A stretch of DNA of 64,000 nt, from positions 1-64,000 of the IMG/VR virus record IMGVR_UViG_3300019776_000324, one strand, 5' to 3'. The position numbers and the translations under genes were made by a program. Within the stretch, counting starts at the first letter, position 1. Each line of letters starts with the position of its first letter. Source of the DNA: a virus. Under the pieces are notes generated by a model. The model did not search any database. It was not told where the DNA came from and saw only the letters and a list, made by a program, of their open reading frames with translations. Below are positions 1 to 64,000 of this stretch, one piece after another.

Positions 1-137
1 CCGAACATATCAAGAATCATTACGGACGCTGGGCACACAATACCTACATCCTGGCCTTTACACTTGTTACTATTACAGCACTAAGTTTAAATATCTACGC
101 TGGCAGTAAACTGATACAAACTATCACTGGTTTGAAC

Positions 138-1103
138 ATGAATATTTCTGCTGCCTTTTTAATTTTTAGTGCTGTAATATTTTCTGTATTTAGAGGCCTG
201 CGCAGTACCAATGTAACTGAAATATTTAAAATGGTTGTGGTTGTGCTTACTGCTGTTCTTATTGTTCCGCAGGTATGGAACATTGTTGGCTGGGATGTCA
301 TTGCCAAGGGCATGACTGGTGCTACTGGGCAGTACGGAGCATTGTGGGGGACTACTGAAGCAACAACTGTATTTTTAACCACTGGTATCTATTTCTTGTT
401 TAGACATATTAGTTTGCCCTGGGCTGACAACAGTTTTTGGCAACGGGCATTTGTTATTAACCCAGCTAAAATTAAACGAGCCTATGCAGGAGCGGCCGCA
501 TTGTTTTTTATTGCGCCAGCTATGTTTGCTAGTTTAGGTTTTGTTGCTGCTGGACTAGGACTCAAACCAGATAATGTACAGTTAACTAATGTGCTGGTCA
601 TTGCAAAATTATTAGATCCATGGGCGTTGGGCTTGGTTGTGTTCATGTTATTAACTGCCTTGACAAGTATATTGGATAGCCAAATAACAAGTCTTACTAC
701 CTTGGTTAGCCATGACATTGTGCCTCAAGTAAACAAGACCTTGACTGAATCAAAAATTATTGACTATAGTAGATTAATAGTGTTAGGCGTAGTTGGGCTT
801 AGTTGGGCGTTTATTAATGTGCCTGGCGTTAATATTTTGTATTTTGGATTCTTAACTGGATGTATTTGTATGACATTCTTTGTACCAAGTGTAATCGCAC
901 TATTTGCTCCACACTTGCAATCTGCTCGTGGGTTAGTAGCTGGCATATTGCTGGGGCTAGTTGTTGGATTTCCTATGTATGCCTATGCTAGTTTAAATAA
1001 ATTAACTGATTTATCGTTGGTTGGTTTCTTTTCTTGTTTGGTAATATCGTCAATTTTTAGCTTGGTCAGCGGGCAACTGCAATCTGCAAAAAAGACATAC
1101 TAG
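138..1103 (+). CDS. polytopic membrane protein, unknown function (possible transporter subunit)
   Basis: ORF 132..1103 in the track uses TTG; the first ATG is at 138. About 8-9 hydrophobic helices. No catalytic motif recognised. Confidence 0.45.
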   Translation: MNISAAFLIFSAVIFSVFRGLRSTNVTEIFKMVVVVLTAVLIVPQVWNIVGWDVIAKGMTGATGQYGALWGTTEATTVFLTTGIYFLFRHISLPWADNSFWQRAFVINPAKIKRAYAGAAALFFIAPAMFASLGFVAAGLGLKPDNVQLTNVLVIAKLLDPWALGLVVFMLLTALTSILDSQITSLTTLVSHDIVPQVNKTLTESKIIDYSRLIVLGVVGLSWAFINVPGVNILYFGFLTGCICMTFFVPSVIALFAPHLQSARGLVAGILLGLVVGFPMYAYASLNKLTDLSLVGFFSCLVISSIFSLVSGQLQSAKKTY

Positions 1104-1144
1104 CCATAATAGCATAAATATTAGAATATTAAAAGGATACAATT

Positions 1145-1471
1145 ATGACTACTTTAGTTACCGTAAAATTTCAAAAACTTGGAGCAGTTTTTTCAACAGC
1201 CGACGAAGCATCTGATGATCGATATGTTGGTGCTGACCCAACCCTATTGGAAGAAACTGCGGCTCTAAACACTACATTTTTAGCCAATGGCGTAATGTCT
1301 GCGCCAAACTCAAAAACTTGGGATCAAGATACCAATACACTTACTGTAGTAAAATACATTAACAGTATTGCTGATTACGATGCAGGTTGGGCGCCATTTG
1401 GTACAGAGCTTAATACTGTAGCTGTAAACAATGGCTGGACTCTAGTTTCTAAAGAAGTTGTTGAGCAGTAA
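1145..1471 (+). CDS. hypothetical protein (108 aa)
   Basis: ATG preceded by AAAAGGA. No motif recognised. Confidence 0.5.
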   Translation: MTTLVTVKFQKLGAVFSTADEASDDRYVGADPTLLEETAALNTTFLANGVMSAPNSKTWDQDTNTLTVVKYINSIADYDAGWAPFGTELNTVAVNNGWTLVSKEVVEQ

Positions 1472-1535
1472 AAACAAATCATATCTGTAGTAGGGCGGCC
1501 AGTCCGCCCCGATCAATCACAAGATCAAAAGGTTT

Positions 1536-1567
1536 GCTAGTTGCCTGTAGTAACAACTAGCATTTTT
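1536..1567 (+). terminator. putative intrinsic terminator
   Basis: 8-bp stem GCTAGTTG/CAACTAGC with a 10-nt loop, followed by ATTTTT. Confidence 0.35.
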
Positions 1568-1569
1568 CA

Positions 1570-2721
1570 ATGTCTATTATACCCTCAATAAAAGTCGAAG
1601 ACGATGTAGCCTCGGTACCATTTGTATCAAAGAATGGCTACTATCGTGTTGGCAATAAAAACTTTAATTTCAAGATCAATGCGTTAGAGGAAGCTACTCG
1701 TACACGGCAAGAAGTTGTGTGGGATTTCAATAACAATGTCTACCAAAATCTCAATTGGCGAGTTAATACTAATGTTGGTTTAAAGAATTTATATCGCATG
1801 CGAGCTCAACAGCTCAGAAACAAATATGATTATCTAGTGCTGTCGTTTAGTGGTGGTGCTGACAGTTTCACAGTATTAAAAAGTTTCATTGACAATAATA
1901 TCAAACTGGACGAGATCATTTGCGATTGGCCTATCAGTTATACTGAGTCAAAGCACCATAACAGTAGCAATGTTGACGCTGAAAATTATCTCAGCGAATG
2001 GAACTTGGCCATCAAGCCAATGTTAAAATATGTTTCTGAACATCATCCAGACATAAAGATTACAGTTACAGATAGCCTTGCTGAGTTAACTACTGAAGAC
2101 GCTGAAGATACTTGTACAATTACACAAATACACAATTATATCAGCGTTAAACGATATCGTGTAATCTCAAATCGACTAAAAGAACTAAGCGATCAGCATG
2201 CCGAAGTGGCCATAGTATTAGGTATTGAAAAACCAATTGCAACTATTGAAAGAGATATTTTTTGTGTGTTTTTTAGTGACGAGCATTGTTGGTTCAAGTC
2301 TAGTATTGCAGATTACAAGCGTAATGTTGAATATTTTTACTGGTCAGCAGATCTTCCTGAGATTGTGCTTGAACAAGGACATGCAATATTTCAACAGGTA
2401 AAAGCCAACAAGCAACTGTTAAACTTATACAATAAAACACTAGGACTGCACGAAGCTAACCGTAATTTTGCAAAGAGTATAATTTACCCAGACTGGAATC
2501 CTAATGTGTTCCAAGCCAACAAAGGAACTTCGCTGATTTACAACGAGCAATATTCTTGGTTTTTTAATCAAAATCAAACTAGAGAAGTGCAATCATGGGA
2601 AAGTTCAATGAATACCAGACTGGCTCTAGTTGATCCTAAGTATTTGCTTTACTTTAATAATTCTAAATTTAAAGGATACGAGTACTTCCATTCTCGATTA
2701 TACCCAATAGGAAAACTATAA
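1570..2721 (+). CDS. PP-loop superfamily ATP pyrophosphatase-like protein
   Basis: SGGxDS PP-loop motif (LVLSFSGGADSF) about 90 aa into the ORF. The start is uncertain: no SD, and the PP-loop usually sits near the N-terminus. Confidence 0.5.
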   Translation: MSIIPSIKVEDDVASVPFVSKNGYYRVGNKNFNFKINALEEATRTRQEVVWDFNNNVYQNLNWRVNTNVGLKNLYRMRAQQLRNKYDYLVLSFSGGADSFTVLKSFIDNNIKLDEIICDWPISYTESKHHNSSNVDAENYLSEWNLAIKPMLKYVSEHHPDIKITVTDSLAELTTEDAEDTCTITQIHNYISVKRYRVISNRLKELSDQHAEVAIVLGIEKPIATIERDIFCVFFSDEHCWFKSSIADYKRNVEYFYWSADLPEIVLEQGHAIFQQVKANKQLLNLYNKTLGLHEANRNFAKSIIYPDWNPNVFQANKGTSLIYNEQYSWFFNQNQTREVQSWESSMNTRLALVDPKYLLYFNNSKFKGYEYFHSRLYPIGKL

Positions 2722-3620
2722 TGAAAAAACTTATTACACTATTACTACTGCTGGTATCTACATGTGCATTGGCCTGGCCCAATAAAGAAATTACATTGAT
2801 TGTTCCTTATCCACCAGGTGGCGTTAACGATCAACTGGCAAGAATCATGCAACCAGATCTTGAAAGTATTCTTCGAGTTCCTGTACAAATTAAAAACATG
2901 CCCGGAGCAGCCAATGGTGTAGCAATCAATCATGTGTTAGGTACAGCCAACGATGATCATACTTTTATAATCACCATGGACGACTTTGTACTAGGACCCT
3001 TGTATCAAGGTAATCGATCCTATACCAATTTCAAAGCAACCAACATCATTGGAACTGTGCCATATGTATTATTTGGTGGACAAAATTCATCTGCGGAACA
3101 CTTTAAACAACAGATAAAAAATAAACAAATAGTTAATATTGGAAACAACGGAATCAATGGTGGCGCACACCTTTGGGGAGAACAATTAAAATCCAAAGTA
3201 CGGGTCAATCCAATTTTTTACAAAGGATCAGCACCACTAATAACTGATGTGATTGCAGGACACACCGAGTATGGAATATCATCCTTGACTGCATCCTATC
3301 AGTTTGTGCAAAGTGGTAAGTTAAGACCTATACTGCAATCTGGTCGTACTAGAAGTGTAACTTATCCTGATGTTCCTACTGCTAGAGAGTCAGGCATCAA
3401 AGTAGCAGATGCCGCCACATGGTTTGGCGTGTTTACTCGACGAGATACATCATCAACTGCTACCAACAGAATGTCCACAGTGGTCAAATTAATAGTGGCC
3501 AATAACAGTAAGATACAGGAATTTAAAACTTCTGGAATGAATCTTAATAACTTAACACAGGACTTGTCTGATCAATTCTTTGTGCAACAAATACAACAGT
3601 TTGAACAGCAAAAACAGTAA
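2721..3620 (+). CDS. TctC/Bug-family periplasmic solute-binding protein (secreted)
   Basis: Signal peptide MKKLITLLLLLVSTCALA. Family motif LIVPYPPGGVNDQLARIM...NMPGAANGV matches the TctC N-terminal signature (IVPF..GG..D..AR....pGAgG). Confidence 0.6.
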   Translation: MKKLITLLLLLVSTCALAWPNKEITLIVPYPPGGVNDQLARIMQPDLESILRVPVQIKNMPGAANGVAINHVLGTANDDHTFIITMDDFVLGPLYQGNRSYTNFKATNIIGTVPYVLFGGQNSSAEHFKQQIKNKQIVNIGNNGINGGAHLWGEQLKSKVRVNPIFYKGSAPLITDVIAGHTEYGISSLTASYQFVQSGKLRPILQSGRTRSVTYPDVPTARESGIKVADAATWFGVFTRRDTSSTATNRMSTVVKLIVANNSKIQEFKTSGMNLNNLTQDLSDQFFVQQIQQFEQQKQ

Positions 3621-3624
3621 AATA

Positions 3625-3648
3625 AGGGCTTAACGGCCCTATTTTTTT
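3625..3648 (+). terminator. putative intrinsic terminator
   Basis: AGGGC-ttaacg-GCCCT stem followed by ATTTTTTTGG. Confidence 0.45.
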
Positions 3649-3663
3649 GGATGTTTTTTCTGG

Positions 3664-3692
3664 TTGACCCAAAATGCCCAATTTGCTATAAT
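3664..3692 (+). promoter_or_regulatory. sigma70-consensus promoter (TTGACC-N17-TATAAT) with conserved downstream box
   Basis: TTGACC 3664-3669, TATAAT 3687-3692, then AGTTGTATAGTAAG and AGGAG SD before ATG 3723. Confidence 0.7.
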
Positions 3693-3722
3693 AGTTGTAT
3701 AGTAAGTAAAAAGGAGCACAAA

Positions 3723-4073
3723 ATGAGTCAAAAATTCTTCCTAGGCGATCGTGTTCGTATTGCTAAAGACTTAGGTGCAAGCATGAGCCACTTTGAGAGC
3801 GATTGTGAAGCTATTGTGATGTATTCATATGCTGAACAATACGACGGTAGTGCTAAGAATGTTGATAAGTTTAGCCTGTATATACTTCCTAATCGTGGTG
3901 AAACTTCATGGTACTATGCTGACCAACTTACTCTTATCGAACCAGATCGTTTGGATCTGTTGCCAAAAAGCCACATTGCTCGTAAAAACTCTGAAGCTAA
4001 ACAAGCTCGCGACAAGGATCTTGTAGTGTGGTTAAAACAAGGCATCAAAGAAAAAGAATTAGTAGTTGACTGA
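3723..4073 (+). CDS. hypothetical protein (116 aa)
   Basis: ATG 8 nt after AGGAG. The track start at 3651 is upstream of the promoter and was rejected. Confidence 0.55.
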   Translation: MSQKFFLGDRVRIAKDLGASMSHFESDCEAIVMYSYAEQYDGSAKNVDKFSLYILPNRGETSWYYADQLTLIEPDRLDLLPKSHIARKNSEAKQARDKDLVVWLKQGIKEKELVVD

Positions 4074-4094
4074 TAATTCAGTTAATTGTATAAT
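4066..4094 (+). promoter_or_regulatory. sigma70-consensus promoter (TTGACT-N17-TATAAT)
   Basis: TTGACT 4066-4071 overlaps the stop codon of the upstream gene. TATAAT 4089-4094, then GTAGTTTAGTAGTTAAT and AAGGACA SD before ATG 4146. Confidence 0.65.
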
Positions 4095-4145
4095 GTAGTT
4101 TAGTAGTTAATTTTAATCGTAGTTTAATTTTTTAAGGACACAGCC

Positions 4146-5231
4146 ATGTCAGATACAAGAACAGTCAATTCAGTTCAAGCTCGTAAAAGTTTACTGAAAG
4201 CATTCAAAAAACAACGCCCATTATTTTTATGGGGTCCTCCTGGTATTGGTAAGTCAGAGTTGGTTGCTGACTTGACTGAAGAACTAGGTGGTGCTATGAT
4301 CGACCTTCGGTTGGGTCAGATGGAGCCGACAGATATTCGCGGTATTCCTTTTTATAACAAAGATTTGGGCAAGATGGATTGGGCTGAGCCTATCGATTTG
4401 CCAGATGCAGAATTTGCTGGACAGTATCCGATTGTAGTCTTGTTCTTGGACGAGATGAATTCAGCGGCACCATCAGTTCAAGCGGCTGCTTATCAGTTGA
4501 TTTTGAATCGTCGTATTGGCAAGTATAAAATGCCAGACAATGTAGTTATTGTGGCCGCAGGTAATCGCGAGTCAGACAAAGGTGTTACATATCGTATGCC
4601 TACTCCGCTTGCAAATCGTTTCATTCACCAAGAGATGAAGGTAGACTTTGCGGCTTGGCAAGATTGGGCTGTTAACCACGGCATCCATAAAGATGTGGTT
4701 GGTTACTTGACCTACGCTAAACAGGACTTGAATGAGTTCGATGCTAAATCAGCTAGTCGTGCATTCGCTACTCCACGCTCATGGACATTCGTATCACAGT
4801 TGTTAGAAGACGAAGATGGTGATGATGACACTATCATGAACTTGGTTGCAGGCACTGTAGGTGAAGGACTTGCTGTTAAGTTTATGGCACACCGCAAGAT
4901 TGCTGGTAAAATGCCTAAGCCAGAAGATATCTTGGCTGGTAAGGAAAAAGAGCTGAATGTCAAAGAAGTATCGGCTATGTACAGCTTGGTAATCTCCATG
5001 TGCTACGAGCTTAAAGCGGCTGTAGAAGCCAAGGTAGAGGACAAGAAGTTCCATGAAATGGCAGATAACTTCTTTGCCTACATGATGAAGAACTTTGAAA
5101 CTGAACTTGTGGTAATGGGAGCCCGCATAGCACTTACGACCTATAATTTGCCATTCCAACCAACTAAGTTGAAAAACTTTGATGAGTTCCATAAAAGATA
5201 CGGCAAGTATATTTTACAAGCCAGTGCATAG
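4146..5231 (+). CDS. MoxR/CobS-like AAA+ ATPase (AAA_5 type)
   Basis: Walker A LWGPPGIGKSELV. Walker B VVLFLDEMN. Sensor region VVIVAAGNRE...MPTPLANRF. About 360 aa, typical of MoxR/CobS. Confidence 0.75.
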   Translation: MSDTRTVNSVQARKSLLKAFKKQRPLFLWGPPGIGKSELVADLTEELGGAMIDLRLGQMEPTDIRGIPFYNKDLGKMDWAEPIDLPDAEFAGQYPIVVLFLDEMNSAAPSVQAAAYQLILNRRIGKYKMPDNVVIVAAGNRESDKGVTYRMPTPLANRFIHQEMKVDFAAWQDWAVNHGIHKDVVGYLTYAKQDLNEFDAKSASRAFATPRSWTFVSQLLEDEDGDDDTIMNLVAGTVGEGLAVKFMAHRKIAGKMPKPEDILAGKEKELNVKEVSAMYSLVISMCYELKAAVEAKVEDKKFHEMADNFFAYMMKNFETELVVMGARIALTTYNLPFQPTKLKNFDEFHKRYGKYILQASA

Positions 5232-5236
5232 TAAAC

Positions 5237-5310
5237 AACTTGGGTGGTGCCACCCAAGGCTGTGTCTCACTACCCAGGTTGGCAAAAGGAGCTTAGGCTC
5301 CTTTTGTTTT
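5237..5310. terminator. bidirectional intrinsic terminator between convergent genes
   Basis: Hairpin CTTGGGTGG/CCACCCAAG (5239-5258). Hairpin AAAAGGAGC-ttag-GCTCCTTTT (5284-5305) followed by GTTTTG on +; on - the hairpin spans the stop codon of the 5293..5505 gene and is followed by TTTTGCC. Confidence 0.5.
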
Positions 5311-5505
5311 GCCCTTTAATGCTTCACTAATCTTACGCTTGGTCTCTTCACTCATTGTATAGGTCCGACCTTTCATTGGCGATACACGACCTTTTAATTT
5401 AGCTGATCTTTTAGCATTCGCTTCTTCGGTTTGCGGTTTACCAGGCAACCCATTTTTAGCCCAGGTTGACCTGAAATTAGCTCTATAGTATAATAGTGTT
5501 ATCAT
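5293..5505 (-). CDS. NUMOD3-repeat DNA-binding protein, probably a remnant of a freestanding homing endonuclease
   Basis: Two NUMOD3-like repeats (QTEEANAKRSAKLKGR and MSEETKRKISEALKGKTKG). Lone - strand gene in a + block, wedged between a terminator and a promoter. No nuclease domain present. Confidence 0.45.
   Translation of the reverse strand: MITLLYYRANFRSTWAKNGLPGKPQTEEANAKRSAKLKGRVSPMKGRTYTMSEETKRKISEALKGKTKGA
5466..5494 (+). promoter_or_regulatory. sigma70-consensus promoter (TTGACC-N17-TATAAT)
   Basis: TTGACC 5466-5471, TATAAT 5489-5494, then AGTGTTATCAT. Lies inside the 5' end of the - strand NUMOD3 ORF and drives the small-gene array. Confidence 0.6.
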
Positions 5506-5525
5506 GTTAAAAACAGGGGCAAATA

Positions 5526-5753
5526 ATGACTAAACTATTAATAGATCGCCTAGATAGATTAACTCTCCTGGTATCTGAATACTATTTTCCTCAATGGATC
5601 GAACAAGGGTATGGAGCACCAAAAGAAAGCTCCTGGCGTCAAATATTTGAATGGTGTTTAGACTGTGGCATTGAGTGTAATAGAGGTCGTGGCACTACCT
5701 TAAGATTTCATAAAGAAACAGATGTTACAGCATTTATGTTAAAGTGGAGTTGA
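5526..5753 (+). CDS. small-protein family member (C-term FMLKWS)
   Basis: 75 aa; the tail AFMLKWS matches the array consensus. Confidence 0.6.
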   Translation: MTKLLIDRLDRLTLLVSEYYFPQWIEQGYGAPKESSWRQIFEWCLDCGIECNRGRGTTLRFHKETDVTAFMLKWS

Positions 5754-5755
5754 AA

Positions 5756-5956
5756 ATGAACTATTTAAGTATAGCACAGATTGATGAAGTAAAGATGGAA
5801 ATGGATGACCTGCTGATACCTATCGCAAAGATTAGTTTAAGTATTCGTCCTGAAGATATACAAAATATGATAATGATGCACGGCCCAGACTTTATGCCAG
5901 AACTACAGCGTATGATTGGCGAAATTGTATTGGATTCTTATAAGACTCAGGATTAA
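5756..5956 (+). CDS. small hypothetical protein (66 aa, no family tail)
   Basis: ATG 3 nt after the upstream TGA. The track GTG start at 5744 was rejected. Confidence 0.45.
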   Translation: MNYLSIAQIDEVKMEMDDLLIPIAKISLSIRPEDIQNMIMMHGPDFMPELQRMIGEIVLDSYKTQD

Positions 5957-5993
5957 ACAGGCTGTGTCGCTACAGCCTTCCACCTTTACTATT

Positions 5994-6332
5994 ATGTTCA
6001 CTATGAAATTTAAAATCGTCAAAACTGATCGTAGGCATACTGCCAATCAAGTATTCCGGTACTATGTTGAGCCTGCATACGAATTAGGTGTTGGCCGTGA
6101 CGAGCGTATTGAAATGTTTAAAGAGTTGCGAGCTTGGTGTTGGGAACAGTTTGGGCCTGGTTGCGAGCGTGATTATGTTGTGCTACACCCGGTTCCTGCG
6201 GGCATAGATGGTCAGTGTCGAATGGCAACTCAAGAGCGTTGGGCTTGGCTTACTACAACTGACACTAATTCGGTGTTGAGAATCTATTTTAACGATGATG
6301 AACTAGCGTGGTTTAAACTCAAGTGGGCATGA
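5994..6332 (+). CDS. small-protein family member (C-term WFKLKWA)
   Basis: Start set at the first ATG after the upstream stop; the track start 5916 overlaps the previous gene. Tail DDDELAWFKLKWA. Confidence 0.5.
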   Translation: MFTMKFKIVKTDRRHTANQVFRYYVEPAYELGVGRDERIEMFKELRAWCWEQFGPGCERDYVVLHPVPAGIDGQCRMATQERWAWLTTTDTNSVLRIYFNDDELAWFKLKWA

Positions 6333-6538
6333 TGATTCGAATTGCCAATTTACAACAGCGTGATGGAATCCATCACTGGCTCAAAGATCGTGGAATCTAT
6401 CGTGATCTTTATGAGTTGGGTTATGACTTTGGTGATTCATCTGACGAGGGCATAGAACTCTGGCCCGTGCTTAGAATCAACGACGGTGTGTTATCAGCAA
6501 CTGATGTAACTGAATTTATATTAAGGTTTGGTGTATGA
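6329..6538 (+). CDS. small-protein family member (variant tail FILRFGV)
   Basis: ATGA overlap with the upstream stop; 69 aa. Confidence 0.5.
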   Translation: MMIRIANLQQRDGIHHWLKDRGIYRDLYELGYDFGDSSDEGIELWPVLRINDGVLSATDVTEFILRFGV

Positions 6539-6735
6539 CCCAGGTTGAATGTCACATACCTATGAGCCGTATGGAGGAGATTACAGAATGGTTGCACAAC
6601 AACATCGGCCCAGGTTGGATACACCCCGACACACATGTTTGGAGTTATGGTGAGCTGTATGAATCAGTTCATTTTAGCCGTGAACAGGATGCCGTTATGT
6701 TTAAACTAAAATGGGCTGGAAATGAAAACATATAA
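6535..6735 (+). CDS. small-protein family member (tail EQDAVMFKLKWAGNENI)
   Basis: ATGA overlap; 66 aa. Confidence 0.6.
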   Translation: MTQVECHIPMSRMEEITEWLHNNIGPGWIHPDTHVWSYGELYESVHFSREQDAVMFKLKWAGNENI

Positions 6736-7075
6736 GCGTACAATTATTATCCGTGAAAGAGATCTTTGTAGTCTAATGTACAAGACTATTAAAAAAGGCC
6801 TGTTTGACCGCATTGATGTAGAACCGTTAACCTATCAAGAAATACAAAACGAAATATTAATAGATACATTAAAGGGCACACCAACTCGTAAGTGGAGTGT
6901 ATTGCCTGATGTGTATGAAACACTAATGTACAAGGAAGGTAACTTGTACAACAAGCAGTATTTGTCCTGGTTGTTGACCATGGATTATCCTAACGGACAG
7001 ATCTATGTGCAGAGCCGTTCAGGCGAACCCACTGATCCTTTACACCGTGTGACTTTTGAGAAAGACTATGCGTAA
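6722..7075 (+). CDS. hypothetical protein (117 aa)
   Basis: ORF in the array without the family tail. Confidence 0.5.
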   Translation: MKTYKRTIIIRERDLCSLMYKTIKKGLFDRIDVEPLTYQEIQNEILIDTLKGTPTRKWSVLPDVYETLMYKEGNLYNKQYLSWLLTMDYPNGQIYVQSRSGEPTDPLHRVTFEKDYA

Positions 7076-7313
7076 ACGCCTACACGAATCTCGTTACTTT
7101 AGACTGCAACAAGAGCACACAGCCAAAGGTCGCAAGTTCTATAGAATTGTATTCTGGAAACTGTGGCCACTGAGCGTAGACGACGAAGAACGAATTAGAG
7201 ATGTAATAGATCCACAGCGTAGCCGAAGTGGTCGAAATGGAACCAATTGGAAATATACTAATCGCAAGGAAGCAGAACAAATGTATAGTATGTTGTTGTT
7301 AAGGTGGAGTTAA
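7068..7313 (+). CDS. small-protein family member (tail MLLLRWS)
   Basis: ATG 7068 overlaps the upstream stop; the track TTG start at 7056 was rejected. Confidence 0.55.
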   Translation: MRKRLHESRYFRLQQEHTAKGRKFYRIVFWKLWPLSVDDEERIRDVIDPQRSRSGRNGTNWKYTNRKEAEQMYSMLLLRWS

Positions 7314-7315
7314 AG

Positions 7316-7675
7316 ATGAAACATTATTTGTCATTTATTCAGTGGTTAATTCAGCGTATGTTTCGGACTGTTATATCAGGACCAGTTAGACTTTTTAAAT
7401 GGTATAAAGGTCGACTATATTACGAAACATTTTTAACCATACTGGCATCCATTGTTGGTTGGGCCATGCTGTTATTTGCAGGTGCTGTCGCATCAACTAC
7501 TAATGTTAATGGTAAGTTGGTAGTTGAGACTGATGATGTTTGGCCATTTATAATAGCTTTGTTTGCGCCGCCTGTGGTGTTTATTGTGGCTTGCGTTTCT
7601 ATTCAATATGATCATTACTGTTCAGAGCTAGAGCGCACTATGAAAACTCTTAAAGGCAAGCATGACAGTATATAA
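7316..7675 (+). CDS. small membrane protein (2 TM)
   Basis: ATG 3 nt after the upstream TAA. Hydrophobic helices LASIVGWAMLLFAGAV and WPFIIALFAPPVVFIVACV. Confidence 0.5.
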   Translation: MKHYLSFIQWLIQRMFRTVISGPVRLFKWYKGRLYYETFLTILASIVGWAMLLFAGAVASTTNVNGKLVVETDDVWPFIIALFAPPVVFIVACVSIQYDHYCSELERTMKTLKGKHDSI

Positions 7676-7865
7676 AGCAAAGATGCCAGAAGCATGGGCT
7701 CGTATGGAATGGTGTCGAGCTCAGTTCGGTGGCGAAGGTGAACCAAATTGGGAAAAGTATGGCGGAGTTGATATTGCCCATGGACTACGCTGGTGGCGTA
7801 GACAAGGCTACTTGTTCTTTCGCAATGAACGAGATTTTGTCCTATACTGTTTGAGGTGGGCATGA
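7662..7865 (+). CDS. small-protein family member (tail RDFVLYCLRWA)
   Basis: 67 aa; ends in the conserved junction TTGAGGTGGGCATGA. Confidence 0.6.
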   Translation: MTVYKAKMPEAWARMEWCRAQFGGEGEPNWEKYGGVDIAHGLRWWRRQGYLFFRNERDFVLYCLRWA

Positions 7866-8227
7866 AGATTAAAGAATTTTACCATGAGTTTGAAATGCTA
7901 GTGCGACCAAGTTCACGCAGGTTGCGTCGTATGAAAAATCCTGGATACAGATCCGATGTATGGAATGCCTATATCGATGATTCTATGATATATGACATCA
8001 GTAATGTTGCTGAAGAAGTTGAGTGTGTGGAGGTGCTCATGCCTGCGGACCGTCTTGAAGAGTTGGAACAACTATTAAAACATTATGAAAAAATGGAAGA
8101 ATCGCATCAGCACAGGCATGTTGTTATTAGTAAGCTGAGAGAGGACGAGCGAGTGCGTATTAAAAATCCTGCTGTTCGTCAAGCATGGGAACACTACTTA
8201 ACATTATTAAACTTGTGCAGAGATTAA
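7862..8227 (+). CDS. hypothetical protein (121 aa)
   Basis: ATGA overlap start. No family tail. Confidence 0.5.
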   Translation: MKIKEFYHEFEMLVRPSSRRLRRMKNPGYRSDVWNAYIDDSMIYDISNVAEEVECVEVLMPADRLEELEQLLKHYEKMEESHQHRHVVISKLREDERVRIKNPAVRQAWEHYLTLLNLCRD

Positions 8228-8228
8228 G

Positions 8229-8471
8229 ATGAATAGCAAAGATAGACGCAAAGATCGTAGAGCATGGAAGTATTCTGTAGCTACTCCTCATGTAATGATG
8301 ACTGGAGTTGCGGGCATGCAAGACGAGTATGATGCAATGTGGAACTGGTGCAAGGAAAACTTTGGTAGCGATGCTCGTTACTGTGGATGGCGTGATCGTG
8401 AGTGGGGTGAGCGTTGGGAGTTTAACGACAGTAAGAAAGCTGCACTATTTTCTCTAAGGTGGAGTAGATGA
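8229..8471 (+). CDS. small-protein family member (tail KKAALFSLRWSR)
   Basis: 80 aa. Confidence 0.6.
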   Translation: MNSKDRRKDRRAWKYSVATPHVMMTGVAGMQDEYDAMWNWCKENFGSDARYCGWRDREWGERWEFNDSKKAALFSLRWSR

Positions 8472-8803
8472 AACTAGAACCTTGGCAGGCAGAAGTATTT
8501 GTTAAGTATTGCGAGAATGATATCAAAATGACCATGAATATAGGCCGTCAGACGGGCAAATCAACATGGGTAAGTATGTTAAGGAACTTTATGGAACGAC
8601 CAGAAAAACGATTTCAATTAGTATCGGGAATCTATAACTACTCACTAATGATCGAAGACTACATGTGGTGGGCTGACAATGAGCGTGAAATACTTAACTG
8701 GATGGCGGAGAACTTACCGCGCGGCATTGAACATCAACAGGGCATGATTCTTACATTTGATACAGACAAACAGCGTATGATGTTCTTGTTGAGGTGGGCA
8801 TGA
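8468..8803 (+). CDS. small-protein family member (tail KQRMMFLLRWA)
   Basis: ATGA overlap; 111 aa. Confidence 0.6.
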   Translation: MKLEPWQAEVFVKYCENDIKMTMNIGRQTGKSTWVSMLRNFMERPEKRFQLVSGIYNYSLMIEDYMWWADNEREILNWMAENLPRGIEHQQGMILTFDTDKQRMMFLLRWA

Positions 8804-9075
8804 CAGTAAAGTATGTTGACGGTTGGTACGAAATAGAGCATCTCCCGCCTAAAGAGATCTGGGCAGTTCATAGCAAAGAATGGGCATGGAAACCTAGACG
8901 AAATTGGTGTAGGAAAACATTTGCTCCGGGTGAATGGGAAATGCGCGATCCTATATATCATTACAGTATAGGTCCTAGCGGACCCGGTAAACGAATACTA
9001 TCAACTACACCATTAACCTGGCGATTCAAGCGTGAAGCTGATGCCTTGTTGTTTACCTTAAGGTGGGCCAAATGA
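8800..9075 (+). CDS. small-protein family member (tail ADALLFTLRWAK)
   Basis: ATG 8800 (track GTG 8794 rejected). ATGA overlap. Confidence 0.6.
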   Translation: MTVKYVDGWYEIEHLPPKEIWAVHSKEWAWKPRRNWCRKTFAPGEWEMRDPIYHYSIGPSGPGKRILSTTPLTWRFKREADALLFTLRWAK

Positions 9076-9353
9076 ATGTTGCTATCCAGCGTGTAACCGA
9101 TATACTTGAAAATTTAATAGCCGAAGAGGCCGCAAAAGAAATGCAAGCAAGTATGGACTATGATGTGCTATGTGAAGTAATGATACCATTTGGTTATACT
9201 GCTGTCCAAATTGAGTACGGCAACAACAAGCGGTGGATTGATGTCATGGCATGGGTGGACAGCAACCGTGTTGGTGATTATCAAGAGCACAAAGGTAAAT
9301 GGTTGTTTAAAAATGAACAAGATGCTATAATGTTTAAGTTGAGGTGGGCCTGA
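9072..9353 (+). CDS. small-protein family member (tail EQDAIMFKLRWA)
   Basis: ATG 9072 overlaps the upstream TGA. Confidence 0.6.
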   Translation: MNVAIQRVTDILENLIAEEAAKEMQASMDYDVLCEVMIPFGYTAVQIEYGNNKRWIDVMAWVDSNRVGDYQEHKGKWLFKNEQDAIMFKLRWA

Positions 9354-9544
9354 TGTTTGATGAAAAGAATCGTGTTATAGTATTATCCGCTGGCAGTACA
9401 CAACAGGAGAAACTTGATTGGTGTTGTGATCATTTGGCAGGAACGGTTATGTGCCATCCTATCACTTACGGTCTTGATGATGCTGAGATATGGTATTTTG
9501 AAACGGGTGAAGAATCTACTATGTTTGCGTTAAGGTGGGCATGA
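9353..9544 (+). CDS. small-protein family member (tail EESTMFALRWA)
   Basis: TGATG 1-nt overlap; 63 aa. Confidence 0.55.
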   Translation: MFDEKNRVIVLSAGSTQQEKLDWCCDHLAGTVMCHPITYGLDDAEIWYFETGEESTMFALRWA

Positions 9545-9780
9545 AGATAGAAACTACATGGGATAACCTTAATAAGGTCCCTTGGACAGCAATTAACCGA
9601 GCTGGTGACTATTATCATACGCATGTTAGATCTACAAAGGGTGCTTTCATTGATAGATTAAAGGCCGGTGCCGAATATAGCGCCTGGATGCGAAACAATT
9701 GGGGAATACACCACGAGCCTTTGGAATTCAAAATAGTCGATGAGAAAAAATACACCATGTTCTTGTTGAGGTGGGCATGA
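9541..9780 (+). CDS. small-protein family member (tail EKKYTMFLLRWA)
   Basis: ATGA overlap. Confidence 0.6.
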   Translation: MKIETTWDNLNKVPWTAINRAGDYYHTHVRSTKGAFIDRLKAGAEYSAWMRNNWGIHHEPLEFKIVDEKKYTMFLLRWA

Positions 9781-10007
9781 AAGTAAAGAAAACCGATCCA
9801 ACCTTGTTTGTTGATCCGTATGGAGAAGCCAAACAGAAGTTGTTGAACCGAGGCTATGTTGCTATACCAGTGACTAAGAATCATAACTGGACCGGCATTC
9901 ATGAATGGTGCAAACAATATCTACACTTTGACTACACCTGGTTTGGTTTAGAATTTTGGTTTGCTGACGAACAAGATGCTGTGTTATTTCAGTTGAGGTG
10001 GGCATAA
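9777..10007 (+). CDS. small-protein family member (tail EQDAVLFQLRWA)
   Basis: ATGA overlap. Confidence 0.6.
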   Translation: MKVKKTDPTLFVDPYGEAKQKLLNRGYVAIPVTKNHNWTGIHEWCKQYLHFDYTWFGLEFWFADEQDAVLFQLRWA

Positions 10008-10177
10008 TGTCACTTAATCAAGATTATGCAGTTTCGTGTAAAAACATAACCAACGACCAATGGAACTGGTTGTGCAATACCATAGGAACTCCTACAAAAG
10101 ATTGGCACTATAACTTTGCACATATTTGGTTCTATAAAGAAGAACATAAGACTCTTTGGCTGTTGAGGTGGGCATAA
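10007..10177 (+). CDS. small-protein family member (56 aa, tail HKTLWLLRWA), absent from the ORF track
   Basis: ATG at 10007 overlaps the upstream TAA (TAATG). Translates to MSLNQDYAVSCKNITNDQWNWLCNTIGTPTKDWHYNFAHIWFYKEEHKTLWLLRWA. Ends in the same TTGAGGTGGGCATAA junction. Confidence 0.55.
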   Translation: MSLNQDYAVSCKNITNDQWNWLCNTIGTPTKDWHYNFAHIWFYKEEHKTLWLLRWA

Positions 10178-10178
10178 C

Positions 10179-10427
10179 ATGGCACAATTTTATCAAGGAC
10201 CACACTTTTGGGACAAGAGTACTTACGAAGTTACTGTAAAGACTACTCGGTATCGCGTTCGCCAAGTGTGGATTGATGATATGATCAAGTGGGCTAAAGA
10301 ACGAGAAATAAGCATTCACTGGCAAGGCGAAAGCACTCATGTCCACAACGATGATGAATGGCACGAAGCACACTTCTGCATTTACGACAGCAATGATCGT
10401 ATGTTATTTGCGTTGAGGTGGGCATGA
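10179..10427 (+). CDS. small-protein family member (tail NDRMLFALRWA)
   Basis: 82 aa. Confidence 0.6.
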   Translation: MAQFYQGPHFWDKSTYEVTVKTTRYRVRQVWIDDMIKWAKEREISIHWQGESTHVHNDDEWHEAHFCIYDSNDRMLFALRWA

Positions 10428-10723
10428 GTCTATCAAATCAAGCAAAGAATATAAAAGGTCACATGGATCTGTTTCCAGAAAAGTGGAACGATAACCGTGC
10501 CAAACGAGATAGATTTTGGGCGATGTTAAGACGGGTCAAATCAGACTATTTTACCCTAGTCAAAGATTTGGGCAACGATCCCGACGATGGAAGTTTTTAT
10601 ACATACATGCAGGATACCTATGGTATAAAACTAATATTAACAAACCGTGGTGAGATCACAGACATGTTTGAAGTTACAGATGAAAAGAAACAAATGATGT
10701 TTATTTTAAAATACGGATCATGA
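10424..10723 (+). CDS. small-protein family member (variant tail KKQMMFILKYGS)
   Basis: ATGA overlap. Confidence 0.55.
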   Translation: MSLSNQAKNIKGHMDLFPEKWNDNRAKRDRFWAMLRRVKSDYFTLVKDLGNDPDDGSFYTYMQDTYGIKLILTNRGEITDMFEVTDEKKQMMFILKYGS

Positions 10724-10944
10724 TTAGAGTTAGTACCAAAGACGAAGCGTTTATGCAAGCATATCACAATGCTCGTCGTGCCTTACCGGTTGAAACTCTA
10801 GAAAGCCCCAGGCAGTATGGTGCTCGCTGGCGAGAAACATATTGTTGCAGAGTAGATGCAAACGGAAATAATAAGATAGACGAAACTTATTATGTCTTTG
10901 ACAACGATGAAGATTACACTTGGTTTATGTTACGATGGGGTTAA
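10720..10944 (+). CDS. small-protein family member (tail DEDYTWFMLRWG)
   Basis: ATGA overlap. Confidence 0.6.
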   Translation: MIRVSTKDEAFMQAYHNARRALPVETLESPRQYGARWRETYCCRVDANGNNKIDETYYVFDNDEDYTWFMLRWG

Positions 10945-11159
10945 AGATCGCTGTCAAAGATTCAGCCGAAGCATTTGGCCTTAAAATGGAAGTAGACCGT
11001 CATGGCCTGCGTCCTGGTGCAGGATATACTTGGCGTTATACTCCAGCGGTAAGAGATTACTTTGGCCTCATAGCCGAAGAAGAGGATGTGGCTCGAGTAG
11101 AGTTTGAGTTTGACGATCCAAAGTGGGCAACATATTTTCAATTACGGTGGGCACAATGA
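10935..11159 (+). CDS. small-protein family member (tail KWATYFQLRWAQ)
   Basis: First ATG after the overlap region; the track start 10920 was rejected. Confidence 0.5.
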   Translation: MGLKIAVKDSAEAFGLKMEVDRHGLRPGAGYTWRYTPAVRDYFGLIAEEEDVARVEFEFDDPKWATYFQLRWAQ

Positions 11160-11470
11160 CAACTACAACAGTATATAATCTAGCAGATGGTAGTGTAGTA
11201 GAGCTAAAAACCAATCCAGGTGCAGCACCTATTGTATTCCTTAATGGTGTTATACAACAACCTGGAACTTATTCCTTGTCAGGAACAAATGTCATATTTG
11301 ATACACCGCAAAAAACATGGCAATGGCAACAGCATTATGCTTGGTTACCAAAGCGCATTAATGGTAAGTGGTATTGGTTTACTTATGTTTATCGTTACTG
11401 GTGTCTATCGCCTGGCGGAGGATTTTGGCGATATGGCGACGACTTTGACAAATTAAAGGACACCAAATGA
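11156..11470 (+). CDS. hypothetical protein (104 aa, no family tail)
   Basis: ATGA overlap start; the track start 11123 was rejected. Confidence 0.45.
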   Translation: MTTTTVYNLADGSVVELKTNPGAAPIVFLNGVIQQPGTYSLSGTNVIFDTPQKTWQWQQHYAWLPKRINGKWYWFTYVYRYWCLSPGGGFWRYGDDFDKLKDTK

Positions 11471-11724
11471 GTTGGAAACCCATGGTAGACTATGAAGAAT
11501 CGGTTCCTCTAAAGCGTCGAGCAACCAAGAAAAAGGTTTGGGATGAATTGACTCAAACCTGGAAAGATGCTACAATATGGACTGTAATCTATAATCGTGA
11601 GCTAAAGGATTGGTTAGAAGAGACCTATCCTGGCAAGCAAGGGTGGGGCACTGCCTGGAGCGATAGCAAGATTATCATGGAAGAACCAGTTTACTTACAT
11701 TATTGTTTAAAGTTTGGAGCATGA
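11467..11724 (+). CDS. small-protein family member (variant tail VYLHYCLKFGA)
   Basis: ATGA overlap. Confidence 0.55.
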   Translation: MSWKPMVDYEESVPLKRRATKKKVWDELTQTWKDATIWTVIYNRELKDWLEETYPGKQGWGTAWSDSKIIMEEPVYLHYCLKFGA

Positions 11725-11951
11725 TGTCACCTTGGGAATACTTACGCGAGTGGAATCTAATGGAAAAGCCGGATTCACGCCGAGCCAGTAGAGAGTGGAT
11801 CAATCAAGAAATGCAGAGTCACTGGCCAGGTCCGTATCGTGTGGAACGATGCCAATCACGCTATGCTGGCACAGGTTGGCGTATTGATTACGAGATTAAA
11901 TTTGCGGATCCTCAAGAAGAAACAATGTTTAGATTAAAGTTTGGAGCATAA
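11721..11951 (+). CDS. small-protein family member (tail QEETMFRLKFGA)
   Basis: ATGA overlap; the track start 11703 was rejected. Confidence 0.55.
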   Translation: MMSPWEYLREWNLMEKPDSRRASREWINQEMQSHWPGPYRVERCQSRYAGTGWRIDYEIKFADPQEETMFRLKFGA

Positions 11952-12334
11952 TGGATAGAGATTTAGAAGACGATCTTAAGAACGATGCCTTGGTCATGGA
12001 AAAGATCAAGGATCGTCGCTATGCTCAAAATGTCTATGCCGCACTGTGCAACATGCGTTGGCAACCTGAGGAAGTATGGCCTGTGCTCACTGATGAATAC
12101 TGGTCATGTAGTTGGCGCAGTGCTGGTGGGCTTGTAGCTGATCTTAGAGTTGACTTTAATGAAGATTACATGGATTGGTATTGTTCAGGTATTAGTGGAG
12201 GATTTGATTTTGAATCTGATGACGAAGAGCGTAATAAAGGATATGTTGCAGAAGGGGAAGTAACAGATGAAATTCGTGAAGATTTTGCTCGCTTGGGTTG
12301 GCATCCAAGTCCATGGCCTAAAGACGAGGTATAA
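11951..12334 (+). CDS. acidic hypothetical protein (127 aa)
   Basis: TAATG overlap. Asp/Glu-rich. No family tail. Confidence 0.5.
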   Translation: MDRDLEDDLKNDALVMEKIKDRRYAQNVYAALCNMRWQPEEVWPVLTDEYWSCSWRSAGGLVADLRVDFNEDYMDWYCSGISGGFDFESDDEERNKGYVAEGEVTDEIREDFARLGWHPSPWPKDEV

Positions 12335-12338
12335 TAAT

Positions 12339-12572
12339 ATGTTTGTTAAAGATGTTGAAAAAATGATTATCGGCAGTTTAAAAGAAGTTATGAAGGATCG
12401 CAATCTTTTTTATAACTCAACTGTGGGGCCGGAGTACTGTCACTTAACCAACGAGGGTGCAAAGGCTATTACTGACATGTGTAATGTCTTACTACCTAGG
12501 TTGCTTAAAGCACAAGAGCTAGAAGATATTGAACGCAGTAAAATGATAGTTATGCAAGAACTTAAAAAATGA
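12339..12572 (+). CDS. hypothetical protein (77 aa)
   Basis: ATG 12339 with GACGAGGT SD; the track start 12267 was rejected. Confidence 0.45.
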   Translation: MFVKDVEKMIIGSLKEVMKDRNLFYNSTVGPEYCHLTNEGAKAITDMCNVLLPRLLKAQELEDIERSKMIVMQELKK

Positions 12573-12835
12573 ACAGTCACGACCGTAGAGTTGTAGAGCG
12601 AGCATGGCCACACCATGTTTATCTGCACGATGGTGACAGTTTAGTTGAAGATTGTTTTGAATGGTTACACACAAATTTTGGTTCATGCCGTTGGACTGGC
12701 AAGCGCAATCCGCGCTGGTGCTGGCGTCCAGATATGGGTCAAGGCCCTAACTTTGTTATAATGCGACATGGTGTAGAAATATTCTTCCGTAAGAAAGAAG
12801 ATTACGCTTGGTTTATGTTAAAGTGGGATAGATGA
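12569..12835 (+). CDS. small-protein family member (tail KEDYAWFMLKWDR)
   Basis: ATGA overlap. Confidence 0.6.
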   Translation: MNSHDRRVVERAWPHHVYLHDGDSLVEDCFEWLHTNFGSCRWTGKRNPRWCWRPDMGQGPNFVIMRHGVEIFFRKKEDYAWFMLKWDR

Positions 12836-13116
12836 ATTACTATTACGAAATTAGTGAAAAGTATGATGGCACTGTGTTTGGCGACCGGTGGCGTTACTGG
12901 TGCTTGGCCAACTGTAGCCCAGCTGAAGGTGGCAAAATGTGTTTTAAAACACACGACGAGTTTGTAGCTCGTAGCAGTCGTGTATGGTTAGAAAATGCCA
13001 ATGGTGTTTATCAAATCAAGCCCGACTGGTATGGCATGCGTGGGCAAGTGGATCCACATGAGTTTACTATGATTAAACTAAAATCACGAGTGTATAAATG
13101 GTGGTACGATGAATGA
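12832..13116 (+). CDS. small-protein family member (degenerate tail FTMIKLKSRVYKWWYDE)
   Basis: ATGA overlap. The motif is displaced from the C-terminus. Confidence 0.45.
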   Translation: MNYYYEISEKYDGTVFGDRWRYWCLANCSPAEGGKMCFKTHDEFVARSSRVWLENANGVYQIKPDWYGMRGQVDPHEFTMIKLKSRVYKWWYDE

Positions 13117-13450
13117 TGATGACATAAAAGCCTTGCATAACAAGCTACGAGGTTACAGCAAACAACTACCTGGGCAAGCCGGCGACGAATACTATGAAAG
13201 TCAGGCCGCTAGATTAGATACTATCATAGGTGGCGACACTGGCCACTTCCAACGCTTGCAACGAGTACGCAACGAATGGGACGAGCTAGCTAGAGCTGTG
13301 CCTGTTGGACAAGGTTTCTTAACATTCTACGACTATGTAAAAGAGTACTATGGTATCAAACTAATGTATGACGGCGATGATCTAAAGTTAGAATATAGTA
13401 TTATAGACGAAAAGAAGTACACTGTGTTCTTATTGAAGTTTGATAGATAA
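13109..13450 (+). CDS. small-protein family member (tail EKKYTVFLLKFDR)
   Basis: 113 aa. Confidence 0.55.
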   Translation: MNDDDIKALHNKLRGYSKQLPGQAGDEYYESQAARLDTIIGGDTGHFQRLQRVRNEWDELARAVPVGQGFLTFYDYVKEYYGIKLMYDGDDLKLEYSIIDEKKYTVFLLKFDR

Positions 13451-13704
13451 TGCATATAAACAATTTTACTTTACCTACTCCGCCGCAGGAATTACTAGAC
13501 AAGTGTATTCAAGTTGCATTTGATGGTGAGGGCCGGTTTATGAGTAAAATGCGCCGCTGGTGTTACGATCATACAGAATCATTTGTATGGGCAGATCGTA
13601 TTGACATGAGCGATAGTAGCTACTGGACCGGCCCGGATGATTATGTAGTGTTTTATTTTTATAAAGAAATTGATGCTACACTATTTAGATTAAAGTGGCT
13701 ATGA
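13450..13704 (+). CDS. small-protein family member (tail IDATLFRLKWL)
   Basis: TAATG overlap. Confidence 0.55.
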   Translation: MHINNFTLPTPPQELLDKCIQVAFDGEGRFMSKMRRWCYDHTESFVWADRIDMSDSSYWTGPDDYVVFYFYKEIDATLFRLKWL

Positions 13705-13925
13705 TTGATCGTAATCCACTGTTAACCATTCCTGTAAAAACCTACGCTCATTATAGTGAGTGCGAACCTTGGCTGTTGGCCAATGTAGGTGGCTGGAATG
13801 ACTTATGGTGGAGAGATTTTCAAGATGTTGCTATGCATGTGGCCTTAGGCGAAGGAACACAACCAGACTGCTATTGGTTTTGTCGTGAACAAGATGCCTT
13901 GATGTTTAGGTTAAAATTTCAATGA
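13701..13925 (+). CDS. small-protein family member (tail EQDALMFRLKFQ)
   Basis: ATG 13701 with ATGA overlap; the track start 13695 was rejected. Confidence 0.55.
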   Translation: MIDRNPLLTIPVKTYAHYSECEPWLLANVGGWNDLWWRDFQDVAMHVALGEGTQPDCYWFCREQDALMFRLKFQ

Positions 13926-14143
13926 TATGGTCCATGATCATTGCCAAGGTCTTGACTACAGTGATGTCGTGGTTAGATGCTGGCAATCTACGCAACAAGG
14001 TTTACAAGCAGGCTGAAGAAGCAGAAATCATGATGACTGCCTTAGAAGATATTGAACGCATGAGCAAGGAAGACCGGATCAAACACTATGCTCGTACAGC
14101 AATTAACACAGTAAAAGGATTGCCCATTGAAGACGACTATTAA
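13922..14143 (+). CDS. hypothetical protein (73 aa)
   Basis: ATGA overlap. No family tail. Confidence 0.45.
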   Translation: MIWSMIIAKVLTTVMSWLDAGNLRNKVYKQAEEAEIMMTALEDIERMSKEDRIKHYARTAINTVKGLPIEDDY

Positions 14144-14468
14144 GCACAACTTGATTATCTTTCATCGTCCTAAAGAGTGGGATGAACTACAACAACGATT
14201 AATAGATGAATATGGTCGTAGTGTTATTCTGGTTCGAGACAAGTGTCGTCGTGAGCTGGGATTTACTCCCCGCCATCACAGGGGTTTAATTCCTTACCTA
14301 GACAAATGGGGACACGGCGTGGTAAGAAACTCTGGTGCTACCAAAGAGCAAGCTGACAAGTTTATTGCAGAAAATAAACACAAAATGGCCTACGACAATC
14401 AGGTACATTTAGACTTCTATAGCGAAGCAGCAATGAGCTGGTTTGTGCTAAAATATCTTAATGACTAG
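14127..14468 (+). CDS. small-protein family member (variant tail AAMSWFVLKYLND)
   Basis: Only possible start is TTG 14127, with AAAAGGA 8 nt upstream. Confidence 0.4.
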   Translation: MKTTIKHNLIIFHRPKEWDELQQRLIDEYGRSVILVRDKCRRELGFTPRHHRGLIPYLDKWGHGVVRNSGATKEQADKFIAENKHKMAYDNQVHLDFYSEAAMSWFVLKYLND

Positions 14469-14471
14469 CGG

Positions 14472-14500
14472 TTGACCAGAAATTCCATTTCGGTTATAAT
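14472..14500 (+). promoter_or_regulatory. sigma70-consensus promoter (TTGACC-N17-TATAAT), ATG 6 nt downstream
   Basis: TTGACC 14472-14477, TATAAT 14495-14500, then AGTAGTATG with the start codon at 14507. Confidence 0.6.
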
Positions 14501-14506
14501 AGTAGT

Positions 14507-14797
14507 ATGAAAGTGATTAAATTAGACCGAAGATACGCCGGCTTTCCTAAGTGGAAGTATGCCTGCCAATTTCCTGTAAGAAATCACAATTATCGAAAAG
14601 AATATTTTAACTACGTTCGGACATTTAAAGAATTGTTTGGTGCAGAATCTCAGTCAAACCCTGACCGTAATACCGGCGATTGGTCTAAGCCTTTTTGGAT
14701 TTATAACGAGCACTGGTGCACTGACTTTCCTAAACAGCGAATTCTTGTTAAAGATCAAGCGGTTATAAGCATGATCATGCTGAAAATGCCCGGTTGA
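14507..14797 (+). CDS. small-protein family member (variant tail DQAVISMIMLKMPG), probably on a leaderless mRNA
   Basis: ATG at 14507 is 6 nt after the TATAAT box with no SD. DQAVISMIMLKM resembles EQDAVMFKLKWA. Confidence 0.5.
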   Translation: MKVIKLDRRYAGFPKWKYACQFPVRNHNYRKEYFNYVRTFKELFGAESQSNPDRNTGDWSKPFWIYNEHWCTDFPKQRILVKDQAVISMIMLKMPG

Positions 14798-14822
14798 CTC
14801 GAAATGCCCAAAATGCTATAAT
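14794..14822 (+). promoter_or_regulatory. sigma70-consensus promoter (TTGACT-N17-TATAAT)
   Basis: TTGACT 14794-14799 contains the upstream TGA stop. TATAAT 14817-14822, then TAGTTAGAAATTAGGAGCAGAA before ATG 14853. Confidence 0.65.
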
Positions 14823-14852
14823 ATTACATATAGTTAGAAATTAGGAGCAGAA

Positions 14853-15143
14853 ATGGACAAGATTTACTTCGTACTTGGGTTTACTTTGTTTTGGACTGTG
14901 GCTATTGTTCTGGCAGGTATTGTTCTTATGTATGTTTACCATGCTGTTAAAACCGTTCCAATGGCAATAGATTTTTTTCGCTGGTACCGATTTTATGCTA
15001 TTCGACATAATCCTGAATGGGAATCTCGAGTAGGTATTGTTCACAATTATATTGCGGCATTTATTAGTGTTTGGGATTACAACGAAAATACCCGTATCAC
15101 TCACCATGCTGGTGTAGTTTACAAACCCTACGCATGGAAGTGA
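14853..15143 (+). CDS. small membrane protein (96 aa, 2-3 TM)
   Basis: AGGAG SD. Hydrophobic helices. Confidence 0.55.
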   Translation: MDKIYFVLGFTLFWTVAIVLAGIVLMYVYHAVKTVPMAIDFFRWYRFYAIRHNPEWESRVGIVHNYIAAFISVWDYNENTRITHHAGVVYKPYAWK

Positions 15144-15172
15144 TTGACCAAATAATCCATTTATAGTATAAT
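15144..15172 (+). promoter_or_regulatory. sigma70-consensus promoter (TTGACC-N17-TATAAT)
   Basis: TTGACC 15144-15149 lies immediately after the upstream TGA. TATAAT 15167-15172, then AGTTGTATAGTTAATAAAAGGAG before ATG 15201. Confidence 0.7.
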
Positions 15173-15200
15173 AGTTGTATAGTTAATAAAAGGAGCCCAT

Positions 15201-15530
15201 ATGTTAGAACGCAATTTAGATACTAGAGAAGCACCTACAAAATGGTGGGCGGCGCAAGATGCTCGCATGCGTAACTTGGCAAATAAAAGTCACTACGATG
15301 AGCAAACTCAAATTCGCGTTGAACGCATGATCATGGCCCTGGGTCTTTGCTACAATGCAAAAGGTATTCACGAAGCGTTTGGCAAGCGGGGTGTGAGTAT
15401 CAAAGTAGACCGTCCTACTTCAATCAAAGATCGCGTGAATCTCAAATTGCTAGAACAAGATTGGGAAGAGGCGGGTGTAACTAAAAAGGTAAGCCCACAG
15501 GGCGTTATCTATAGATTCTCTGCAGATTGA
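15201..15530 (+). CDS. hypothetical protein (109 aa)
   Basis: AAGGAG SD 7 nt upstream. Confidence 0.55.
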   Translation: MLERNLDTREAPTKWWAAQDARMRNLANKSHYDEQTQIRVERMIMALGLCYNAKGIHEAFGKRGVSIKVDRPTSIKDRVNLKLLEQDWEEAGVTKKVSPQGVIYRFSAD

Positions 15531-15555
15531 CCTATAATTCCATTAATAGTATAAT
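15527..15555 (+). promoter_or_regulatory. sigma70-consensus promoter (TTGACC-N17-TATAAT)
   Basis: TTGACC 15527-15532 overlaps the upstream TGA. TATAAT 15550-15555, then AGTAGTATAGTTAATAACAAAGGCAG before ATG 15584. Confidence 0.7.
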
Positions 15556-15583
15556 AGTAGTATAGTTAATAACAAAGGCAGAT

Positions 15584-16867
15584 ATGACCACTAGCACACA
15601 AAACAAAAAAGAATCAGACAAGTTTAAAAACTTATTGGGTCCGACTAACCCTAAAGTTGATGCAGATGTTCGTGAGAAGTTGATTACTGCTCGTGTGGGC
15701 TTGTTACTTCGTGCAAGTTTCTTTGGTAACTTGGCTACTCGCTTAAAGTTAGTCAATGCTGATGAATGGTGTCCAACAGCCGCAACTGATGGTCGTCACT
15801 TTTACTACAATACCCGTTTCGTAAACATGCTCAAGCCAAAAGAGATTGAGTTCTTGTTTGGTCATGAGGTCTTGCACTGTGTTTACGATCACTTTGGCCG
15901 TCGTGGCGATCGTGACCATCAACTGTTTAACATTGCCAATGACTATTGCGTAAACGCAGACTTGAAGAAACATCGTGTGGGCGAGTTTATTACATCAGTA
16001 CCTTGCTTGTACGATGCCAAGTACGAAGGTATGAGTTCAGAAGAGATTTATGATCTCTTGTATGAAAATGCTGAAAAGATCAATATCAGTGATTTGATTG
16101 ACAAATTGCTCGATGATCACTTGGATGGTAATGGTGACGGGGAAGGTGAAGATGGCGATGAGAAAGATGGCAAAGGCAAGGGTCGCCCTAAACTAAGCGC
16201 AGAAGAGCGTCAACAGATCAAAGATGAGATCAAAGAAGCTGTATTGGCTGCGGCTGCCGCTAGCGACGGTGCAGGTAACTTGCCAGCAGGTGTCAAGCGT
16301 ATCATTGAAGATATGACTGCACCTAAAATGAACTGGCGCGAGTTGTTGCGTATGCAATTAGAGTCAACTATCAAGACTGACTACACTTGGATGCGCTCTA
16401 GCCGTAAAGGCTGGCACATGGATGCTATTATGCCTGGACAGAAGTTTGATGAGCTTATTGATATTGCTGTTAGTATTGACGCTTCAGGCAGTATGGGCGA
16501 AGCTATGCTCAAAGATATCTTGTCAGAAGTGCAAGGTATTGTAGACAGTTTCCCAGCTTACAAACTGCACATTGTATCGTTTGATACTCAGATTTACAAT
16601 CCACAGACTTACGACAGTGAGAACTTGGACAATCTAGTAGACTACGAAATCCACGGTGGTGGCGGTACAGACTTTGATTGTGTGTTTGAATACTTCAAAG
16701 AAAATGACATCCAACCCAAGCGTCATATCATGTTTACTGACGGTTACCCATGTGGTAGTTGGGGTGATGAGAACTACTGTGATACTGTGTTTATCATGCA
16801 CGGTACTACTAGCATTGTTCCACCGTTTGGTCAGTACGCTTACTATGAGGAAGAAAAGAGTCACTAA
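15584..16867 (+). CDS. metallopeptidase-like (HExxH) plus von Willebrand factor A domain protein, partner of MoxR-type AAA+ ATPases
   Basis: GHEVLHCVYDH zinc-binding-type motif in the N-terminal half. MIDAS motif DASGSMG and downstream T/D ligands in the C-terminal half. An acidic Gly/Asp/Glu/Lys linker (DGNGDGEGEDGDEKDGKGKG) joins them. Confidence 0.65.
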   Translation: MTTSTQNKKESDKFKNLLGPTNPKVDADVREKLITARVGLLLRASFFGNLATRLKLVNADEWCPTAATDGRHFYYNTRFVNMLKPKEIEFLFGHEVLHCVYDHFGRRGDRDHQLFNIANDYCVNADLKKHRVGEFITSVPCLYDAKYEGMSSEEIYDLLYENAEKINISDLIDKLLDDHLDGNGDGEGEDGDEKDGKGKGRPKLSAEERQQIKDEIKEAVLAAAAASDGAGNLPAGVKRIIEDMTAPKMNWRELLRMQLESTIKTDYTWMRSSRKGWHMDAIMPGQKFDELIDIAVSIDASGSMGEAMLKDILSEVQGIVDSFPAYKLHIVSFDTQIYNPQTYDSENLDNLVDYEIHGGGGTDFDCVFEYFKENDIQPKRHIMFTDGYPCGSWGDENYCDTVFIMHGTTSIVPPFGQYAYYEEEKSH

Positions 16868-17142
16868 TGAACGAGCGTATTCAACGGCTCAAAGATCAGG
16901 CGTTAAAAGAATGCCTGGATAAATCTGACAGCTTGGTCCAAGGTGAAACTATTACTCTACGAGAGTTTCACAACATTGTAGAGGACAAGTTTGTTAATTT
17001 ATTGCTTGCCGACTTAGCTGATGAACTGATTGATGTTGCTCGAGGTAGTAAGAAAGTTAATCCAGAATGGGCCAACGGCGTGAACCATGCGGCCATGTTA
17101 GCCCAGCGTATGACTATGAACTTACCCAAGGAAGAAAAATGA
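16867..17142 (+). CDS. small hypothetical protein, MNE[RK]I-family paralog 1
   Basis: N-terminus MNERIQRLKDQALKEC is shared with the ORFs at 17744 and 18563. Confidence 0.5.
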   Translation: MNERIQRLKDQALKECLDKSDSLVQGETITLREFHNIVEDKFVNLLLADLADELIDVARGSKKVNPEWANGVNHAAMLAQRMTMNLPKEEK

Positions 17143-17426
17143 TTAAAATGCCATGGCAGGACAGCGCGGAAACTATCGCAAACAAAGAACTGCTTGCTAA
17201 GAACCTAGCTGAAAAGAAAGAGTTAGAGCGAGCAGAAGCTGAAAAGGAAGAAGATGGGCTACCGTGCTACCAAGTTGGTGTATCTAAGGATAATCGTGTT
17301 ACACTTAGACTAGGCAGTGAATCGTGGTATAGCACACTTACCATGACTAACGAAGGTGTTGACCGTATGATTCGTATGCTGGAAGCCGCAAAAGATCAAG
17401 TCAATGCTGAAGAGGTTAAAGAGTGA
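17139..17426 (+). CDS. hypothetical protein (95 aa)
   Basis: ATG 17139 with ATGA overlap; the track start 17067 was rejected. Confidence 0.45.
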   Translation: MIKMPWQDSAETIANKELLAKNLAEKKELERAEAEKEEDGLPCYQVGVSKDNRVTLRLGSESWYSTLTMTNEGVDRMIRMLEAAKDQVNAEEVKE

Positions 17427-17617
17427 TCTCTGGATGGATCCTAGTAGTACTGCAATCAACTGCACCATATGTGTATGGTTGGCAACCCATTGGTGAGTTT
17501 GCTTACGAGCAAGAGTGTAAGCAGGCTATCGTGCAATTGCAAACCCGTGCTAAAGAATACAGTACGGTTACTGTGCGTGACTATATTTGTATTCCAAGAT
17601 CAAGGAGTTCCACATGA
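17423..17617 (+). CDS. small membrane/secreted protein (64 aa)
   Basis: N-terminal hydrophobic helix ISGWILVVLQ. Confidence 0.45.
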   Translation: MISGWILVVLQSTAPYVYGWQPIGEFAYEQECKQAIVQLQTRAKEYSTVTVRDYICIPRSRSST

Positions 17618-17760
17618 TGTATAAATTTTTATGGAATGTAAAACTATGGTTAACGGGTATTGTTATACTTGTTATGATACCCGTTGTGTTTGTATGGGCC
17701 GTGTTGGTTGACGGCCCGATTGAACTAACTAAAAGGTTTATGAGTGAACGAGAAGATTAA
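17614..17760 (+). CDS. small membrane protein (48 aa), absent from the ORF track
   Basis: AAGGAG SD 8 nt upstream. ATGA overlap with the upstream stop. Translates to MMYKFLWNVKLWLTGIVILVMIPVVFVWAVLVDGPIELTKRFMSERED. Confidence 0.5.
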   Translation: MMYKFLWNVKLWLTGIVILVMIPVVFVWAVLVDGPIELTKRFMSERED

Positions 17761-17995
17761 ACAACTGGCTAAACAGTCCGGTATTTGGTTCGAGGACACA
17801 AAAGAGATTAGAACTCATTCCATTAGCACTACTACCTTGGAAAAGTTTGCTGTTTCGATTGTACAAGAATGCCTGGATTCAATTGTTGCTACCAAGGATC
17901 GTCCGACTGATAATGATCTTTTATTTTACCAGGGCCTGTTTACAGCAATTGACGGAATTAAAAAACGATTTGGAGTAGAGCATGAAAAGGATTAA
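17744..17995 (+). CDS. small hypothetical protein, MNE[RK]I-family paralog 2 (GTG start)
   Basis: The GTG start is supported by N-terminal conservation with paralogs (MNEKIKQL vs MNERIQRL and MNDKIQQL) and by the shared ...IV.EC.D... block. Confidence 0.45.
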   Translation: MNEKIKQLAKQSGIWFEDTKEIRTHSISTTTLEKFAVSIVQECLDSIVATKDRPTDNDLLFYQGLFTAIDGIKKRFGVEHEKD

Positions 17996-18194
17996 AGCGT
18001 TATTCCCGCGCTCGGGTGCTACCTGGTTGTTTGGGTGGACCTTTGTGTATGCTGTTGTAGCTGTGTATTCGGTATTTGTTGAGCCTGTTGCCAGTATAGA
18101 ATTGATACAAGCAGCGTGGTTATTGATTTGTAGCATGCCATTGTGGATTCCTCCACTGGCACGATTTTTAAGGATGCGTGTATTATGGAAATAA
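17982..18194 (+). CDS. small membrane protein (70 aa)
   Basis: Two hydrophobic helices. Confidence 0.45.
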   Translation: MKRIKALFPRSGATWLFGWTFVYAVVAVYSVFVEPVASIELIQAAWLLICSMPLWIPPLARFLRMRVLWK

Positions 18195-18382
18195 AACTTA
18201 ACCAATTGGTCAAAGAGCAGGCGAATGTCAACAGCATTGACAAATTAATGATCTTAGTATATAATTTAATTTTAGTAGCTGGTGCATGCTATCTGGTTTA
18301 TTACAAGGATGCCAGTGCTTGGTTGTTCTTGTTGGTGCTAGCACTGGCTGGTAGTTGGAAAGAAAGCAAAAAAGATGATTAA
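18185..18382 (+). CDS. small membrane protein (65 aa)
   Basis: ATG 18185; the track start 18143 was rejected. Hydrophobic LVYNLILVAGACYLVYY...LFLLVLALAG. Confidence 0.4.
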   Translation: MEIKLNQLVKEQANVNSIDKLMILVYNLILVAGACYLVYYKDASAWLFLLVLALAGSWKESKKDD

Positions 18383-18551
18383 AATTTGGTTAGGATTTGC
18401 AATATTGTTTAGTGCGTTTTACACTGGTATTCCGACATTTAGACATATGACTGGTAAAGAAAAGTGGAACTTGACAAAAACTGTATTGTTTAGTATAATT
18501 TGTAGTGCGTTAGCAATTGCCACAATGATGTTATTTGTAATTGTATTCTAA
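18375..18551 (+). CDS. small membrane protein (58 aa), absent from the ORF track
   Basis: ATGATTAA overlap with the upstream stop. Translates to MIKIWLGFAILFSAFYTGIPTFRHMTGKEKWNLTKTVLFSIICSALAIATMMLFVIVF. Confidence 0.45.
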   Translation: MIKIWLGFAILFSAFYTGIPTFRHMTGKEKWNLTKTVLFSIICSALAIATMMLFVIVF

Positions 18552-18562
18552 AGGGAATTAAA

Positions 18563-18799
18563 ATGAACGACAAGATTCAACAATTAATTAAACAAGCAAA
18601 TCGTGAAATTGGTGAGCAACTAGGCCAGTCTGGAGTGTATTTAAACTTTGGCCCTGCAAAATATTTTGCCGAACTTATTGTTAAAGAATGTGCCGATGTA
18701 TGTAGGAAAGAATGGTTGGCAAGTAGTTCTGCACAACGATACGGCGATCAGTGCGCCGACTCAATTGAACATCATTTTAATATTAAGGAAACAGTATGA
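18563..18799 (+). CDS. small hypothetical protein, MNE[RK]I-family paralog 3
   Basis: N-terminus MNDKIQQLIKQ. Shares the LIVKECADV block with the paralogs. Confidence 0.5.
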   Translation: MNDKIQQLIKQANREIGEQLGQSGVYLNFGPAKYFAELIVKECADVCRKEWLASSSAQRYGDQCADSIEHHFNIKETV

Positions 18800-19593
18800 A
18801 CAAGACTTTTAAATTAAGTATTTTGGCCGCGGCCCTCGTAGCAACCACAGCATGTACTCGTATTGAAACAGGTACAGTGGGCCTGCGTGTTGACATGAGC
18901 AAGCAGATTGCTGGTGCTGAATTACAGCCGGGATCTTGGAATCAAACACTGTTTGGTGATGTACTTGAGTTTCAAGTTCGTAGTATTCAAGTTGCTTGGA
19001 ACAATCTTACTCCACAGACAGCAGATAACAGTACACTCAAAGACTTTGATGTAGCAATGATTTACGAAATTAATCCAACCGCAGTTAGCGAATTGTGGAT
19101 TAACCAAAGCCGTAGCTTCCATACTTATAAAGATGGCGAATACTACTTGATGTTCAACTACATGACTCAACTGTTGAACTCTGCTACAGCCAAGGCTGTT
19201 CGCAAGTACAAGGCACTTGAAGTAGCAGACAACCGTGCTAATATCGAAGCTGATATTCGTGCCACAGTTGATGCCATGCTCAAAGAAGAAAAACTAGACA
19301 AGAGTATTACAGTCAGCCAAGTTCGAGTAGCTAATGCAGTACCAGCAGATGACATTGTGGCCAGTGCTAATGCCGCAGTTAAAGCTACAAACGATTTGAA
19401 AACTAAACAGGTTGAAGTACAGATTGCTCAACAAGAAGCTATCCGTATCCAAACACTTAACTCAAACTCGCAAGCTATCCCATACATGAACGCTATGGCT
19501 AATATGGAAATTGCCAAGGCAGTTCGCGAAGGCAAGGTTCAAACAATTGTTGTGCCTGCGGATTTCAAAGGCATGCTGAATGTGGGCAAATAA
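18796..19593 (+). CDS. SPFH/band-7-like lipoprotein
   Basis: Lipoprotein-type signal (LVATTAC). The N-terminal region resembles the SPFH core (GTVGLRVDMSKQI...LQPGSWNQTLFGDV...DFDVAMIYEINPTAV). A coiled C-terminal half follows. Confidence 0.4.
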   Translation: MNKTFKLSILAAALVATTACTRIETGTVGLRVDMSKQIAGAELQPGSWNQTLFGDVLEFQVRSIQVAWNNLTPQTADNSTLKDFDVAMIYEINPTAVSELWINQSRSFHTYKDGEYYLMFNYMTQLLNSATAKAVRKYKALEVADNRANIEADIRATVDAMLKEEKLDKSITVSQVRVANAVPADDIVASANAAVKATNDLKTKQVEVQIAQQEAIRIQTLNSNSQAIPYMNAMANMEIAKAVREGKVQTIVVPADFKGMLNVGK

Positions 19594-19594
19594 T

Positions 19595-19762
19595 ATGGAC
19601 AAGATCAGACAGTGGTACTTGAACAACTATACTGAGATTACTTGGTTCCTAATTGGCTTCTTAACACTAGCTGGATTCCAAGATCTAGCCCGTGGTGATT
19701 ATGTTCAAGCAGTTATTAGTTTTGCACTGGTAGCATTAAACTACTCATTGAGCCAGAAATAA
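19595..19762 (+). CDS. small membrane protein (55 aa)
   Basis: ATG 19595 after the upstream TAA; the track start 19580 was rejected. Confidence 0.4.
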   Translation: MDKIRQWYLNNYTEITWFLIGFLTLAGFQDLARGDYVQAVISFALVALNYSLSQK

Positions 19763-19778
19763 CAGTATCAATTTTACC

Positions 19779-19811
19779 GAAACACCCCTAAATGGGGTGT
19801 TTTTATTTTTT
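19779..19811 (+). terminator. intrinsic terminator
   Basis: AAACACCCC-taaat-GGGGTGTTT stem followed by TTTATTTTTT. Confidence 0.75.
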
Positions 19812-19840
19812 GAGCTGTCATTTATACATTAAATATCAGT

Positions 19841-20074
19841 ATGGAAAATACAACTAACAATACCCAAATTACTATTGCAGATCTAGACACACTTAGAAAC
19901 ATTGTGGATCTGGCCTGCACCCGTGGTGCTTTCCGTGGCGCAGAACTTACACAAGTTGGTGTGATCTACGACAAGCTCACTCAGTTCCTTGCTGCCGTAA
20001 TCGAGCAAGCCAAGGCACAAGAAGAATCAAACAACTCAGCCGAGCCAGCTGACAACCAATCTCAAGGAGAATAA
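19841..20074 (+). CDS. hypothetical protein (77 aa)
   Basis: ORF immediately after the terminator. Confidence 0.45.
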   Translation: MENTTNNTQITIADLDTLRNIVDLACTRGAFRGAELTQVGVIYDKLTQFLAAVIEQAKAQEESNNSAEPADNQSQGE

Positions 20075-20075
20075 C

Positions 20076-20804
20076 ATGGCATTTACTAAATTTGTAGGCA
20101 AACACGGAGATCGCAGAGTCTGCGTATTGTTCAGACAGGTACCCGGCGAAGATCACATGGCGTTGATTATCTATCCAGATACTATTCACGCACACTGGCA
20201 AGACGCTATTCAAAAGGTTCTTGAAAGTGACCTGTGTCAACAAGGCGAAGAGTTTGCTGATGCGCTACATCGCAACTACTTCCCAGACGGTCGTCCAATG
20301 TTAGAAACATTGCACCAAGAGCGCATGATCAAGAAGGTACGCACTGCTGATATCATCATGACTCCTAATGCTTCTAGCAACATTCGGTTAGATGAACTCA
20401 ACAAGATGTTGAACGAAATGAAACTGGGCGAAGCTGCTATCAAGAAAATGGCTGAAAGTGATGCTAGCCGTGGTATGGTTGCTCCAGAAGTCAAGCGCAA
20501 AGCTGAAGCAGAATACAAAGCTAGTCAAGCACAAAAAGCAGATCCTGCGTATGTTGCTCCCCCGACACTCAAAGCAGGTCAAGATGGTGCACTATCAGAC
20601 CGTGACATTGCTGCTAACATGTTGGCACAAGCCAAAGCTATGGAAGTTAACGCACACAATATGATCGCTGAAGCAGCACGCATGAAGAAAGATGCAGAAC
20701 GCATGGATCCGACTGTTACTGCTAAAGCAACGGCACCTACTACAACCCAGACTAAAGCTAAACGCGGCCGTCCTGCTAAGGTAGCAGATGCAGCTCAATC
20801 TTGA
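20076..20804 (+). CDS. hypothetical protein with C-terminal AT-hook (possible DNA-binding protein)
   Basis: C-terminal KAKRGRPAKVA contains the GRP core of an AT-hook. Ala/Lys-rich low-complexity C-terminal half. Confidence 0.5.
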   Translation: MAFTKFVGKHGDRRVCVLFRQVPGEDHMALIIYPDTIHAHWQDAIQKVLESDLCQQGEEFADALHRNYFPDGRPMLETLHQERMIKKVRTADIIMTPNASSNIRLDELNKMLNEMKLGEAAIKKMAESDASRGMVAPEVKRKAEAEYKASQAQKADPAYVAPPTLKAGQDGALSDRDIAANMLAQAKAMEVNAHNMIAEAARMKKDAERMDPTVTAKATAPTTTQTKAKRGRPAKVADAAQS

Positions 20805-21090
20805 TTTTTTAGATCAGTGGGAACATATATTAGCAGATGTAGTTAAGACGGATGTTCCCCTAGAGTGTATTAAGAAAGTAGTTATCAAGTTAGCCGGTGG
20901 TAAACAGAAAACTATTAATGTACACACTCTATTAAAGCAGGGTATGGAGTTAGAAGAAGTTGAAAGCATGCTCACTAGATTTTTTAATGAGAACGATCAT
21001 CATATTCGCGATGTAGACTTTGTAGTAGACATCAACTCCGTAGCCAAAATTGTTCAACCAGAAACAGATAAATTATTAGGTAAACTTTGA
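20788..21090 (+). CDS. hypothetical protein (100 aa)
   Basis: ORF only. Confidence 0.4.
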   Translation: MQLNLDFLDQWEHILADVVKTDVPLECIKKVVIKLAGGKQKTINVHTLLKQGMELEEVESMLTRFFNENDHHIRDVDFVVDINSVAKIVQPETDKLLGKL

Positions 21091-21749
21091 AAGTAACATT
21101 AGTTTCGTCGAGCCAACCTAGCGCAGAATTAGCAAGTCAAGGCATAATCAATTGCCAAGAGTTGGTTGCTTACTGCGCTAGGGTTAGCAATCCAGCTAAC
21201 CAAACCAACACAGACACCAGCGAAAAGCTGATCCGTTATCTTATCAAACACAAGCATTGGTCACCATTAGAAATGGTAAGTGCTTGTTTAGAAATTGAAA
21301 CTACAAGAGATATTGCTAGACAGATCTTGCGTCACCGTAGCTTCAGCTTCCAAGAGTTCAGTCAGCGTTATGCTGTAGCAGACTTGGGTTGGGAGTTTAA
21401 AGAAACCAGACTACAAGACACCAAGAACCGTCAAAACAGTCTGGCCACAGATGACCACATGTTAGACTACGAGTGGCAAACAGTACAAAAGAATCTTGTT
21501 GGGCAAGTACAAGAAGCATACGATTGGGCTATCAAGAACGGTATTGCCAAAGAACAAGCTAGAGCTGTGTTACCAGAAGGTATTACTACTAGCCGTTTAT
21601 ACATGCAAGGCACTTTGCGTAGCTGGTTACACTATATTGAATTGCGTAGTGGACCAGAAACACAAAAGGAACACCGTGAAGTTGCACAAGCCTGCGCTGG
21701 CGCACTTGAATCAATCTTCCCAATGGTTTCAGAATTCCTTGTAAAGTAA
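21087..21749 (+). CDS. thyX: flavin-dependent thymidylate synthase ThyX
   Basis: ThyX signature RHRSFSFQEFSQRY (RHR...S..Q.S.RY). N-terminus MKVTLVS is typical of ThyX. TTG start overlaps the upstream TGA. Confidence 0.75.
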   Translation: MKVTLVSSSQPSAELASQGIINCQELVAYCARVSNPANQTNTDTSEKLIRYLIKHKHWSPLEMVSACLEIETTRDIARQILRHRSFSFQEFSQRYAVADLGWEFKETRLQDTKNRQNSLATDDHMLDYEWQTVQKNLVGQVQEAYDWAIKNGIAKEQARAVLPEGITTSRLYMQGTLRSWLHYIELRSGPETQKEHREVAQACAGALESIFPMVSEFLVK

Positions 21750-21768
21750 ACATAATTCTGCTATAATA
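21739..21768 (+). promoter_or_regulatory. promoter variant (TTGTAA-N18-TATAAT) with ATG 6 nt downstream
   Basis: TATAAT 21763-21768 followed by AGCAGTATG, the same architecture as 14495-14509. The -35 is weak. Confidence 0.45.
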
Positions 21769-21773
21769 GCAGT

Positions 21774-22124
21774 ATGTTCAAGGCCATAAACGAATTGCAT
21801 CCGAGAAATCGTTCTGCTGAAGCAGACAAACTGTTCAAAGCACCAGAGTGGCGACTTGTTGACGATAAAGCTGTTAAGTTTTCGGATGTAATGGTTCATT
21901 CGTTCAACATGGGCGATGTAGAAGATCCAGATCTATATGCTGCACAACCCATTATGGAATGGCAGAACAGCGAAGCAGGACAATGGGTTATAGAACATGC
22001 TGTGGAGAAACCCTTCTGGCATCGTGTGTTGAGTCCTTACACTTATGGATGGACATATTATATTGTAGCTCGACTTGCTGAGCAAGATCAAACATACTGG
22101 ACACTTAAATGGCAAAAATCTTAG
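21774..22124 (+). CDS. distant member of the small-protein family (tail EQDQTYWTLKWQKS), probably leaderless
   Basis: C-terminus resembles the EQDAxMFKLKWA tails of the array. ATG 6 nt after TATAAT. Confidence 0.5.
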   Translation: MFKAINELHPRNRSAEADKLFKAPEWRLVDDKAVKFSDVMVHSFNMGDVEDPDLYAAQPIMEWQNSEAGQWVIEHAVEKPFWHRVLSPYTYGWTYYIVARLAEQDQTYWTLKWQKS

Positions 22125-23077
22125 TAACAGGCGGCCTAGGCTTTATTGGCCATAATGTTGTTGCCCTGTTAGAACAGCAAGGACATGCAGTTGTTGTAGT
22201 TGATAACTTGACTGACTATGGCATTATACCTGCACAAGAACTTGCTTGGTTGGTTGAACACCGCCGTAGAAAAATCAAAACACAACATATCTACAAGGAT
22301 GATATTGCTTGGTTAAACATCAGCAGAATCATTCAAGAGCATGAGATAGATACAGTCATACACTTGGCCAGCTTTCCCAGACAAAAAGTAGTCAATAACA
22401 ATCCGCAATGGGGCAGTCGTACCATGAGCGAGGGCCTGCTTAACTTGTTAGAAGCCAGTACCAGCAACAGTGTACGCAAGTTTGTATATGTTAGCAGCAG
22501 TATGGTCTATGGTAACTTCAAGGACAAATATTCAGACGGCGTAGATGAAAATCATGCTTGTAATCCCCTAGGGCAATACGGTATTATGAAGCTGGCAGGA
22601 GAATGGTTGGTCAAAGACTATGCTCGCCGTACTGGTATTGCTTATACTGTTATACGCCCTAGTGCTGTGTATGGACCCTTGGATGTAGAAGATCGTGTGG
22701 TCAGCAAGTTCTTGTTAACAGCCATGCGTGGTGGAGAAATACAAGTCAACGGCGATAAGGAAAGTTTAGACTTTACCTATGTAGACGATGCCGCAGATGG
22801 TATTGTGAGTGCTAGTATAAGCAACGACACAGACAACATGACATATAACATTACTCGTGGGTCTAGTCGTACCTTATTAGAAGCTGCAGAACTAGCTGTG
22901 CGTATAGTAGGCACAGGAACTATCCGTGTTAATCCAGCAGACAATAACTTTCCCAGTCGCGGTCAGTTAAATACGACTAGAGCATATCAAGACTTTGGAT
23001 ACATGCCTGCAACTGATATAGAACAAGGATTTGAGGAATACTATGCCTGGCTTAAAGATTCCATTTACCGGACTTAA
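22109..23077 (+). CDS. NAD-dependent sugar-nucleotide epimerase/dehydratase (extended SDR)
   Basis: Rossmann ILVTGGLGFIGHN. YVSSSMVYG. Catalytic YGIMK (YxxxK). Confidence 0.75.
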   Translation: MAKILVTGGLGFIGHNVVALLEQQGHAVVVVDNLTDYGIIPAQELAWLVEHRRRKIKTQHIYKDDIAWLNISRIIQEHEIDTVIHLASFPRQKVVNNNPQWGSRTMSEGLLNLLEASTSNSVRKFVYVSSSMVYGNFKDKYSDGVDENHACNPLGQYGIMKLAGEWLVKDYARRTGIAYTVIRPSAVYGPLDVEDRVVSKFLLTAMRGGEIQVNGDKESLDFTYVDDAADGIVSASISNDTDNMTYNITRGSSRTLLEAAELAVRIVGTGTIRVNPADNNFPSRGQLNTTRAYQDFGYMPATDIEQGFEEYYAWLKDSIYRT

Positions 23078-24122
23078 AAAGCAGTATAACAATCTGCGTA
23101 CAGAGATCTTAGATGTCACTGATGAAGTGTTAAGGTCAGGACAACTCATGGCTGGCAATTATACCGCAGAGTTTGAAAATTGGCTGGCTCATCGCAATCA
23201 CAGCAAATACGCTATAACATGTCACTCAGGCAGTCAAGCCCTAGAGATAATTGCCGAATACTATCGTACACAAACTAGTACTCGCCCACCCAGAGTAGTT
23301 GTACCATCAATGACTTATGTGGCCACTGCTAATGCATTTATACGAGCAGGTTGGGAAGTATGGATCGCAGACACTGACAAGTACGGTTTACTAGACAACA
23401 AGAAGCATGTGCCTGTGGATCTAAGTGTACAAGCAACTGTGCTGGTTGGCCTGTATGGTGCGGCTGTTAATGCTGATCGCTTTTGGGGTACGGACCTAGT
23501 TATAGAAGATGGTGCACAACACTGGTTGGCAAACAATTCAAATCGTGTGGGCAATGCTTGTGCTATCAGCTTTGACCCTATGAAGAACTTGAATGCTTAT
23601 GGCAACGGTGGTGCTGTAGTAACTGACGATATAGACTTGTTGGAGTTTGCTAGAGAGTGGACCAACAATGGCAAGCCCACGCACACAAACATAGGCACTA
23701 ACAGTAGAATGAGTGAGATAGAGTGTGCGCAGATGATGGTTAAAACACAGCACATTGATTCATGGCAAGCTCGTCGTGAAAACATATCCAAGTACTGGAT
23801 GGGCCGATTAAAGAACACAGGTATTAGAAGTTTAATTGATGCACACAATGTTGAAACACACTCGTATCACAAGTTTGTTATTGATGTGGACAATAGAGAT
23901 ATCCTTGCTCGTAACTTGGATATCAAAGGCATTGAAACTAGAGTACACTACAAGCAACCGCTACATGAACTGCCAGCTTACAGTAATTGCACTGGTCCTG
24001 ACATGTTAAGTGTTGCCAGTGCGTTGTCACGCAGAGTATTAAGTTTACCTATCTATCCAGAACTAACTGATCTGGAAGTAGAATATATTATTGATCAGGT
24101 ATTAGATTCCGCTTTATCATAG
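23043..24122 (+). CDS. DegT/DnrJ/EryC1-family PLP-dependent sugar aminotransferase
   Basis: HSGSQALEI, and the Lys-containing motif ISFDPMKNLNAYGNGGAVVTDD. ATG 23043 with GAGGAA SD; the track TTG start at 23031 was rejected. Confidence 0.75.
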   Translation: MPGLKIPFTGLKKQYNNLRTEILDVTDEVLRSGQLMAGNYTAEFENWLAHRNHSKYAITCHSGSQALEIIAEYYRTQTSTRPPRVVVPSMTYVATANAFIRAGWEVWIADTDKYGLLDNKKHVPVDLSVQATVLVGLYGAAVNADRFWGTDLVIEDGAQHWLANNSNRVGNACAISFDPMKNLNAYGNGGAVVTDDIDLLEFAREWTNNGKPTHTNIGTNSRMSEIECAQMMVKTQHIDSWQARRENISKYWMGRLKNTGIRSLIDAHNVETHSYHKFVIDVDNRDILARNLDIKGIETRVHYKQPLHELPAYSNCTGPDMLSVASALSRRVLSLPIYPELTDLEVEYIIDQVLDSALS

Positions 24123-26484
24123 CATAAGTGGCCAACCACGCCCAGTCGTAGCTTTTCCGCAATTCAGCAAAATCCCCTGCCACAGCATCGTAGTATTCGA
24201 CAGCATCTTGTGCTCCGTAGATACTGTACTGCCCATATGGCTGACCCATGGCCACTGTTAACCATTTGTTTAGTCTATATTGACTTTCTACATCTGTGCT
24301 GTCTCGCAATTTGATACACTCACGGAAGGCTGTACGCCAAGCCGACCATTTACTGTGCGCATATTCTGCTGTGCCTGAACGAATAGGTACTACTTCGTGC
24401 GCACTGTCTAAGGTAAAGTCCAGGCCAACTCCAGGATTGTTTAGTACCAACTGCTTGTTATAAGCAATCAAGGCTTGATGCCCGTACTCTAGTCCATTGA
24501 TAGGATTGAATGCGTGGAAGATATAGTGCTTGGGTTCTTGTAGTCGATCAGGTTGCCACGACCAGTCAAACTGTGTATCAACACGCAACTTGGCAAACAC
24601 AGCAAAGAACCAAGGAGTAGTGCTTAACTCAGCGGCAGCTTGATAAGCGGCAACACGACCGTTGACTCCACTACTGCGTTCTATACGCTGACTGGTAAAC
24701 ATGTGACACTGCTTAAGGATGTTCCAGTTGGTTTCAGCATTGGGTTCACCGTTGTCAATAAACACTATGTCCAACGGTTCATCCTTGAGCATGTGACGCT
24801 GACTACGATCTATATTGGCGTAATCATATAGCTGTGTCTTTATGTAAGGAACTGCCACCTTGGGTACTATAACTGTGCTAGCGCCTGAACTTAGCGGAAC
24901 AATGGTCTTGGTCTTTTCTCTCCATAATGGCACAGCAGGAGGCGGTATTACTTGTGCTCCGTTAGTGGTATACACCGCCAAGGGTCCCGTAAAGTCCAGG
25001 GTCTTGACAGCTTCCACATGCGTATCGTAGTTGTGTTGTATAACTGGTAAGGCTCTGCGTGGTACATCCTTGTCCATGTAATTGAGATCATACCAATCTA
25101 ACAACTGTAGCTTGTCTGCACGATGCTTGAATGTAGGTACATGCATAAAGAAAGTATCACCGAACTTCATGCCATCGCTAGGGAATACATGTAGCATGGT
25201 AGCTTGCCAGACTTCAGGATGCCAAGTAAAGTCAAAGTCAGTGTAGTCACAGATACTGCTACAGATCCATACAAACTCATGTTCGCAGGTATTTGCTATG
25301 CGCTTTAAGGTATCCAAGTAGTTGTCAAAGTAGCGCACAGTCTTGGTAGTATTGGCGATTTGACCTGCATTACCATCCATGTGATCTATTTCATATATAG
25401 CAGTGGCAACACGGCCTGTCTTAATGCGAATTTGATCTATGTATTTTACATCCGTGGCCCCAGCTACATGATACTGTGGACCACCTGTGCGTTGATGTTG
25501 TGTACCAAATTGATATTGATAAGGTTGTTCTGTAGCATCTGGATGCCAGGTAAAATCAAAGCTGTCTGTATCAACATTATCAGGTACTGTCCATGCATTA
25601 TCTATGGCAGTTTTAACAGCTCTGGGTGCAGTGATATACTTTACTTCTTCAGCGCCGGTGACAACATAACTAGGGCCGCCAGTCTTTTGCCACTGTGTAC
25701 CAAACTGATAAATCATAGGCGGATCTCCAGGATCAGGCCGCCAACTGTAATCAAATGTGTCAGCATCTATAGTATCAGGAGTCACCCAATTATCTACGCA
25801 AGCTGCCAGTTCAGCTCTGGGATAAGGCATGTACTTGCGCTCACTAGCACCGGGCGCATGATACTCTACAGTGGCCATTTTATTAGCAGGCCACCATTGG
25901 TTGCCAAACACATATATGTAAGGAGGATCTCCTGGATCAGGTACCCACGAATAGTCAAACTTGCAGTCAATGAGTGTGTGCCAATGATTAGTGTGTTGTT
26001 CGTGTAACTGTGCCCTGGGTGCAGTCATGTATTTGCGTTCTGTAGCACCAGGTGCGTGATATTCCACTGTGGGCATGATTGTAGCCGGATACCATTGATT
26101 ACCAAACACATATATGTAAGGCGGGTCAAATGGATGCGGTTGCCAGGTATAGTCAAAGCTACATGAAGAATAATTAACTACATAATTGTCACGATTTTCC
26201 TGTGTGGGCAACACTTGTTCATGAAACTTGTAGTTGATTTCACCTGACTTGGGTACTAGATATGTGCCAGAAAATTCGTGATGCTGACTGGGCCAAGCAT
26301 GTGTGTATTCAGCTTGCCAAGGCACAGGTTCAAATAAAAAGTCAAAGCCGGTATAATCAGTTAAATAGTTTACCCACCAGAAATACCTAGTACTGCTTAA
26401 TTCCTGCGCATGTTGAATATCTCGAGCTGCTCGCTCATGCGGAAATAAGTTAGGCTTTGCTCCAGAATAAAAAATATCAAACAT
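24088..26484 (-). CDS. 798-aa protein with 7-8 tandem ~50-aa repeats, unknown function
   Basis: N-terminal half carries the repeat FD[YF][ST]W.PDP.DPPYIY.FG.QW....VEYHAPGA.ERKYM.APRA. The C-terminal half is non-repetitive. Confidence 0.6.
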   Translation of the reverse strand: MFDIFYSGAKPNLFPHERAARDIQHAQELSSTRYFWWVNYLTDYTGFDFLFEPVPWQAEYTHAWPSQHHEFSGTYLVPKSGEINYKFHEQVLPTQENRDNYVVNYSSCSFDYTWQPHPFDPPYIYVFGNQWYPATIMPTVEYHAPGATERKYMTAPRAQLHEQHTNHWHTLIDCKFDYSWVPDPGDPPYIYVFGNQWWPANKMATVEYHAPGASERKYMPYPRAELAACVDNWVTPDTIDADTFDYSWRPDPGDPPMIYQFGTQWQKTGGPSYVVTGAEEVKYITAPRAVKTAIDNAWTVPDNVDTDSFDFTWHPDATEQPYQYQFGTQHQRTGGPQYHVAGATDVKYIDQIRIKTGRVATAIYEIDHMDGNAGQIANTTKTVRYFDNYLDTLKRIANTCEHEFVWICSSICDYTDFDFTWHPEVWQATMLHVFPSDGMKFGDTFFMHVPTFKHRADKLQLLDWYDLNYMDKDVPRRALPVIQHNYDTHVEAVKTLDFTGPLAVYTTNGAQVIPPPAVPLWREKTKTIVPLSSGASTVIVPKVAVPYIKTQLYDYANIDRSQRHMLKDEPLDIVFIDNGEPNAETNWNILKQCHMFTSQRIERSSGVNGRVAAYQAAAELSTTPWFFAVFAKLRVDTQFDWSWQPDRLQEPKHYIFHAFNPINGLEYGHQALIAYNKQLVLNNPGVGLDFTLDSAHEVVPIRSGTAEYAHSKWSAWRTAFRECIKLRDSTDVESQYRLNKWLTVAMGQPYGQYSIYGAQDAVEYYDAVAGDFAELRKSYDWAWLATYAMIKRNLIPDQ

Positions 26485-27568
26485 GATTAGAATAGACGAA
26501 ATTTACAACAATACTTTTTGGCCTTGGTTTGCTAAAAATAGACCCGGCACCAGAGTGTTTTTTTGTGACCCTTTTGGGCATACTGATCGTGATCATTTAT
26601 TTAATCTTGGCACGGATGACATGGTAGAAAACGACTATGTGTATTTGCATGATCAAGAACCTGTTCATTTAGACCTGCACCAACCCTTGTTTGACGATGT
26701 TATCCGACGAAACGAAGATATCTGGGCCAAACCCGCAGGACATATTGTAGTCAGCGAACGCGGTGAATTTGTTGAAGAACTCAGCAGACAATACGGATGG
26801 ACCACACACTATTACTTCTTTCACGGCTGGGCTTGTCAGGACTGGTTCCGCGGCTACGATAAAACATTCCTTATTCCCAGAGCTAGAGATCGTAGCCCTA
26901 CTAGGACTTTTATGAGTCCCAATCGTATTGTAGCAGGCAAGCGTGATCATCGTGTGTTGTTTCTTTATAATGTGTTTAAGCATGGGCTAGAGTCAAATCA
27001 TATATCAGCACCCAGAACTTGTCAGTACGAAGGTGTAGATATTAGTAGTATAGCACAAAAGTATCAACATGTATACCAGGATATTACTCAAGTGTTTGAT
27101 CAAGCTGAATTACCCAGATTATTTGAGGGAGAAGAGCAACAGGAAATGACCAGTTGTTGGTTAAGCAACTTCACAGAAGCCCAAGATAGTTTAGTATATG
27201 TGCCTACTGAAACTGTGTACTTTGGGCGCAGACAGCACATAACCGAAAAGACATTTAAAGCAATAGCATTAGAAATGCCCTTTGTTCTAGTAGCACCCGC
27301 AGGCAGTTTGGCGTATATGCGTGAATACGGATTTAAGACTTTTGATACTGTATTTGACGAAAGCTACGATACCGAAACCAACGATGTTCGTAGAATAGAA
27401 CGGGTAACCAAACTATTAAAAGAATTAGATAGTTTAAGTTTAAAAGAAAGACAGCAAATACATCGTGCATGTTTACCCATAGTAGAACACAATTTTAATC
27501 ATTTCTATTCAGGCGGACTTACTGAAGTATTATGGGCAGAACTCAGGGCCATGTTAAATGAGTTTTAA
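26483..27568 (+). CDS. fucosyltransferase-like glycosyltransferase, paralog 1
   Basis: C-terminal motif ITEKTFKAIALEMPFVLVAPAGS...GFKTFDTVFDESYD is shared with the ORFs at 27558 and 38161 and resembles the GT10 TEK..K.....PVV motif. Confidence 0.45.
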   Translation: MIRIDEIYNNTFWPWFAKNRPGTRVFFCDPFGHTDRDHLFNLGTDDMVENDYVYLHDQEPVHLDLHQPLFDDVIRRNEDIWAKPAGHIVVSERGEFVEELSRQYGWTTHYYFFHGWACQDWFRGYDKTFLIPRARDRSPTRTFMSPNRIVAGKRDHRVLFLYNVFKHGLESNHISAPRTCQYEGVDISSIAQKYQHVYQDITQVFDQAELPRLFEGEEQQEMTSCWLSNFTEAQDSLVYVPTETVYFGRRQHITEKTFKAIALEMPFVLVAPAGSLAYMREYGFKTFDTVFDESYDTETNDVRRIERVTKLLKELDSLSLKERQQIHRACLPIVEHNFNHFYSGGLTEVLWAELRAMLNEF

Positions 27569-28706
27569 CTTTGTTTGCGATCGTATAGTCAAGGACAAAG
27601 CATATCCAGCCTTAGCTCAACATCAAGCAGAACCTTATACACAGCAGTGGCGCGAATTTGTGCAGCATTGGCCCAATACAGTGCCTTGTGAGCTACACGA
27701 GCACTGTTCAACACACGGTTATCCATATACCTTAAGCACAGACACAGGTGACTATTACTGTATAGGCTTGGGCTTCTTTAATTTTGATACAGATTATATT
27801 GCGCTAATTCCTGAAAAGATTCGAAAAGAATCCTGCACTATTTTATTCTATTATCATGAAGGCGATAATCCAGCAAACATTAAAAAAAGACTAGATCATT
27901 TATGTGATCAACATGGTGTGAGTAGAGATCTTTATCGATTCATTTCGGGTAATACTGCCGCAGACAAAATACCTCAATTCGCATGGTTCCCTGATCACGA
28001 GCTATTATACTGGCATCGCAACCGTAGTGTACTGCCTGCTAGTGTACACTTGAACCCTAGACCCTATGACTTTACCTTGTTAAGCCGTACACACAAGTGG
28101 TGGCGGGCTACTGTGGTCACAGACCTACATCGTTCAGGGCTATTAGACTCAAGTCAGTGGAGTTATAATACTGTAGACATAGGTGATCAGCCCGAGGACA
28201 ACCCAATTGAAATAGACAGTTTAAATATTAGAGATCATGTTGAGGCTTTTTTAGCAGGAGCGCCATATAGCTGTGATAGCTTGACAGCCGAAGAACACAA
28301 TGATCACCATCGTACTGAATATCAGCACTACCAGGCCAGTTACTTTAATATCATACTAGAAACTCATTTTGATGCTGACGGCAGCGGTGGAGCCTTTTTA
28401 ACAGAAAAGACTTTTAAACCCATCAAACACGGACAACCGTTTGTTGTAGTGGGCGCACCAGGTACATTAGCAGCATTAAGAACCCTGGGCTATCGTACAT
28501 TTGATTCAGTATTAGATAACACATACGATACTATAACAGATAATACTCAACGCTGGTTGGCAGTTCGATCCGTAATTGAACGAATTAAATCCAATCCTGC
28601 GCATTACTTTAAACTGTGTTTAAATGATATTCTACACAACCAACAATTATTTGCCGCTAGCAAATACAACCGCTTAAATAGCTTACTTGAAAGATTACAA
28701 AAATGA
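27558..28706 (+). CDS. fucosyltransferase-like glycosyltransferase, paralog 2
   Basis: LTEKTFKPIKHGQPFVVVGAPGTLAALRTLGYRTFDSVLDNTYD. Confidence 0.45.
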   Translation: MSFNFVCDRIVKDKAYPALAQHQAEPYTQQWREFVQHWPNTVPCELHEHCSTHGYPYTLSTDTGDYYCIGLGFFNFDTDYIALIPEKIRKESCTILFYYHEGDNPANIKKRLDHLCDQHGVSRDLYRFISGNTAADKIPQFAWFPDHELLYWHRNRSVLPASVHLNPRPYDFTLLSRTHKWWRATVVTDLHRSGLLDSSQWSYNTVDIGDQPEDNPIEIDSLNIRDHVEAFLAGAPYSCDSLTAEEHNDHHRTEYQHYQASYFNIILETHFDADGSGGAFLTEKTFKPIKHGQPFVVVGAPGTLAALRTLGYRTFDSVLDNTYDTITDNTQRWLAVRSVIERIKSNPAHYFKLCLNDILHNQQLFAASKYNRLNSLLERLQK

Positions 28707-29722
28707 TTAATAGTTATACATCCTGGCAACCACTTGAAGAAGTCATTGTAGGTCGTGCATATAGTCCCGACTATTTTGACTTTATTGACAACCCACAAGT
28801 GCGAGCACAACTACAGCAAATTCTAGCTGAAACAGAAGAAGATTTAAACAACTTACAAAAGACCATTGAAACTTATGGTGCCCGTGTACGCAGACCCAAT
28901 TTGCCCAGTAAAGATCAATTTCAATGGTTCCAAACAGAAGGCGGTGGCGCTCCACTTCCTCCTTTAACTCCTAGAGATTGGCAGATCAGTATGGGCGATA
29001 AGTTGTTGCGTGTACTAGCTATGCCAGAGTTAGATGAAATATGTGCTGACTATGCAGATCAAGTTGTTAATCCACATAAAAGTGCTTGGGATCCAGACTG
29101 TATATTAAATCAAGCCAGTGCTAGTTGTATAGTGCGTGTAGGTGAAGATGTGTTCTTTGATAATTCAGACTTCCTGCGTCCAGAACAAACACAATGGATT
29201 GTGGACAACTGTTTAGACAGTCGTTATAGAATACACGAAGCTATTACAGACGGACACGGCGATGCTGTATTTGCTATCCTAAAGCCCGGAGTTATATTGT
29301 CAAGCAAGCACGATGTTAATTTAGATCTAGCAGGCGACTTTCCAGGTTGGGAAGTATTAAAGATTTGGGATAGTAGTATTTGGGCTGCTATGGAAGTGGG
29401 CAAATTTAAATATGAACAAAGTCCCGGCGCATGGTATGTACAAGGACAAACACCCACTGCTGAATTTACTGCTTTTGTGGACACCTATTTAAATAAATGG
29501 ACTGGCTTTGTGGCTGAAACAGTGTTTGATGTCAACTGTTTAGTGTTGGATGAAAGTAATGTTATCTTTAGTGCTTACAATAAAGAAGTATTTGATTTCT
29601 GTCACAAGCATCGAATCAATCCTATTATTAGCGAATTGCGTCATAGTTATTTCTGGGACGGCGGTATTAGTTGCTGTACACAAGACTTAACTAGACGCGG
29701 TGGCTTAGAGCGTTATCTTTAA
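28703..29722 (+). CDS. hypothetical protein (339 aa)
   Basis: ORF only, in the glycan locus. Confidence 0.45.
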   Translation: MINSYTSWQPLEEVIVGRAYSPDYFDFIDNPQVRAQLQQILAETEEDLNNLQKTIETYGARVRRPNLPSKDQFQWFQTEGGGAPLPPLTPRDWQISMGDKLLRVLAMPELDEICADYADQVVNPHKSAWDPDCILNQASASCIVRVGEDVFFDNSDFLRPEQTQWIVDNCLDSRYRIHEAITDGHGDAVFAILKPGVILSSKHDVNLDLAGDFPGWEVLKIWDSSIWAAMEVGKFKYEQSPGAWYVQGQTPTAEFTAFVDTYLNKWTGFVAETVFDVNCLVLDESNVIFSAYNKEVFDFCHKHRINPIISELRHSYFWDGGISCCTQDLTRRGGLERYL

Positions 29723-30264
29723 CGGAACTGCCAGTAACTACTGACTCTAATAGACCCTGCAGGCACAGGATTAAACATGCCGTGCCACTGCAAGGGTTGA
29801 CTGCCATCTTCATTTAAATGATTTAACATTATGTAACCGGTGTTGGGTACACTAGCAAATTGATACAATAAAGATTTGGGATCTTTATAATGATAAAATC
29901 CAGTGCCATATTCAGGACCGGGCACTATCCAATACATTTGTAAACTGTTTGCTAAATGTCCGTCTGTGTGCATGTCAACTTGAAATCCAGGTTGATCCAC
30001 CCAAAAGATACCACTGGCCTGTGTAAATTCACTGCCTGTGGCTTGATTAATTGCAGGTAATTGTTGACTTATATAATTGCTTAGTTGTTGCGCAACAGGA
30101 TCATTCCACTGTATTTGTCTACGCAACCAATTTTCTTGTTTGGCGCCACGGACCCAGGTCAAATTTAACCAGTCTGCGGCTTGTATTTGATCAGCCTGTT
30201 CAGCAGGTAATAGATCTGTAACTTGCCATAAACGGCCCGGAACAATGGCGGTAAATTGGGCCAT
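29719..30264 (-). CDS. hypothetical protein (181 aa; weak HxD...H metal-site pattern)
   Basis: FQVDMHTDGH then ...WHG. Too weak to assign. Confidence 0.4.
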   Translation of the reverse strand: MAQFTAIVPGRLWQVTDLLPAEQADQIQAADWLNLTWVRGAKQENWLRRQIQWNDPVAQQLSNYISQQLPAINQATGSEFTQASGIFWVDQPGFQVDMHTDGHLANSLQMYWIVPGPEYGTGFYHYKDPKSLLYQFASVPNTGYIMLNHLNEDGSQPLQWHGMFNPVPAGSIRVSSYWQFR

Positions 30265-31773
30265 TTAAGAGCAGACCTTTACTCCATATAATGCTTCAAA
30301 GCGGTCAGCGTCTGCTCTATCATTTACCATGGGCTCGCCTCTTATATTAAGACTAGTGTTTAATAACATAGGACAGCCAGTTAACACATACCATTTTTCA
30401 AGTAGCTTTCTAATGCCTGAGCCATTATCTGGCACCGTTTGTACTCGGCTAGTACCGTCGTGATGCACAATAGCAGGAAAAGCGTCAGGCTGGCGGCAAT
30501 AAGCTGTTGACTGCATATAAGGACTATGGCGGAAACCACAGGGCATACTAAAAAATTCATTAGCAAGCTCATCCAATATAACTGGCGCAAATGGCCTAAA
30601 CTTTTGTCTACGCTTGATTTCATTTACACGATCCTTTATATCCGGTCCTCGGGGGTCGGCGAGGAGACTTCTATTGCCCAGTGCCCTAGGGCCGAATTCG
30701 GCTCGTCCTGAAGCAACTCCAACGATCTTATCCCGTAGTAAGCTATCGAGTAGGGCATTGACAGGATATTCTCCGCCGATGTTATGACCCAAGTATGCGT
30801 GATCAAACTTAATTGGGCCACCATAGGCGAGGGCAGCAGCTCCGAGACTGCTACCGCTATCGCCAGGGCTAGGCATAATCCATATGTTTTCAAAATAATT
30901 TCCAAGTTCTCTATTAGCTAAACAGTTCAGGGCAACGCCGCCCTGGTATACTAGATTTGTGCTGAACCCAAAATTCTGGGCCCTAAGCATAACACTATAT
31001 ATCAATTCTTCTACCAAGTGCTGTGCTGCACCTGCAATATCATAATCATCAACACCGGCCATAAAGTTCGAGTCCAAGCCCAGGTGTAAATTCTCTTTAA
31101 ATTCAATATCTTTAATGCTGCGAATCAATTGCTCGCGCATGGGAATAGCATATACATTACCGTGTGTACTGTAAGCACTCATGCCCATGGTAATATATTC
31201 TTCGTCTAGTGGGTGTAGGCCAACTCGCTGAGTAATTGCACTATAAAAGAGTCCGATTGAATGTGGGTATTTTTGTCCCCAAAGCTTCTTATAAACTGCA
31301 CGACCCGTTCGATCATATTCTGCTCCGTATATTGATATTGTATCAAACTCACCTATGGCATCTATTACCACAACAGTGGCACGATCAAAAGGACTGGTTT
31401 GGAAGCCACTTGCTGCGTGACTTAAATGATGGTTATAGCATACTGTTTTTCTGGGTGCGTGTAACAACTGATCGCCCAGTTGTTCTTTTAACATGCTGTT
31501 TACTGTTAAACGCTTAACATCAAAGCCTTCACCTGACCGCAAGCGTCTTAATTGCTTCATCCAAGGACGCTCGTACCAGGCTACTGTATCTATATAATAG
31601 TTAGAAAACTCTGCCAGCAAAGCAGGGCATATATCAGCGTCATTCTTTTGTTTACTGTAACGCTCACTGTGCCCAGCAAATACAATTTCACCGTGGGTAT
31701 TAATTAGTGTGGCTGCTGCGTCGTGAAAGCCTGCGCTGACACCTAGAATATTTTTATAAGGCTCTAATTTCAT
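30265..31773 (-). CDS. NodU/CmcH-family carbamoyltransferase
   Basis: N-terminal ILGVSAGFHDAAATLI...GEIVFAGHSERY matches the family N-terminal ILGIS..HDSAAAL...G.IV.A..EER signature. About 500 aa is the typical length. Confidence 0.65.
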   Translation of the reverse strand: MKLEPYKNILGVSAGFHDAAATLINTHGEIVFAGHSERYSKQKNDADICPALLAEFSNYYIDTVAWYERPWMKQLRRLRSGEGFDVKRLTVNSMLKEQLGDQLLHAPRKTVCYNHHLSHAASGFQTSPFDRATVVVIDAIGEFDTISIYGAEYDRTGRAVYKKLWGQKYPHSIGLFYSAITQRVGLHPLDEEYITMGMSAYSTHGNVYAIPMREQLIRSIKDIEFKENLHLGLDSNFMAGVDDYDIAGAAQHLVEELIYSVMLRAQNFGFSTNLVYQGGVALNCLANRELGNYFENIWIMPSPGDSGSSLGAAALAYGGPIKFDHAYLGHNIGGEYPVNALLDSLLRDKIVGVASGRAEFGPRALGNRSLLADPRGPDIKDRVNEIKRRQKFRPFAPVILDELANEFFSMPCGFRHSPYMQSTAYCRQPDAFPAIVHHDGTSRVQTVPDNGSGIRKLLEKWYVLTGCPMLLNTSLNIRGEPMVNDRADADRFEALYGVKVCS

Positions 31774-31867
31774 TTATAGATAAATGGATCTCTTTTACGC
31801 AGTTCTTTTAATTTTTTGCGGTATCTAATTTCCAATTTAATTTTATTAATTAAGTTTGTAATCCACT

Positions 31868-32902
31868 TCATTTTAATTCCTTTATTTGTAGTAGAGCATA
31901 ATCAGGATCAGCCCACGAATATGGATATGTTGCTTCTGCATCGCTGGTTCTTATTGCTGCTACATCGAGACGAGTATTTAACTTGTCCCATATATAGCGG
32001 TAATCTTCTGTGCCAAAGCTACGCCGTAAGTCTACTTGTCCTACCTTAGGATGTCCTATAGTTAGTGTTTTATCTTCTGGGTCAAAGCCATTGTCTGTTA
32101 ACCAGCCGCGAAACTCCTTTAACTGCTTGATCTGCCAAGGAAATGCGCCGGGATCATTGGCCCATTCTATATCAAAATCGCCTGCGGCCAAGGTCTGTGC
32201 TGCTAGTGTTGTAGTAGTTAATTCATCGATACGGCTGTCTCTGCCTTCGTCACAAAACACTTCCCAATGGTGCTTGCCCACTGCTTTATTAACTCCCACA
32301 TATACTCCGCCCAAGCTACGGTTAATTGTTTCTATGCCAAACAGCTCATAATCCTCCGCATCCAGTGCAAAGCGTGGAGCATTTAGCCAGCACATTAATT
32401 GACTGGGTCTTTGCCATTCGGGTGCTGTGTGCTTTTTACGCCAACTTAATTGCCATGATTCAAACTCATGACACAGTAAATTTAACTGTCTAATATGCCA
32501 GCGTGTAGCAGGATCTGCTTGTGCGTATAAAGGACTAGGAGCAGCAGCAGTACCTTGTAGATCTTCAAAGTATCTGTGTAGCAGATTAAACTGTGCATGA
32601 TTAACTCCGCCCGAATCGTCTACACTGTTTTCTAGCGTAAAATGATTGTCAATTTGATAGTTTAATTCGCTGGCATTAATTGCAGCAATGGAACGATTAA
32701 TTTCTTTGATTAATAATTCACCGTTGCGTGGACCGTCTGCAAAGCCAAAGAAACAATAGTTCTTTTCTAAATGATAATTGTTGCGGATTAATTCATTTAA
32801 TGCTGCCAGCCATTTACGACTTAAACTGTTGTCGTACACATTGATATAAACAGTTAGATCATTTAGATCTAATTCAACAACATCAAGTAATAATTGATTC
32901 AT
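31868..32902 (-). CDS. hypothetical protein (344 aa)
   Basis: ORF only. Confidence 0.45.
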   Translation of the reverse strand: MNQLLLDVVELDLNDLTVYINVYDNSLSRKWLAALNELIRNNYHLEKNYCFFGFADGPRNGELLIKEINRSIAAINASELNYQIDNHFTLENSVDDSGGVNHAQFNLLHRYFEDLQGTAAAPSPLYAQADPATRWHIRQLNLLCHEFESWQLSWRKKHTAPEWQRPSQLMCWLNAPRFALDAEDYELFGIETINRSLGGVYVGVNKAVGKHHWEVFCDEGRDSRIDELTTTTLAAQTLAAGDFDIEWANDPGAFPWQIKQLKEFRGWLTDNGFDPEDKTLTIGHPKVGQVDLRRSFGTEDYRYIWDKLNTRLDVAAIRTSDAEATYPYSWADPDYALLQIKELK

Positions 32903-34175
32903 ACCATTCCTGTATTTCTTTATCTTCGCTTAGGATATCTCCTAGCGTATATGCGTCGCCACGGATCGCTTCTAATTGTAACACACGACGCTTGCCCTTT
33001 ACAAGTCCTGCTTGATGCGTGTCAGGCCATTGTTCTGCAAATACAGGGCGTGTCTTTAACTGTACCAGCACATCCTGTAACGAACCCGAGGTTAAGGGTA
33101 TTAATTCATCCAATTTACGGTGTAATACAGATCGAGGTAGTGCTAGCGGACTTAATAAGATATCGGGTGAAAAGCTGAATACTACTTTGGCCAGGATTTC
33201 AGTGTCTAATTCTTGTGCAAGTCGCATAATGCGTTCAATTTCAAACAGTCCGGGCAAGGTAAGTGTAAAGTCGATTCGGACCTGGCGGCTGTAATGTCTG
33301 TGTGCAACTGCTTGACGCATGTTTCTAAGCCATGAATCGTAGTCGAGGCCTGTTCTAATGTATTCGCCAATCCGGCCCGTTCCGTCGATGCTCGCACAGA
33401 TCTGGTAATCTCGAATATGATCAAGAATATCACTGAACAGGTTAATACCCCTATAGTCACAACGACTAAGGTTGGTATTGTATCTAGCGTATATCTTAGG
33501 CCCATCACCCAGTTCAATTATGCGTTTCATATAACGCCAGTGTTGCTCGTACATTAGGGGCTCTCCGCCTACCCAATATACTTCTTCTACACGGTGTTCT
33601 TCAACAGCTTGAGCAAACTCTGCTTCAATTTGGCTGTCCTGAAACGCTGTAATCTCTTTCTTAACTTCTGGCAACATCCAATTGTTCTTGGAATTTGACC
33701 AGTCTATCATGTTGTGTGTACGCTGTTCTGATTCCCACGCACTTGACAACATGTCACCACACATACGGCACTTAAAGTTACACAAGTTACTGAAACGATA
33801 ATCCCAGCTAACGGGTTTCATTTCGGTTGCGCCATCTGCTGTGGTTAGCTCCATAGCTAATGGGTATTTACTGCCAAATAAATGATCGAAATATGTACGG
33901 TAAACCGCAGTGTTTAGCAGTTTATCATTGCATACAGCGCACTCAGGCAACTCTTCTCCGGCCATCATTCTGCGACGCACACTCTTCATATGCTCACTAT
34001 TCCAGTGTTCTTCTAAGCTGATAGGAATATACCGGCCCGTGCCTGAGCTAGTATCTATATACTGTTCAAAGTTCTGTGCAGGCTCACGGCTAGCGCAACA
34101 CATACGCCGTTCTGTTTGTGGACTTAGATAAGTGTGTGTCCACGGTGCCATGCACAAGGTTGCTGGTTTTGTCAT
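32883..34175 (-). CDS. radical SAM enzyme, subfamily 1 (A)
   Basis: CNFKCRMCG (CxxxCxxC). GGEP motif YWVGGEPLM. N-terminal Cys motif LCMAPW-x13-CCA. Confidence 0.7.
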   Translation of the reverse strand: MTKPATLCMAPWTHTYLSPQTERRMCCASREPAQNFEQYIDTSSGTGRYIPISLEEHWNSEHMKSVRRRMMAGEELPECAVCNDKLLNTAVYRTYFDHLFGSKYPLAMELTTADGATEMKPVSWDYRFSNLCNFKCRMCGDMLSSAWESEQRTHNMIDWSNSKNNWMLPEVKKEITAFQDSQIEAEFAQAVEEHRVEEVYWVGGEPLMYEQHWRYMKRIIELGDGPKIYARYNTNLSRCDYRGINLFSDILDHIRDYQICASIDGTGRIGEYIRTGLDYDSWLRNMRQAVAHRHYSRQVRIDFTLTLPGLFEIERIMRLAQELDTEILAKVVFSFSPDILLSPLALPRSVLHRKLDELIPLTSGSLQDVLVQLKTRPVFAEQWPDTHQAGLVKGKRRVLQLEAIRGDAYTLGDILSEDKEIQEWYESIIT

Positions 34176-35395
34176 TAAAAGTCTGCTTTATTATATTCAA
34201 TTATGGCTGCAAACTCTGGCTCAGCTAGACTTAAATCTTGATTGCGTTTACGATCTAAATCAGCTATTTTCATTTTGAGTAAAAAGCCATCTAAACTTGC
34301 GCCATTATTCATAAAATCTACAACACGATCAAATTCACCGCGAGCATGATCATTTACTTGAACAGTGGCCAATTTGGCAGCAATTACTTGTTTGGCTGTG
34401 TCGGGCAAGGTACTGATACTAAAATAATAAGCTTCATGCATCATATTCCAATAGACATAATCAAACCCTTGAGCATAAACAAATTCAGCCAGTTCATCCA
34501 AGTAATAAACATTAAACACATTAATGGTGCAACAGAATTGTAATTGTATATTTGTGTGTCTGCTCTTTAATTGTTTAAATCTTTCAATATTAACTTGTAC
34601 TTCGGACCAAACAGCGCCGGATCGTTGATATTCAAAGCGTGAACCAACATCATCAATACTTACAGCTATTTCAACCATTTTAAAATGGCTCCAAATTGAT
34701 TCAGCTTCTTCGGGATATTGTGTGCCATTTGTATTGTAATGAATTTCAATATTGCCAGCAATACCGCGATCAACTAGGCCTCGAAGCATGTCAAAGTGTT
34801 CGCGAATCATAAAAGGCTCGCCACCTGTAAACTCTATATAACGAATTTGATCTACTACTTGATCTATTTCAGTCCAAAAATTAGGATTCTCTCTGGGCCA
34901 TGCACCTTGTCTAAGCATTTGATAATGATGGCTGGACTTCTTTTGTTCGGGTGGCATGAACTGTAGTTCTTCTGTGGCAAATGTACTTGAACTCCATGAG
35001 CCGCAAATACGGCACTTTAAGTTGCAGATATTACCCAGCTTTAGATCCAAGAACATCAGGGGTTTGGCATCTAAGGTCCAGTCAGCTTCGTTGGCCAGCA
35101 TGTGCTTTAAACGGTCTAAGGTATGCATACGCTTGCTGGTACGGCCTGCTCGCTCTTCTCTAAAGCATTTGCGACATGTTTGCGGTTGCTTCTTGTCTAC
35201 AAACTCCTGGCGCAACTTACGCATGCTATGGCTATTTTGTATAGTGCTAAAGCTGGCAGTAGCTAGATTAAACTTCTCTCCGGCATTGTCTACCAGTTCT
35301 TCTTCAGCCAAACAGCAAGGGCGTACTGTGCCAATAGGACTGGCTTCTATACTGACCCAGGGCAATACGCAAAATTTATCGTGTGGTATATTCAT
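34175..35395 (-). CDS. radical SAM enzyme, subfamily 1 (B)
   Basis: CNLKCRICG. FTGGEPFM. N-terminal FCVLPW-x13-PCC. Confidence 0.7.
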   Translation of the reverse strand: MNIPHDKFCVLPWVSIEASPIGTVRPCCLAEEELVDNAGEKFNLATASFSTIQNSHSMRKLRQEFVDKKQPQTCRKCFREERAGRTSKRMHTLDRLKHMLANEADWTLDAKPLMFLDLKLGNICNLKCRICGSWSSSTFATEELQFMPPEQKKSSHHYQMLRQGAWPRENPNFWTEIDQVVDQIRYIEFTGGEPFMIREHFDMLRGLVDRGIAGNIEIHYNTNGTQYPEEAESIWSHFKMVEIAVSIDDVGSRFEYQRSGAVWSEVQVNIERFKQLKSRHTNIQLQFCCTINVFNVYYLDELAEFVYAQGFDYVYWNMMHEAYYFSISTLPDTAKQVIAAKLATVQVNDHARGEFDRVVDFMNNGASLDGFLLKMKIADLDRKRNQDLSLAEPEFAAIIEYNKADF

Positions 35396-36852
35396 TGTGG
35401 CGGTATTAAATTAAGTGTTTGTTTTACTTCTTGCTGTATAGCTTCGGGCAAGTTGTAAAACTCTTCAACAGTGGAAATCGTAGGCCAACCGGGGTCAGCT
35501 ACATCGGCGTAACCTTGTACAAAGGCCTGCTGTTCTGCTTGATACTTACTGCTGTATTTTAAAATTTGTTTGAGCTCTGGAACTACTGCCAGTAAACTTT
35601 CATTACGCACTGCATCCAAGTCCGTGGTTAAATTCCAAAACTTGTCTAGTAAGTGGCTGTTGTCCTGTGCCATCATAAACTCAATTGCGCCTTGGAATCC
35701 GCCCACTGCTCGTTGTATTGTATCAATGGGTCGTAGCCATTCGATATGCTGTTCAAACTCTGCTTTGAATTGGAGTTTTACATCCTCGGGCAACACATCA
35801 ATTCTGTATGCTTCTGGTCCTTGTAGTATGTTCAAGTTAAAGTCTTTGGCTTCAATAAAGCCCGATTCGACCATGTAACGATGGAAGCGAGTAAAGTTCC
35901 AAATATTCATCATGCTTAAGGTAGGACTGATCATAAAGTCTATATGCGGACATTCACGCTTGAGATCTCTAATGTTTTGTTCTACTTTGGCCCAGTCCGT
36001 TCCTGAGCGTATAACTTCTGCTCGATCGCCCATGTCATCCAAGCTGGCAGCCACGCATACATTAGGAAACTGTTTCCATAGCTCTAGTACGCTTTCTTTT
36101 TTAAAGCGCAAATCATTTAGGTTGGTATTGTAAATTAACCGTACATTGGTGTTGCCCTTTTCTATCAGCAACTTTAATATGCGATTATGCTCTTCCATGA
36201 TTAGCGGTTCGCCGCCGGCAAAGTAGATTTGATCTAAATGGGGAATATGCTCTTGCATCTGCTCCCATACATCTTCTTCGTGACGGCCAGCAAACTGTAC
36301 ACGGGGGCGTAGTTCTTTACCCCATAGCTTGACATCATCGTCGTACCAGCGACTGCTAAAGATACTACCGCAACTACGGCATTTGAGCTGACAGATGTTA
36401 CTGAAGCGCACATCCCAGTAGTGTAGCTTAAAGTCTGGTACACTGCCGTCTGCACGGGTTTGATCTATTTCAGCTATGTGTTGCCCAAAGTTCTTGTTTG
36501 AGTTGTTGCGCATACTGGCAAAGCCAAATGATTCCTGCTCGTAGCAATCACCGCATTCTTTACAAGGCAAATCTGCCAGCATGTTTCTACGCATTTGCCG
36601 CATGGGCTCATCGTTCCAGATTTCACGCATGGGCTTTTGTTTAAAGTTGCCCACAGGATGTTCGGCCTTGCCCAAACAGCAAGGATAAGCACGACCATCG
36701 GGCCATGCGTGTAAATGTATCCAAGGTAGCATACAGAAAGTGTCTGACTCCATGAGTCTGTGCTTTTGTTGTTCTGTTAGTTGTTCCAGCTTGATATAAC
36801 TGGGCACACGGTCTTGCCAGTTGTACTTGCCTATAATTTTTTGTTCGCTCAT
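35392..36852 (-). CDS. radical SAM enzyme, subfamily 1 (C)
   Basis: CQLKCRSCG. FAGGEPLI. N-terminal FCMLPW-x13-PCC. Confidence 0.7.
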   Translation of the reverse strand: MSEQKIIGKYNWQDRVPSYIKLEQLTEQQKHRLMESDTFCMLPWIHLHAWPDGRAYPCCLGKAEHPVGNFKQKPMREIWNDEPMRQMRRNMLADLPCKECGDCYEQESFGFASMRNNSNKNFGQHIAEIDQTRADGSVPDFKLHYWDVRFSNICQLKCRSCGSIFSSRWYDDDVKLWGKELRPRVQFAGRHEEDVWEQMQEHIPHLDQIYFAGGEPLIMEEHNRILKLLIEKGNTNVRLIYNTNLNDLRFKKESVLELWKQFPNVCVAASLDDMGDRAEVIRSGTDWAKVEQNIRDLKRECPHIDFMISPTLSMMNIWNFTRFHRYMVESGFIEAKDFNLNILQGPEAYRIDVLPEDVKLQFKAEFEQHIEWLRPIDTIQRAVGGFQGAIEFMMAQDNSHLLDKFWNLTTDLDAVRNESLLAVVPELKQILKYSSKYQAEQQAFVQGYADVADPGWPTISTVEEFYNLPEAIQQEVKQTLNLIPPQ

Positions 36853-38195
36853 AATGTATTGTACCAGTCTGCTAGTTGTGGGAATGTTTTGGTAAAGTTC
36901 TTGCCACGGCGTTGATCGTATTGAGTGTAGAACTGTTTAAAATCATTCAACAACTTGGGCATGTCAAATGCTTCCGAATGCGGAGTTTTAACCACATCCA
37001 AGTAATCAATTAACCGTTGCATGTGATTGATTTCGTGCTCGTGTAACAGTGGACTAGTTCTGTTAAGATCTAACCATGCCTGTAAACTATCTTTGTACTG
37101 TGTTCTCAGTGTGTCTGGAAGCACTAATGCACTTTGAAAACTTGGAAAGCGCAGGATGTTTAGTGTAAAACTAACACGCTCACGCCCATAACAAGTCTTG
37201 AGATGGTTAATAGAATTCAGCAGTTTAGGTAAGGTTTCTAAACATAAGGCGTTGATAGTGGCCATACAATGTACAGCACGAATATCGTCTGAATCCAACA
37301 AGCGTTGTACATTGCGCAACCAAGCTGAATAATCCAGGCCGTCGCGCACATACTCTGCTTGTTCAGCCGTGGCTTCCTGGCTGGTGTATATGTCTACTTC
37401 TAGTCCATCAATGCTTGATAACAAGCGATCTAAGTCTACTTCTGGACCCAGGTTACTGTTAATGGCTAGTCGTGTTTGACTTTTGCCCTTGTTCTCTTTG
37501 AACCAGTCGAGTAGCTTCCAAGTGTCGCCCGACATAAGCGGCTCCCCGCCCGTGATGCGTAACTCTTGGAGTGTTTTATGCAGGTCTGACTCCCACCACT
37601 TAAAGAACGCTTCAACATAGGGATTCGTTTCGCCAAACTTGTATAGTTGACTGCTAGGGTGATCATGAGTAAAGTGGTTACGCCCATCAGACACCAAGGA
37701 CTCATAGGGACCGTTGGATCGTATGTCTTTAACCCATGTGCTACTGAAAGCAGGGTTACAATAGCTACAAGCGAATTGGCAAGTGCGATCGAATGCGATT
37801 TCAAGTGTGCGAAGATTGACATCTTCTTGGTGTGGTTTTGTGTATGCTTCATCTAGGGCCTCTATAGGGTAAATTTTACTTTTGTACACACGATCGCTAA
37901 TAGCATCGCGACCCATGTCTTCAATCTTCCAGCAGTATTCACAGCCTCTAGGACGCTGGCCGATCTGCATGTTTAGTCGATCTATCTTCTTTTCCACTGT
38001 GTTGTGTATAGCACTGGGATTGGTTTTGATCAATTCCTCATCAATTTTGTGTGCTGGAGGATGATGACAACTTGTAGTCTGTCCTGATCCTAGCCATATA
38101 GTAGCGTTGTACCATTTGGCAGCGCAGAAGCTGGCACTTTTTGTGTCCAGCACTTGTTGTTTAAATTCCAAATCGTTCATGTATGTATTGTTCAA
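36849..38195 (-). CDS. radical SAM enzyme, subfamily 2 (D)
   Basis: CQFACSYCNPAFSSTW. ITGGEPLM. N-terminal FCAAKW-x14-SCHHPP. Confidence 0.7.
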   Translation of the reverse strand: MNNTYMNDLEFKQQVLDTKSASFCAAKWYNATIWLGSGQTTSCHHPPAHKIDEELIKTNPSAIHNTVEKKIDRLNMQIGQRPRGCEYCWKIEDMGRDAISDRVYKSKIYPIEALDEAYTKPHQEDVNLRTLEIAFDRTCQFACSYCNPAFSSTWVKDIRSNGPYESLVSDGRNHFTHDHPSSQLYKFGETNPYVEAFFKWWESDLHKTLQELRITGGEPLMSGDTWKLLDWFKENKGKSQTRLAINSNLGPEVDLDRLLSSIDGLEVDIYTSQEATAEQAEYVRDGLDYSAWLRNVQRLLDSDDIRAVHCMATINALCLETLPKLLNSINHLKTCYGRERVSFTLNILRFPSFQSALVLPDTLRTQYKDSLQAWLDLNRTSPLLHEHEINHMQRLIDYLDVVKTPHSEAFDMPKLLNDFKQFYTQYDQRRGKNFTKTFPQLADWYNTL

Positions 38196-39300
38196 AGTGT
38201 TTGGGGAATTCTTGGCGAATGCTAGGGCGAAGTTCTAGCATCAATTGTTGATTGTATTTACATGTTTCGTCTGCGGCAGTTATAAAAGCTGGCAAGTCCT
38301 GCCGACAAAGGTCCTCTACTACTTGCGCTATTCGCTCAAGTCTAGTTTGATTATCCTCAATAAGATCAAAACTTTCATCAATCAAGTGTCCAAATGTGCG
38401 AAATCCTAGGTTGTGTAAGTCTCGATAGTAGCCATAGTTACTAGCCACAATAAATGGGTGACCCATAGCCACTGGTTTCCATATCTTTTCTGTTCTAAAA
38501 GAATGCGGATAGGTAAACACTGTTTCAGTAACTAGACTAAAGTAAGTGTCAAGGTACGGCAAGGGTGCTAGATATATTTCGCCCCACTCTCGTTTGAACA
38601 AATGATTTTTAGCATAGAATCCATCTGTTGAATCTTTAGCTGGTACTGCTACTGCTTGGGATTGATATCTATCAACTTCGTATTTTGGAGGCAAATAGTG
38701 TATGGGATTCTCTGTCAGTTTAATATCTAGTAGTTCGGTGTTGCCCACAACATCATCCAAGTTTGTCCAAAGGCATTGATCAATCAAACCAGACTCTTTA
38801 AAACTATCTAATAGATATTTTCTATGAGCACGGAATCTACCATTTAAAAACAAAAACTTATATGGACGGTCTGTGCTTTTCTTTTCTTGGTACTCAGCAA
38901 TTGCCTGTATATTTTCTTCGTAGTCGTGTACTAATGTTAGAAAATGTTCATGATACAAGTGCGGTATTTCTGTGGGCAGGTGCCCGCCAACAATAAGTCC
39001 TACAGGAAGATTATGGGTCAACATGTATTCAATACCAAAAGTACGATACATCCATAACATACTGTAAGATCCTTCAGCAGGGTTACATAGTATTGCAGTT
39101 ATGGTATTGCTTGAAACTAATTCTTGTATGCGGTTTTTATGCTCAGCAAACTGTTGCCGACCAAATATGTATATTGCACCTGGAATGATTTTGCACTCAT
39201 TTAAATCCCAAAACTCTTCGTCTGCATAGGGTTTAAGTAGATTTTGTATTTCACAAAAGCTGTTTAATACTACTTTACGATTGCCGAGCATAGTACTCAC
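38161..39300 (-). CDS. fucosyltransferase-like glycosyltransferase, paralog 3
   Basis: RTEKIWKPVAMGHPFIVASNYG...GFRTFGHLIDESFD. Confidence 0.45.
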   Translation of the reverse strand: MSTMLGNRKVVLNSFCEIQNLLKPYADEEFWDLNECKIIPGAIYIFGRQQFAEHKNRIQELVSSNTITAILCNPAEGSYSMLWMYRTFGIEYMLTHNLPVGLIVGGHLPTEIPHLYHEHFLTLVHDYEENIQAIAEYQEKKSTDRPYKFLFLNGRFRAHRKYLLDSFKESGLIDQCLWTNLDDVVGNTELLDIKLTENPIHYLPPKYEVDRYQSQAVAVPAKDSTDGFYAKNHLFKREWGEIYLAPLPYLDTYFSLVTETVFTYPHSFRTEKIWKPVAMGHPFIVASNYGYYRDLHNLGFRTFGHLIDESFDLIEDNQTRLERIAQVVEDLCRQDLPAFITAADETCKYNQQLMLELRPSIRQEFPKHFEQYIHERFGI

Positions 39301-40687
39301 ACTCCTTCCACCATGCTGACATTTCTGGAAATACAGTTAAAAAGTCTGTGCCGTGGCGACGGTCTGCTTCGCTGAAGAACTTAAAGAAGTCTGCTTTACA
39401 TTGATTAATGTATGCAGGATCTAGCTTTTGTCCGTCGCGCATCCACGCAATATCTCTATCCAATCTAGCAATCTCATAGTCCTTGAATCCTTGAAAGCGT
39501 GTGGCGTCTGTTTCAATTTGACGGATCATCCAGGCCCACAAGTGTTCTAGTTGCTCTACATAGCTTTCTGGAAGTATTTGTAAACTTTGCCAGGCAGGTT
39601 GTCTAAGCACAGGAGTATCAAACCATACACGCTGATAAGTTTTACTGTATATTTTTCTTAGACCCAGGATACCAGCAAACAAACTACTTAGGTTAGTCAC
39701 ACTTAGGTTATTCATAGTGACAATAAAAGTTATACTGTTATAACTAGGAACTTCAGTAAGGAATTGATTTACACGATCCCACAACAAATCAAAGTCAAGA
39801 CCGTGTCTGATGTACTCTGCTTGTGGTCCAAAGCTGTCCAAGCTGATGTACTGCATAAAGTGTTCCAAGTTGCCTTCTTGGCATAGTTGTTTACAATAGC
39901 CCAGGTACTTTTGCCAGGTCTTTTCGTCTACACTGAAGTTGCTGGTTACATTTAAGTGTAGATCTGGCTTGGGGTTGGCCAACACATAATCAAACACACG
40001 ATAGGTATTCTTGTCTAGCATGGGCTCGCCACCAGTCATGCGGAAGTGCTGTAGTTCTGGGTACAAGGTAGGCCACCAATCCCAAAACGCATCTACATAA
40101 GGATTATCATGGCTAACAGGGATAGGCTTATTACGACCGGTGAAATGGCTAGGATCGTTATGAGTAGTACTTGTAGGGTATCCGCCGTACTTGTCCACCT
40201 CAGCTTGCCAAGTGCTTGAAAATTGCGGACTGCAATAACTACAAGCCAAGTTACAAACATGATTGAAATTAACTTCCACATAGCTAGGTGTAACATCTTC
40301 ATCTCCGGTTGAATTCATTATACTATCAAAGTCTTTGGCGGCCCATGGTTCACCAGATCGATAGTGGCGGTCGCTTAACTTGTTGTTATCTTCCATAGCC
40401 CAGCAATAAGAGCATTCGCTAGGGCGTTCTTGCTTTAACATAATCTTACGCTGTTCTTTCTTATGCGGAGTATTATGTAGTGCTGACGAATTGTCTGCTA
40501 ATAGGCCAGCATCAATTGGGTGCAGGGGAGGATGATAACAACTGTTGTTGAGTCCGGTAGGCAAGTGTAGGCTAACTTGTTTCCATTTGGCCAAACACAT
40601 GCCGTGACCCAAGCGATCCTTCATCTCTTCTGCTGAGCTTAAGAACTTGCTTTTGTTATCTACTGATTCGTCGCCTTTGTTATTCAT
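39275..40687 (-). CDS. radical SAM enzyme, subfamily 2 (E)
   Basis: CNLACSYCSPQFSSTW. MTGGEPML. N-terminal MCLAKW-x14-SCYHPP. Confidence 0.7.
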   Translation of the reverse strand: MNNKGDESVDNKSKFLSSAEEMKDRLGHGMCLAKWKQVSLHLPTGLNNSCYHPPLHPIDAGLLADNSSALHNTPHKKEQRKIMLKQERPSECSYCWAMEDNNKLSDRHYRSGEPWAAKDFDSIMNSTGDEDVTPSYVEVNFNHVCNLACSYCSPQFSSTWQAEVDKYGGYPTSTTHNDPSHFTGRNKPIPVSHDNPYVDAFWDWWPTLYPELQHFRMTGGEPMLDKNTYRVFDYVLANPKPDLHLNVTSNFSVDEKTWQKYLGYCKQLCQEGNLEHFMQYISLDSFGPQAEYIRHGLDFDLLWDRVNQFLTEVPSYNSITFIVTMNNLSVTNLSSLFAGILGLRKIYSKTYQRVWFDTPVLRQPAWQSLQILPESYVEQLEHLWAWMIRQIETDATRFQGFKDYEIARLDRDIAWMRDGQKLDPAYINQCKADFFKFFSEADRRHGTDFLTVFPEMSAWWKECEYYARQS

Positions 40688-41327
40688 TGTGGAAATGCCC
40701 TTGAGAATATTGCCATGATCCTAGTTGTTCCTGTACATAATCCAAGTTTGAAAACATGTCAGATAAAGGAAAAGCAAATTGATTTTTAAAAATGTTTGTT
40801 TGAGTGTTAAAAGTTAAGTTCTCGTAACACAATACAAAGTCTGGTAAAAAATAATCATCTACCAGTTGTTCTAGTTTAAACTGATCAATATCTTGTTTGG
40901 TTGCTGTGATTTCTTTTTCTTTCACTCTTGTATTATTTGGGGTGTGATTATGCCAGCCGTGTAATCCTGTTGGATCCATAACTCTAAAGTATATCCAACT
41001 TGAAAATTGTTTTACTTTATCCATGCGCTTGATGTTGACAATTATGTTGCGTTGTTTAATTTGATCTACATCGATTGCCAGGGTCATTTTGGGAGTCAAC
41101 TGAACTAGTTGCGCTACTGTAAGTGTTGATGCTGAAGATAACTTGTTGATATCATCCCACGGATTATCACAATATCCTACCTTGCAAATTTCTTCTAAGT
41201 TTTTTGCACCACTGATTGCACAAAGTTCTGCAGATAGGGCATGAGTTCCGGATCGCGGAGCTCCTATAATTAAAATATTTTTCTGCTGTTGTTTAGCACA
41301 ATCAATAATAGTTTGATACATTACCAA
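40680..41327 (-). CDS. sulfotransferase-like P-loop protein
   Basis: LIIGAPRSGTHAL resembles the PAPS 5'-phosphosulfate-binding loop (xPKSGTTW) of sulfotransferases. Confidence 0.4.
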   Translation of the reverse strand: MVMYQTIIDCAKQQQKNILIIGAPRSGTHALSAELCAISGAKNLEEICKVGYCDNPWDDINKLSSASTLTVAQLVQLTPKMTLAIDVDQIKQRNIIVNIKRMDKVKQFSSWIYFRVMDPTGLHGWHNHTPNNTRVKEKEITATKQDIDQFKLEQLVDDYFLPDFVLCYENLTFNTQTNIFKNQFAFPLSDMFSNLDYVQEQLGSWQYSQGHFHNE

Positions 41328-42289
41328 CCTTCTTGGCTTCTAATAACATCCATTTCTCTGATCATAACTCCTTGGTTATGCCAGTTACTGCGATAATGCT
41401 GTTTAAAGAATTTACTTTCCGGCCCTAGTATATTGAGCATTGATAAATCTAATTGTGTAGCAAGATCTTCAGCTACTAGTCCAGCAACCATTTCGGGGTT
41501 TTTATCTTCTATAGTTGACCACAGTTCTTTTAGTGCATCAAAACTTTGTACTTGTTTGTAGTCCCATTCAGGAGTAATCATGGTCATGTAGGTGCCCATT
41601 CTTGCGCCAGCAATGGCCCAGATACCATGGTCAACATCGCGTCCTACATTGTGCCATATAGTTAAATGATCCAAGTTACGATGATGCACACGATTTTTAA
41701 ATTCTTGTAAGCTAGGGCGGGCACCTTTGTTTAGGCACATCTTAACACCTTCGCGGAAGCCAGCTCGCCATGCTTGGAACGCACTGGCATTAGGATATGT
41801 AGTACTGTAGCAATCGTGCATGGCAATGTAGTTAGGATAAAAACAAAACTCCACATCATTCTCTGCTGTGCCGTCTGTATTCTCGTGCGTTTTCATGTTG
41901 TAAACAAAATCCTTAGTCCAACAACTTAGTCCACCATTGCCATACATGAGTCCGTTGATGTGATTGCGAGCTCTCCAACGGAATACACAATCTTCATCGC
42001 GTTCTTGTAGGGTCAGTGTCAAGTTAAAAAACTTATCATCTGGAATGTTGTCGCCGTCAATTAACACAAAGCGATCTGTATTACTAGCATCTGCTGCTGC
42101 TTTATGTGCTGCATCCGATCCTTTAACACCATCTACACGAACAGCCCAAGGTACCATGTTTTTAATTTTAACCCAGGTATCTTCTTTGTTGGGTTCGTCG
42201 TAGCTTAGATAAACACAATCTAAATCTGCAATATCAATTTGTTTCATTTCTTGTTTTGTTCCATTTTGTATGTGGTAGCGAGTTGTCAA
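41321..42289 (-). CDS. hypothetical protein (322 aa), possible DxD-type transferase
   Basis: VLIDGDNIPDD. No firm family match. Confidence 0.4.
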   Translation of the reverse strand: MTTRYHIQNGTKQEMKQIDIADLDCVYLSYDEPNKEDTWVKIKNMVPWAVRVDGVKGSDAAHKAAADASNTDRFVLIDGDNIPDDKFFNLTLTLQERDEDCVFRWRARNHINGLMYGNGGLSCWTKDFVYNMKTHENTDGTAENDVEFCFYPNYIAMHDCYSTTYPNASAFQAWRAGFREGVKMCLNKGARPSLQEFKNRVHHRNLDHLTIWHNVGRDVDHGIWAIAGARMGTYMTMITPEWDYKQVQSFDALKELWSTIEDKNPEMVAGLVAEDLATQLDLSMLNILGPESKFFKQHYRSNWHNQGVMIREMDVIRSQEGW

Positions 42290-42581
42290 CTACAATACAA
42301 ACATCGTACGGGCTACATGCTGTGCCTGCGGTGCTGGGTTGTAGTTTTGTTATAGTTCTAATTGGTTTAATGTGGACCAGTTTATTGTTAATTACTTTGA
42401 CATTAAACGGCGCTAGAACATAAGTTTTTTGATCGACTTCTATATAATTACCTGGCAACTCCTCCATGCTATAGATAATAGGACTTCCGTCGTCATTGTA
42501 ATACAATCTGTAGAATATTGGCTTTGCTTCGGGCATAGCATATAAGATTGACCAGAATTCGTCTGGAGTCATTTCACTCAT
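42234..42581 (-). CDS. hypothetical protein (115 aa)
   Basis: ORF only. Confidence 0.4.
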   Translation of the reverse strand: MSEMTPDEFWSILYAMPEAKPIFYRLYYNDDGSPIIYSMEELPGNYIEVDQKTYVLAPFNVKVINNKLVHIKPIRTITKLQPSTAGTACSPYDVCIVVDNSLPHTKWNKTRNETN

Positions 42582-42843
42582 CGTTGCTCTTGTTATCTGC
42601 TTTAAGTTGTGCGTCAGCTTTACGCTCTTGCATAGTTTTTTCTTTAAATGCCTTGCGTGGATTCATGCAAAAGATACAATTAGGATTACCACAACTAAAC
42701 ACGCTACACTTAAGATACTTGTGTGGTTGTGCTAAAATATGTTTCCATCCATATGCTTTAGCAACCTTCATTTTGTTTTTTACGACGCTTTCCTTTTGAT
42801 GAATGCGCTTGCTGTGTTTCTTTTTATCTTCATCTTTACTCAT
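42574..42843 (-). CDS. small Lys-rich protein with four-Cys cluster (zinc-ribbon-like)
   Basis: KCSVFSCGNPNCIFC (C-x4-C-x4-C-x2-C) in a very basic 89-aa protein. Confidence 0.4.
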   Translation of the reverse strand: MSKDEDKKKHSKRIHQKESVVKNKMKVAKAYGWKHILAQPHKYLKCSVFSCGNPNCIFCMNPRKAFKEKTMQERKADAQLKADNKSNDE

Positions 42844-43561
42844 TTCGCCACTCCTTTATGTGATAGTGTACTAACCCTGACTGTGCCACAGTGTTAATTC
42901 TAAATGGATCGTTTTCCCATACTAGTTCTTTGGTCCAATCATCTCCTTGTATAGGATTGATATGGCGTTTCATATGTACAATCGTTGGTCCTAATCCTGC
43001 TGGCAATGTTACTTGTTCCGGGCCCATAATAACTGCTGCAACGGCATACACTACATCAGTAGTTGGACGCTCGTCTGGAAATTTTAACAGTGTTCGATAG
43101 GATTCCCACTGTTCAAATATATTTTTTACTAGATCGAAAAATTCTCTAGCAGTGTTGCTCAACCGCCAATAGGTAACCGCATTATAAACATCTGGTAAGT
43201 TGTTATTATCAAATATTTTTCTGTAATATCTTGATTCAGCAGGTTGATCATAAAATGTTCTAGCACCTTGACTAACCACAACATCTCTGCGCTCAAACAA
43301 TGTCCACCAGTGATCAATAGGGCTGGCACAGATCATGTCTGCTTCTAATTTAATAGTTTGTCTATACGGACTACACTGAAACATTTGCCAGTCGTTCGCG
43401 TATCCACCCAGATCTCCATATGGCAGTGCATCTTTATTAATAATAGTTATATCGGCTGCGGGATGAAAGTTAAGTATGCTTGCTCGTAATTGCTCAGCAC
43501 ACCTAATGTACTCATCTCCAAAGGCTGGAATAATATAACCGCGTTCAGCAAGGACTGGCAA
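42836..43561 (-). CDS. putative GT-A-like protein, paralog of the 43545..44306 ORF
   Basis: Shares the ...WW[AT][LV]...RR... block with the next ORF. EADMICASP is a DxD-like site. Confidence 0.35.
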   Translation of the reverse strand: MPVLAERGYIIPAFGDEYIRCAEQLRASILNFHPAADITIINKDALPYGDLGGYANDWQMFQCSPYRQTIKLEADMICASPIDHWWTLFERRDVVVSQGARTFYDQPAESRYYRKIFDNNNLPDVYNAVTYWRLSNTAREFFDLVKNIFEQWESYRTLLKFPDERPTTDVVYAVAAVIMGPEQVTLPAGLGPTIVHMKRHINPIQGDDWTKELVWENDPFRINTVAQSGLVHYHIKEWRNE

Positions 43562-44306
43562 CGATCTCTCCTAGTTGTTGTTTACCCATAGCGTGGAAGT
43601 CTTGCCGCAATTCAATCCAGCGTGGCTTATTTTCTGCATTTACAAAATCTACACGGTAACGATCTGTATCTAACTGTGTTAACTTATGCTCTGGAGTTAA
43701 ACTTGCTAACAGCCACGGAATACCTGCATGATCAATGGTATGCCCATTTACTATACCCAACGCAATACTTAACGCATGATCATTTCTATATGTTGGCTTT
43801 GAATTTTTATATAAAGCACAATAGTGATTCCAGTTATCGCGAATCATTTGCATTGAATCAAATATTAATTCTGCTTGCTTACTACGACGAAACATCATTA
43901 CCGTTGCCCACCACATAGGCATGCGATTGTCTCCAAAGTAATTTAATCCTTCAAAGTTATTACAACCAGTGACATCATAGGCCCAACGATGTGCTAGAAA
44001 GTCTTGATCGGCTTCTAATACTGACTTTAGCTGATCACTAGCTACAACATAGTCCGCATCTAATACTAATGTTCTATCCCACGGCGACAAACGATATGCA
44101 TCCATGCGATTAAGATTGTGCCAAGTAACTGTGCCTACATCGCTAAAGTATCTTGTGTTAGTACCTTCTGCGGTGTCTGTTACTTCTGTTACTATGTGCG
44201 TTGGTATGCCAAGGTGACGCTCAATGTTCTTTGCAGACCACTTAGCCATGGCAAGATAGTCAATCTGTTCATTGTTACGAGCAAAGATTAAAGCACCTGT
44301 GGTCAT
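43545..44306 (-). CDS. putative GT8-like (GT-A fold) glycosyltransferase
   Basis: LVLDADYVV DxD motif. N-terminal ALIFARNNEQIDYLAMAKWS resembles the GT8 N-terminal region. Confidence 0.35.
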   Translation of the reverse strand: MTTGALIFARNNEQIDYLAMAKWSAKNIERHLGIPTHIVTEVTDTAEGTNTRYFSDVGTVTWHNLNRMDAYRLSPWDRTLVLDADYVVASDQLKSVLEADQDFLAHRWAYDVTGCNNFEGLNYFGDNRMPMWWATVMMFRRSKQAELIFDSMQMIRDNWNHYCALYKNSKPTYRNDHALSIALGIVNGHTIDHAGIPWLLASLTPEHKLTQLDTDRYRVDFVNAENKPRWIELRQDFHAMGKQQLGEIVASPC

Positions 44307-44605
44307 CTATTTCGGTTTAGTTCTTCGTACTCTACAAGCCAGGCATTGAGTTGTTCTTGCCAGCGTTGTAGTACTTGTTCGTAAAACTCTTCGGCATTGA
44401 CCTGTACAGGATTTTGGTACAAATCCTGTATCACTACAGTTCCAGTACAGCATTTTAAAGTGGTTAATAGCTCAGGACCAGCTTGCCACATTCCACCTGC
44501 GTGTGCAAATATAAATTTGGCTTGATATTTTTCTCGAAGATTCCGTTTAGCCGATTCGTGGTCAAAACGGGCACGGGCGTGTGCGATTAAGTTTTCAGTG
44601 TCCAT
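44303..44605 (-). CDS. hypothetical protein (100 aa), probably leaderless
   Basis: ATG lies 6 nt after a - strand TATAAT box. Confidence 0.45.
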   Translation of the reverse strand: MDTENLIAHARARFDHESAKRNLREKYQAKFIFAHAGGMWQAGPELLTTLKCCTGTVVIQDLYQNPVQVNAEEFYEQVLQRWQEQLNAWLVEYEELNRNR

Positions 44606-44611
44606 AGGTTT

Positions 44612-44640
44612 ATTATACTACAAAAAGCGGATAAGGTAAA
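44612..44640 (-). promoter_or_regulatory. promoter (TTTACC-N17-TATAAT) on the - strand with ATG 6 nt downstream
   Basis: Reverse complement reads TTTACC (44640-44635), N17, TATAAT (44617-44612), AAACCT, then ATG (44605). Confidence 0.5.
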
Positions 44641-44660
44641 GCCCCTTGCGGGGCTTTTGG
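44638..44660 (-). terminator. putative intrinsic terminator/attenuator after the tail-fibre module
   Basis: 8-bp stem AAAGCCCC/GGGGCTTT with ttgc loop. The U-tract is short on both strands. Confidence 0.35.
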
Positions 44661-44676
44661 TAAAGCTACAGTGCCG

Positions 44677-45666
44677 TTAGGCTACAGATGCGGCAATAGT
44701 TGGGGTACCCCAAGTATTTGTCAAATAGGTTGTACTTGGTGGAATATAAGTTACTAATGTTGTTGGTGCTGTAGCAGCGCCAATTGTGGTTGATGGACTT
44801 GCTACAGCAGTACCACCAGAAATATTACTTGTTGTTCCTGGTGCACTAACCGCTGGTTGAACCCAAGTAGTAACAAGTGTTAATACTGTGCTTGATGTTG
44901 CTGTGGCAGTTGTACGGATATATTCGCCTGTGTATGGTGTGCCGGCATTGTTTAATTGGAAAATTGTTGTTGGCGTTCCAATAAGATTATACCAGCCAGT
45001 GCTAGTAGCCAAAGTAGTTTGTGTACCACCTGTACCACCTAAGCGTGTTGTACCTGTGTAGGCTTGAGCTGCAATAGTTTGTGCGCCGCCGGTGATATTA
45101 ATACTACCGCATTGGCCTGCAAATGTGTTCCAGTCAGCATCAAGGTCAGTACCGGTACTTGATTTACCGTATTGAATTTTTACAATGCCGCCGGCATTAA
45201 AGAAATAACGAGTTTGGTCAGCACTTGGAAATGTTACTGTATGAGTAAATGTAATTGTCCAGGCACCTTGTGTTCCGTTACTAGTTGCTGTAGTTTTACT
45301 TGTCGTTCCGCTAAATGTACCATAAGCAGCACCAGAAGTAGATGCATTACCGCGATTGTTGTAGCAGTTTGTTAAGTCTGTACTAACTGCGGCTAGTGCA
45401 GTAATGGTCTGACCTGCTGTAGGAGCAGTTCTTGATGTAAGAGTTGTGCCAGTTTGACTACCCATGAGTGCCAAGGTATTAACCAAACTTGCCCAATTTG
45501 TTGCTGTTACAGTGCCGCCAATACCTACTGTGCTTAGTGCAGATTGCCCCCAGCCAGCATTAGTAGTACCTGTGCTCCATGTTGCGTTAACGTTGGCGCC
45601 TGATGTTGTGCTAACAAAACCATTATAGTCTGATGCTTGAATTAATCCACCTGATGAATATGTCAT
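44677..45666 (-). CDS. tail-fibre-like protein (329 aa)
   Basis: Thr/Gly/Ser/Ala-rich low-complexity beta-type sequence typical of fibre shafts, in the structural module. Confidence 0.5.
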   Translation of the reverse strand: MTYSSGGLIQASDYNGFVSTTSGANVNATWSTGTTNAGWGQSALSTVGIGGTVTATNWASLVNTLALMGSQTGTTLTSRTAPTAGQTITALAAVSTDLTNCYNNRGNASTSGAAYGTFSGTTSKTTATSNGTQGAWTITFTHTVTFPSADQTRYFFNAGGIVKIQYGKSSTGTDLDADWNTFAGQCGSINITGGAQTIAAQAYTGTTRLGGTGGTQTTLATSTGWYNLIGTPTTIFQLNNAGTPYTGEYIRTTATATSSTVLTLVTTWVQPAVSAPGTTSNISGGTAVASPSTTIGAATAPTTLVTYIPPSTTYLTNTWGTPTIAASVA

Positions 45667-45681
45667 ACTTTATTTTTCCAA

Positions 45682-46959
45682 TTAATTTGTAGTAACGATT
45701 GCTTCTACTGTACCTTCGGTTGCATCTAATTTATCGCGTAATGCACGACCAATAACATTAAAAGCTGTAGCTTCGCCAGGTTGTGCTGCTCTTGCTAACC
45801 CATTACCTGCGCTTACTAATCGATCACCTTTGTAGATGATTCCAACGGATCTAACCGGTACTCGTCCAGTCATTGCAACTGGTGGATGTGTAGCGTCTGT
45901 ACCAGCTTGGCTATTCATTAAGTAAGCAGCTCTTGTACTTATCACACCAAAAACTTTTTCACTTAATTCGCTAGTAACTTGAGTGATTTCAGCTGAACCG
46001 CCGAGCTCTACCACAGTACCAGGAACCATTTCTACATCTGCTTCAAAGCGTTCTGCAACGTCAGCGTAGTTTGCGTTGATTTGGTTACCACTGATAGTGC
46101 CGTTAGCACCGTAAATAGTCATTGCTGTAGTTGGTGTACCACCAATGTTTACACTGAATGAAAGATTACCGTTGCTAGTTTGATTTGATACTGATACATT
46201 TGTGTTAGATACCTGAACTCTGAAATCTGAGTTTAAGCCAACTGCTAAACCTGTATTGTTAAGAACACTCACAGTTCCTGTAGTTTGTGTATTTGCATCA
46301 CTGCGCATAAACTGAGTGCTAGACAAACTATTTAACTGTTGAGCGTTTGTTGCTGTGCCTTGGAACAATGGAACCTGTGAACCAACTAATGTTGACAATG
46401 TGATACCAGGGCGAACTGTTGTGAATCCACTTAGTGGAGGACTTGGGGTAAATGCAGCATCTTTACTGATAATACCAACAATACTGTTGTTTACATATAA
46501 TTCTACAACAACGTGATTGGTAGTGCCGTCTGACAATGTTGCTACGATTGCACCTGTTGTGCCTGTACCTGCGGTAAACTGTGGTCCAATTAATAACCAT
46601 GCACTACCAGTCCAAACATTTAACTGAGCATTTGTAGTGTCGTACCATAAGTCACCTGTACTGTTGCTTGTCGGAGCAGTTGAGCTAGCAGTAGCGGCAC
46701 TAATAGTTTTGAAAAGTGTACCGTTGTAAACTTTTAAAAGATTATTACCAGAATCCCACCAAAGCTGACCTGTTAATGGTGCTCCAGGAGGTGTTGTATT
46801 TGAACCGTTTTCTAGTAAATGAATAAAGTTGGTATCTAAAAAGTCGCCGTAACCAGCGTAGTTTTTACCAATCAAGGTCATTGAACTTGATGTGTTGATG
46901 GTACCGTCTGCTATTGTAGCAAAGACTGTACCGTCAGTTAAATTAATTGTATATGCCAT
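45682..46959 (-). CDS. tail fibre protein (425 aa)
   Basis: Repeats of the fibre motif GQLWWDSGNNLLKVYNGTLF / GDLWYDTTNAQLNVWTGSAW. Confidence 0.55.
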   Translation of the reverse strand: MAYTINLTDGTVFATIADGTINTSSSMTLIGKNYAGYGDFLDTNFIHLLENGSNTTPPGAPLTGQLWWDSGNNLLKVYNGTLFKTISAATASSTAPTSNSTGDLWYDTTNAQLNVWTGSAWLLIGPQFTAGTGTTGAIVATLSDGTTNHVVVELYVNNSIVGIISKDAAFTPSPPLSGFTTVRPGITLSTLVGSQVPLFQGTATNAQQLNSLSSTQFMRSDANTQTTGTVSVLNNTGLAVGLNSDFRVQVSNTNVSVSNQTSNGNLSFSVNIGGTPTTAMTIYGANGTISGNQINANYADVAERFEADVEMVPGTVVELGGSAEITQVTSELSEKVFGVISTRAAYLMNSQAGTDATHPPVAMTGRVPVRSVGIIYKGDRLVSAGNGLARAAQPGEATAFNVIGRALRDKLDATEGTVEAIVTTN

Positions 46960-47006
46960 TTATTGCTCCGTCTTTGTATATTTACCGCAAAATAATATAC
47001 TCATAT

Positions 47007-47615
47007 TTATGCTGTACTCAAGTTAGTTAAAGTTTGAATACGCAAAGTATAATCAATTTGAATTTGGCGATTTAAGCTCTTTTGTACTGGGTGGAAAATT
47101 ACATGAGTAATTAGCAATAAATTAGTAGCACTTCCGTTCCAGCACTGTAAGCCCAATTCGTCAAATACGAATTCACCGTTAAAATTGGTACTATTATCAA
47201 ATGCTTGTTGTCCAGCAGGTTCGCCGTAATCTAACAAGCAAGTAGTTACAATATCAGTATAAACATTACCTGATGTATGTAAAACTGTGAGATAGTTATT
47301 TGCTGGGTCAACATCGGCTGCTGAATTGTTATCAACTACCTTGGAATATGTTTCGTTATACAAACTGGCATTTTGTCCAGTTGTGTTTGGCGGCAAATAA
47401 GTGATAACACCGGTTGGATCAACTGCGCTGCCGCCGTTGCCGAATGCCATTTTATAGATAAATCCTGTATTTTTATCAGCTAGAGTATTAGCCATGCAAA
47501 TACTAATGTTCTCGTAGTGAATTGCATTCTTTTTATCTACAAATACTTCACCCGATGCTGGGTCATAAACTTTTAAAAAGCCTTGAATGCTAGTTAAGCC
47601 TGGGGTTAAAATCAT
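47007..47615 (-). CDS. tail-associated protein (202 aa)
   Basis: In the structural module. N-terminal GFLKVYDPASGEVFVDKK motif is duplicated in the upstream small ORF. Confidence 0.5.
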   Translation of the reverse strand: MILTPGLTSIQGFLKVYDPASGEVFVDKKNAIHYENISICMANTLADKNTGFIYKMAFGNGGSAVDPTGVITYLPPNTTGQNASLYNETYSKVVDNNSAADVDPANNYLTVLHTSGNVYTDIVTTCLLDYGEPAGQQAFDNSTNFNGEFVFDELGLQCWNGSATNLLLITHVIFHPVQKSLNRQIQIDYTLRIQTLTNLSTA

Positions 47616-47755
47616 GCTCGTTTCTCCACGAATACCTTTTTAGTGTTTGGGTCAAAAATCTTTACAAAACCTTCAACAGAAACCGATCCTGTTTCGTTAG
47701 GGCGCTTTGGTGCAGGAGTTGGAGCTGGCTTTGGTGTAATATTTTCAGTCATGAT
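47612..47755 (-). CDS. 47-aa ORF duplicating the N-terminal motif of the next gene, absent from the ORF track
   Basis: Translates to MTENITPKPAPTPAPKRPNETGSVSVEGFVKIFDPNTKKVFVEKRA. ATGA overlap with the start of the 47007..47615 gene. EGFVKIFDPNTKKVFVEKRA vs QGFLKVYDPASGEVFVDKKNA. Confidence 0.4.
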   Translation of the reverse strand: MMTENITPKPAPTPAPKRPNETGSVSVEGFVKIFDPNTKKVFVEKRA

Positions 47756-47768
47756 TTATTTACCTGGT

Positions 47769-50700
47769 TTATAGACCCCGTAAAAACCTTGCGGCCTTAG
47801 TTTCGGTTTCTTGTAGCGGAACACCGTTACTTGCGGTGCCTGCACCTTGCTCGTACCATGTTACACCTCTGCGAACCAACATTGTAACTTCTGCTCCAGC
47901 AGGCGGTGCATCAGTAAATGTAATTTCTGCTGGATTTTCGCCTGTAACTGTGTAGCCAGTAGTTACTCTGGTTCCGCCAACATATACTTCTAAACTTTCG
48001 TCACGGATTGAACTATCTTCCAACAACAAATTGATATCAACTGCGGTAAACACTGTAGTTGATCCATCAGCTATTGCGCTGTTAGTTACAATATAGTTTT
48101 GATATTGTTCTGGTAACAAATTGCCGCGGCCTAGGTTATAAACTATTGCATCACTATCGTGCGGTGCAGCGGCTGTACCGGCAGTTCCTCTTAGCAAGCC
48201 ACTTACAGTACCAGTTTGTTCATCCCAATAACGATACATGATACGCTCAGCATCAATTGTTAACACTCCCCAAATATTAGCAGCAAAATTTGGTTGTGTC
48301 AATGCTAGAATATTACCAACATAGATAACATCATCATCTTGAGCAACTGGTTGAGTAGTTACTGTTGTTGTTTGTGGAGTCATTCTATAAGTAGCCTGTA
48401 CTCCGCGCATGTCCTGGAATATTCTAAACTCCATAGATCCTGGAACTACACTTTGAGTAAAGCTGGTAATTGCCACAACTGTCTGTGCTGGGATCGTAGG
48501 GCCTAGGATAACAACATTTGATCCGTCAACTGTAAATCCAATGCCATTAAAGATCCATTCTCCGTTGACTGTAACCAGAAGTCTGTCTGGATTGTCGATG
48601 ATTGTACCAGTATCAAATACATTGGATTGTATTTGTGAACCAACACTGTAATCATACGATCCAGTAGTGTTGTTAACTGATGCGCTGTCAAAATCAACAC
48701 TATCGTATCCTTCTGATATTGTTATTCCAGAAGTAGTTGGGCCTACAAACACTTGTGTAAGTATGCCTTGTTCACTGGTGTCATTCCAAGTCACAAATTC
48801 AAGAAGGTCACCAACTTGCGGACTTAATCCTGCTTCTGGAAGGAAAGTTAATTCGTTGCCAGATATATTATACTGTGCTCCAGTTGAAACAGAAACTATC
48901 AATACTGTTCCTGGTGCTGGTGGAAATGCCATTGTAATAGTACGATTAGAAGAACCGTCCCATGGGCTAACTACATAAACAACATTTTGTTCTTGTAGTA
49001 CATTGTTGAAATATACTTCTACATCTGAGTCAGCAATCAATCCTTCGCTATATCCGCCGCGACTTGGTAAATCAAAAGTCTCAGTAGATCCATCACCAAT
49101 ATATCGTACGCTTTCGTATGGACGAGCTCTTACACCGTTACGCAATACCATTATGTTAACTGGGTTTGTACCTTGTAAACTATTAGTTAATGTGTAAGTT
49201 AATTGTGATGAGTCAGTAACTGTAGTAGTCTGGAATACTGGTAAACTCCAACTGTAAGTTGTGCCGTTGTAACCATATCCAAACGCAGCAAGATTGATAC
49301 GATCTGTAATGCCGTAAGTATCAGTGAATGTTACTAGAGTATTGTTTGTTCCAGCAATCTGCGCATAGGTATAATCAACTCCATTGACTAATTGTGTTTC
49401 GCCATTATAAATTAGGAATTCATATATGAGAGCCGCACCTGAAATTTCTGTCCAATAAGTTGTATTAGTTGGTAGTTGTCCAGAAAAATCATTGTCAATT
49501 GATTGATAGAACAGATTGTTATAAGAAACTACATCACCGTAGAAATATGTTGTTGAACTATTAAAAGCAACCGGAGTTGTAAACGGTACAACGACTGAGT
49601 CAAGTGATGCTTCGTTATAGGTCTCAAGATACAGTTGATTTCCACCGCCTACACCTGTAACATACGCAATTATAGTGTCGCCAGCTCTTGCTGTAGTTGG
49701 ATCAACAGTTAATTCATACTCAGCCCAATTGTACGACAACGGCTCAATTGCTAATTCAAGAGTAGCATTAAACAATATTACAACCATTGGATTTGCTAGT
49801 ACATTAGCAAAACTTATTGTAGGGTTAGCAGGATCGTACTCATAGCGACGACTAGCTATTGGGAATCCGTGTCCAAGGCCAAGCCAGTCAGCACCAGGAG
49901 TTGTGTAAACTCTAAAGTCTAAGGTATCAAATTCTGCACCTGGGATTAATTCTTCTGGTGCATGACTACTATATGTGTCAACATAGGCGCCGCCGTCAAC
50001 ATTAATGTCAGTAGGTCTTGTACCTAAATAGGTATCCAAGTACGAGCTTGAATATATTGCATCTAAAATTTCAGGTGAGTATGTTGGTGCACCTTCTGCT
50101 CCATATGCAATGTTATCAAACGGGTTGATGTCAAAATTACCAACATCAAAACCAGTATTTTGACTGAATGTAGGAGCAGTTACTTGTACACCTGGATAAT
50201 CAATACCATCTATCAACAGTGGAAGGCTCAAGCCAGGCATGTTGATACCAGGAACATAGTATCCCATTGTGCGGTCAACACCGCTTAGGTCACCAGCTTC
50301 GATTAATGTCCAATTGCTAGGAACAAACACAGAACTTGATCCAGATTGATCAGCTTCCCAAACTGCGTTAGACCAGCGTACTCTTGCGCCCTGGATGTAG
50401 GTTACATTGGCTTGCCATTCAGCAATACTGGTTGAATATTGATAACGGTCGTATTTGATTGTAGTCTTAATAGATCGTACAAGGCCGTTGCCCATTTGTG
50501 ATACAGCTATGGCTCCAGATCCGTTACCGCCAGTGAATGTAATAATTGCAGTAGTACTATATCCGTAACCTGGATCTACTATATTAACGCCACTAACTTG
50601 TCCAGAACCGTTGATGATTGCTGTAATAGTTGCTGGAGTAATGCAATCACCAGTTACTACTACATCAGGAGCAATAGTATATCCAGATCCGCCATTGATA

Positions 50701-53700
50701 ACTGTAACGCCTTCAATTTCTAACAAGTAATTGTTGTACCATTGTGCCCATGGATTTTCTAACCATATTTGTGCGTTAGGCGCAGCATCACTATTAGTTG
50801 ATTCAACTAAACTACCTGACATGGTATAAGGAGTTAACACTGGGCTTGTAAACTGAGGAATAGGTAATGCAGTATTCCAGTAAGCCGGAACATCAAAGTC
50901 TATTAGGTTACCTGGATACTCATCAGATCCATCATAGATTAAATTGAACGCAAGATTTTGTACATGGAATGGTTTAACTTCATTCAAGTAATCCAACACG
51001 AATGTTTGATTGTCTGGCTGGAATAACTGATACGGCAATAATCCACGAATCACATGATCTACATCAATGTAACTGGTCTTGATTAACCAGTACGGGTTAG
51101 TAAATTCAGTGTAAATGTACTGGAACATCAACATCAATAACTGATTGCGTTCAATTAATAAATCGCCAACAAATAATTCTTCGTTGATTGCTTTAATAAT
51201 TTGACGAGTCTCGATTACTGGTTCTTGATCAAAGTACTGTGCATCAAATACTTCACTGTCAAATCCGTATAGTCCGACTGAGTAATTCCATAGTTCTTCT
51301 TTAAATGCAATAGTACCATCTTCAAGGCCAACACGATCCCAACCTAGGTCTGTACGCAGGTAAATTTCATATTTTCCTTGGCCGTTGGCAGTAACTTTAG
51401 CACTACCACCAACTGGCACAGTTGCCAGGCTCAAAGTTTGTAGATTTGAAACATTTTGAACTGTTGCCAACGGCTGTACAGAACTATTGTATCCAGGAAG
51501 ATACCAATTGATATAATTCCAATACAGTGCTGTATCGTAATTTTGTACACGAACCAAACTTAACTCTTTTGATCCTACAGTTGTACCTGCAACAACTTCA
51601 TAAATTGTCCACAGACCGTTTTGTGTACTGTCTGACAATACCAAATACAAATATCCATAAGGAACAAGTGCAAGATCCTGGTACGCCAACACTTCAAGGT
51701 TTGGAACTTCATAGTTCCATGCACCTGAATTGGCAGCAGGAGTTGGCTCTGAACTGTTTAATAAGTTAAAGCTACGAGTTTCGCTAATTGGAAATTGTGC
51801 CAATATTGAGTTTGCACGACCTAGATAATTCTGTAAAGCAGTAAATCGGTCAACAAACATACTTTGGCGTGGGCGGAATTCTACACCAAATTGAAGTCCT
51901 GGACTCAATAATGGATCTGGAACTGCGTTGCCTACTGTGTCAACACCGCATAAGCTGTCAATTAACTTACGATATAAATTGGCATTTAAAAATGCATTTG
52001 CTCGCCCGTCTGCTATGAATTGATATTCAGTGTGAATGTCTGCGTTGCCACCAAGTGCTTGACGATCGTACTCAACATGCAATATTGTATCACTTGCTGA
52101 CAATAAACTTGAAGCATTGTAAACTGCTACAGTGTTTGCGTTGATACCAGCAATGTACGGAAGTCCGCTGCTGATTGGATTTAAAATATAACTGGCAATA
52201 GCGTTTGTGCTGAGTGTTTTACCATAAGCGGTCGCTACAGTTGATAATCCTCTTACCCAGAAATAGTAGCTAGTAACTAATATTCCAGTGTCTGTAATTG
52301 ATGACTTAACTGTGTAACTGGTAGAACTAAGCGGAGTACCGTCACCAGTGTAGTTAGCAGGAGGAACTGAACTTTCAACCCACTGATAAATGTCAATGGT
52401 ACTGCCTGGAAATACTTGACTCCATCTGCGGCTAGCATAGATAATATTGTCTTGATTAGGATCAATAAATCTAACACTATTTGTATCCCACCAAATTTGA
52501 CCTACATGAGTTTCACCCCAGCTGGTTCCAATGTTATGAATAGTTCCAGAATTGTAATTAGCAGGATCAACTGCGCCAATGTAGTCAATGTTTCTACGAG
52601 CCACACCTAGGATCTTACCTTGTAGTGGATCAATAAAGTCAAAATATGTTTGTGCTTGGTTAGTTGTAGCTAACTTGTTATAAGAATAAACAGAATTCAA
52701 TAGAGAAACATCAACAGTCGGTTGTTGTGCATGTATCACTGTCCAGACCGGAGCATCTGTTGGGTTATCCAACACTGCTACTTGTCCATAGTTAGCTGAA
52801 CTGTCGCCAAGGTCGCTTCCCGGAGCACCAACTAATAGACGCTGACTACGATAATTTACTGCAAGACCAAACTGGTCGCCTGTGTTCAAATCAGATGAAT
52901 ATACTTGCTGACCAAAAACAAAGTTACCTGGATCAGTAATTGATGAAGTTGCGCTAGGCAAGTAATCAAATGTGTATGCTACACCAGAATTTACAATAGT
53001 GTTAAAGAATGTAGTGCTACGGTCATCAAAGTATGTTTCGCCACCATCAAATGTAGTTGGCTCATATACATCACCGTTTGGTGCGCCTACTACTAAATTA
53101 ACTGCATTGGTATTCACACTAACAGCTGAACCAAACTGTGCATAATCTGTTGGGTTAGGACTGGTAATAGTCTGAGTGTAAGGATAAGTTACAAAACCAA
53201 TGTCATAAAATGCAGAACCAATTACGCCTGGTAACACTGTTAATTTATTAAAGGTTATTGCTGCATCTGTATTGATAACATTAATTGTTATTTTTCCAGA
53301 TACTACTTTAATTGTTGCGCCATATGACGGTGCCAACACAAATGCAATCTGTTGTGTGGTATTGTTGTAGGTATAGTTAACTCCAACTGTTTGTAATGTG
53401 TCATTTACATACACTACAGTATTGTAAGAGCTAGCAGAAGAGTACATGTTACCAATTTCAAATATTTTTGTTGAGCCATCGCCTGTTAAGTAAACATCGG
53501 CGCTGCTTGTAGAAGTAACATTTGGAATGCCGGAAGAGTTGATTACAGAAACCAATCCAGCGATTGTGTTGTTTGGTGAATCTGGTATTGTAACTTCAGT
53601 ATTATTGATGCGAATAGTATCGCCACCTGTTAGCACTGGGTTTGCAATAGTTGATGTTGTTACGCCGTACACACGAGATTGATTGACATTTCGTTGAGCG

Positions 53701-56700
53701 GAGCCAGCTTGTACTCGCACAGAACCATCGAGCGGAGCACCTGTATATACGCTACAGTTGTTGTAGCAAATATCAATAGAATGACCAAATGCTGATTCAT
53801 CAATTGGATTGTTAGGCTCAACTTTTTCTACTAACTGGAATTGATTTGTTTCAATTTCAATTATGTCGCCAATGGTTAATGTAAGCTCGCTAGATAAAAT
53901 AATATCACTGCCGCTTACTGTAAATTGACCGTTGATGTATTGAGCATTATTAGTTAAGTATTGGTTGTTTAACAATACTGCCACTGGGTCTGCAAATGAA
54001 CCAGGAATTTCGTAGGTGTATTGTGTTGCATTAGATACAATATAACGAACCGCACTTCGATCAATAGCGTACACAGCACCAGAGTTAATTGACTGATTGT
54101 TAGAGTCCAGTACTACCTCGTTTGGTGCGCCTATTAGAATCTGTCTTCCTAAGCGATCTGTTGTAATGCTAGATCCAAAATTAGCGGCAGAGTCTACTCC
54201 ATCTACTTCAATTGAATCTACATACTTCCAGTAAGTTCCTGTTACTACTTGAATTATAGCACTCACTGACGGCACTGTTATGAAAGTAAGAGTTGTTCCA
54301 CTGAATGTATAATCAATGTATGGTCTTTGTAGCACTCCATCAACTTCAACTGTGAAGGAATCATAACTTGTGGCTGTGTATAAAGAAAGTGCAAGGTTAT
54401 ACGATGGACCTGCAGTGGCATCTAAAGTAGCAACTTGACGACGAGTTATAATTAATTCTTGTCCAGGTGCAGGAACATATAAAAATTGAACCAATGTAGC
54501 ATTGATCAAGTAATCTACACCATACTGTGCTTCAAAGTTACCAATGGATACAGTTAACTGATCGTGGTTGGTAGAATTGATTTCAATATCGGTGTTGTAA
54601 ATGTAGGTAGCTGTGATTCCGTCAGTTACATATTTTACAACTTGTACCGGAATATCTACACGACCGTATGCATACACTCGATTTGCACCTGGTGCGCCGA
54701 TGTACATCCATCGTTCGTCGTCACTTATTTGTACTGCCGATCCAAACCCAATTGCGCTAAAGTCTTGATCTGGTGCAACTAATAATTGTGTCTGTACATA
54801 GTTTGCTGTGCCAGGAACAAGATAAAGAGTAGTTGCATAACCAGCACCAGAGTTACTAGTGTTAGCACCTGCGACTGACCAAACGCGATTACCAAAATCA
54901 ACACTGCAACCATAACCACTTGCGTCAGTTGCTGTTAAAATTAATTCTAAATTTTCAACATAATGATTGGTTGAATCTACACGATATGTATAAACTGCAC
55001 CACGACCAGAATCATCATTTGGACTGCCAACTAACAATGCGAAGTGATCTGCGCTTTGTGAAAGGCTACTACCATACAATGAATTAGGCTGAACTGCTGA
55101 TGCACTCAATAATTCAATTTGACTAAACGGATTTTGTTTTTGTATTACTTCCCAATGTCCTGATCCATCATTGTCTACCCATGCTGTTGCTCCTGGAACC
55201 AATTGTGTAGTGTATGGCAAATTAATAACATCGCTTGCTTGGCTAACACGCATGGTTTGTAAATAGAATACAATGCCGGTTCCGGTTACAGAAGTTTGGT
55301 TTGTATTAACGAATGCATATTCAATTGTAACAGAATTTATCGATGGAATACTTAGTACTCGATACACACCGTCAATTGAGCTGTCAAAGAATCGAACAAT
55401 AATTAAATCGCCAACACTAAGATTAACCACAGATGAGAATTGTGCAATACTTGTACCGTTAAGATTATCAGTTACTTGTACTAAACGCCCAGGAACTTGT
55501 TGACATTGATATATGTTCCAGTTGTAACTGTTATCTTGTGCTACCCATATTGTAGTTCCATTGCCAATTGTATCAAGTTTAGCAGAAATTGAGCTTGGAT
55601 CATTTAAGTTAAACACAGTGATGTCAGCATCGTTGATGTTAACATATCCGGCAGTCGGCAACGCAGTGTCAAGATTGCGAGTGTAAGTCGTTGGCAATAT
55701 ATCTGTTGTTGGGATCTTATAGCTTTCTGCCCACAAGTTGTTTAGATACACTGGTTGGTTTGCTAGACTTGTTTCGCCTGGGTTGATAATTTGTATTGTG
55801 CTTGGATTGCCAGTTAGTGCAGCTTCGTTTAAGTCAACTTCAAACCAACTGCGATTAGCATTTGCACCGTATGTGCCAACTAATATACCCCAGTTTTCGT
55901 AGATGTTGTACTGTCCTGTTTCCTTGTTGAAATTAACATTGGTAAACAAGTCTGTGGCCTTCAAGGTACCCTTGGTCTTGATAAACTCTTGATACAGATT
56001 AACCTGGCTAGTGTCGCTAAGGTCAAGATCAACCATGTATTGGCGCGGACGGAATCCAATCAATCCATAGGCTAATAAATCATTATCGTTGTTAAGATTT
56101 GCAGTTTGTGTGTCATAACTGTTGGCCAACTGATCAGCTTTAGTTGCTAAGTTTTGCAATAGGCCTTGTTGTATTAAATTATAATTGCTCTTATACCAGT
56201 CAGTATATTCAAACTTCTCTTTAGGTTGAACAATTGTTGCTGCTTGCCAATAGCTGTTTTTGTAAATAACAATTTCACCCTTGGTGTACTTGGTGTTTGG
56301 CTTCCATGCTACAACATTGTTTTGATTTAATATAAATCCTTGCGCATCAAGTGTACCATCCCAGTCAGTTGATGTTGATGCTACCATTCTTAAACGACTT
56401 TGGCGTTCAGCGGTTACAGTATTATAAACTAAATCGTTAAAAATTGTACGATTGTCTAATACAATCATGTCTTCGTAATCAGTAAATTTTAACTGTAAGA
56501 AGCTAATGGTCTGATTGCGGCCAGGAGTAACACCCACTGAGAATGAGTCTCCTTCGCGTTGTATTACTAAGTTGCGAGATTCAATTACTTGACGGTTTTG
56601 ATCAAGCAACATGTTTTCTGGTGAGTAACTTATAATGTTATCAACAACTGCGCCAGGTCTTAATGCGTTGATCTGGGTAGCAGATGGATTTAAGTTGATA

Positions 56701-59700
56701 ATGGTTCCAGCACCCCAGCCTTGATTTGAGAAGTATAAAAACTCTTGCGCCATTTGCAACCAGTTAAGAGTATAACCGTTTTCTTTTACTGTAAACTCTA
56801 AACCTTGACTAGACAGATACGCACCATAACTCAACAAGAAGTCAACGACACTGGTTTGATTGCTAAATGTGTAACCATAAGGAACATTTACAATACTGTC
56901 GCTGTATTGACTTGGCACTGTCACTGATGTATTTCCAGCAGACACTACTTGAGAGATACCGTTTATTTTACTTGACAGGATTGGGAAATACGGAACTACA
57001 CTATTATAACCGTACACTGCATATCCATCGGATGTGACTTCAACAATTACAGCACTGTATGAAATTTCATTGAATGGTTGATTCTTGTACAATAATAAAT
57101 TATAACTCTCGGGTGGAATCAACAAGCTACTATTTTGACTGCTTGGATTAGATTTTTCAAGATATAAATTTAAATTTTGTTCTGGAATAAATGATGCTGC
57201 ACGATAGCAAAGTCTAACATCAAGATTAGACAAATCAGTAGTTAATGCATCGGTGCTGTTAATACCTAGCTGACGATTATAATCAACGATCCAGTTAATA
57301 TAGCTTGCCTTGCTTAGGCCATTACCATATACTTGAATACTTTGTGGTTGAATTCTATAACGACCATTATACAAATATTGATCAAATTCTGCGTTGTAAC
57401 GATATAAGTCACGGTCAGCAAACAAGCTAAAGAATTCTGCAGGGCGTGTAAGGATTAACAAACGCATTACTGCAAATGGGTAGCTTGAACTTGCCCACCA
57501 AGACGCTTCAGTAGGACCACCATCGCCAACTTGCCAGCTCTTAACAAATCCAGTTGGATCGTAATTTCCAACTACGCTGTCTAATGGTGCCAATAATTCG
57601 CCTTGCTCACCAACTGGAATAACTTGTGTCAATCCTGGACGAACATATTTAGGATTAATGTAATAACCTACTGGATCTGCTACTAAACCTGCTTCTAGGT
57701 CGCCCCAGAGAACCAAGTTGTCACTAGTATATGGTGCTGGACCATAACGATTTTCCCACCAGTCTGGTTGCTCGCTAAAGCCTAACATTTCCCACGGAGA
57801 TATGTTAGGAGCAAGAGTATCATAGAAGTAACGATAGATGCCGCGCCATGCTCCTAGCAGACTAGCATCGTTTAGTTTATTACCAGCTTGACTATAGTTG
57901 TAGGTGAACTCATTTCCTGGAATATAATTTTGAGTGTTGTAATCAACTTTGTTATATCCAACCCAGGTTAAAAATTCTTCGCCAAGAATTTGATTAATTT
58001 CAGATGAAGTATAATCTGTTGTGCGGAAGAAACCTGGCAATACATCCTCAATTACCAACGGAGGAGGGTTACCATCATTTTTAAGATTATTAAAAATTCG
58101 TGTTTCAAATTCTAACAACACTTGGTCGCGAATATCGCCAAACGCTACTGTGATACTGCCGTCGTGGCCTTGAATTACTGTAGTTGGATCAACATAGTCT
58201 GGGTCAACAAAAATCTCTGGACGATACTTAGGATATAATCCAAGTTTAGTTGGTGTGTTTGGAACAAAATTACCAGCTGTGTTTGTGTACTCGTTAATGG
58301 TAACAACATCGCCAACTGCCAAAGGAATAGTGATAGTTAATGTAGGTCCTTCGGTGGACACTACATAATCATAATTGCGGGTTAATAAAACATTATTAAC
58401 ATATACCAACAACCCTTGATAACTTGATGTTGTGTAACTGTAAGTTTGAGTTAAGTTAAACACCTGTGTGGTTATAGGATTAACTGTTGTCACTGATGAA
58501 GTGAATGTTGGGCCAGTTGGTAACATATCACTCCAGTAGAATGGAGTCAAGCTAGTGTCACCTAAATTTATCTGCGCTATTGCAGCATCTAATAGTTCAG
58601 CCACAGTCATTGTTTGGTATTCTGCCAAACTAAATTTAGTAACTGTTTGCAATAATATTGATTTAAACTTAATATACTCGCGGCTGTTATATTCTAATGC
58701 AGCAAAAATATTGTAGTTTGGATCGCGCATAAAATAACCAGTTAAGGTTAGCGGCGAACTTTGCTGTAGGATCTGTAAACCGTAAGGAATAATATTGCCA
58801 AGGTCTCTGGTATTGTTTGCACCAATTACCGGACCACTTAGATCAATAAGATTTTCTGCGATTGTACTGTAGTGATTGCGTATTGTACCTAAAGTAAACT
58901 GTGTACTGTTGCCATTCAATGGATTGTTTGACAAGTTCATCGGAACTTGGTAGAATCCAACTTTACTAACTTGGTCACTTAACACTAGAACTTCGACTAA
59001 ATCACCATTGGTATATGTTGACAACAAATTAATAGTTGTGGTGTTGGTACCAATGGTTACAGTATACTGATTAGATTCTATAAATGTATCATTGATAAAA
59101 ATTTGTATTGACGGAACTACTTCGTTAGGATTTACTGCTACATCTAATAGCAGTGGAGATCCATCATAGGTAAATTGAAATTGTTGGCGTACAAGACTAG
59201 GAGTAGCAGCAGTCTGCCATCCAATTTCTCTTGTATAAGTTATGCGATCGCTGTATTGTCTTACAAAACCTGTACTGATGTCAACTGTTTTTCCAACAGA
59301 GTCAATGGTGTAATTAAAAGAATCTGCGTAGAGATTATTGTCAAAAACAATATCTCCAAGGTTAGTTAGGCTTAGATAAGTTAGTGGGAATCCTAAGATT
59401 AAATCTGGATCTCCATCACCTATAGCATAGCTGAACAATGGACTACCAGTAAATGTACTACTAGGATAAATTGCTTTATTGCCAAAACTTATACCATTGG
59501 AATCAAATACATCAAACAAAGGAGGTTGGTTAACACTATTTTTTTGTTGTGCTTCTAACCATTCAACACCGTCAAAGTAATAAGTTAACATTGCTTCGGT
59601 GTTGCCGTTTAAAATTAACACGCTTTGATCAAACAATACTGTTGCATCAGCGGCAGGAATCAGCGCAATAATTGGTTCATCGATCAAGGGCTCTACAGTG

Positions 59701-61925
59701 TCAGGAGTAATGAATTGCACTGTATAAATTGTTCTACGAACTTCTGGATCGGTATCTGCAGCAAAAATAACTCGTGAACCGTTGACGAATTGATAGCCGT
59801 CTACTGTATATCCAGGCTGTCCATTGACATTACTTAATGCGTCTGTTTGATTAAAATCAATGATGTTAACTGCTGGCTTACCTTGAGTGCCAAAATTAAA
59901 TAATCTTGTTCCAGCACGATATTCTAAAATAGGTCTAGCAGCACGGAAATTATTATCCAACACTGGAACAGTATTGTTGTAGGCCGCCGAGGAATTGATT
60001 ACATCAATATGGAACCAACGATTGGTTCTTGTCCATGGATTTAAATCTGGACTAGCACGATTGATTGTTAGATAATCTGGGATCGTTGCCTGGTCAGCAC
60101 TTGCTTCAAATATGCTAGTTGACAATAACTGAATAGATGTTCCTACTCCCTCAACATAGTAAGTGTTATTTTGATAACTTGCAGGCGCAACGGATCCACG
60201 GAATACAACTTTCATTCCATTAGTGAAAACCACTCCATTGGGACTGGTGTAGTTTTGTTGACCGAGTATACTAGAAACATCAATAGTACTAGCAGCAGCT
60301 TGATCAATAATTCTAAACGCACCAAAAATATTAGGGTCTGTGCCGTCTTGATAATACAGTACATTTTTAGTAGCAGTTAGTAATGGAATCTGCTCAAAGA
60401 ATCCATCTGAATTTTTATACCAACTGGTACTAGAATATTGTGTACCAAATAAAATATTAAATTTGTTTAATTCAGCAACCGGCATCACACTAACTAACGA
60501 AATGTATAATTCTCCGTCAGGTGCTGGAACATACTGTATCTGCCAAACACTATATTGTATAGCAGGATCAGTAATAAAGGTAGTTTGATCAAATAGTTGT
60601 GTATCAAATGATCCAATATCGGTATTGAAGGTATCATTTCTTGGCAATGGATCAAAGAATGTAGTTTGTTGCCAACCACCAGTGTCAGGATCTGAGTTAT
60701 TGTTAACAAAAACAATAGTGCGATTATTTAAGTCGCGAGTTCCATCGATACCAGTAGGGTTTGTTTCAAAGAATGCACTAACAGTTTGATTATTAACTTG
60801 ATCAAACTGTAAAGTGGTAGTAATTAAATCAACACTGCCAATGCTTGGCATGTCATAATAAAAATTCTGGGCTGTTGCTAGTGGAACATTAAATGTAACT
60901 GTTCCAAGGTCTTCGCCGTTGTTAACAACACCTAATACATCACGACTGCTGATGTTTGGTGTAGCTGGAATTCGACCATTAACACCTGGATCGGTCTGAA
61001 TCCAAAATCCAGGACCTGTGCCAGATTCAGCATCAACCACAATGAACTGTCCACTAAAATTAAGATCAGTATCATTAGAATAATACAATACATCTGGACT
61101 ATCTTGCGGTACTGTGAAAGTTATTAGTCCAGTACTTGCGCCGTTATTAGTAACACCGTTGCTATAGATATTTGTTGTACCAAGGCTTATTTGAGTCTTG
61201 ATATAAAAAGCTCTTGCTACTTTCTGTGTGAGATCAAACACATAGGTATTTCCACGAACCAATGTTAGTGTTGGATTTGGTGCATAATCAATAGCCCAGC
61301 TGGTTGGATTATCAGTTACACGAAAGTTTTCAGTCTCGGACTGATTTTGTGCTACTTGAAAAGTATAAGTGCCGCCACGAACTAGTGTGATTTCAGGATC
61401 GTTGCCATTGTAGCCAGAAAAAGTATAGGCACCGTTGGCTCGAGTAACTACAAAATTATCAGTTAGTGGATAACCGCCACTGAATACATCAACTTCGTCG
61501 GGTCCTTGTGGTAACCAATAATATTGAGCATAGTTTACAAACTTGTCAAAGTCTACAAACGGATCCCATGTGTAATAGTCGCTTGTGTACAAGCTGTCCG
61601 AGTTAGAAACATTAGCGCCTTGCAATTCTAGTGCATCGTTAATTCCAGGATAGGTAATAGCATCAATTACACGACGAGAATTGTCTGGGTCTAATTGAAC
61701 TACGCCTGGCTCTAATTGATAATCTCTGCGAGCGTTGGTTGGTTCGACTACATAACCATCATTGGCATTAACACCAGGTCCAACACGACGACCAACAAAT
61801 CCTTGTGTCTTTTTAAATGACGGATTTTGAACAAGCTGATCTAATGTTGCATTTAAAAATTGACGATTAACTGGTGTTTGAAATATCTCTGGCAGTAAAT
61901 TAACTGTGCGAATTTGATTAGCCAT
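47769..61925 (-). CDS. giant virion structural protein (4,718 aa), putative tail fibre/adhesin or baseplate-associated protein
   Basis: Uninterrupted 14,157-nt ORF. Thr/Ser/Asn/Gly/Tyr/Val-rich beta-type composition throughout. Start codon overlaps the stop of the upstream structural gene (TAATG). Confidence 0.6.
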   Translation of the reverse strand: MANQIRTVNLLPEIFQTPVNRQFLNATLDQLVQNPSFKKTQGFVGRRVGPGVNANDGYVVEPTNARRDYQLEPGVVQLDPDNSRRVIDAITYPGINDALELQGANVSNSDSLYTSDYYTWDPFVDFDKFVNYAQYYWLPQGPDEVDVFSGGYPLTDNFVVTRANGAYTFSGYNGNDPEITLVRGGTYTFQVAQNQSETENFRVTDNPTSWAIDYAPNPTLTLVRGNTYVFDLTQKVARAFYIKTQISLGTTNIYSNGVTNNGASTGLITFTVPQDSPDVLYYSNDTDLNFSGQFIVVDAESGTGPGFWIQTDPGVNGRIPATPNISSRDVLGVVNNGEDLGTVTFNVPLATAQNFYYDMPSIGSVDLITTTLQFDQVNNQTVSAFFETNPTGIDGTRDLNNRTIVFVNNNSDPDTGGWQQTTFFDPLPRNDTFNTDIGSFDTQLFDQTTFITDPAIQYSVWQIQYVPAPDGELYISLVSVMPVAELNKFNILFGTQYSSTSWYKNSDGFFEQIPLLTATKNVLYYQDGTDPNIFGAFRIIDQAAASTIDVSSILGQQNYTSPNGVVFTNGMKVVFRGSVAPASYQNNTYYVEGVGTSIQLLSTSIFEASADQATIPDYLTINRASPDLNPWTRTNRWFHIDVINSSAAYNNTVPVLDNNFRAARPILEYRAGTRLFNFGTQGKPAVNIIDFNQTDALSNVNGQPGYTVDGYQFVNGSRVIFAADTDPEVRRTIYTVQFITPDTVEPLIDEPIIALIPAADATVLFDQSVLILNGNTEAMLTYYFDGVEWLEAQQKNSVNQPPLFDVFDSNGISFGNKAIYPSSTFTGSPLFSYAIGDGDPDLILGFPLTYLSLTNLGDIVFDNNLYADSFNYTIDSVGKTVDISTGFVRQYSDRITYTREIGWQTAATPSLVRQQFQFTYDGSPLLLDVAVNPNEVVPSIQIFINDTFIESNQYTVTIGTNTTTINLLSTYTNGDLVEVLVLSDQVSKVGFYQVPMNLSNNPLNGNSTQFTLGTIRNHYSTIAENLIDLSGPVIGANNTRDLGNIIPYGLQILQQSSPLTLTGYFMRDPNYNIFAALEYNSREYIKFKSILLQTVTKFSLAEYQTMTVAELLDAAIAQINLGDTSLTPFYWSDMLPTGPTFTSSVTTVNPITTQVFNLTQTYSYTTSSYQGLLVYVNNVLLTRNYDYVVSTEGPTLTITIPLAVGDVVTINEYTNTAGNFVPNTPTKLGLYPKYRPEIFVDPDYVDPTTVIQGHDGSITVAFGDIRDQVLLEFETRIFNNLKNDGNPPPLVIEDVLPGFFRTTDYTSSEINQILGEEFLTWVGYNKVDYNTQNYIPGNEFTYNYSQAGNKLNDASLLGAWRGIYRYFYDTLAPNISPWEMLGFSEQPDWWENRYGPAPYTSDNLVLWGDLEAGLVADPVGYYINPKYVRPGLTQVIPVGEQGELLAPLDSVVGNYDPTGFVKSWQVGDGGPTEASWWASSSYPFAVMRLLILTRPAEFFSLFADRDLYRYNAEFDQYLYNGRYRIQPQSIQVYGNGLSKASYINWIVDYNRQLGINSTDALTTDLSNLDVRLCYRAASFIPEQNLNLYLEKSNPSSQNSSLLIPPESYNLLLYKNQPFNEISYSAVIVEVTSDGYAVYGYNSVVPYFPILSSKINGISQVVSAGNTSVTVPSQYSDSIVNVPYGYTFSNQTSVVDFLLSYGAYLSSQGLEFTVKENGYTLNWLQMAQEFLYFSNQGWGAGTIINLNPSATQINALRPGAVVDNIISYSPENMLLDQNRQVIESRNLVIQREGDSFSVGVTPGRNQTISFLQLKFTDYEDMIVLDNRTIFNDLVYNTVTAERQSRLRMVASTSTDWDGTLDAQGFILNQNNVVAWKPNTKYTKGEIVIYKNSYWQAATIVQPKEKFEYTDWYKSNYNLIQQGLLQNLATKADQLANSYDTQTANLNNDNDLLAYGLIGFRPRQYMVDLDLSDTSQVNLYQEFIKTKGTLKATDLFTNVNFNKETGQYNIYENWGILVGTYGANANRSWFEVDLNEAALTGNPSTIQIINPGETSLANQPVYLNNLWAESYKIPTTDILPTTYTRNLDTALPTAGYVNINDADITVFNLNDPSSISAKLDTIGNGTTIWVAQDNSYNWNIYQCQQVPGRLVQVTDNLNGTSIAQFSSVVNLSVGDLIIVRFFDSSIDGVYRVLSIPSINSVTIEYAFVNTNQTSVTGTGIVFYLQTMRVSQASDVINLPYTTQLVPGATAWVDNDGSGHWEVIQKQNPFSQIELLSASAVQPNSLYGSSLSQSADHFALLVGSPNDDSGRGAVYTYRVDSTNHYVENLELILTATDASGYGCSVDFGNRVWSVAGANTSNSGAGYATTLYLVPGTANYVQTQLLVAPDQDFSAIGFGSAVQISDDERWMYIGAPGANRVYAYGRVDIPVQVVKYVTDGITATYIYNTDIEINSTNHDQLTVSIGNFEAQYGVDYLINATLVQFLYVPAPGQELIITRRQVATLDATAGPSYNLALSLYTATSYDSFTVEVDGVLQRPYIDYTFSGTTLTFITVPSVSAIIQVVTGTYWKYVDSIEVDGVDSAANFGSSITTDRLGRQILIGAPNEVVLDSNNQSINSGAVYAIDRSAVRYIVSNATQYTYEIPGSFADPVAVLLNNQYLTNNAQYINGQFTVSGSDIILSSELTLTIGDIIEIETNQFQLVEKVEPNNPIDESAFGHSIDICYNNCSVYTGAPLDGSVRVQAGSAQRNVNQSRVYGVTTSTIANPVLTGGDTIRINNTEVTIPDSPNNTIAGLVSVINSSGIPNVTSTSSADVYLTGDGSTKIFEIGNMYSSASSYNTVVYVNDTLQTVGVNYTYNNTTQQIAFVLAPSYGATIKVVSGKITINVINTDAAITFNKLTVLPGVIGSAFYDIGFVTYPYTQTITSPNPTDYAQFGSAVSVNTNAVNLVVGAPNGDVYEPTTFDGGETYFDDRSTTFFNTIVNSGVAYTFDYLPSATSSITDPGNFVFGQQVYSSDLNTGDQFGLAVNYRSQRLLVGAPGSDLGDSSANYGQVAVLDNPTDAPVWTVIHAQQPTVDVSLLNSVYSYNKLATTNQAQTYFDFIDPLQGKILGVARRNIDYIGAVDPANYNSGTIHNIGTSWGETHVGQIWWDTNSVRFIDPNQDNIIYASRRWSQVFPGSTIDIYQWVESSVPPANYTGDGTPLSSTSYTVKSSITDTGILVTSYYFWVRGLSTVATAYGKTLSTNAIASYILNPISSGLPYIAGINANTVAVYNASSLLSASDTILHVEYDRQALGGNADIHTEYQFIADGRANAFLNANLYRKLIDSLCGVDTVGNAVPDPLLSPGLQFGVEFRPRQSMFVDRFTALQNYLGRANSILAQFPISETRSFNLLNSSEPTPAANSGAWNYEVPNLEVLAYQDLALVPYGYLYLVLSDSTQNGLWTIYEVVAGTTVGSKELSLVRVQNYDTALYWNYINWYLPGYNSSVQPLATVQNVSNLQTLSLATVPVGGSAKVTANGQGKYEIYLRTDLGWDRVGLEDGTIAFKEELWNYSVGLYGFDSEVFDAQYFDQEPVIETRQIIKAINEELFVGDLLIERNQLLMLMFQYIYTEFTNPYWLIKTSYIDVDHVIRGLLPYQLFQPDNQTFVLDYLNEVKPFHVQNLAFNLIYDGSDEYPGNLIDFDVPAYWNTALPIPQFTSPVLTPYTMSGSLVESTNSDAAPNAQIWLENPWAQWYNNYLLEIEGVTVINGGSGYTIAPDVVVTGDCITPATITAIINGSGQVSGVNIVDPGYGYSTTAIITFTGGNGSGAIAVSQMGNGLVRSIKTTIKYDRYQYSTSIAEWQANVTYIQGARVRWSNAVWEADQSGSSSVFVPSNWTLIEAGDLSGVDRTMGYYVPGINMPGLSLPLLIDGIDYPGVQVTAPTFSQNTGFDVGNFDINPFDNIAYGAEGAPTYSPEILDAIYSSSYLDTYLGTRPTDINVDGGAYVDTYSSHAPEELIPGAEFDTLDFRVYTTPGADWLGLGHGFPIASRRYEYDPANPTISFANVLANPMVVILFNATLELAIEPLSYNWAEYELTVDPTTARAGDTIIAYVTGVGGGNQLYLETYNEASLDSVVVPFTTPVAFNSSTTYFYGDVVSYNNLFYQSIDNDFSGQLPTNTTYWTEISGAALIYEFLIYNGETQLVNGVDYTYAQIAGTNNTLVTFTDTYGITDRINLAAFGYGYNGTTYSWSLPVFQTTTVTDSSQLTYTLTNSLQGTNPVNIMVLRNGVRARPYESVRYIGDGSTETFDLPSRGGYSEGLIADSDVEVYFNNVLQEQNVVYVVSPWDGSSNRTITMAFPPAPGTVLIVSVSTGAQYNISGNELTFLPEAGLSPQVGDLLEFVTWNDTSEQGILTQVFVGPTTSGITISEGYDSVDFDSASVNNTTGSYDYSVGSQIQSNVFDTGTIIDNPDRLLVTVNGEWIFNGIGFTVDGSNVVILGPTIPAQTVVAITSFTQSVVPGSMEFRIFQDMRGVQATYRMTPQTTTVTTQPVAQDDDVIYVGNILALTQPNFAANIWGVLTIDAERIMYRYWDEQTGTVSGLLRGTAGTAAAPHDSDAIVYNLGRGNLLPEQYQNYIVTNSAIADGSTTVFTAVDINLLLEDSSIRDESLEVYVGGTRVTTGYTVTGENPAEITFTDAPPAGAEVTMLVRRGVTWYEQGAGTASNGVPLQETETKAARFLRGL

Positions 61926-64000
61926 TAAATTACTCCACTGCCAGGTGCGGTTTGTAAGTTAGTACTAGTCAATGCAGAAATAACTTCAATGTCATTGACA
62001 GTAGCGCCGTTTACAAATATTTGATTTGGTGCAGATCTAATTTCATACAAATCACCAAAACTCTTTTGTGGGTTTAAAGGAACCAATACTACAGAACTCA
62101 CAACATCACCAATGTTTTGATGTATGTAAGCACTCAGTTCACTGAAATAGAATGTGTCGCCAAAGTTCCAAGAATCAAGATTAAAGAATGCATCCATATT
62201 AGCCACAACTAAATTCTTAATTGCACTAACGCTAGCAGTACTTTGAGTAGACTGAATAACTTTAATAGTTGCTCGTAATGCAGGCTGTGCCTTTTGTCCA
62301 AACAACGGTTGGAAGTCAACACTGTTAAGAATCATGTTATCTGAAATCATTTTATAATCTTGCAATCCTGCATAGGCTGTGTTTAGTTCGTCAATGGTTG
62401 GCATCTCAGGCTTCTGTACGGTACCGGTGGTATCTTTCAACCAATTTTGATAGGCTGTATAATAGTCGTTGGTTACTAGGTAAACATCAATGATGTTTGT
62501 TGATCCAGGATCAATACGACTAGTCAACGGACTGTTATGGCGATATTGGAAATACAAATTCTGGCGACCTGTTTGCGCAAGATATGAGCTGTCCACAGTT
62601 AGTGTAGGGTTGCCTAGATTATCAACACCAAGAACATAAAATACTTGATTTTGGCCAACTGAGTTTGTTTCAGCATAAGCATAAAACACTTGCCCTAATG
62701 AGTATTGTGTCTGAACTGCTTGTATCTCAGACAATGTTCCGTAGCTACTGTCAATGGTGCCTTTGGTTCCAGTGTTTGCAACTAGTAGATATCGTTGTAG
62801 GTTATCAAAATCCACAGTTGACTGGAAGTACACATATTTGTCAGTGGAGTTAACAGATGGTGCTACGATATCGTCAAAGAAATCTGGATTAACAGGAGTT
62901 AGTCCGTTGTTGGCTCTAGCAAAACTAACTTCAACTTGGAAGTCATCTACTAGTCCGTCACTTAAGATTGGCTGATCAATAATAGTTAAAACATTATCTG
63001 TACCCAATGTTACTGCACTGTCAGGGCGACTGTTAATTTTTAAAACATTTACATAGTCACGGATAACTGTGCCTGTTCTGCTATCGTAGATTGGATCGCT
63101 AGTGTAAAAGAAGAATCTTGTTTCTAACACGCTACCAAAATAATAGTTCAATGATCTTGAAACCACAGTATAACTGTATCCGTTGTAGGTGCACTGTATT
63201 AACCAACTAGCATCCTGATTGGTACCAGTAGTGCTTTGTGCATTTTCTAGACTGAATGTCGCATTCTCATCAAGATTGTTCGAAGTAATCACATACCATG
63301 TGCTAGTTAAATTATTGTAACCAATACCAAAATTTTGATTTAAGTAAATCTGATTTACAATAGTTTGTTGCACTGTAGTTGGAATATCTGTGGTAAACAC
63401 AGGAATAACTTGTACAGGAATAGCACCAGTTGGAACAAAAGTATTCAACACCACTGGACCAGATCCGTTAGGAAGATTACCAAGGCCGTCAGCTGTGCCT
63501 GCCAAATATACAGCAGTGGGGCTAGCCCAGATTACTGTTTTTTCGTCTGGTAATGTTGCTGTTCCTGCTACTAATTCGTTTTCTTTATTGAAGTAATACC
63601 CATCAGGCGGAACAAACTTTACTAAACTGCCTACTTGAATATACTTGGCGTTATTACTAGCATAGGTTCCAATCGAAACTGGCTCGCCAGCGGCATTCTG
63701 AAAGTATCCAGTTGTTTCATTTGTAATTACAGTGCTTTGATGCCATGTGTAATTTAATACTGCTAAATTTGGTCTTAAAAAATTAGCATAATAAAATTGT
63801 TGCATGCCAGACTTAAGAACCAATGGATCGATTTGATTTAGTACAGCATCACTGATGTCATTGGTTGTTAACCAGCTGAACTGAAATGCCGGCAAGGTAT
63901 CAACTTCATATAGTGCGCCATCGCTAGCAAAGATGTTTGTACTAGAATATTTGCCAGTACCGTCAACCAAGTCAAGGTATCGGCTAGTACCAATGCTTGC
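61925..64000 (-). CDS. large structural protein, N-terminally truncated by the window edge
   Basis: ORF open to the window end. Similar fibre-like composition. Stop overlaps the giant gene start. Confidence 0.5.
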   Translation of the reverse strand, partial: ASIGTSRYLDLVDGTGKYSSTNIFASDGALYEVDTLPAFQFSWLTTNDISDAVLNQIDPLVLKSGMQQFYYANFLRPNLAVLNYTWHQSTVITNETTGYFQNAAGEPVSIGTYASNNAKYIQVGSLVKFVPPDGYYFNKENELVAGTATLPDEKTVIWASPTAVYLAGTADGLGNLPNGSGPVVLNTFVPTGAIPVQVIPVFTTDIPTTVQQTIVNQIYLNQNFGIGYNNLTSTWYVITSNNLDENATFSLENAQSTTGTNQDASWLIQCTYNGYSYTVVSRSLNYYFGSVLETRFFFYTSDPIYDSRTGTVIRDYVNVLKINSRPDSAVTLGTDNVLTIIDQPILSDGLVDDFQVEVSFARANNGLTPVNPDFFDDIVAPSVNSTDKYVYFQSTVDFDNLQRYLLVANTGTKGTIDSSYGTLSEIQAVQTQYSLGQVFYAYAETNSVGQNQVFYVLGVDNLGNPTLTVDSSYLAQTGRQNLYFQYRHNSPLTSRIDPGSTNIIDVYLVTNDYYTAYQNWLKDTTGTVQKPEMPTIDELNTAYAGLQDYKMISDNMILNSVDFQPLFGQKAQPALRATIKVIQSTQSTASVSAIKNLVVANMDAFFNLDSWNFGDTFYFSELSAYIHQNIGDVVSSVVLVPLNPQKSFGDLYEIRSAPNQIFVNGATVNDIEVISALTSTNLQTAPGSGVI

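What the first reader, a model, noticed from the sequence alone, without database searches (positions are those of the whole stretch)
3664..21768. Family of ~50-nt promoter repeats with perfect sigma70 hexamers, several with the -35 laid over the upstream stop codon
Seen:
- Eight + strand copies of TTGAC[CT]-N17-TATAAT-AGTWGTATAGT(TAATAA) at 3664, 4066, 5466, 14472, 14794, 15144, 15527 and 21739 (weaker).
- The spacer also carries a conserved core (AAATGCCCA or AATTCCATT).
- In four cases the TGA stop of the upstream gene lies inside or abuts TTGAC (4066, 14794, 15144, 15527).

Inference: these are strong host-RNAP early promoters. The conserved downstream box could be a phage regulator or sigma-appropriation site, or an RNA leader element.
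Basis: seen in the sequence. Interest (0 to 1): 0.55.

Follow-up and report, generated by a model that had tools for sequence, protein, structure and literature searches.

The report
Strong promoter cassettes in a jumbo phage
These repeats are near-perfect host-type (sigma-70) promoters, each packaged with a short leader or placed directly on a start codon, that drive the small-gene region of an uncultivated 344-kb jumbo phage; they are real and conserved across hundreds of related phages, but they are an ordinary kind of phage promoter.

Summary
The window has 9 exact TTGAC-N18-TATAAT sites (0.11 expected), all on the + strand between 3.6 and 18.5 kb, plus a weaker TGn-type site at 21739. The box AGTWGTATAGT is exact at only three sites.

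The window is part of a 344.5-kb metagenomic jumbo-phage scaffold, distantly related to Pseudomonas phage PA5oct.

- **Conservation:** the promoters before the MoxR-like ATPase, DUF2201 and 21774 genes recur at the same positions in relatives. For DUF2201, 45 of 63 non-redundant relatives score at least 11/12.
- **Orientation:** all 242 related sites are co-oriented with the genes.
- **Start site:** ATG lies exactly 6 nt after the -10 in 52 of 472 sites, including window 14507 and 21774. This marks leaderless genes and places the start at the 7th nucleotide.
- **The box:** it is clade-specific (43%, 14% and 0% of sites with increasing distance). It best fits the discriminator, start region and 5' leader of a copied expression cassette, not a universal regulator site.
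- **Setting:** the cassettes sit in a hyperplastic region and bound promoter-plus-ORFan modules, like T4 PeSLs but without stem-loops.

Verdict: a new member of a known kind, of modest interest.

The parts
3664..3725 (+). Cassette P3664. -35 TTGACC 3664-3669; TGC + -10 TATAAT 3687-3692; box AGTTGTATAGT 3693-3703; predicted start A3699; SD AAGGAG 3711-3716; ATG 3723 (116-aa ORFan). 5' UTR about 24 nt.
   Evidence: no PHROG or Pfam hit for the gene
3625..3650 (+). Intrinsic terminator (AGGGCTTAACGGCCCT + T7) ending the upstream unit, 14 nt before P3664. This is the only terminator-promoter composite in the window.
   Evidence: sequence
4066..4148 (+). Cassette P4066. -35 TTGACT overlaps the stop TGA (4071-4073) of the upstream gene; -10 4089-4094; about 45-nt leader with TAGTT(T)AATTTT repeats; ATG 4146 of the MoxR-like AAA ATPase. 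A promoter is present before the ATPase gene in essentially all relatives listed.
5239..5307 (.). Two hairpin terminators after the ATPase gene (5239-5258; AAAAGGAGC-TTAG-GCTCCTTTT at 5285-5307) that close the first transcription unit.
   Evidence: for the first; the second read directly from the sequence
5466..5528 (+). Cassette P5466. -35 TTGACC; -10 5489-5494; diverged box AGTGTTATCAT; ATG 5526. It is the only consensus promoter for the 9-kb array of 34 small ORFs (5526-14468).
14472..14509 (+). Leaderless cassette P14472. -35 TTGACC; -10 14495-14500; AGTAGT; then ATG 14507 exactly at the predicted +1 (96-aa gene). The same geometry and N-terminus occur in the closest relative, L148.
14794..14855 (+). 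Cassette P14794. The TGA stop of the upstream gene lies inside -35 TTGACT; TGC + -10 14817-14822; box shifted by one base; SD AGGAG; ATG 14853 (96-aa ORFan with no homologue in 80 related loci).
15144..15203 (+). Cassette P15144. Upstream TGA abuts -35 TTGACC; -10 15167-15172; exact box + TAATAA; SD AAGGAG; ATG 15201 (109-aa ORFan).
15527..15586 (+). Cassette P15527. Upstream TGA lies inside -35 TTGACC; -10 15550-15555; exact box + TAATAA; ATG 15584 of the DUF2201 (metallopeptidase/VWA-like) gene. The promoter is conserved at this position in relatives down to 57% amino-acid identity.
18237..18265 (+). 12/12 consensus promoter TTGACA-N17-TATAAT inside a 65-aa membrane-protein gene (18186-18382). 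No box.
18471..18499 (+). 12/12 consensus promoter inside a 58-aa membrane-protein gene (18375-18551), about 57 nt before ATG 18563.
21739..21776 (+). Leaderless, extended -10 promoter. Weak -35 TTGTAA (this is coding sequence of the upstream gene, whose stop is TAA 21747-21749); TGC-TATAAT 21759-21767; AGCAGT; ATG 21774. The TGn, the -10 and an ATG 5-6 nt later are conserved in relatives L206-L209, L212 and L213.
19779..19812 (+). Strong intrinsic terminator (10-bp stem + T-run) that ends the long unit fed by P5466 through P18471.
5526..15530 (+). Hyperplastic region between the conserved ATPase and DUF2201 genes. The two genes are adjacent (about 1.2 kb from start to start) in distant relatives and 11.4 kb apart here.

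Best explanation
These are real promoters read by the host's primary-sigma (sigma-70-type) RNA polymerase.

**Core elements.** Each has a 5/6 or 6/6 -35 element, a 17-bp spacer and a perfect -10. Some also have TGn. Transcription most likely starts at the A seven nucleotides after TATAAT.

**Two forms.**
- (a) A 60-nt expression cassette: promoter, a 22-25-nt unstructured AU-rich leader (AUAGUUAAUAA...), a 6-7-nt Shine-Dalgarno sequence (UAAGGAG), then ATG.
- (b) A leaderless form in which the ATG sits exactly at +1.

**Layout.** No terminators lie between 5.5 and 19.8 kb, so the promoters add up along the operon. Because the genome is tightly packed, the TGA inside TTGAC often serves as the stop codon of the upstream gene.

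**The AGTWGTATAGT box.** It is the discriminator (-6 to -1) plus the first five transcribed bases of one clade-specific version of this cassette. Two processes probably maintain it together:
- general constraints seen across the family (A at -6, T at -1, then A, T, A, G at +1 to +4, and almost no G near the start);
- copying or recombination of whole cassettes within and between related genomes.

The cassettes mark the boundaries of promoter-plus-ORFan modules in a hyperplastic region.

**Shown:** sequence match, statistical enrichment, orientation, orthologous conservation, the leaderless ATG spike, clade specificity of the box, and variation in module number.

**Inferred:** host RNA polymerase usage, early timing, promoter strength, the exact +1, and recombination as the homogenising force.
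For: **Enrichment.** There are 9 exact TTGAC-N18-TATAAT sites against 0.11 expected, all on the + strand ahead of + strand genes.

**Orthologous conservation.**
- Of 63 non-redundant upstream regions of DUF2201 orthologues (57-86% amino-acid identity), 45 score at least 11/12 and 52 at least 10/12. Only 3% of random 130-nt windows from the same loci reach 11/12.
- The ATPase gene is likewise preceded by a promoter in the relatives listed.
- The 21774 gene keeps TGn, the -10 and a nearby ATG in relatives.

**Orientation.** All 242 non-redundant sites in 1.37 Mb of related loci lie on the gene strand, and none on the other strand.

**Start site.** ATG occurs exactly 6 nt after the -10 in 52 of 472 sites, against 4 each at offsets 5 and 7. 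Of these, 33 open an ORF of at least 40 codons, and several N-termini are conserved from that ATG. The other mode is at offsets 29-30.

**Spread.** The exact 40-mer occurs in more than 116 IMG/VR stretches. In 185,579 species genomes it gave 7 hits, of which only one 1.9-kb contig, probably mis-binned phage, shows the whole cassette. At least 55 of the 116 loci share proteins with this window.

**The box.**
- Family logo.
- Sites within 2 mismatches of the box: 24 of 56 in close relatives, 12 of 88 in intermediate ones, 0 of 98 in distant ones. The sixth -35 base switches from C to A in the distant group.
- Cassettes within one locus resemble each other more than cassettes from different loci (0 of 2000 permutations).

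**Modules.** The number of promoter-led genes between the last paralogue and DUF2201 is 0, 1 or 3 in different genomes.

**RNA structure.** No Rfam family matches and the cassettes have no significant fold.

**Literature.**
- PA5oct is host-RNA-polymerase dependent, with TTGAC / TATAATA promoters (PMC7318152).
- T4 early promoters also show consensus beyond the hexamers (PMC2988021).
Against: - There are no transcript data. The host is unknown: only a weak hint points to Betaproteobacteria, from a TctC-like gene whose nearest named cellular homologue (about 31% identity) is from the betaproteobacterium Ramlibacter.
- Early timing is assumed by analogy with other phages.
- PA5oct lacks these promoters at the homologous ATPase locus, and its first 50 kb holds only 4 such sites (3 on the + strand). 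The dense cassette system is therefore specific to the metagenomic lineage.
- Nucleotide-level identity of spacer and box across genomes whose proteins are only 60-85% identical is more than RNA polymerase contacts are known to require. An additional reader of the sequence is therefore not excluded.
- The only clearly recent indel found between two close relatives is not bounded by canonical cassettes.
Confidence: 0.75

Rival explanations
1. The AGTWGTATAGT box, perhaps together with the conserved spacer core, is an operator for a lineage-specific phage protein. That protein could be a repressor that shuts off early transcription, or an RNA-polymerase-modifying or appropriation factor. On this view its conservation reflects protein binding rather than intrinsic promoter function.
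For: - Box and spacer are conserved at the nucleotide level in more than 116 contigs, upstream of unrelated genes.
- The box is clade-specific and changes together with the sixth -35 base.
- Cassettes within a genome resemble each other more than cassettes between genomes.
- The spacer has an imperfect AAAT-N-ATTT dyad (sequences).
Against: - Only 3 of 10 window promoters carry the exact box.
- Leaderless promoters replace its 3' half with coding sequence.
- Orthologous promoters in other clades carry unrelated sequence at this position.
- The box has no dyad or direct-repeat structure typical of operators.
- The -35 element that T4-type sigma appropriation replaces is intact.
- No candidate regulator gene was identified.
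Confidence: 0.12
2. The second -10-like hexamer TATAGT, at -1 to +5 and 11 bp after TATAAT, recaptures sigma-70 region 2 during early elongation. This would cause a promoter-proximal pause near +16, as at lambda PR'. The pause could allow a factor to load or couple transcription to translation.
For: - T at -1, A at +1, T at +2, A at +3 and G at +4 are enriched across the family: 59-76%, 76%, 76%, 63% and 47%.
- The hexamer keeps the two key -10 positions, A2 and T6.
- The principle is established for lambdoid PR' and lacUV5 (my own knowledge, not tested here).
Against: - The same bases are expected from the ordinary preference for a pyrimidine at -1 and a purine at +1, and from an AT-rich initial transcript.
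- Leaderless promoters have ATG at this position.
- No Q-like antiterminator or pause-dependent function is evident.
- The position (-1 to +5) overlaps the start site itself.
Confidence: 0.06
3. The cassettes are chiefly recombination substrates, like PeSLs. Their sequence identity would be kept up by, and selected for, homologous exchange that shuffles promoter-plus-ORFan modules between co-infecting phages. Promoter activity would be the secondary reason for their uniformity.
For: - The ATPase-DUF2201 interval ranges from 1.2 to 11.4 kb across relatives.
- There are 0, 1 or 3 promoter-led single-gene modules before DUF2201 in different genomes. The two extra window modules are ORFans bounded by cassettes.
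- Some loci hold identical spacers at non-orthologous cassettes, and cassettes are more alike within a locus.
- The PeSL precedent: PMC2839356 and PMC4122927.
Against: - The cassettes lack the stem-loop that defines PeSLs.
- The flanks of the window/L148 difference are too diverged (48-55% amino-acid identity) to locate breakpoints.
- The one recent indel found (L124 against L126) is not bounded by canonical cassettes.
- Promoters at the conserved core genes are stably orthologous.
Confidence: 0.3
4. The sites are recognised by a phage-encoded sigma factor or RNA polymerase rather than by the host holoenzyme.
For: - Some jumbo phages encode their own polymerases (background in PMC7318152).
- Only 64 of the 344.5 kb were available, so phage transcription genes could not be surveyed.
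Against: - The hexamers and 17-bp spacing are the textbook primary-sigma consensus.
- The closest cultured relative depends on host RNA polymerase.
- The known promoters of phage-encoded polymerases look different.
Confidence: 0.04

Closest known systems
T4 early promoters ('uber' UP/-35/TGn/-10 promoters; Hinton 2010, PMC2988021) and T5 early promoters such as PN25 (the T5 comparison is from my own knowledge)
   Same: - Near-consensus -35 and -10 elements for the host sigma-70 holoenzyme.
- Extra conserved positions outside the hexamers, including the spacer and the start region.
- Many copies ahead of small genes of unknown function.
- Presumed role in out-competing host promoters.
   Different: - There is no A/T-rich UP element. 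Information content upstream of -38 is about zero, because that DNA is usually coding.
- TGn is present in only some copies.
- A clade-specific 11-nt box spans the start site.
- About 10% of sites are leaderless.
- Early timing is untested.
PeSLs (promoter-early stem-loops) of T4-type phages (Arbiol 2010, PMC2839356; Comeau 2014, PMC4122927)
   Same: - Repeated 50-70-nt cassettes running from the upstream stop codon through a strong sigma-70 promoter and a Shine-Dalgarno sequence to the start codon.
- Concentrated in a hyperplastic region ahead of ORFans.
- The number of cassette-bounded modules differs between relatives.
   Different: - The cassettes contain no stable stem-loop or terminator. 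Only P3664 has a terminator just upstream.
- There is no AT-rich block upstream.
- The phage lineage is unrelated (PA5oct-like jumbo phages).
- Recombination at the cassettes has not been demonstrated.
Promoters of Pseudomonas jumbo phage PA5oct (Lood 2020, PMC7318152)
   Same: - PA5oct is the closest cultured relative, with 51% identity for the ATPase.
- It has 32 putative promoters with TTGAC and TATAATA motifs near RNA-seq transcription start sites, and its infection depends on host RNA polymerase.
- The A after TATAAT is also the family-wide -6 A found here.
   Different: - PA5oct has no such promoter before its ATPase or DUF2201 homologues, and only 4 such sites (3 on the + strand) in its first 50 kb.
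- Neither the AGTWGTATAGT cassette nor a leaderless class was seen there.
Leaderless mRNAs such as lambda cI from PRM (my own knowledge)
   Same: The start codon coincides with the transcription start, and there is no Shine-Dalgarno sequence.
   Different: Here it is a recurrent class, about 10% of the consensus promoters of a lytic-type jumbo-phage lineage. It is inferred from sequence geometry only.

Membership tests
Bacterial primary-sigma (sigma-70) -35/-10 promoter | -35 hexamer close to TTGACA | tested here: met
   Seven sites match 5/6 (TTGACC or TTGACT) and two match 6/6. Site 21739 matches only 4/6.
Bacterial primary-sigma (sigma-70) -35/-10 promoter | -10 hexamer TATAAT with a 17 +/- 1 bp spacer | tested here: met
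   All ten sites match 6/6 and all spacers are 17 bp.
Bacterial primary-sigma (sigma-70) -35/-10 promoter | More frequent than chance, and co-oriented with and just upstream of genes | tested here: met
   9 sites against 0.11 expected. All 242 related sites lie on the gene strand. ATG positions cluster at +1 or 22-24 nt downstream.
Bacterial primary-sigma (sigma-70) -35/-10 promoter | Evolutionary conservation at orthologous positions | tested here: met
Bacterial primary-sigma (sigma-70) -35/-10 promoter | Transcript 5' ends or holoenzyme binding at the site | not testable with these tools
   No RNA data exist and the host is unknown. The leaderless ATG spike is indirect support only.
T4-type early 'uber' promoter | A/T-rich UP element upstream of -35 | tested here: not met
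   The family logo carries at most 0.12 bit at positions -3 to -15 before the -35 hexamer. Only GG at the two bases before TTGAC is conserved.
T4-type early 'uber' promoter | TGn extended -10 | tested here: inconclusive
   Present at 3664, 14794 and 21739 only. Across the family, G at -14 is 46% and T at -15 is 62%.
T4-type early 'uber' promoter | Activity immediately after infection without phage protein synthesis | not testable with these tools
   No expression data.
PeSL (promoter-early stem-loop) cassette | Strong sigma-70-like promoter bracketed by the upstream stop codon and the downstream Shine-Dalgarno sequence and start codon | tested here: met
PeSL (promoter-early stem-loop) cassette | Stable stem-loop (terminator or attenuator) within or next to the promoter | tested here: not met
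   Folding z-scores range from -2.1 to +1.0, with no conserved hairpin. Only P3664 has a terminator 14 nt upstream.
PeSL (promoter-early stem-loop) cassette | Located in hyperplastic regions ahead of ORFans | tested here: met
PeSL (promoter-early stem-loop) cassette | Indels or replacements between relatives with junctions in the cassettes; mini-circles | tested here: inconclusive
   Module number varies as 0, 1 or 3 at cassette boundaries, but the flanks are too diverged to map junctions. One recent indel is not cassette-bounded. Mini-circles cannot be tested.
Leaderless mRNA gene | Start codon at the transcript 5' end, with no Shine-Dalgarno sequence | tested here: inconclusive
   The geometry fits: ATG lies 6 nt after the -10 at 14507 and 21774, in 52 of 472 family sites, and N-termini are conserved from that ATG. 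The 5' ends have not been mapped.
Sigma-70-dependent promoter-proximal pause element (lambda PR' type) | A -10-like hexamer in the initially transcribed region that causes a pause | tested here: inconclusive
   TATAGT is present at -1 to +5. Pausing cannot be tested.
T4 middle promoter (sigma appropriation, MotA box) | A MotA-box-like element at -30 replacing the -35 | tested here: not met
   An intact TTGAC -35 with a 17-bp spacer is present at the nine strong sites.

The most novel reading that the evidence does not exclude
Each clade of this uncultivated jumbo-phage lineage keeps its own homogenised 'dialect' of the promoter's spacer, start region and leader: AGTWGTATAGT-TAATAA here, and other sequences in other clades. 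On the most novel reading, that dialect is read by a clade-specific phage factor or by a sigma-recapture pause. At the same time it serves as the homology patch for swapping promoter-plus-ORFan modules. That would make it a stem-loop-less functional analogue of PeSLs coupled to a leaderless-translation programme.
Probability: 0.15. Interest if true: 0.55.

Novelty: new member of a known kind. Interest (0 to 1): 0.35.

Why it matters
- **Transcription map.** It gives an evidence-based map for part of an uncultivated 344-kb jumbo phage and a simple sequence signature. The 40-mer is found in more than 116 viral contigs and essentially never in cellular genomes, so it tags this phage lineage in metagenomes.
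- **Start site from sequence alone.** The leaderless-ATG spike shows that comparative sequence can pin a transcription start to a single nucleotide. It also suggests that leaderless translation is used routinely by these phages.
- **Practical use.** The cassette (consensus promoter, 22-nt AU-rich leader, UAAGGAG) is a compact natural expression module that could be tried in proteobacterial hosts.
- **Limit.** None of this changes current understanding of phage transcription.

Tried and rejected
- **Near-identity DNA search.** A search of 13 kb against 50,697 phage records found nothing. The phage is known only from metagenomes.
- **Rfam.** No family matched anywhere in the window. The cassettes have no significant RNA or DNA fold. 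I therefore dropped the ideas of a structured leader and of a PeSL-type hairpin.
- **Bacterial genome scan.** The exact 40-mer gave 7 hits in species genomes. Six differ in context (TTGACT, other spacers, no cassette), and four of those are in Patescibacteria-type MAGs. One is a probably mis-binned phage fragment. This gave no clue to the host and no sign that the box is a host promoter feature.
- **Second promoter.** I looked for a second -35 element that could serve the TATAGT hexamer. Only 2-3 of 6 bases match, so I rejected a tandem promoter.
- **Stops in all frames.** I tested the idea that the cassette supplies stop codons in all three frames. One frame stays open, so I rejected it.
- **PA5oct.** Its homologous locus and first 50 kb lack the cassette. 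Its promoter table is not held in the library.
- **Literature.** String searches for the motif found nothing relevant.
- **Gene function.** PHROGs and Pfam gave no hits for the promoter-proximal small genes.
- **Recent indels.** A search for recent cassette-bounded indels among close relatives found one indel, and it is not bounded by cassettes.
- **Late promoters.** I looked for a T4-like late motif (TATAAATA) before the minus-strand genes and found none.

Full report
**What the window is.** No phage record matches the DNA at near identity. Protein searches place it with jumbo phages. The MoxR-like ATPase (4146-5231) is 51% identical to that of Pseudomonas phage PA5oct, and a virion protein also matches PA5oct, Phosso and Atu_ph07. 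An exact-protein look-up shows the window is part of the ENA metagenome scaffold ZENG19-1_SAMN07679375_METAG-scaffold_13, 344,530 bp long. More than 220 IMG/VR contigs, up to 331 kb, encode a relative of the DUF2201 protein. This is therefore a large, uncultivated lineage. The host is unknown. A phage TctC-like gene has its nearest named cellular homologue (about 31% identity) in the betaproteobacterium Ramlibacter, which is only a weak hint.

**Checking the observation: the hexamers.** TTGAC[CT]-N17-TATAAT is exact at the seven coordinates given. With the sixth -35 base left free there are nine exact sites against 0.11 expected, and no shuffle reaches nine. All nine are on the + strand between 3.6 and 18.5 kb, where the genes are also on the + strand. 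The two additional sites, 18237 and 18471, are perfect 12/12 consensus promoters lying inside two small membrane-protein genes. The 'weaker' site at 21739 has a poor -35 but a TGn-extended -10.

**Checking the observation: the box and the stop codons.**
- It is exact only at 3664, 15144 and 15527.
- It is truncated by a start codon at 14472 and 21739.
- It is shifted by one base at 14794.
- It has diverged at 4066 and 5466.

The overlap between stop codon and -35 is correct for all four cases named.

**Evidence that these are functional promoters.**
1. *Orthologous conservation.* The DUF2201 gene has a promoter immediately upstream in relatives down to 57% amino-acid identity. Of 63 non-redundant upstream regions, 45 score at least 11/12, against 3% of random windows from the same loci. 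The ATPase gene is likewise preceded by a promoter, with a longer leader of about 45 nt, in the relatives examined. The 21774 gene keeps TGn, the -10 and a nearby ATG in six relatives, although its N-terminal residues differ.
2. *Orientation.* All 242 non-redundant sites in 1.37 Mb of related loci are on the gene strand.
3. *Start-site geometry.* Across 472 non-redundant sites, ATG occurs exactly 6 nt after the -10 hexamer 52 times, against 4 each at offsets 5 and 7. Of these, 33 open an ORF of at least 40 codons, and several have N-termini conserved from that ATG. In the window this applies to P14472 with ATG 14507 and P21739 with ATG 21774. These are most simply leaderless genes, and they place the transcription start on the seventh nucleotide after TATAAT. 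The main class has ATG at offsets 29-30, which gives a 22-24-nt leader.
4. *A cultured relative.* PA5oct depends on host RNA polymerase and has 32 putative promoters with TTGAC and TATAATA motifs near RNA-seq start sites (PMC7318152).

**What the downstream box is.** I searched IMG/VR for the exact 40-mer TTGACY-N17-TATAATAGTWGTATAGT. Many show the full cassette GG-TTGACC-aRAAATnCCnATTTnGn-TATAAT-AGTWGTATAGT-TAATAAnAAGGAGc-N5-7-ATG in front of unrelated genes, sometimes in tandem arrays about 280 bp apart. At least 55 of the 116 loci share proteins with this 64-kb window. In 185,579 bacterial and archaeal species genomes the same pattern gave seven hits. Only one, a 1.9-kb contig that is probably mis-binned phage DNA, shows the whole cassette. 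The cassette is thus a hallmark of this phage lineage and not a host feature.

I then used loci retrieved by protein similarity, which are unbiased with respect to the box. In these the box is clade-specific. Sites within 2 mismatches of it number 24 of 56 in close relatives, 12 of 88 in intermediate ones and 0 of 98 in distant ones. The distant clade also switches the sixth -35 base from C to A and has a different downstream consensus. Only a weaker pattern is family-wide:
- GG before the -35;
- A(A/T)AAAT at the start of the spacer;
- partial TGn;
- A at -6 (about 75%);
- T at -1, A at +1, T at +2, A at +3 and G at +4;
- almost no G around the start.

Leaderless promoters keep the discriminator part (AGTAGT, AGCAGT) and replace the rest with coding sequence.

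The cassettes have no significant secondary structure and match no Rfam family. Non-orthologous cassettes within one locus resemble each other more than cassettes from different loci, in both spacer and downstream region (0 of 2000 permutations). Some loci carry identical spacers at two cassettes.

The most economical reading is that the box is the discriminator, start site and first leader bases of a cassette that is copied and homogenised within the lineage. This copying acts on top of general constraints for an A start and an unstructured AU-rich leader ending in UAAGGAG. An operator for a clade-specific protein, or a sigma-recapture pause at the -10-like TATAGT, cannot be excluded, but neither is needed.

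**Genomic setting.** The ATPase and DUF2201 genes are adjacent in the most distant relatives, about 1.2 kb from start to start. They are separated by 2-7.5 kb in closer relatives and by 11.4 kb in this window. The interval is therefore a hyperplastic region. Here it contains two kinds of unit:
- a 9-kb array of 34 tightly packed small ORFs under one promoter, P5466;
- three single-gene modules, each with its own cassette (14472, 14794, 15144), followed by P15527 and DUF2201.

Relatives have 0, 1 or 3 such modules at this spot. The two extra window genes (14853-15143 and 15201-15530) have no homologue at this position in any of the 80 related loci, and none in PHROGs. One of them has a single 41%-identical hit elsewhere, in L154.

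This resembles the PeSL cassettes of T4-type phages (PMC2839356, PMC4122927). The defining stem-loop is absent, however. The only clearly recent indel I found between close relatives is not cassette-bounded. Cassette-mediated shuffling therefore remains a reasonable inference, not a result.

**Transcription units inferred.**
- Unit 1: terminator 3625-3640, then P3664, the ORFan, P4066, the ATPase, and terminators at 5239-5258 and 5285-5307.
- Unit 2: P5466, the small-ORF array, P14472, P14794, P15144, P15527, DUF2201, P18237, P18471, the SPFH/Band-7 gene, and the terminator at 19779-19803.

With no terminators inside the second unit, promoter output should accumulate toward its distal genes.

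**Stop codons over the -35.** In 52 of 240 related sites the TGA inside TTGAC closes the upstream ORF. A second peak uses the TAA in the spacer's AATAAAT. This reflects extreme packing, with the C-terminal codons of the upstream gene occupying the place of a UP element. It does not need a special mechanism.

**Comparison with known systems and verdict.** The sites meet every sequence-level criterion for primary-sigma promoters. They work like T4 and T5 early promoters, and like the promoter half of PeSLs. They are not members of the PeSL family in the strict sense, because they lack the stem-loop. They are not T4-type 'uber' promoters, because they lack a UP element. The dense cassette system is absent from PA5oct.

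I rate this a new member of a known kind. It is a well-supported promoter family with three mildly interesting features: lineage-wide nucleotide conservation of a whole expression cassette, a recurrent leaderless class, and association with a hyperplastic ORFan region. Interest is 0.35.

Noticed in passing
window 5526-14468 (+): An array of 34 tightly packed small ORFs with overlapping stop and start codons (ATGA, GTGGGCATGA). About 25 are paralogues ending in a shared C-terminal motif, roughly [DE]-x4-5-(M/L/W)F-x-L-(R/K)-(W/F/Y)-(A/G/S)-stop. They have no significant Pfam or PHROG hit, and the whole array has only one consensus promoter (P5466).
   Followed up: partly
window 14507-14797 and 21774-22124 (+); related loci L024, L128, L143, L169, L186 and others: Leaderless genes. 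The ATG lies exactly 6 nt after the -10 hexamer in 52 of 472 family promoter sites, which is about 10% of the consensus promoters of this lineage.
   Followed up: yes
window 18186-18551 (+): Two perfect 12/12 sigma-70 consensus promoters (18237, 18471) are embedded in the coding sequence of two adjacent small membrane-protein genes. The hexamers are read as I-D-K / V-Y-N in one gene and L-T-K / S-I-I in the other.
   Followed up: partly
window 5293-5505 (-): A 70-aa ORF that looks like a NUMOD3-type C-terminal remnant of a homing endonuclease (weak phrog_314 and phrog_655 hits). Its 5' end overlaps promoter P5466 on the other strand.
   Followed up: partly
window 32883-38195 (-): Four tandem paralogous radical-SAM proteins. 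In three of them a SPASM domain was detected N-terminal to the radical-SAM core. A carbamoyltransferase (30265-31773) is adjacent on the same strand, and an NAD-dependent epimerase (22109-23077) lies about 8 kb away on the + strand. This may be a DNA- or sugar-modification cluster.
   Followed up: no
window 47769-61925 (-): A 4718-aa ORF with FG-GAP and CBM5/12 hits. It lies next to a homologue of a PA5oct virion protein (window 45682-46959; PA5oct 45682-47118). PA5oct has a giant virion ORF of about 11.6 kb close by, just beyond its baseplate genes.
   Followed up: partly
window 2721-3620 (+): A TctC/Bug-family periplasmic solute-binding protein encoded by the phage. Homologues of 38-87% identity form a top-scoring group, several on 237-361-kb contigs. 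The nearest named cellular protein is about 31% identical (Ramlibacter).
   Followed up: partly
window 4095-4145 (+) and orthologous leaders in L124-L156: The ATPase leader is unusually long (about 45 nt), with repeated TAGTT(T)AATTTT. Close relatives conserve a stretch ...TTAATTTT..AA(T/C)C..AAGGACACAGCC-ATG. It could be a translational control element.
   Followed up: no
window 521-612 (+): ARAGORN calls a 92-nt tRNA-Pro (anticodon AGG) inside ORF 132-1103. This is doubtful.
   Followed up: no
window 25619-26157 (inside ORF 24088-26484, -): Three or four tandem copies of a repeat about 195-198 nt long within a 798-aa ORF that has no Pfam hit.
   Followed up: no
loci L117, L118, L119, L123 (genome contigs): Four of the seven bacterial-genome hits to the 40-mer are in Patescibacteria-type MAGs (Moranbacteria, Saccharibacteria). 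They have TTGACT and a different context, so the resemblance is probably chance between AT-rich promoters.
   Followed up: partly

Follow-up and report, generated by a model that had tools for sequence, protein, structure and literature searches.

An analogue of the locus presented here is the "ORFanage" of phage S-PM2, a 10-kb block of 33 small ORFs that is lost spontaneously with a gain of fitness in the laboratory (PMC4503421). In Agrobacterium phage Atu_ph07, the genes for a MoxR-like ATPase and for a DUF2201/VWA protein are adjacent. The 64,000-nucleotide stretch analysed here (the window; IMG/VR record IMGVR_UViG_3300019776_000324) comes from an uncultivated freshwater jumbo myovirus, a distant relative of Atu_ph07 and of Pseudomonas phage PA5oct. 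In this genome, an array of small genes stands between the ATPase and DUF2201/VWA genes, and it is therefore an insertion into a conserved gene pair (Table 1). The array measures 10.3 kb, compared with 4.5–4.8 kb in the related genomes L001 and L003, always between the same two genes. The ORF listing and the curated gene map give 35 head-to-tail genes of 58–127 residues on the + strand, spanning positions 5526–14797, as described in a first-pass annotation of the sequence (about 35 tightly packed small ORFs between 5.5 and 14.8 kb). The gap is at most 4 nt at 32 of the 34 internal junctions, and the genes overlap at 27, mostly by ATGA (−4) or TAATG (−1).

Table 1. Features of the array and its surroundings (window coordinates; SD, Shine-Dalgarno sequence; omega, ratio of non-synonymous to synonymous substitution).
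Feature	Position	Strand	Evidence
MoxR-like AAA+ ATPase, upstream flank	4146..5231	+	phrog_1297 E 6e-97; Pfam AAA, AAA_3, AAA_5; L001 86% identical
Sigma-70-type consensus promoter (predicted), TTGACC-17-TATAAT	5466..5494	+	11/12 match; just upstream of first array gene
Family member 1	5526..5753	+	75 aa; tail ...AFMLKWS; HMM E 3.7e-15; broad profile E 2.3e-7
Non-family small ORF	5756..5956	+	no family HMM match; no Pfam match
Family member 2	5994..6332	+	tail ...AWFKLKWA; HMM E 3.6e-11; L003 orthologue 58% identity, omega 0.21
Family member 3 (weak)	6329..6538	+	tail ...EFILRFGV; HMM E 6.5e-6
Family member 4	6535..6735	+	tail ...VMFKLKWAGNENI; HMM E 1.2e-13; broad profile E 4.7e-16
Non-family ORF	6722..7075	+	117 aa; no HMM or Pfam match
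Family member 5 (weak)	7068..7313	+	tail ...SMLLLRWS; HMM E 1.6e-5; very basic, pI 10.7
Non-family ORF, hydrophobic, probable membrane protein	7316..7675	+	translation; no Pfam match
Family member 6	7662..7865	+	tail ...VLYCLRWA; HMM E 1.3e-12; broad profile E 2e-15
Non-family ORF	7862..8227	+	~121 aa; no HMM or Pfam match; SD from upstream family tail, dG -10.1
Family member 7	8229..8471	+	tail ...ALFSLRWSR; HMM E 3.7e-15; body alone ranks first (leave-one-out), E 3e-4
Family member 8	8468..8803	+	tail ...MMFLLRWA; HMM E 4.4e-13; L003 orthologue 71% identity, omega 0.18
Family member 9	8800..9075	+	tail ...LLFTLRWAK; HMM E 2.2e-16
Family member 10	9072..9353	+	tail ...IMFKLRWA; HMM E 1.3e-15
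Family member 11	9353..9544	+	tail ...TMFALRWA; HMM E 3.6e-11
Family member 12	9541..9780	+	tail ...TMFLLRWA; HMM E 2.8e-13
Family member 13 (first structure model)	9777..10007	+	tail ...VLFQLRWA; HMM E 1.5e-18
Family member 14	10007..10177	+	tail ...TLWLLRWA; HMM E 8.3e-12
Family member 15	10179..10427	+	tail ...MLFALRWA; HMM E 1.6e-12; cassette missing in L003, L004
Family member 16	10424..10723	+	tail ...MMFILKYGS; HMM E 5.7e-13; L004 orthologue 94% identity, omega 0.22
Family member 17	10720..10944	+	tail ...TWFMLRWG; HMM E 3.7e-13; omega 0.17
Family member 18	10935..11159	+	tail ...TYFQLRWAQ; HMM E 2e-8
Non-family ORF	11156..11470	+	family HMM E 0.025 only; weak sub-threshold DUF4183 match
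Family member 19	11467..11724	+	tail ...HYCLKFGA; HMM E 2.4e-9; SD shifted to GGA codon
Family member 20	11721..11951	+	tail ...TMFRLKFGA; HMM E 1e-12
Non-family ORF	11951..12334	+	127 aa, acidic (pI 4.2), Trp-rich; no HMM or Pfam match
Non-family ORF	12339..12572	+	77 aa; no HMM or Pfam match
Family member 21 (second structure model)	12569..12835	+	tail ...AWFMLKWDR; HMM E 9.3e-16; many metagenomic orthologues
ORF counted as member in the first-pass annotation; not supported	12832..13116	+	HMM E 7.9; hhalign probability 2.9%
Family member 22	13109..13450	+	tail ...TVFLLKFDR; HMM E 1.6e-14; L001 orthologue 65-69% identity
Family member 23	13450..13704	+	tail ...TLFRLKWL; HMM E 7.5e-15
Family member 24	13701..13925	+	tail ...LMFRLKFQ; HMM E 2.2e-13
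Non-family ORF	13922..14143	+	73 aa; no HMM match, no significant Pfam match
Family member 25, last gene of coupled unit	14127..14468	+	tail ...SWFVLKYLND; HMM E 1.9e-13; orthologues in L001, L003
Next consensus promoter (predicted), end of array transcription unit	14472..14500	+	consensus scan
ORF counted as member in the first-pass annotation; not supported	14507..14797	+	HMM E 0.17; hhalign probability 2.6%
DUF2201_N + VWA-like partner of ATPase, downstream flank	15584..16867	+	Pfam E 4e-38, 3e-16
Outlying divergent family member, adjoins ThyX	21774..22124	+	tail ...TYWTLKWQKS; HMM E 4.8e-4; broad profile E 7e-3

A strict regular expression for the C-terminal tail (phi-phi-x-[LIMV]-[RK]-[WFY], at most five residues from the stop) matched 21 array ORFs and a further one at 21756–22124; no other ORF of 40 codons or more matched, out of 295 on the + strand and 259 on the − strand. 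The family HMM recovered 25 array members with E-values from 1.5e-18 to 1.6e-5, and the next matches were 21774–22124 (5e-4), 11123–11470 (0.025) and 14507–14797 (0.17). At least 27 tail-sharing genes had been counted previously. This count implicitly takes in 12832–13116 and 14507–14797, both of which failed profile-profile comparison (hhalign probability below 3% each), so that the family has 25 members in the array and one outlier, 21774–22124, beyond it. The former ORF has its own orthologue in L001 (65% identity), and the latter is possibly a degenerate relative. The interspersed ORFs that had been set apart as non-family were correctly listed. The members are indeed rich in Trp (5.5%, versus 1.95% in long ORFs) and their bodies are fairly called highly divergent, with a mean pairwise identity of 12% and a maximum of 35%. 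They had also been described as often acidic, which holds for ten members (pI below 6) but not for seven with a pI above 8; the range of 4.4–10.7 reflects surface diversity among the copies. No recent duplication is directly visible among the paralogues, with identities of at most 35% and no effect of adjacency.

The family, which had not been recognised in the first-pass annotation, has no match in Pfam, PHROG or the PDB. It has 1,398 metagenomic representatives at 50% identity (E ≤ 1e-3), and arrays of 12 and 16 members are found in two other large phages (L007 and L008, respectively). All relatives are annotated as unnamed hypothetical proteins; member 17 is identical to one of them, P0003, recorded on a 344,530-bp contig. 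The family is an uncatalogued, phage-specific small domain.

AlphaFold2 models of members 13 and 21, which are about 20% identical to each other, have the same topology, with pLDDT values of 87.3 and 82.5. In both, the tail forms a helix (67–77 and 76–86, respectively; pLDDT about 90) that runs on from the domain without a disordered linker. The shared tail is predicted from these models to be the terminal amphipathic helix of a compact α/β domain, and not the free docking peptide that had been proposed. The core would comprise about 55–60 residues with the topology β1-α1-β2-β3-α2, and its signature would be W-[CL]-x3-[FY]-G in α1, a Trp in β2, phi-x-F in β3 and E-x-D-A-x-x-F-x-L-[RK]-[WFY] in α2. 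The tail is co-conserved with the N-proximal W-C-x3-F-G helix, the Trp and the F-x-F strand in this genome and also in distant relatives, which retain WC..FG, W, FxF and ExDAxxFxLRW. Most of the conserved residues are aromatic or aliphatic and presumably form the core of the fold. The N-terminal extensions, the α1-β2 loop and the surface charge vary among the copies. When the terminal helix was removed, 5 of the 25 bodies ranked first against 206 decoys in a leave-one-out search, and 16 were in the top 10 of 207 (about 1.2 expected). About a third of the bodies are unrecognisable by sequence without this helix; their domain-level homology is suggested by the alignment and by analogy with the two modelled members.

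The end of the tail is dual-coded. It typically reads TTG AGG TGG GCA TGA, which contains a strong Shine-Dalgarno (SD) sequence (GAGGTG) and the ATGA start of the next gene. An ATGA or TAATG overlap is present at 19 of 26 member ends. AGG encodes the tail Arg in 12 of 14 cases (binomial P 2.5e-20), compared with a share of 1.6% in long ORFs genome-wide and of 3.6% in family bodies. AGG is likewise used in 10 of 12 cases in the unrelated, cyanophage-like array of L008 (5% background), and the AGG/SD pattern recurs in L001, L004 and L006. The mean SD:anti-SD duplex energy is −6.6 kcal/mol after a family member and −3.6 kcal/mol after a non-family gene; long ORFs average −3.7 and random sequence −2.2. 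Where Phe or Tyr replaces the tail Trp, the protein has one additional residue and the SD lies at a GGA codon instead. Member 25, with AAA TAT codons in its tail, has neither SD nor overlapping start. Selection at the nucleotide level acts strongly on the last three to four codons, which serve as SD and start of the next cistron, and accounts for much of the conservation of the last three to four residues.

It had been anticipated that the shared tail might be only an artefact of the ribosome-binding site, and this proved half true: the last codons are selected for SD and start, but the protein is conserved as well. A shared start-stop cassette without any protein family would explain the extreme AGG bias, the frequent ATGA overlaps, the strong duplex after family tails and a pS that is lower in the tail (0.39) than in the body (0.67). 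Yet pN in the tail is half the body value (0.10 versus 0.20), and from the SD conservation extends upstream over at least 10 codons (F at −2, L at 0, D at −6, E at −8) despite synonymous variation: Leu is written with four codons, and Phe with TTT as well as TTC. The aromatic class is kept over TGG, TTT and TAC codons. The motif also persists in uncoupled members without SD or coupled downstream gene (14127–14468, 21774–22124, Phosso gp576 and Atu_ph07 gp258), and the second of these has orthologues in L001 and L003 at 73–74% identity with an omega of 0.07. Together with the WC..FG motif conserved across about 1,400 clusters and the compact folds confidently predicted, these data largely refute a purely nucleotide-level origin, to which we attach almost no probability; the protein-level constraint on the tail, beyond the SD, is real. 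It is also unlikely that the tail acts as a short linear motif by which unrelated or fast-evolving bodies dock onto a single hub (a sliding clamp, a chaperone or a protease adaptor, for example). In favour of this model, no other segment is nearly as well conserved as the tail, and the bodies alone are only weakly related; a ClpS homologue near the related arrays in L008 and Phosso makes a link to a protease adaptor possible, and binding through the helix's conserved hydrophobic face is conceivable. However, the tail is modelled as an integral helix in two divergent members, in distant relatives its presence co-varies with that of the body's conserved Trp/Phe core motifs, and its last residues are in large part explained by the SD and start. 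The suggested resemblance to QxxxLF clamp-binding peptides did not hold, as Gln is at the required position (−7) in only 6 of 25 members and QL[SD]LF is unmatched.

Each gene thus contains the signals for starting translation of any gene placed after it, and the dual-coded tail makes each gene a plug-in, stackable cassette. Differences in gene content between relatives have their breakpoints exactly at the junction repeat. Cassette O and block I–M have TTGAGGTGGGCAT[AG]A at their boundaries, and the empty site is seen in L003 and L004; the cassette of member 15 is an exact indel, bounded by the junction repeat, without counterpart in these two genomes. The six occurrences of GAGGTGGGCAT all lie inside the array. 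Gain and loss of cassettes at exactly this repeat explain how the array could expand to 25 copies here, compared with 10–11 in the two closest genomes. The copy number bears out the earlier description of the family as hyper-expanded and divergent. Rather than recombination specific to the junction, the gene-boundary indels could in part reflect survivorship, since only in-frame events persist.

A consensus scan found nine perfect TTGAC-N18-TATAAT sites between 3.6 and 18.5 kb, every one of them on the + strand and the site at 5466 included (0.11 expected by chance). No promoter was found between this site and the next one, at 14472, and a single operon is predicted. The late structural module is on the − strand, and the array lies among early-type genes. 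The sigma-70-type consensus promoter ahead of the array makes its early expression likely, and the previous designation as an early-gene array gains support from this predicted element.

We consider it probable that the locus is a translationally coupled, presumably early operon of about 9 kb, in which 25 of 35 genes encode one divergent domain as dual-coded cassettes for putative host-directed binders. The function would most likely be that of a panel of small host-directed binding proteins, each with a target of its own, in host takeover or anti-defence. The domain might instead be a small nucleic-acid-binding module, an RRM-, KH- or ACT-like α/β sandwich, and the array would then encode regulators of early gene expression that bind RNA or DNA; we regard this reading as unlikely.

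Two further readings have parallels in other phages. The members could resemble the injected internal proteins IPI–III of T4, being packaged in the virion and acting before phage transcription. Two L008 array members have N-terminal stretches matching the Gp23 major-capsid profile; in one, the match covers the N-terminal propeptide region (positions 3–31, E 4e-8), which could be a capsid-targeting signal. No window member had such an N-terminus in Pfam scans of 10 window members and of an alignment (A2) that includes 12, and the array lies behind sigma-70-type promoters, outside the late module, so that packaging appears highly improbable. The cassettes could also be mostly selfish or dispensable passengers. 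As the dual-coded junction would let them insert without harm to the expression of neighbouring genes, they would accumulate while adding little to phage fitness. Close relatives differ widely in copy number and content, and the costly S-PM2 ORFanage offers an analogy (PMC4503421). This is not the likely explanation either: orthologues are kept in different genomes under purifying selection (omega 0.07–0.35 in 11 pairs), and the family has persisted over very distant phage lineages.

The head-to-tail arrangement of small genes proposed by the first-pass annotation was confirmed: 35 plus-strand genes occupy window positions 5526-14797, with intergenic gaps of at most 4 nt at 32 of the 34 junctions and overlaps at 27. 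Twenty-seven genes had been thought to share a C-terminal motif, the tail. Membership stands for 25 of these, which are recovered by the family HMM at E ≤ 1.6e-5 and are clearly separated from the rest; the other two (12832-13116 and 14507-14797) are rejected by hhalign and unsupported by the family HMM. The strict tail pattern occurs in 21 array ORFs and in ORF 21756-22124, and in no others among the 554 ORFs of both strands. The high tryptophan content and high divergence noticed at first reading also hold, with 5.5% Trp in members against 1.95%, and a mean identity of 12% (maximum 35%). Members had further been described as often acidic, but the pI ranges from 4.4 to 10.7 and acidity is not general among them. 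Uniform acidity, considered as a hint of DNA mimicry, is rejected on this spread. Recent tandem duplication is also rejected, as paralogues are at most 35% identical and neighbours are no closer than distant genes. The array is real and of unusual size, and it is built from a phage domain family that no catalogue lists.

A divergent member is located outside the array, at 21774-22124 on the plus strand, immediately 3' of ThyX. It is 73-74% identical to its orthologues in L001 and L003, the loci of two relatives. Its ω of 0.07 is the lowest of all orthologue pairs, and of all copies it may be the one under the strongest functional constraint.

The source is an uncultivated freshwater jumbo myovirus, with a GC content of about 40% in the window. 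Its close relatives are contigs of 339 kb and 341 kb and a short freshwater metagenome contig, and one array protein recurs unchanged on a 344,530-bp JGI/ENA metagenome contig. No nucleotide match to the array was found by megablast among 50,697 phage records. The best GenBank phage matches of the MoxR-like ATPase are in PA5oct-like Pseudomonas jumbo phages (51% amino acid identity), Sinorhizobium phage Phosso (45%) and Agrobacterium phage Atu_ph07 (37%). The 4,718-aa ORF may encode a giant fibre or adhesin, and the cluster containing the radical-SAM-like ORFs may be a modification or biosynthetic module. Between the MoxR ATPase gene and the array promoter, a 70-aa minus-strand ORF (5293-5505) contains a clear NUMOD3 motif (E = 1e-10) and resembles what is left of a homing endonuclease reduced to its DNA-binding tail. 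A 92-nt tRNA-Pro (anticodon AGG) was called by ARAGORN at 521-612 on the plus strand, inside the ORF 132-1103. Its length and position are unusual, no tRNA reaches the gathering threshold there in Rfam, and the call may be a false positive.

Positions of genes flanking or distant from the array in the window, and of family members in two cultivated phages
Feature	Genome	Position	Strand	Remarks
MoxR-like AAA+ ATPase	window	4146-5231		
DUF2201_N + VWA-like gene	window	15584-16867		
ThyX	window			identified through the annotations of L001 and L003
Nol-like carbamoyltransferase	window	30265-31773	-	within the 30265-40687 radical-SAM cluster
Radical-SAM-like ORFs (at least 3, clustered)	window	32883-34175, 35392-36852, 39275-40687	-	
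4,718-aa ORF	window	47769-61925	-	FG-GAP and CBM_5_12 repeat matches
Baseplate-wedge homologue	window	61925-63970		directly adjoins the 4,718-aa ORF
Phosso members	L011	6474-7484 and 9842-10159		gp576 clear, E 2e-12; others weaker
Atu_ph07 gp258, gp255	L002	24935-25243 and 26210-26542		E 1e-3 to 2e-5

The product of 9771-10004 was modelled with AlphaFold2 as a compact α0-β1-α1-β2-β3-α2 domain (pLDDT 87.3, pTM 0.68), in which the tail forms a helix (residues 67-77). A second, independent model of the 12569-12832 product, which is about 20% identical to the first and carries a long insertion, has the same topology (pLDDT 82.5, tail helix 76-86). Upstream of the tail, the alignment also retains a helix motif x-x-x-W-[CL]-x3-[FY]-G, a tryptophan and a φ-x-φ-x-F strand. 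With the terminal helix removed, leave-one-out profiles rank 5 of the 25 bodies first among 207 sequences and 16 in the top ten, where about 1.2 are expected. At the level of sequence profiles, the bodies are related, but weakly; for about a third of members, the domain is assigned by alignment and analogy. When 1.84 billion cluster representatives were searched exhaustively with the profile, 1,398 proteins scored E ≤ 1e-3, nearly all of 55-120 aa and with the match running to the C-terminus. Distant relatives carry the whole signature WCxxxFG ... W ... FxFxxExDAxxFxLRW[AGS]. The family thus combines a confidently predicted fold, a clear signature and about 1,400 sequence clusters. In three metagenomic proteins (P0036, P0039 and P0040) two complete domain copies stand in tandem, which shows that neighbouring cassettes can become joined in a single reading frame.

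The first-pass annotation did not recognize the family, and the shared domain indeed has no match in Pfam-A, PHROG v4 or the PDB sequences. When 10 members were searched singly and 48 as an alignment, only single sub-threshold Pfam/PHROG matches were obtained (DUF6600, LZ3wCH and phrog_31356), and no family was matched by more than one of the 48 members. DUF6600 (PF20245) was rejected, its match to one of 48 members (18.9 bits, E = 0.0016) falling below the 27-bit gathering threshold. The best E-value of the PDB profile search was 0.33. The domain was compared with the ferredoxin-like, RRM, KH and ACT two-layer α/β sandwiches; structural neighbours are only generic two-layer sandwiches or uncharacterised phage proteins. 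Database relatives are all unnamed, and within an incomplete coverage of the journals, the literature yielded no prior account of the family or of SD (Shine-Dalgarno)-bearing conserved C-termini in phage arrays. On L008, a 117-kb cyanophage-like contig, two members (7220-7531 and 11112-11447) are extended at the N-terminus by stretches that match the Gp23 major-capsid profile over positions 3-31 and 136-190, and tblastn also aligns them with the N-termini of jumbo-phage capsid proteins. Capsid targeting may be what these extensions serve, or they may be pieces of mosaic genes. T4-type internal proteins are marked by a capsid-targeting N-terminus that the prohead protease removes, and Gp23-like N-termini were seen only in these two L008 relatives. 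Gp23 was not retained as a link to a known family, the Pfam match being limited to the N-terminal extensions of these two proteins.

The codons of the tail are as distinctive as its residues. The tail arginine is encoded by AGG in 12 of 14 cases (binomial P = 2.5e-20), whereas the share of AGG among Arg codons is 1.6% for long ORFs and 3.6% for member bodies. The usual ending, TTG AGG TGG GCA TGA, holds GAGGTG, which is complementary to the 3' end of 16S rRNA, and the ATG of the next gene is made of the last base of the final sense codon and the TG of the stop. The overlap with the next gene takes the form ATGA or TAATG at 19 of 26 member ends. The predicted SD:anti-SD duplex averages -6.6 kcal/mol for genes preceded by a family member, and ten of these duplexes are near -10. 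The corresponding means are -3.6 for genes preceded by a non-family gene, -3.7 for the long ORFs outside the array and -2.2 when 20-mers are drawn at random. On L008, the tail arginine is AGG in 10 of 12 cases, against a 5% background, with an ATGA overlap at 9 of 14 ends, and the embedded SD and start recur in the arrays of the loci L001, L004 and L006. The design thus belongs to the family rather than to the window genome in particular. With its stop-start overlaps and the downstream SD lying inside the upstream gene, the array reads as a translationally coupled operon.

Nine perfect TTGAC-N18-TATAAT sites, all on the plus strand between 3664 and 18499 (chance expectation 0.11), look like a defined early promoter class, several sharing the extended pattern TTGACC.GAAATTCC...GTATAAT. 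One of these sites, at 5466-5494, stands immediately in front of the gene that opens the array; the following one is at 14472. No convincing plus-strand terminators were found between the two, nor were internal promoters or stem-loops found in the array. Most simply, the array is predicted to be a single polycistronic unit, dependent on the host RNA polymerase and presumably early. Small genes placed behind strong host-type early promoters, as is characteristic of host-takeover modules, are observed here, the promoters being consensus predictions only.

What maintains the tail was considered in the light of two opposite readings. The first-pass annotation favoured a docking peptide, possibly for a sliding clamp. 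The consensus is E-x-D-A-x-φ-F-x-L-[RK]-W, and the glutamine at -7 of QL[SD]LF-type clamp-binding peptides is present in only 6 of the 25 members. A clamp peptide should also be flexible and exposed, but in both models the tail is a helix with a pLDDT of about 90, contiguous with the domain. We consider the docking or clamp hypothesis unlikely. At the other extreme, the tail would be a pure artefact of the ribosome-binding site, its conservation confined to the nucleotide level, as the embedded SD might suggest. The protein motif is kept through codon changes, however: the leucine at position 0 uses four codons, the phenylalanine at -2 both of its codons, and the aromatic residue at +2 is retained as TGG, TTT or TAC. 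With Phe or Tyr at +2, the protein gains one residue and a GGA glycine codon provides the SD (K-F-G-A = AAG TTT GGA GCA TGA). The motif is also kept with non-SD codons in the uncoupled members 14127-14468, 21774-22124, Phosso gp576 and Atu_ph07 gp258. A mere artefact is scarcely credible. Across 11 orthologue pairs ω is 0.07-0.35, and the last 12 codons diverge less than the body at both non-synonymous (0.10 vs 0.20) and synonymous sites (0.39 vs 0.67), the lower synonymous divergence being expected of a dual-coded segment. Two overlapping constraints account for the conserved C-terminus, which has to form a helix of the fold and also to carry the signals that start translation of the following gene. 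As a caution for motif hunting in general, a conserved C-terminal "peptide" may in part be a ribosome-binding site seen in a different register.

The array lies between the MoxR-like ATPase gene and its DUF2201/VWA partner in all three related genomes, and these two genes are adjacent in Atu_ph07. In the window the interval measures 10.3 kb and holds 25 members; in L001 and L003 it measures 4.5-4.8 kb, and the array has about 10 members. The gap between the two genes acts as an insertion hot spot. Gene order across relatives is broadly colinear and the differences consist of whole genes. Member 15 (cassette O, 10179-10427) has TTGAGGTGGGCAT[A/G]A on both sides, and the relatives' loci L003 and L004 represent the empty site, with a single junction copy that leads straight into the next gene, whose start is identical. 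A block of five genes, 8800-10007, has the same junction-repeat boundaries, and all six copies of the 11-mer GAGGTGGGCAT in the window are at array junctions. These boundaries fit recombination at the junction repeat, although selection for intact ORFs would also favour boundaries at junctions. It is possible, if less than probable, that the family represents an unrecognised type of phage cassette, in which the dual-coded 3' end of a member would at once form the last turn of the protein's terminal helix, supply the ribosome-binding site and start codon of the following gene, and offer microhomology for insertion, deletion and exchange of cassettes between phages. Large phages could in this way stack and swap small effectors in a single early operon without a dedicated recombinase. 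If true, such arrays would parallel the cassette arrays of integrons at the level of translation and would account for a sizeable share of the small-ORF "dark matter" of aquatic T4-superfamily and jumbo phages. An upstream C-terminus carrying downstream start signals may explain how arrays grow, shrink and continue to work.

As to function, we favour a panel of putative host-directed small binding proteins. Conservation falls mainly on aromatic or aliphatic, core-like positions, whereas the N-terminal extensions, the α1-β2 loop and the charge are free to vary; purifying selection acts on single orthologues within a repertoire that changes quickly; and the genes are located in an early-type operon. 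Nucleic-acid binders, internal proteins packaged in the capsid, and largely dispensable passenger cassettes are possible minority readings, the last of which has to accommodate the purifying selection on orthologues. Small early genes take up a large share of big phage genomes and are the source of most of the anti-defence and host-takeover factors found.

Among cultivated phages, members were found only in Phosso and Atu_ph07, where they are scattered, uncoupled, annotated as hypothetical and devoid of embedded SD. In Phosso gp569 (336 aa), the family motif is internal. A tblastn search with two distant members gave no matches in the 50,697 phage records, and the profile consensus gave one weak match, which pointed to Phosso. 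Since both phages can be cultivated, function is open to deletion and pull-down experiments.

T4-type hyperplastic regions are blocks of small early genes in which relatives differ through recombination at short conserved regulatory sequences, such as PeSLs, intergenic cassettes of a promoter and a stem-loop. The window array resembles these regions as a block of small, presumably early genes varying between relatives. It differs from PeSLs in that its repeat is inside the coding region, at gene 3' ends, and serves to start translation, not transcription. For variable blocks of this kind, PMC4503421 cites refs 36 and 37. The same paper describes the "ORFanage" of cyanophage S-PM2, 33 ORFans in about 10 kb. 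Assignment of this region (p017-p050) to the family was rejected, the best E-values being 0.08 and 0.27 (hmmsearch with both profiles over S-PM2 3000-20000), and the ORFanage is a close analogue in layout, not a homologue. S-PM2p039 (L010, 8429-8614) ends ...KEKDAIKFASRFQ, which is faintly tail-like (E = 0.43); the ORFanage is otherwise unrelated.

In Bacillus phage G, a zinc ribbon is expanded to about 35 copies, and the MoxR-vWA pair occurs in group 2.2 jumbo phages, according to Iyer et al. 2021 (PMC7824862). Searched by terms, the paper showed no mention of the family, nor of "tandem" or "tryptophan", the phage G zinc ribbon being its only lineage-specific expansion. The likeness is that of one small domain massively expanded in one jumbo phage genome, but the family domain is without zinc ligands, and its window copies are contiguous and coupled through a dual-coded junction. 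The module of Bacillus phage SPO1 comprises 26 small early genes for host-directed effectors that shut down host processes (PMC6873191). The window array is likewise a dense cluster of small, presumably early genes, and it too has a host-type consensus promoter together with ribosome-binding sites of unusual strength. One domain accounts for 25 of its 35 genes, whereas no description makes a single paralogous family of the SPO1 genes. We know of no dual-coded C-terminal SD cassette in SPO1. Compared by description, the SPO1 host-takeover module would be the nearest functional comparator, and the array belongs to known types, the hyperplastic early-gene block or the lineage-specific expansion in large phages.

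Follow-up and report, generated by a model that had tools for sequence, protein, structure and literature searches.

A 15-nt string that recurs at successive gene boundaries in an uncultured jumbo phage is very likely the junction of a translationally coupled array of tandem paralogues, in which the codons for a conserved C-terminal tail would double as the ribosome-binding site (RBS) and start signal of the following gene. The window that we analyzed, 64,000 nt in length, is part of a 344-kb contig of this phage.

A tandem array and its junctions

The array (5526..14468, + strand) comprises ~34 small genes of 56-127 aa that are packed tightly, as the junction table shows, with promoters at the ends only; neighbouring genes mostly overlap by 4 nt or 1 nt. 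A C-terminal motif, F-x-L-[RK]-[WFY]-x, is common to 26 array genes (5526-14797) and to an outlying gene at 21774-22124, and the array thus exceeds the span 7851-10427 given in an earlier note on this DNA. The array is preceded by a sigma-70-type promoter (5466..5494, + strand; TTGACC, 17 nt, TATAAT) that matches 11 of 12 consensus positions, and further copies of the extended promoter unit are present at 14472, 14794, 15144, and 15527. A consensus scan placed strong promoter matches exclusively at the array ends (5466, then 14472 onward), with none of comparable strength on the + strand between 5494 and 14472, and the array holds no convincing candidate for an internal terminator. Judged from the consensus promoter scan only, the array is probably a single polycistronic unit, and because a strong sigma-70-type promoter sits in front of it, it is probably expressed early. 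The locus, which we flagged as hyperplastic, is flanked by genes for an AAA ATPase and for a DUF2201 protein.

The string TTGAGGTGGGCATGA is found at gene boundaries in 7851-10427 as four exact copies (starting at 7851, 8789, 9766, and 10413) and four copies with one mismatch (9339, 9530, 9993, and 10163); a copy with three mismatches starts at 6318. Nine matches were obtained against 1.64 expected, a number reached in 0 of 100 shuffles, and a + strand ORF terminates precisely at the end of every copy. Eight of the 11 boundaries in this span have the 15-mer with at most one mismatch, and at two the variant is spaced (AGGTGGAGTAGATGA, 8457-8471; AGGTGGGCCAAATGA, 9061-9075). The boundary at 8227 lacks it, and the gene preceding that boundary is not a family member. 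The recurrence of an L-R-W-A-stop string at consecutive boundaries, as described in the earlier note, therefore holds at the positions given there. The downstream start is the ATG of GCATGA (4-nt overlap) or of TAATG or TGATG (1-nt overlap), or lies 1-2 nt past the stop. Stop and start of co-directional neighbours overlap or are separated by a very short spacer at most of the 36 array junctions and, by the same criterion, at 176 of 228 unique family junctions from ~45 phage loci, where the overlaps include 121 ATGA, 31 TAATG, and 12 GTGA. The GAGG core ends 5 nt before the ATG and the centre of GAGGTG lies ~6.5 nt from it, in acceptable agreement with the earlier placement of a Shine-Dalgarno (SD) sequence 6-7 nt before the start.

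All of the following genes lie on the + strand. The first family gene of the array (5526..5753) ends in MLKWS (TTA AAG TGG AGT TGA; next ATG 5756). The gene at 7662..7865 ends in CLRWA with an exact 15-mer (7851-7865; next ATG 7862). Farther downstream come family genes ending in SLRWSR (8229..8471; spaced CTA AGG TGG AGT AGA TGA; next ATG 8468), in LLRWA (gene 12, 8468..8803; exact 15-mer 8789-8803; next ATG 8800), and in TLRWAK (8800..9075; TTA AGG TGG GCC AAA TGA; next ATG 9072). KLRWA closes 9072..9353, where GCC TGA gives the 15-mer its single mismatch and the ATG at 9353 forms a TGATG overlap, and ALRWA closes 9353..9544 (TTA AGG TGG GCA TGA; next ATG 9541). Then come 9541..9780 (LLRWA; exact 15-mer 9766-9780), 9777..10007 (QLRWA; GCA TAA TG; ATG 10007 in a TAATG overlap), for which a structure was modelled, 10007..10177 (LLRWA; GCA TAA C ATG; next ATG 10179), and 10179..10427 (ALRWA; exact 15-mer 10413-10427; next ATG 10424). 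At 10720..10944 the end is MLRWG (TTA CGA TGG GGT TAA), and the next ATG (10935-10937) combines the final base of the Arg codon with the TG of the Trp codon; the gene that starts there (10935..11159) ends in QLRWAQ (TTA CGG TGG GCA CAA TGA; next ATG 11156). Two genes at 11467..11951 end in LKFGA, encoded by AAG TTT GGA GCA TGA and AAG TTT GGA GCA TAA TG, and have a weaker SD-like signal. The conserved 3' part of the array (12569..14797), in which gene order is retained in many relatives, has Lys-type tails (LKWDR, LKFDR, LKWL, LKFQ, LKYLND, LKMPG); promoter-bearing gaps lie behind its last two genes, where Tyr or Met replaces Trp and the Lys codon is AAA. The outlying member (21774..22124) ends in TLKWQKS, and the ATG of the next gene, at 22109, arises from its Lys-Trp codons, AA[A TG]G.

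The protein family is uncharacterised: it consists of small proteins of uncultured jumbo phages and is large, with at least 841 clusters, all of whose members carry the source name 'hypothetical protein', and searches of Pfam-A and PHROGs gave no significant profile match. The C-terminus of each member is an amphipathic helix, ...D-A-x-x-F-x-L-[R/K]-W-x. The gene bodies of the paralogues are a mere 15-30% identical.

The mRNA of the tail, (U)UGAGGUGG, contains GAGGUG, complementary to the 3' tail of 16S rRNA, and 5 nt downstream the start of the next gene, which shares bases with the stop (AUGA or UAAUG). We propose that these are two signals for the next gene, a strong SD and a start codon. 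A ribosome ending one cistron would be held by the SD and would then re-initiate on the next, so that thirty-odd cistrons could be translated off one transcript with zero intergenic DNA. We infer that the embedded SD and ATG do serve these roles in vivo.

Shine-Dalgarno strength and codon choice in the tail

Within the window, the strongest predicted pairing to a canonical anti-SD follows Arg tails, with a median of -9.6 kcal/mol compared to -3.3 kcal/mol for large genes (n=23); just 3.5% of random 18-mers attain -8 kcal/mol. The canonical anti-SD was assumed because genes behind intergenic gaps have AAGGAG or AGGAG. Pairing after Lys tails has a mean of -4.1 kcal/mol and is no better than at non-family junctions (-4.3 kcal/mol). 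For the LKWS and LKFGA variants, in which the earlier note saw a preserved G-rich SD, the claim holds only weakly (-6.9 and -5.6 kcal/mol). Lys tails have a weak SD but retain the ATGA overlap, indicating that the arrangement can exist without a strong SD.

Codon usage in the tail is extremely biased. Of the 14 tail Arg codons in the window, 12 are AGG, elsewhere the rarest Arg codon, compared to 10 of 221 (4.5%) within the bodies of these genes and 13 of 677 (2%) in large genes (P ~6e-15). In related phages, AGG accounts for 53 of 68 tail Arg codons versus 7.8% in bodies, and for 41 of 52 after clustering at 50% identity (~90 loci), which lessens but does not remove the phylogenetic non-independence of the tail counts. 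The Lys codon bias is not significant in the window alone (7/13 AAG). Across the family, one-residue tails before TGA follow an NNA-TGA rule: the last sense base is A in 82 of 95, giving ATGA, while the residue at this position varies (A, S, K, L, V, G, T, E, and others). Thus with codons such as GCA, TCA, CTA, TTA, ACA, and AAA, ATGA arises whatever the amino acid. Synonymous identity between orthologues rises from 58% in bodies to 71% at the Arg/Lys codon and 83% at the last one, and the Leu codon is free to vary (TTR and CTR). The AGG bias, the NNA-TGA rule, and the raised synonymous identity support the claim that the initiation signals of the next gene constrain tail codons at the nucleotide level; free variation, which would have made the overlap of SD and ATG coincidental, is seen at Leu and not at the Arg/Lys or last codons.

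These preferences depend on context. AGG, Arg over Lys, and Trp over Tyr or Phe are favoured only with a start <=8 nt downstream of the Trp codon. With such a start, AGG makes up 72 of 94 Arg codons versus 7 of 26 otherwise (P = 9e-6), Arg:Lys is 94:61 versus 26:45 (P = 9e-4), AAG:AAA is 31:30 versus 10:35, and Trp is present in 116 of 155 tails versus 20 of 49 (P = 2e-5), or 60 of 76 versus 6 of 17 when counted per cluster. Orthologues of the gene at 10720..10944 provide an internal control. Where xxA-TGG supplies the ATG, the codon before Trp is CGA, AGA, or CAA in 7/7, and where an ATGA start lies 6 nt later it is AGG or AAG in 4/4; one gene pair in this group has been solved both ways.

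It is highly improbable that the 15-mer is kept solely by the conserved L-R-W-A tail and paralogue ancestry, with a coincidental likeness to SD and ATG. The protein motif does count in favour of this view: Trp has one codon only, and L-[RK]-W is nearly invariant, both among 118 diverse members and in 841 clusters, and persists in tails and fusions that do not adjoin a start. However, with bodies only 15-30% identical, synonymous sites should be randomised, whereas AGG rises from 2-8% of Arg codons elsewhere to 77-86% in tails, the third base A stays constant while the last residue varies, and codon choice tracks junction architecture inside a single orthologous group. The earlier note had also proposed that tail and signal constrain each other and that this could help explain the fixed W, R, and G. 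The constraint on codons stands; the feedback on the protein stands as a correlation with context (Arg/Lys and Trp/Tyr-Phe). Trp, which is nearly invariant and is retained in both extended tails and tandem fusions, is therefore primarily a feature of the protein. We infer, in addition, that selection for coupling drives the change from Lys (AAG) to Arg (AGG) and the preference for Trp (UGG) over Tyr or Phe.

Selection of AGG for an in-frame GTG start, formed by its last G and the TG of the Trp codon, would account for the bias without an SD role. The GTG of AGG-TGG is in frame with the downstream ORF and its ATG at every junction, it is the sole available start in L018 near position 2055, and xxA-TGG demonstrably serves as ATG at 24 junctions; the GTG could be an alternative start. 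As the reason for the bias it is improbable, for CGG gives the identical GTG, yet AGG outnumbers CGG by 72 to 10 in close-overlap tails while the two are equal in bodies (79 vs 79). Moreover, no SD-like sequence lies upstream of the GTG, and the strong preference for A at the end of the last sense codon (ATGA, 82/95) would have no explanation. We give as little credence as to the conserved-tail explanation to the idea that the string is an RNA element (a structure, processing site, or protein-binding site) regulating the polycistronic mRNA. A short conserved RNA motif at regular positions along a long transcript would suit such a role, and T4 RegB cleaves early mRNAs at GGAG within SD regions; GGAG, however, is missing from most junctions (GAGGTGGGC), and 5000-16000 has no Rfam match. 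RNA structure was rejected as an explanation, given the lack of an Rfam match and of a stem-loop shared by the junctions.

Gene content and order in related phages

Nucleotide searches with the array, near and distant, found no match among 50,697 phage records, nor did tblastn with one family member. Judged by other genes, the closest cultured relatives are PA5oct-like phages, Atu_ph07, and Phosso, and the syntenic site of PA5oct lacks the array. Related loci were retrieved with a tight family sub-alignment and the DUF2201 neighbour. In these relatives, the interval between the AAA ATPase and DUF2201 genes holds from 0 to ~37 genes in permuted order, and the differences are insertions, deletions, and permutations of whole genes with breakpoints exactly at the stop/start overlap, in comparisons between phages that are only 70-88% identical.

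These differences give some weight to the view that the junction string is chiefly a recombination substrate, at which crossing-over or microhomology joining duplicates, deletes, and permutes cassettes and homogenises their sequence, although we regard it as unlikely. Consistent with it, gene adjacency is retained at 0 of 3 evaluable AGGTGG junctions versus 15 of 18 other junctions in three relatives, and the downstream neighbour of gene 12 differs in all six related phages compared. L107 joins the tail of gene 12 directly to gene 21, where the window has eight cassettes in between (8803-10723) with CATGA at both borders. In addition, blastn detects junction-centred homology islands of 30-55 nt, and shuffling mediated by PeSLs is a documented precedent (PMC2839356, PMC4122927). 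Against it, the microhomology at the L107 breakpoint is just 5 nt, strain-level contigs L001-L006 (99-100% identical, no indels) contain no recent rearrangement, and unrelated genes (a moron that carries a promoter of its own, as well as rSAM-like genes) have been inserted or deleted exactly at boundaries without the 15-mer. Save for one pair, no tract of extended identity reaching beyond the motif was found, and recombination leaves both the CGA/AGA/CAA switch and the NNA rule unexplained. Selection for intact genes by itself yields boundary-precise differences of whole cassettes, so the proposal that the 15-mer is a recombination site was not borne out, and the chimeric gene bodies that it anticipated were not found in related phages. 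Gene conversion was likewise unconvincing, because the lone extended identity (9757-9788 vs 8780-8811, 31/32 nt) lies between members of one subfamily.

Relation to known systems

The mechanism favoured here, termination-reinitiation with an intragenic SD, is already known. The array resembles documented cases (Huber et al. 2019, PMC6728339; review PMC12548453) in its co-directional 4/1-nt overlaps and in having the SD, canonically spaced, in the last codons of the upstream gene; in such pairs coupling is tight, and re-initiation is usually lowered by removal of the SD (PMC6728339). Translation of the downstream gene would, as there, be expected to depend on the upstream one. Unlike the known cases, SD and start lie inside the peptide motif of a whole paralogous family, with the result that many successive junctions share the same 12-15 nt, and both codon and amino-acid choice in the motif track junction architecture. 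The array also parallels the enrichment of SD-like hexamers at C-terminal gene ends (Diwan and Agashe 2016, PMC4943179; Palleja et al. 2009, PMC2784483), where such hexamers serve downstream genes (PMC4943179) and the downstream RBS constrains the upstream 3' end. Those studies describe genome-wide statistical trends, whereas the present case is one family with internal controls (AGG...ATGA vs CGA-TGG).

A further likeness is to PeSL cassettes (Arbiol et al. 2010, PMC2839356; Comeau et al. 2014, PMC4122927), in which a short expression signal lies at the borders of small, non-essential genes in hyperplastic regions whose content and order vary between relatives; a recombination substrate here would be the coding-sequence analogue of these cassettes of T4-type phages. 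PeSLs are intergenic and consist of a promoter and terminator over tens of nucleotides, and their recombination and mini-circles have been demonstrated (PMC2839356, PMC4122927). The array element, by contrast, is coding, 12-15 nt long, and translational rather than transcriptional, and is only a candidate for recombination. The array junctions have no intergenic DNA, no promoter match, and no shared stem-loop, and in this respect are not PeSLs.

We tentatively suggest, while considering it doubtful, that the L-R-W-x tail is a portable coupling adaptor: each cassette would bring an RBS and start context for any gene that follows, the AGGTGGNNATGA junction would act both as translational signal and as microhomology for growth from 0 to ~37 genes, and selection would have helped to fix Arg and Trp. 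If so, insertion, deletion, or permutation at AGGTGGNNATGA would leave genes intact and still coupled. Coupling through the tail would make the array an unusually clean natural case of an initiation signal and a protein motif constraining each other. C-terminal conservation in the L-[RK]-W family must accordingly not pass as purely structural, gene callers should take the overlapping ATG as the proper start, and synonymous recoding of such tails would disrupt expression of the downstream gene.

Array layout and the protein family

The metagenomic contig that holds the window is 344,530 bp long, and its large genes have distant relatives in the jumbo phages PA5oct, Atu_ph07 and Phosso. An array of ~37 small genes, all on the + strand, is flanked by an AAA ATPase gene (4146-5231) on the left and a DUF2201-type gene (15584-16867) on the right. 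A near-consensus sigma-70 promoter (5466-5494) precedes this array, and the next promoters of comparable strength begin at 14472, 14794, 15144 and 15527. Because these strong promoters sit at the array ends, in the sole intergenic gaps, the ~34 genes in 5526-14468 are most simply read as one operon. All five promoters belong to one extended unit (5466-5502, 14472-14508, 14794-14825, 15144-15180 and 15527-15563) of TTGACC, 17 nt, TATAAT and then AGT.GTAT, with 11 of 12 sigma-70 consensus positions; the units fill all intergenic gaps around the array and recall the promoter part of the PeSL cassettes in T4-type phages. Elsewhere on the - strand, a 798-aa ORF (24088-26484) without a PHROG match has about four repeats resembling F-D-Y-S-W-x-P-D-P-G-D-P-P-Y-I-Y-x-F-G-x-Q-W, a single 4718-aa ORF (47769-61925) adjoins a baseplate-wedge-like gene (61925-63970), and a cluster (30265-40687) encoding a carbamoyltransferase-like and two radical-SAM-like proteins is apparently a modification or auxiliary-metabolism module.

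A C-terminal motif is common to 26 array genes and an outlier at 21774-22124; the wider family consensus is W-C-x3-F-G ... W ... F-x-F-x-x-E-x-D-A-x-x-F-x-L-[RK]-W-x. A search of 1.84 billion proteins with the paralogue profile matched 841 cluster representatives (E 1e-3 or better), every one small and matching through to its C-terminus. Among 149 top representatives, the motif lay within the last 12 residues in 139, with exactly one residue beyond the aromatic in 88. Family representatives had zero matches in Pfam and PHROGs, cluster members are named "hypothetical protein" throughout, and this family of small proteins in uncultured jumbo phages is uncharacterised. Five metagenomic proteins (P0020, P0022, P0035, P0076, P0083) consist of two family domains fused in tandem and retain the first L-[RK]-[WF] motif internally, with a Met 1-4 residues later, as would result from loss of the stop codon at a junction.

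Codon choice at the junctions

The earlier note held that the tail codons L-R-W-A-stop, TTGAGGTGGGCATGA, also supply the Shine-Dalgarno (SD) sequence and start of the next gene. The string itself was borne out. Exact copies are found at 7851, 8789, 9766 and 10413 and one-mismatch copies at 9339, 9530, 9993 and 10163; with up to 3 mismatches there are 9 matches against 1.64 expected, a number reached in no shuffle. Every copy ends in a stop codon, and the next ORF's ATG lies within GCATGA, overlaps as TAATG or TGATG, or follows 1-2 nt past the stop. The string is present across 7851-10427 as described, but the array extends beyond that span. Across two different junctions, 8780-8811 and 9757-9788 are identical at 31/32 nt (ATGTTCTTGTTGAGGTGGGCATGA[C/A]AGTAAAG), taking in the first codons of both downstream genes; a 24-mer of this repeat also occurs in a related phage locus, L105.

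Codon usage in the tails departs from that of the gene bodies. AGG is the rarest Arg codon in the window (13/677 in large genes, 10/221 in small-gene bodies), yet it encodes the tail Arg in 12/14 cases (P about 6e-15), and the final Ala is GCA in 9/12 (P = 0.005). When junctions were aligned at the nucleotide level, Arg/Lys codons carried 1.29 bits at their third position, above all third positions of the nine upstream codons (0.02-0.75). We extended the comparison to ~90 loci of related uncultured phages, where the family HMM (>=9 bits) gave 310 + strand matches against 1 opposite. Here AGG encodes 53/68 tail Arg residues (41/52 after clustering at 50% identity) versus 7.8% in bodies. At identical residues, orthologues shared codons in 58% of body positions, 71% for Arg/Lys, 83% for the last codon and 42% for Leu. 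Synonymous constraint on the tail thus holds for the Arg/Lys and last codons but not for Leu, which is TTG, TTA or CTA in the window. The 228 unique junctions include 121 ATGA, 31 TAATG, 12 GTGA, 8 TTGA, 2 TGATG and 2 TAGTG; among one-residue tails before a TGA stop, 82/95 have A as their last sense base and 8 have G, while the residue varies (A, S, K, L, V, G, T, E and others). Judged from these alignments, nucleotide identity at junctions does go past what the protein motif demands.

Junction type provides a natural control; these counts are phylogenetically non-independent and consistent in direction. At junctions whose stop is overlapped by the next start no more than 8 nt from the Trp codon, AGG makes up 72/94 of Arg codons versus 7/26 otherwise (P = 9e-6), Arg:Lys is 94:61 versus 26:45 (P = 9e-4), AAG:AAA is 31:30 versus 10:35, and Trp occupies 116/155 positions versus 20/49 (P = 2e-5; per 50% cluster, 60/76 versus 6/17, P = 8e-4). 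A second solution is seen in 24 junctions, two of them in the window (10935, 22109), where xxA-TGG itself contains the next ATG and the preceding codon is without exception CGA, AGA, CAA or AAA. Both solutions occur for the same gene pair in the orthologous group D-E-D-Y-T-W-F-M-L-x-W-x, with CGA, AGA or CAA in 7/7 xxA-TGG cases and AGG or AAG in 4/4 with the ATGA overlap. The two window family genes before promoter-bearing gaps (14127-14468, 14507-14797) use AAA for Lys and replace Trp with Tyr or Met. Codon and residue choice in the tails is, on these sequence comparisons, dependent on junction architecture, and such context-dependent usage contradicts protein conservation alone as the cause of the string.

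We also considered a GTG start within AGG-TGG, and rejected it: it leaves unexplained both the ATGA rule and the AGG:CGG ratio of 72:10, when both codons number 79 in bodies. This GTG (for example at 7856-7864) is in frame with the downstream ATG at all window junctions and, if used, would lengthen proteins by two (ATGA) or three (TAATG) residues; in L018, near 2055, it is the sole start codon available to the next gene. An RNA element was likewise rejected as the explanation: 5000-16000 matched no Rfam family, and the junctions had no RNA fold in common.

A hyperplastic locus

In this phage clade (4146-16867 compared with L020-L099), the stretch between the ATPase and DUF2201 genes is hyperplastic: it contains no genes in three loci (L036, L037, L041), 1-5 in several, ~10-13 in many and ~37 in the window. 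In PA5oct the interval is occupied by four unrelated genes. The window and three related loci (L001, L009, L045) have common genes in differing orders, and in the three closest arrays adjacency is kept across 0/3 evaluable AGGTGG junctions versus 15/18 others. One candidate cause is cassette exchange at the junctions. Its expected product is seen in L107, where gene 12 (8468-8803 in the window) is followed by gene 21 and the junction joins the left half of window 12/13 to the right half of 20/21 at the common CATGA; gene 12 precedes gene 18 in L105 and an unrelated gene in L104. However, selection for intact genes predicts the same pattern, and unrelated insertions are likewise placed exactly at gene boundaries. 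Inserted at such boundaries are a non-family 241-aa GDSxG-type gene carrying a TATAAT and an AAGGAG of its own (L020, 5030-5788) and two radical-SAM/SPASM-like proteins of ~385-505 aa (L020, 2967-4481; L027, 6656-7810). The further proposal that recombination at the 15-mer shuffles gene bodies found no support: we looked for chimeric bodies and found none, and the strain-level contigs compared had no indels.

Probable initiation signals in the protein tails

GAGGUG is a perfect 6-nt complement to the canonical 16S rRNA tail, with 5 nt between the end of its GAGG core and the ATG. Genes located after intergenic gaps are preceded by AAGGAG or AGGAG, so the host likely has a canonical anti-SD. 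Predicted anti-SD pairing has a median of -9.6 kcal/mol after Arg tails versus -3.3 for 23 large genes, with means of -4.3 at non-family junctions and -4.1 after Lys tails; only 3.5% of random array 18-mers reach -8 kcal/mol. In arrangement, as read from sequence, the junctions fit termination-reinitiation coupling, and tested ATGA and TGATG pairs show tight coupling that is usually weakened by intragenic SD removal (PMC6728339).

Collectively, the context-dependent codons, SD strength and ATGA rule lend good support to dual use of the tail as protein and initiation signal. We infer that its codons would act in three roles together: protein tail, SD and start/stop overlap. The earlier suggestion that the signal also shapes the residues is well supported, as a correlation, for Arg and in part for Trp, since the Arg:Lys and Trp counts track close starts. 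The coupling mechanism itself is established biology, and the array reads as a very clear example of it, within an uncharacterised family and a hyperplastic locus of uncultured jumbo phages.
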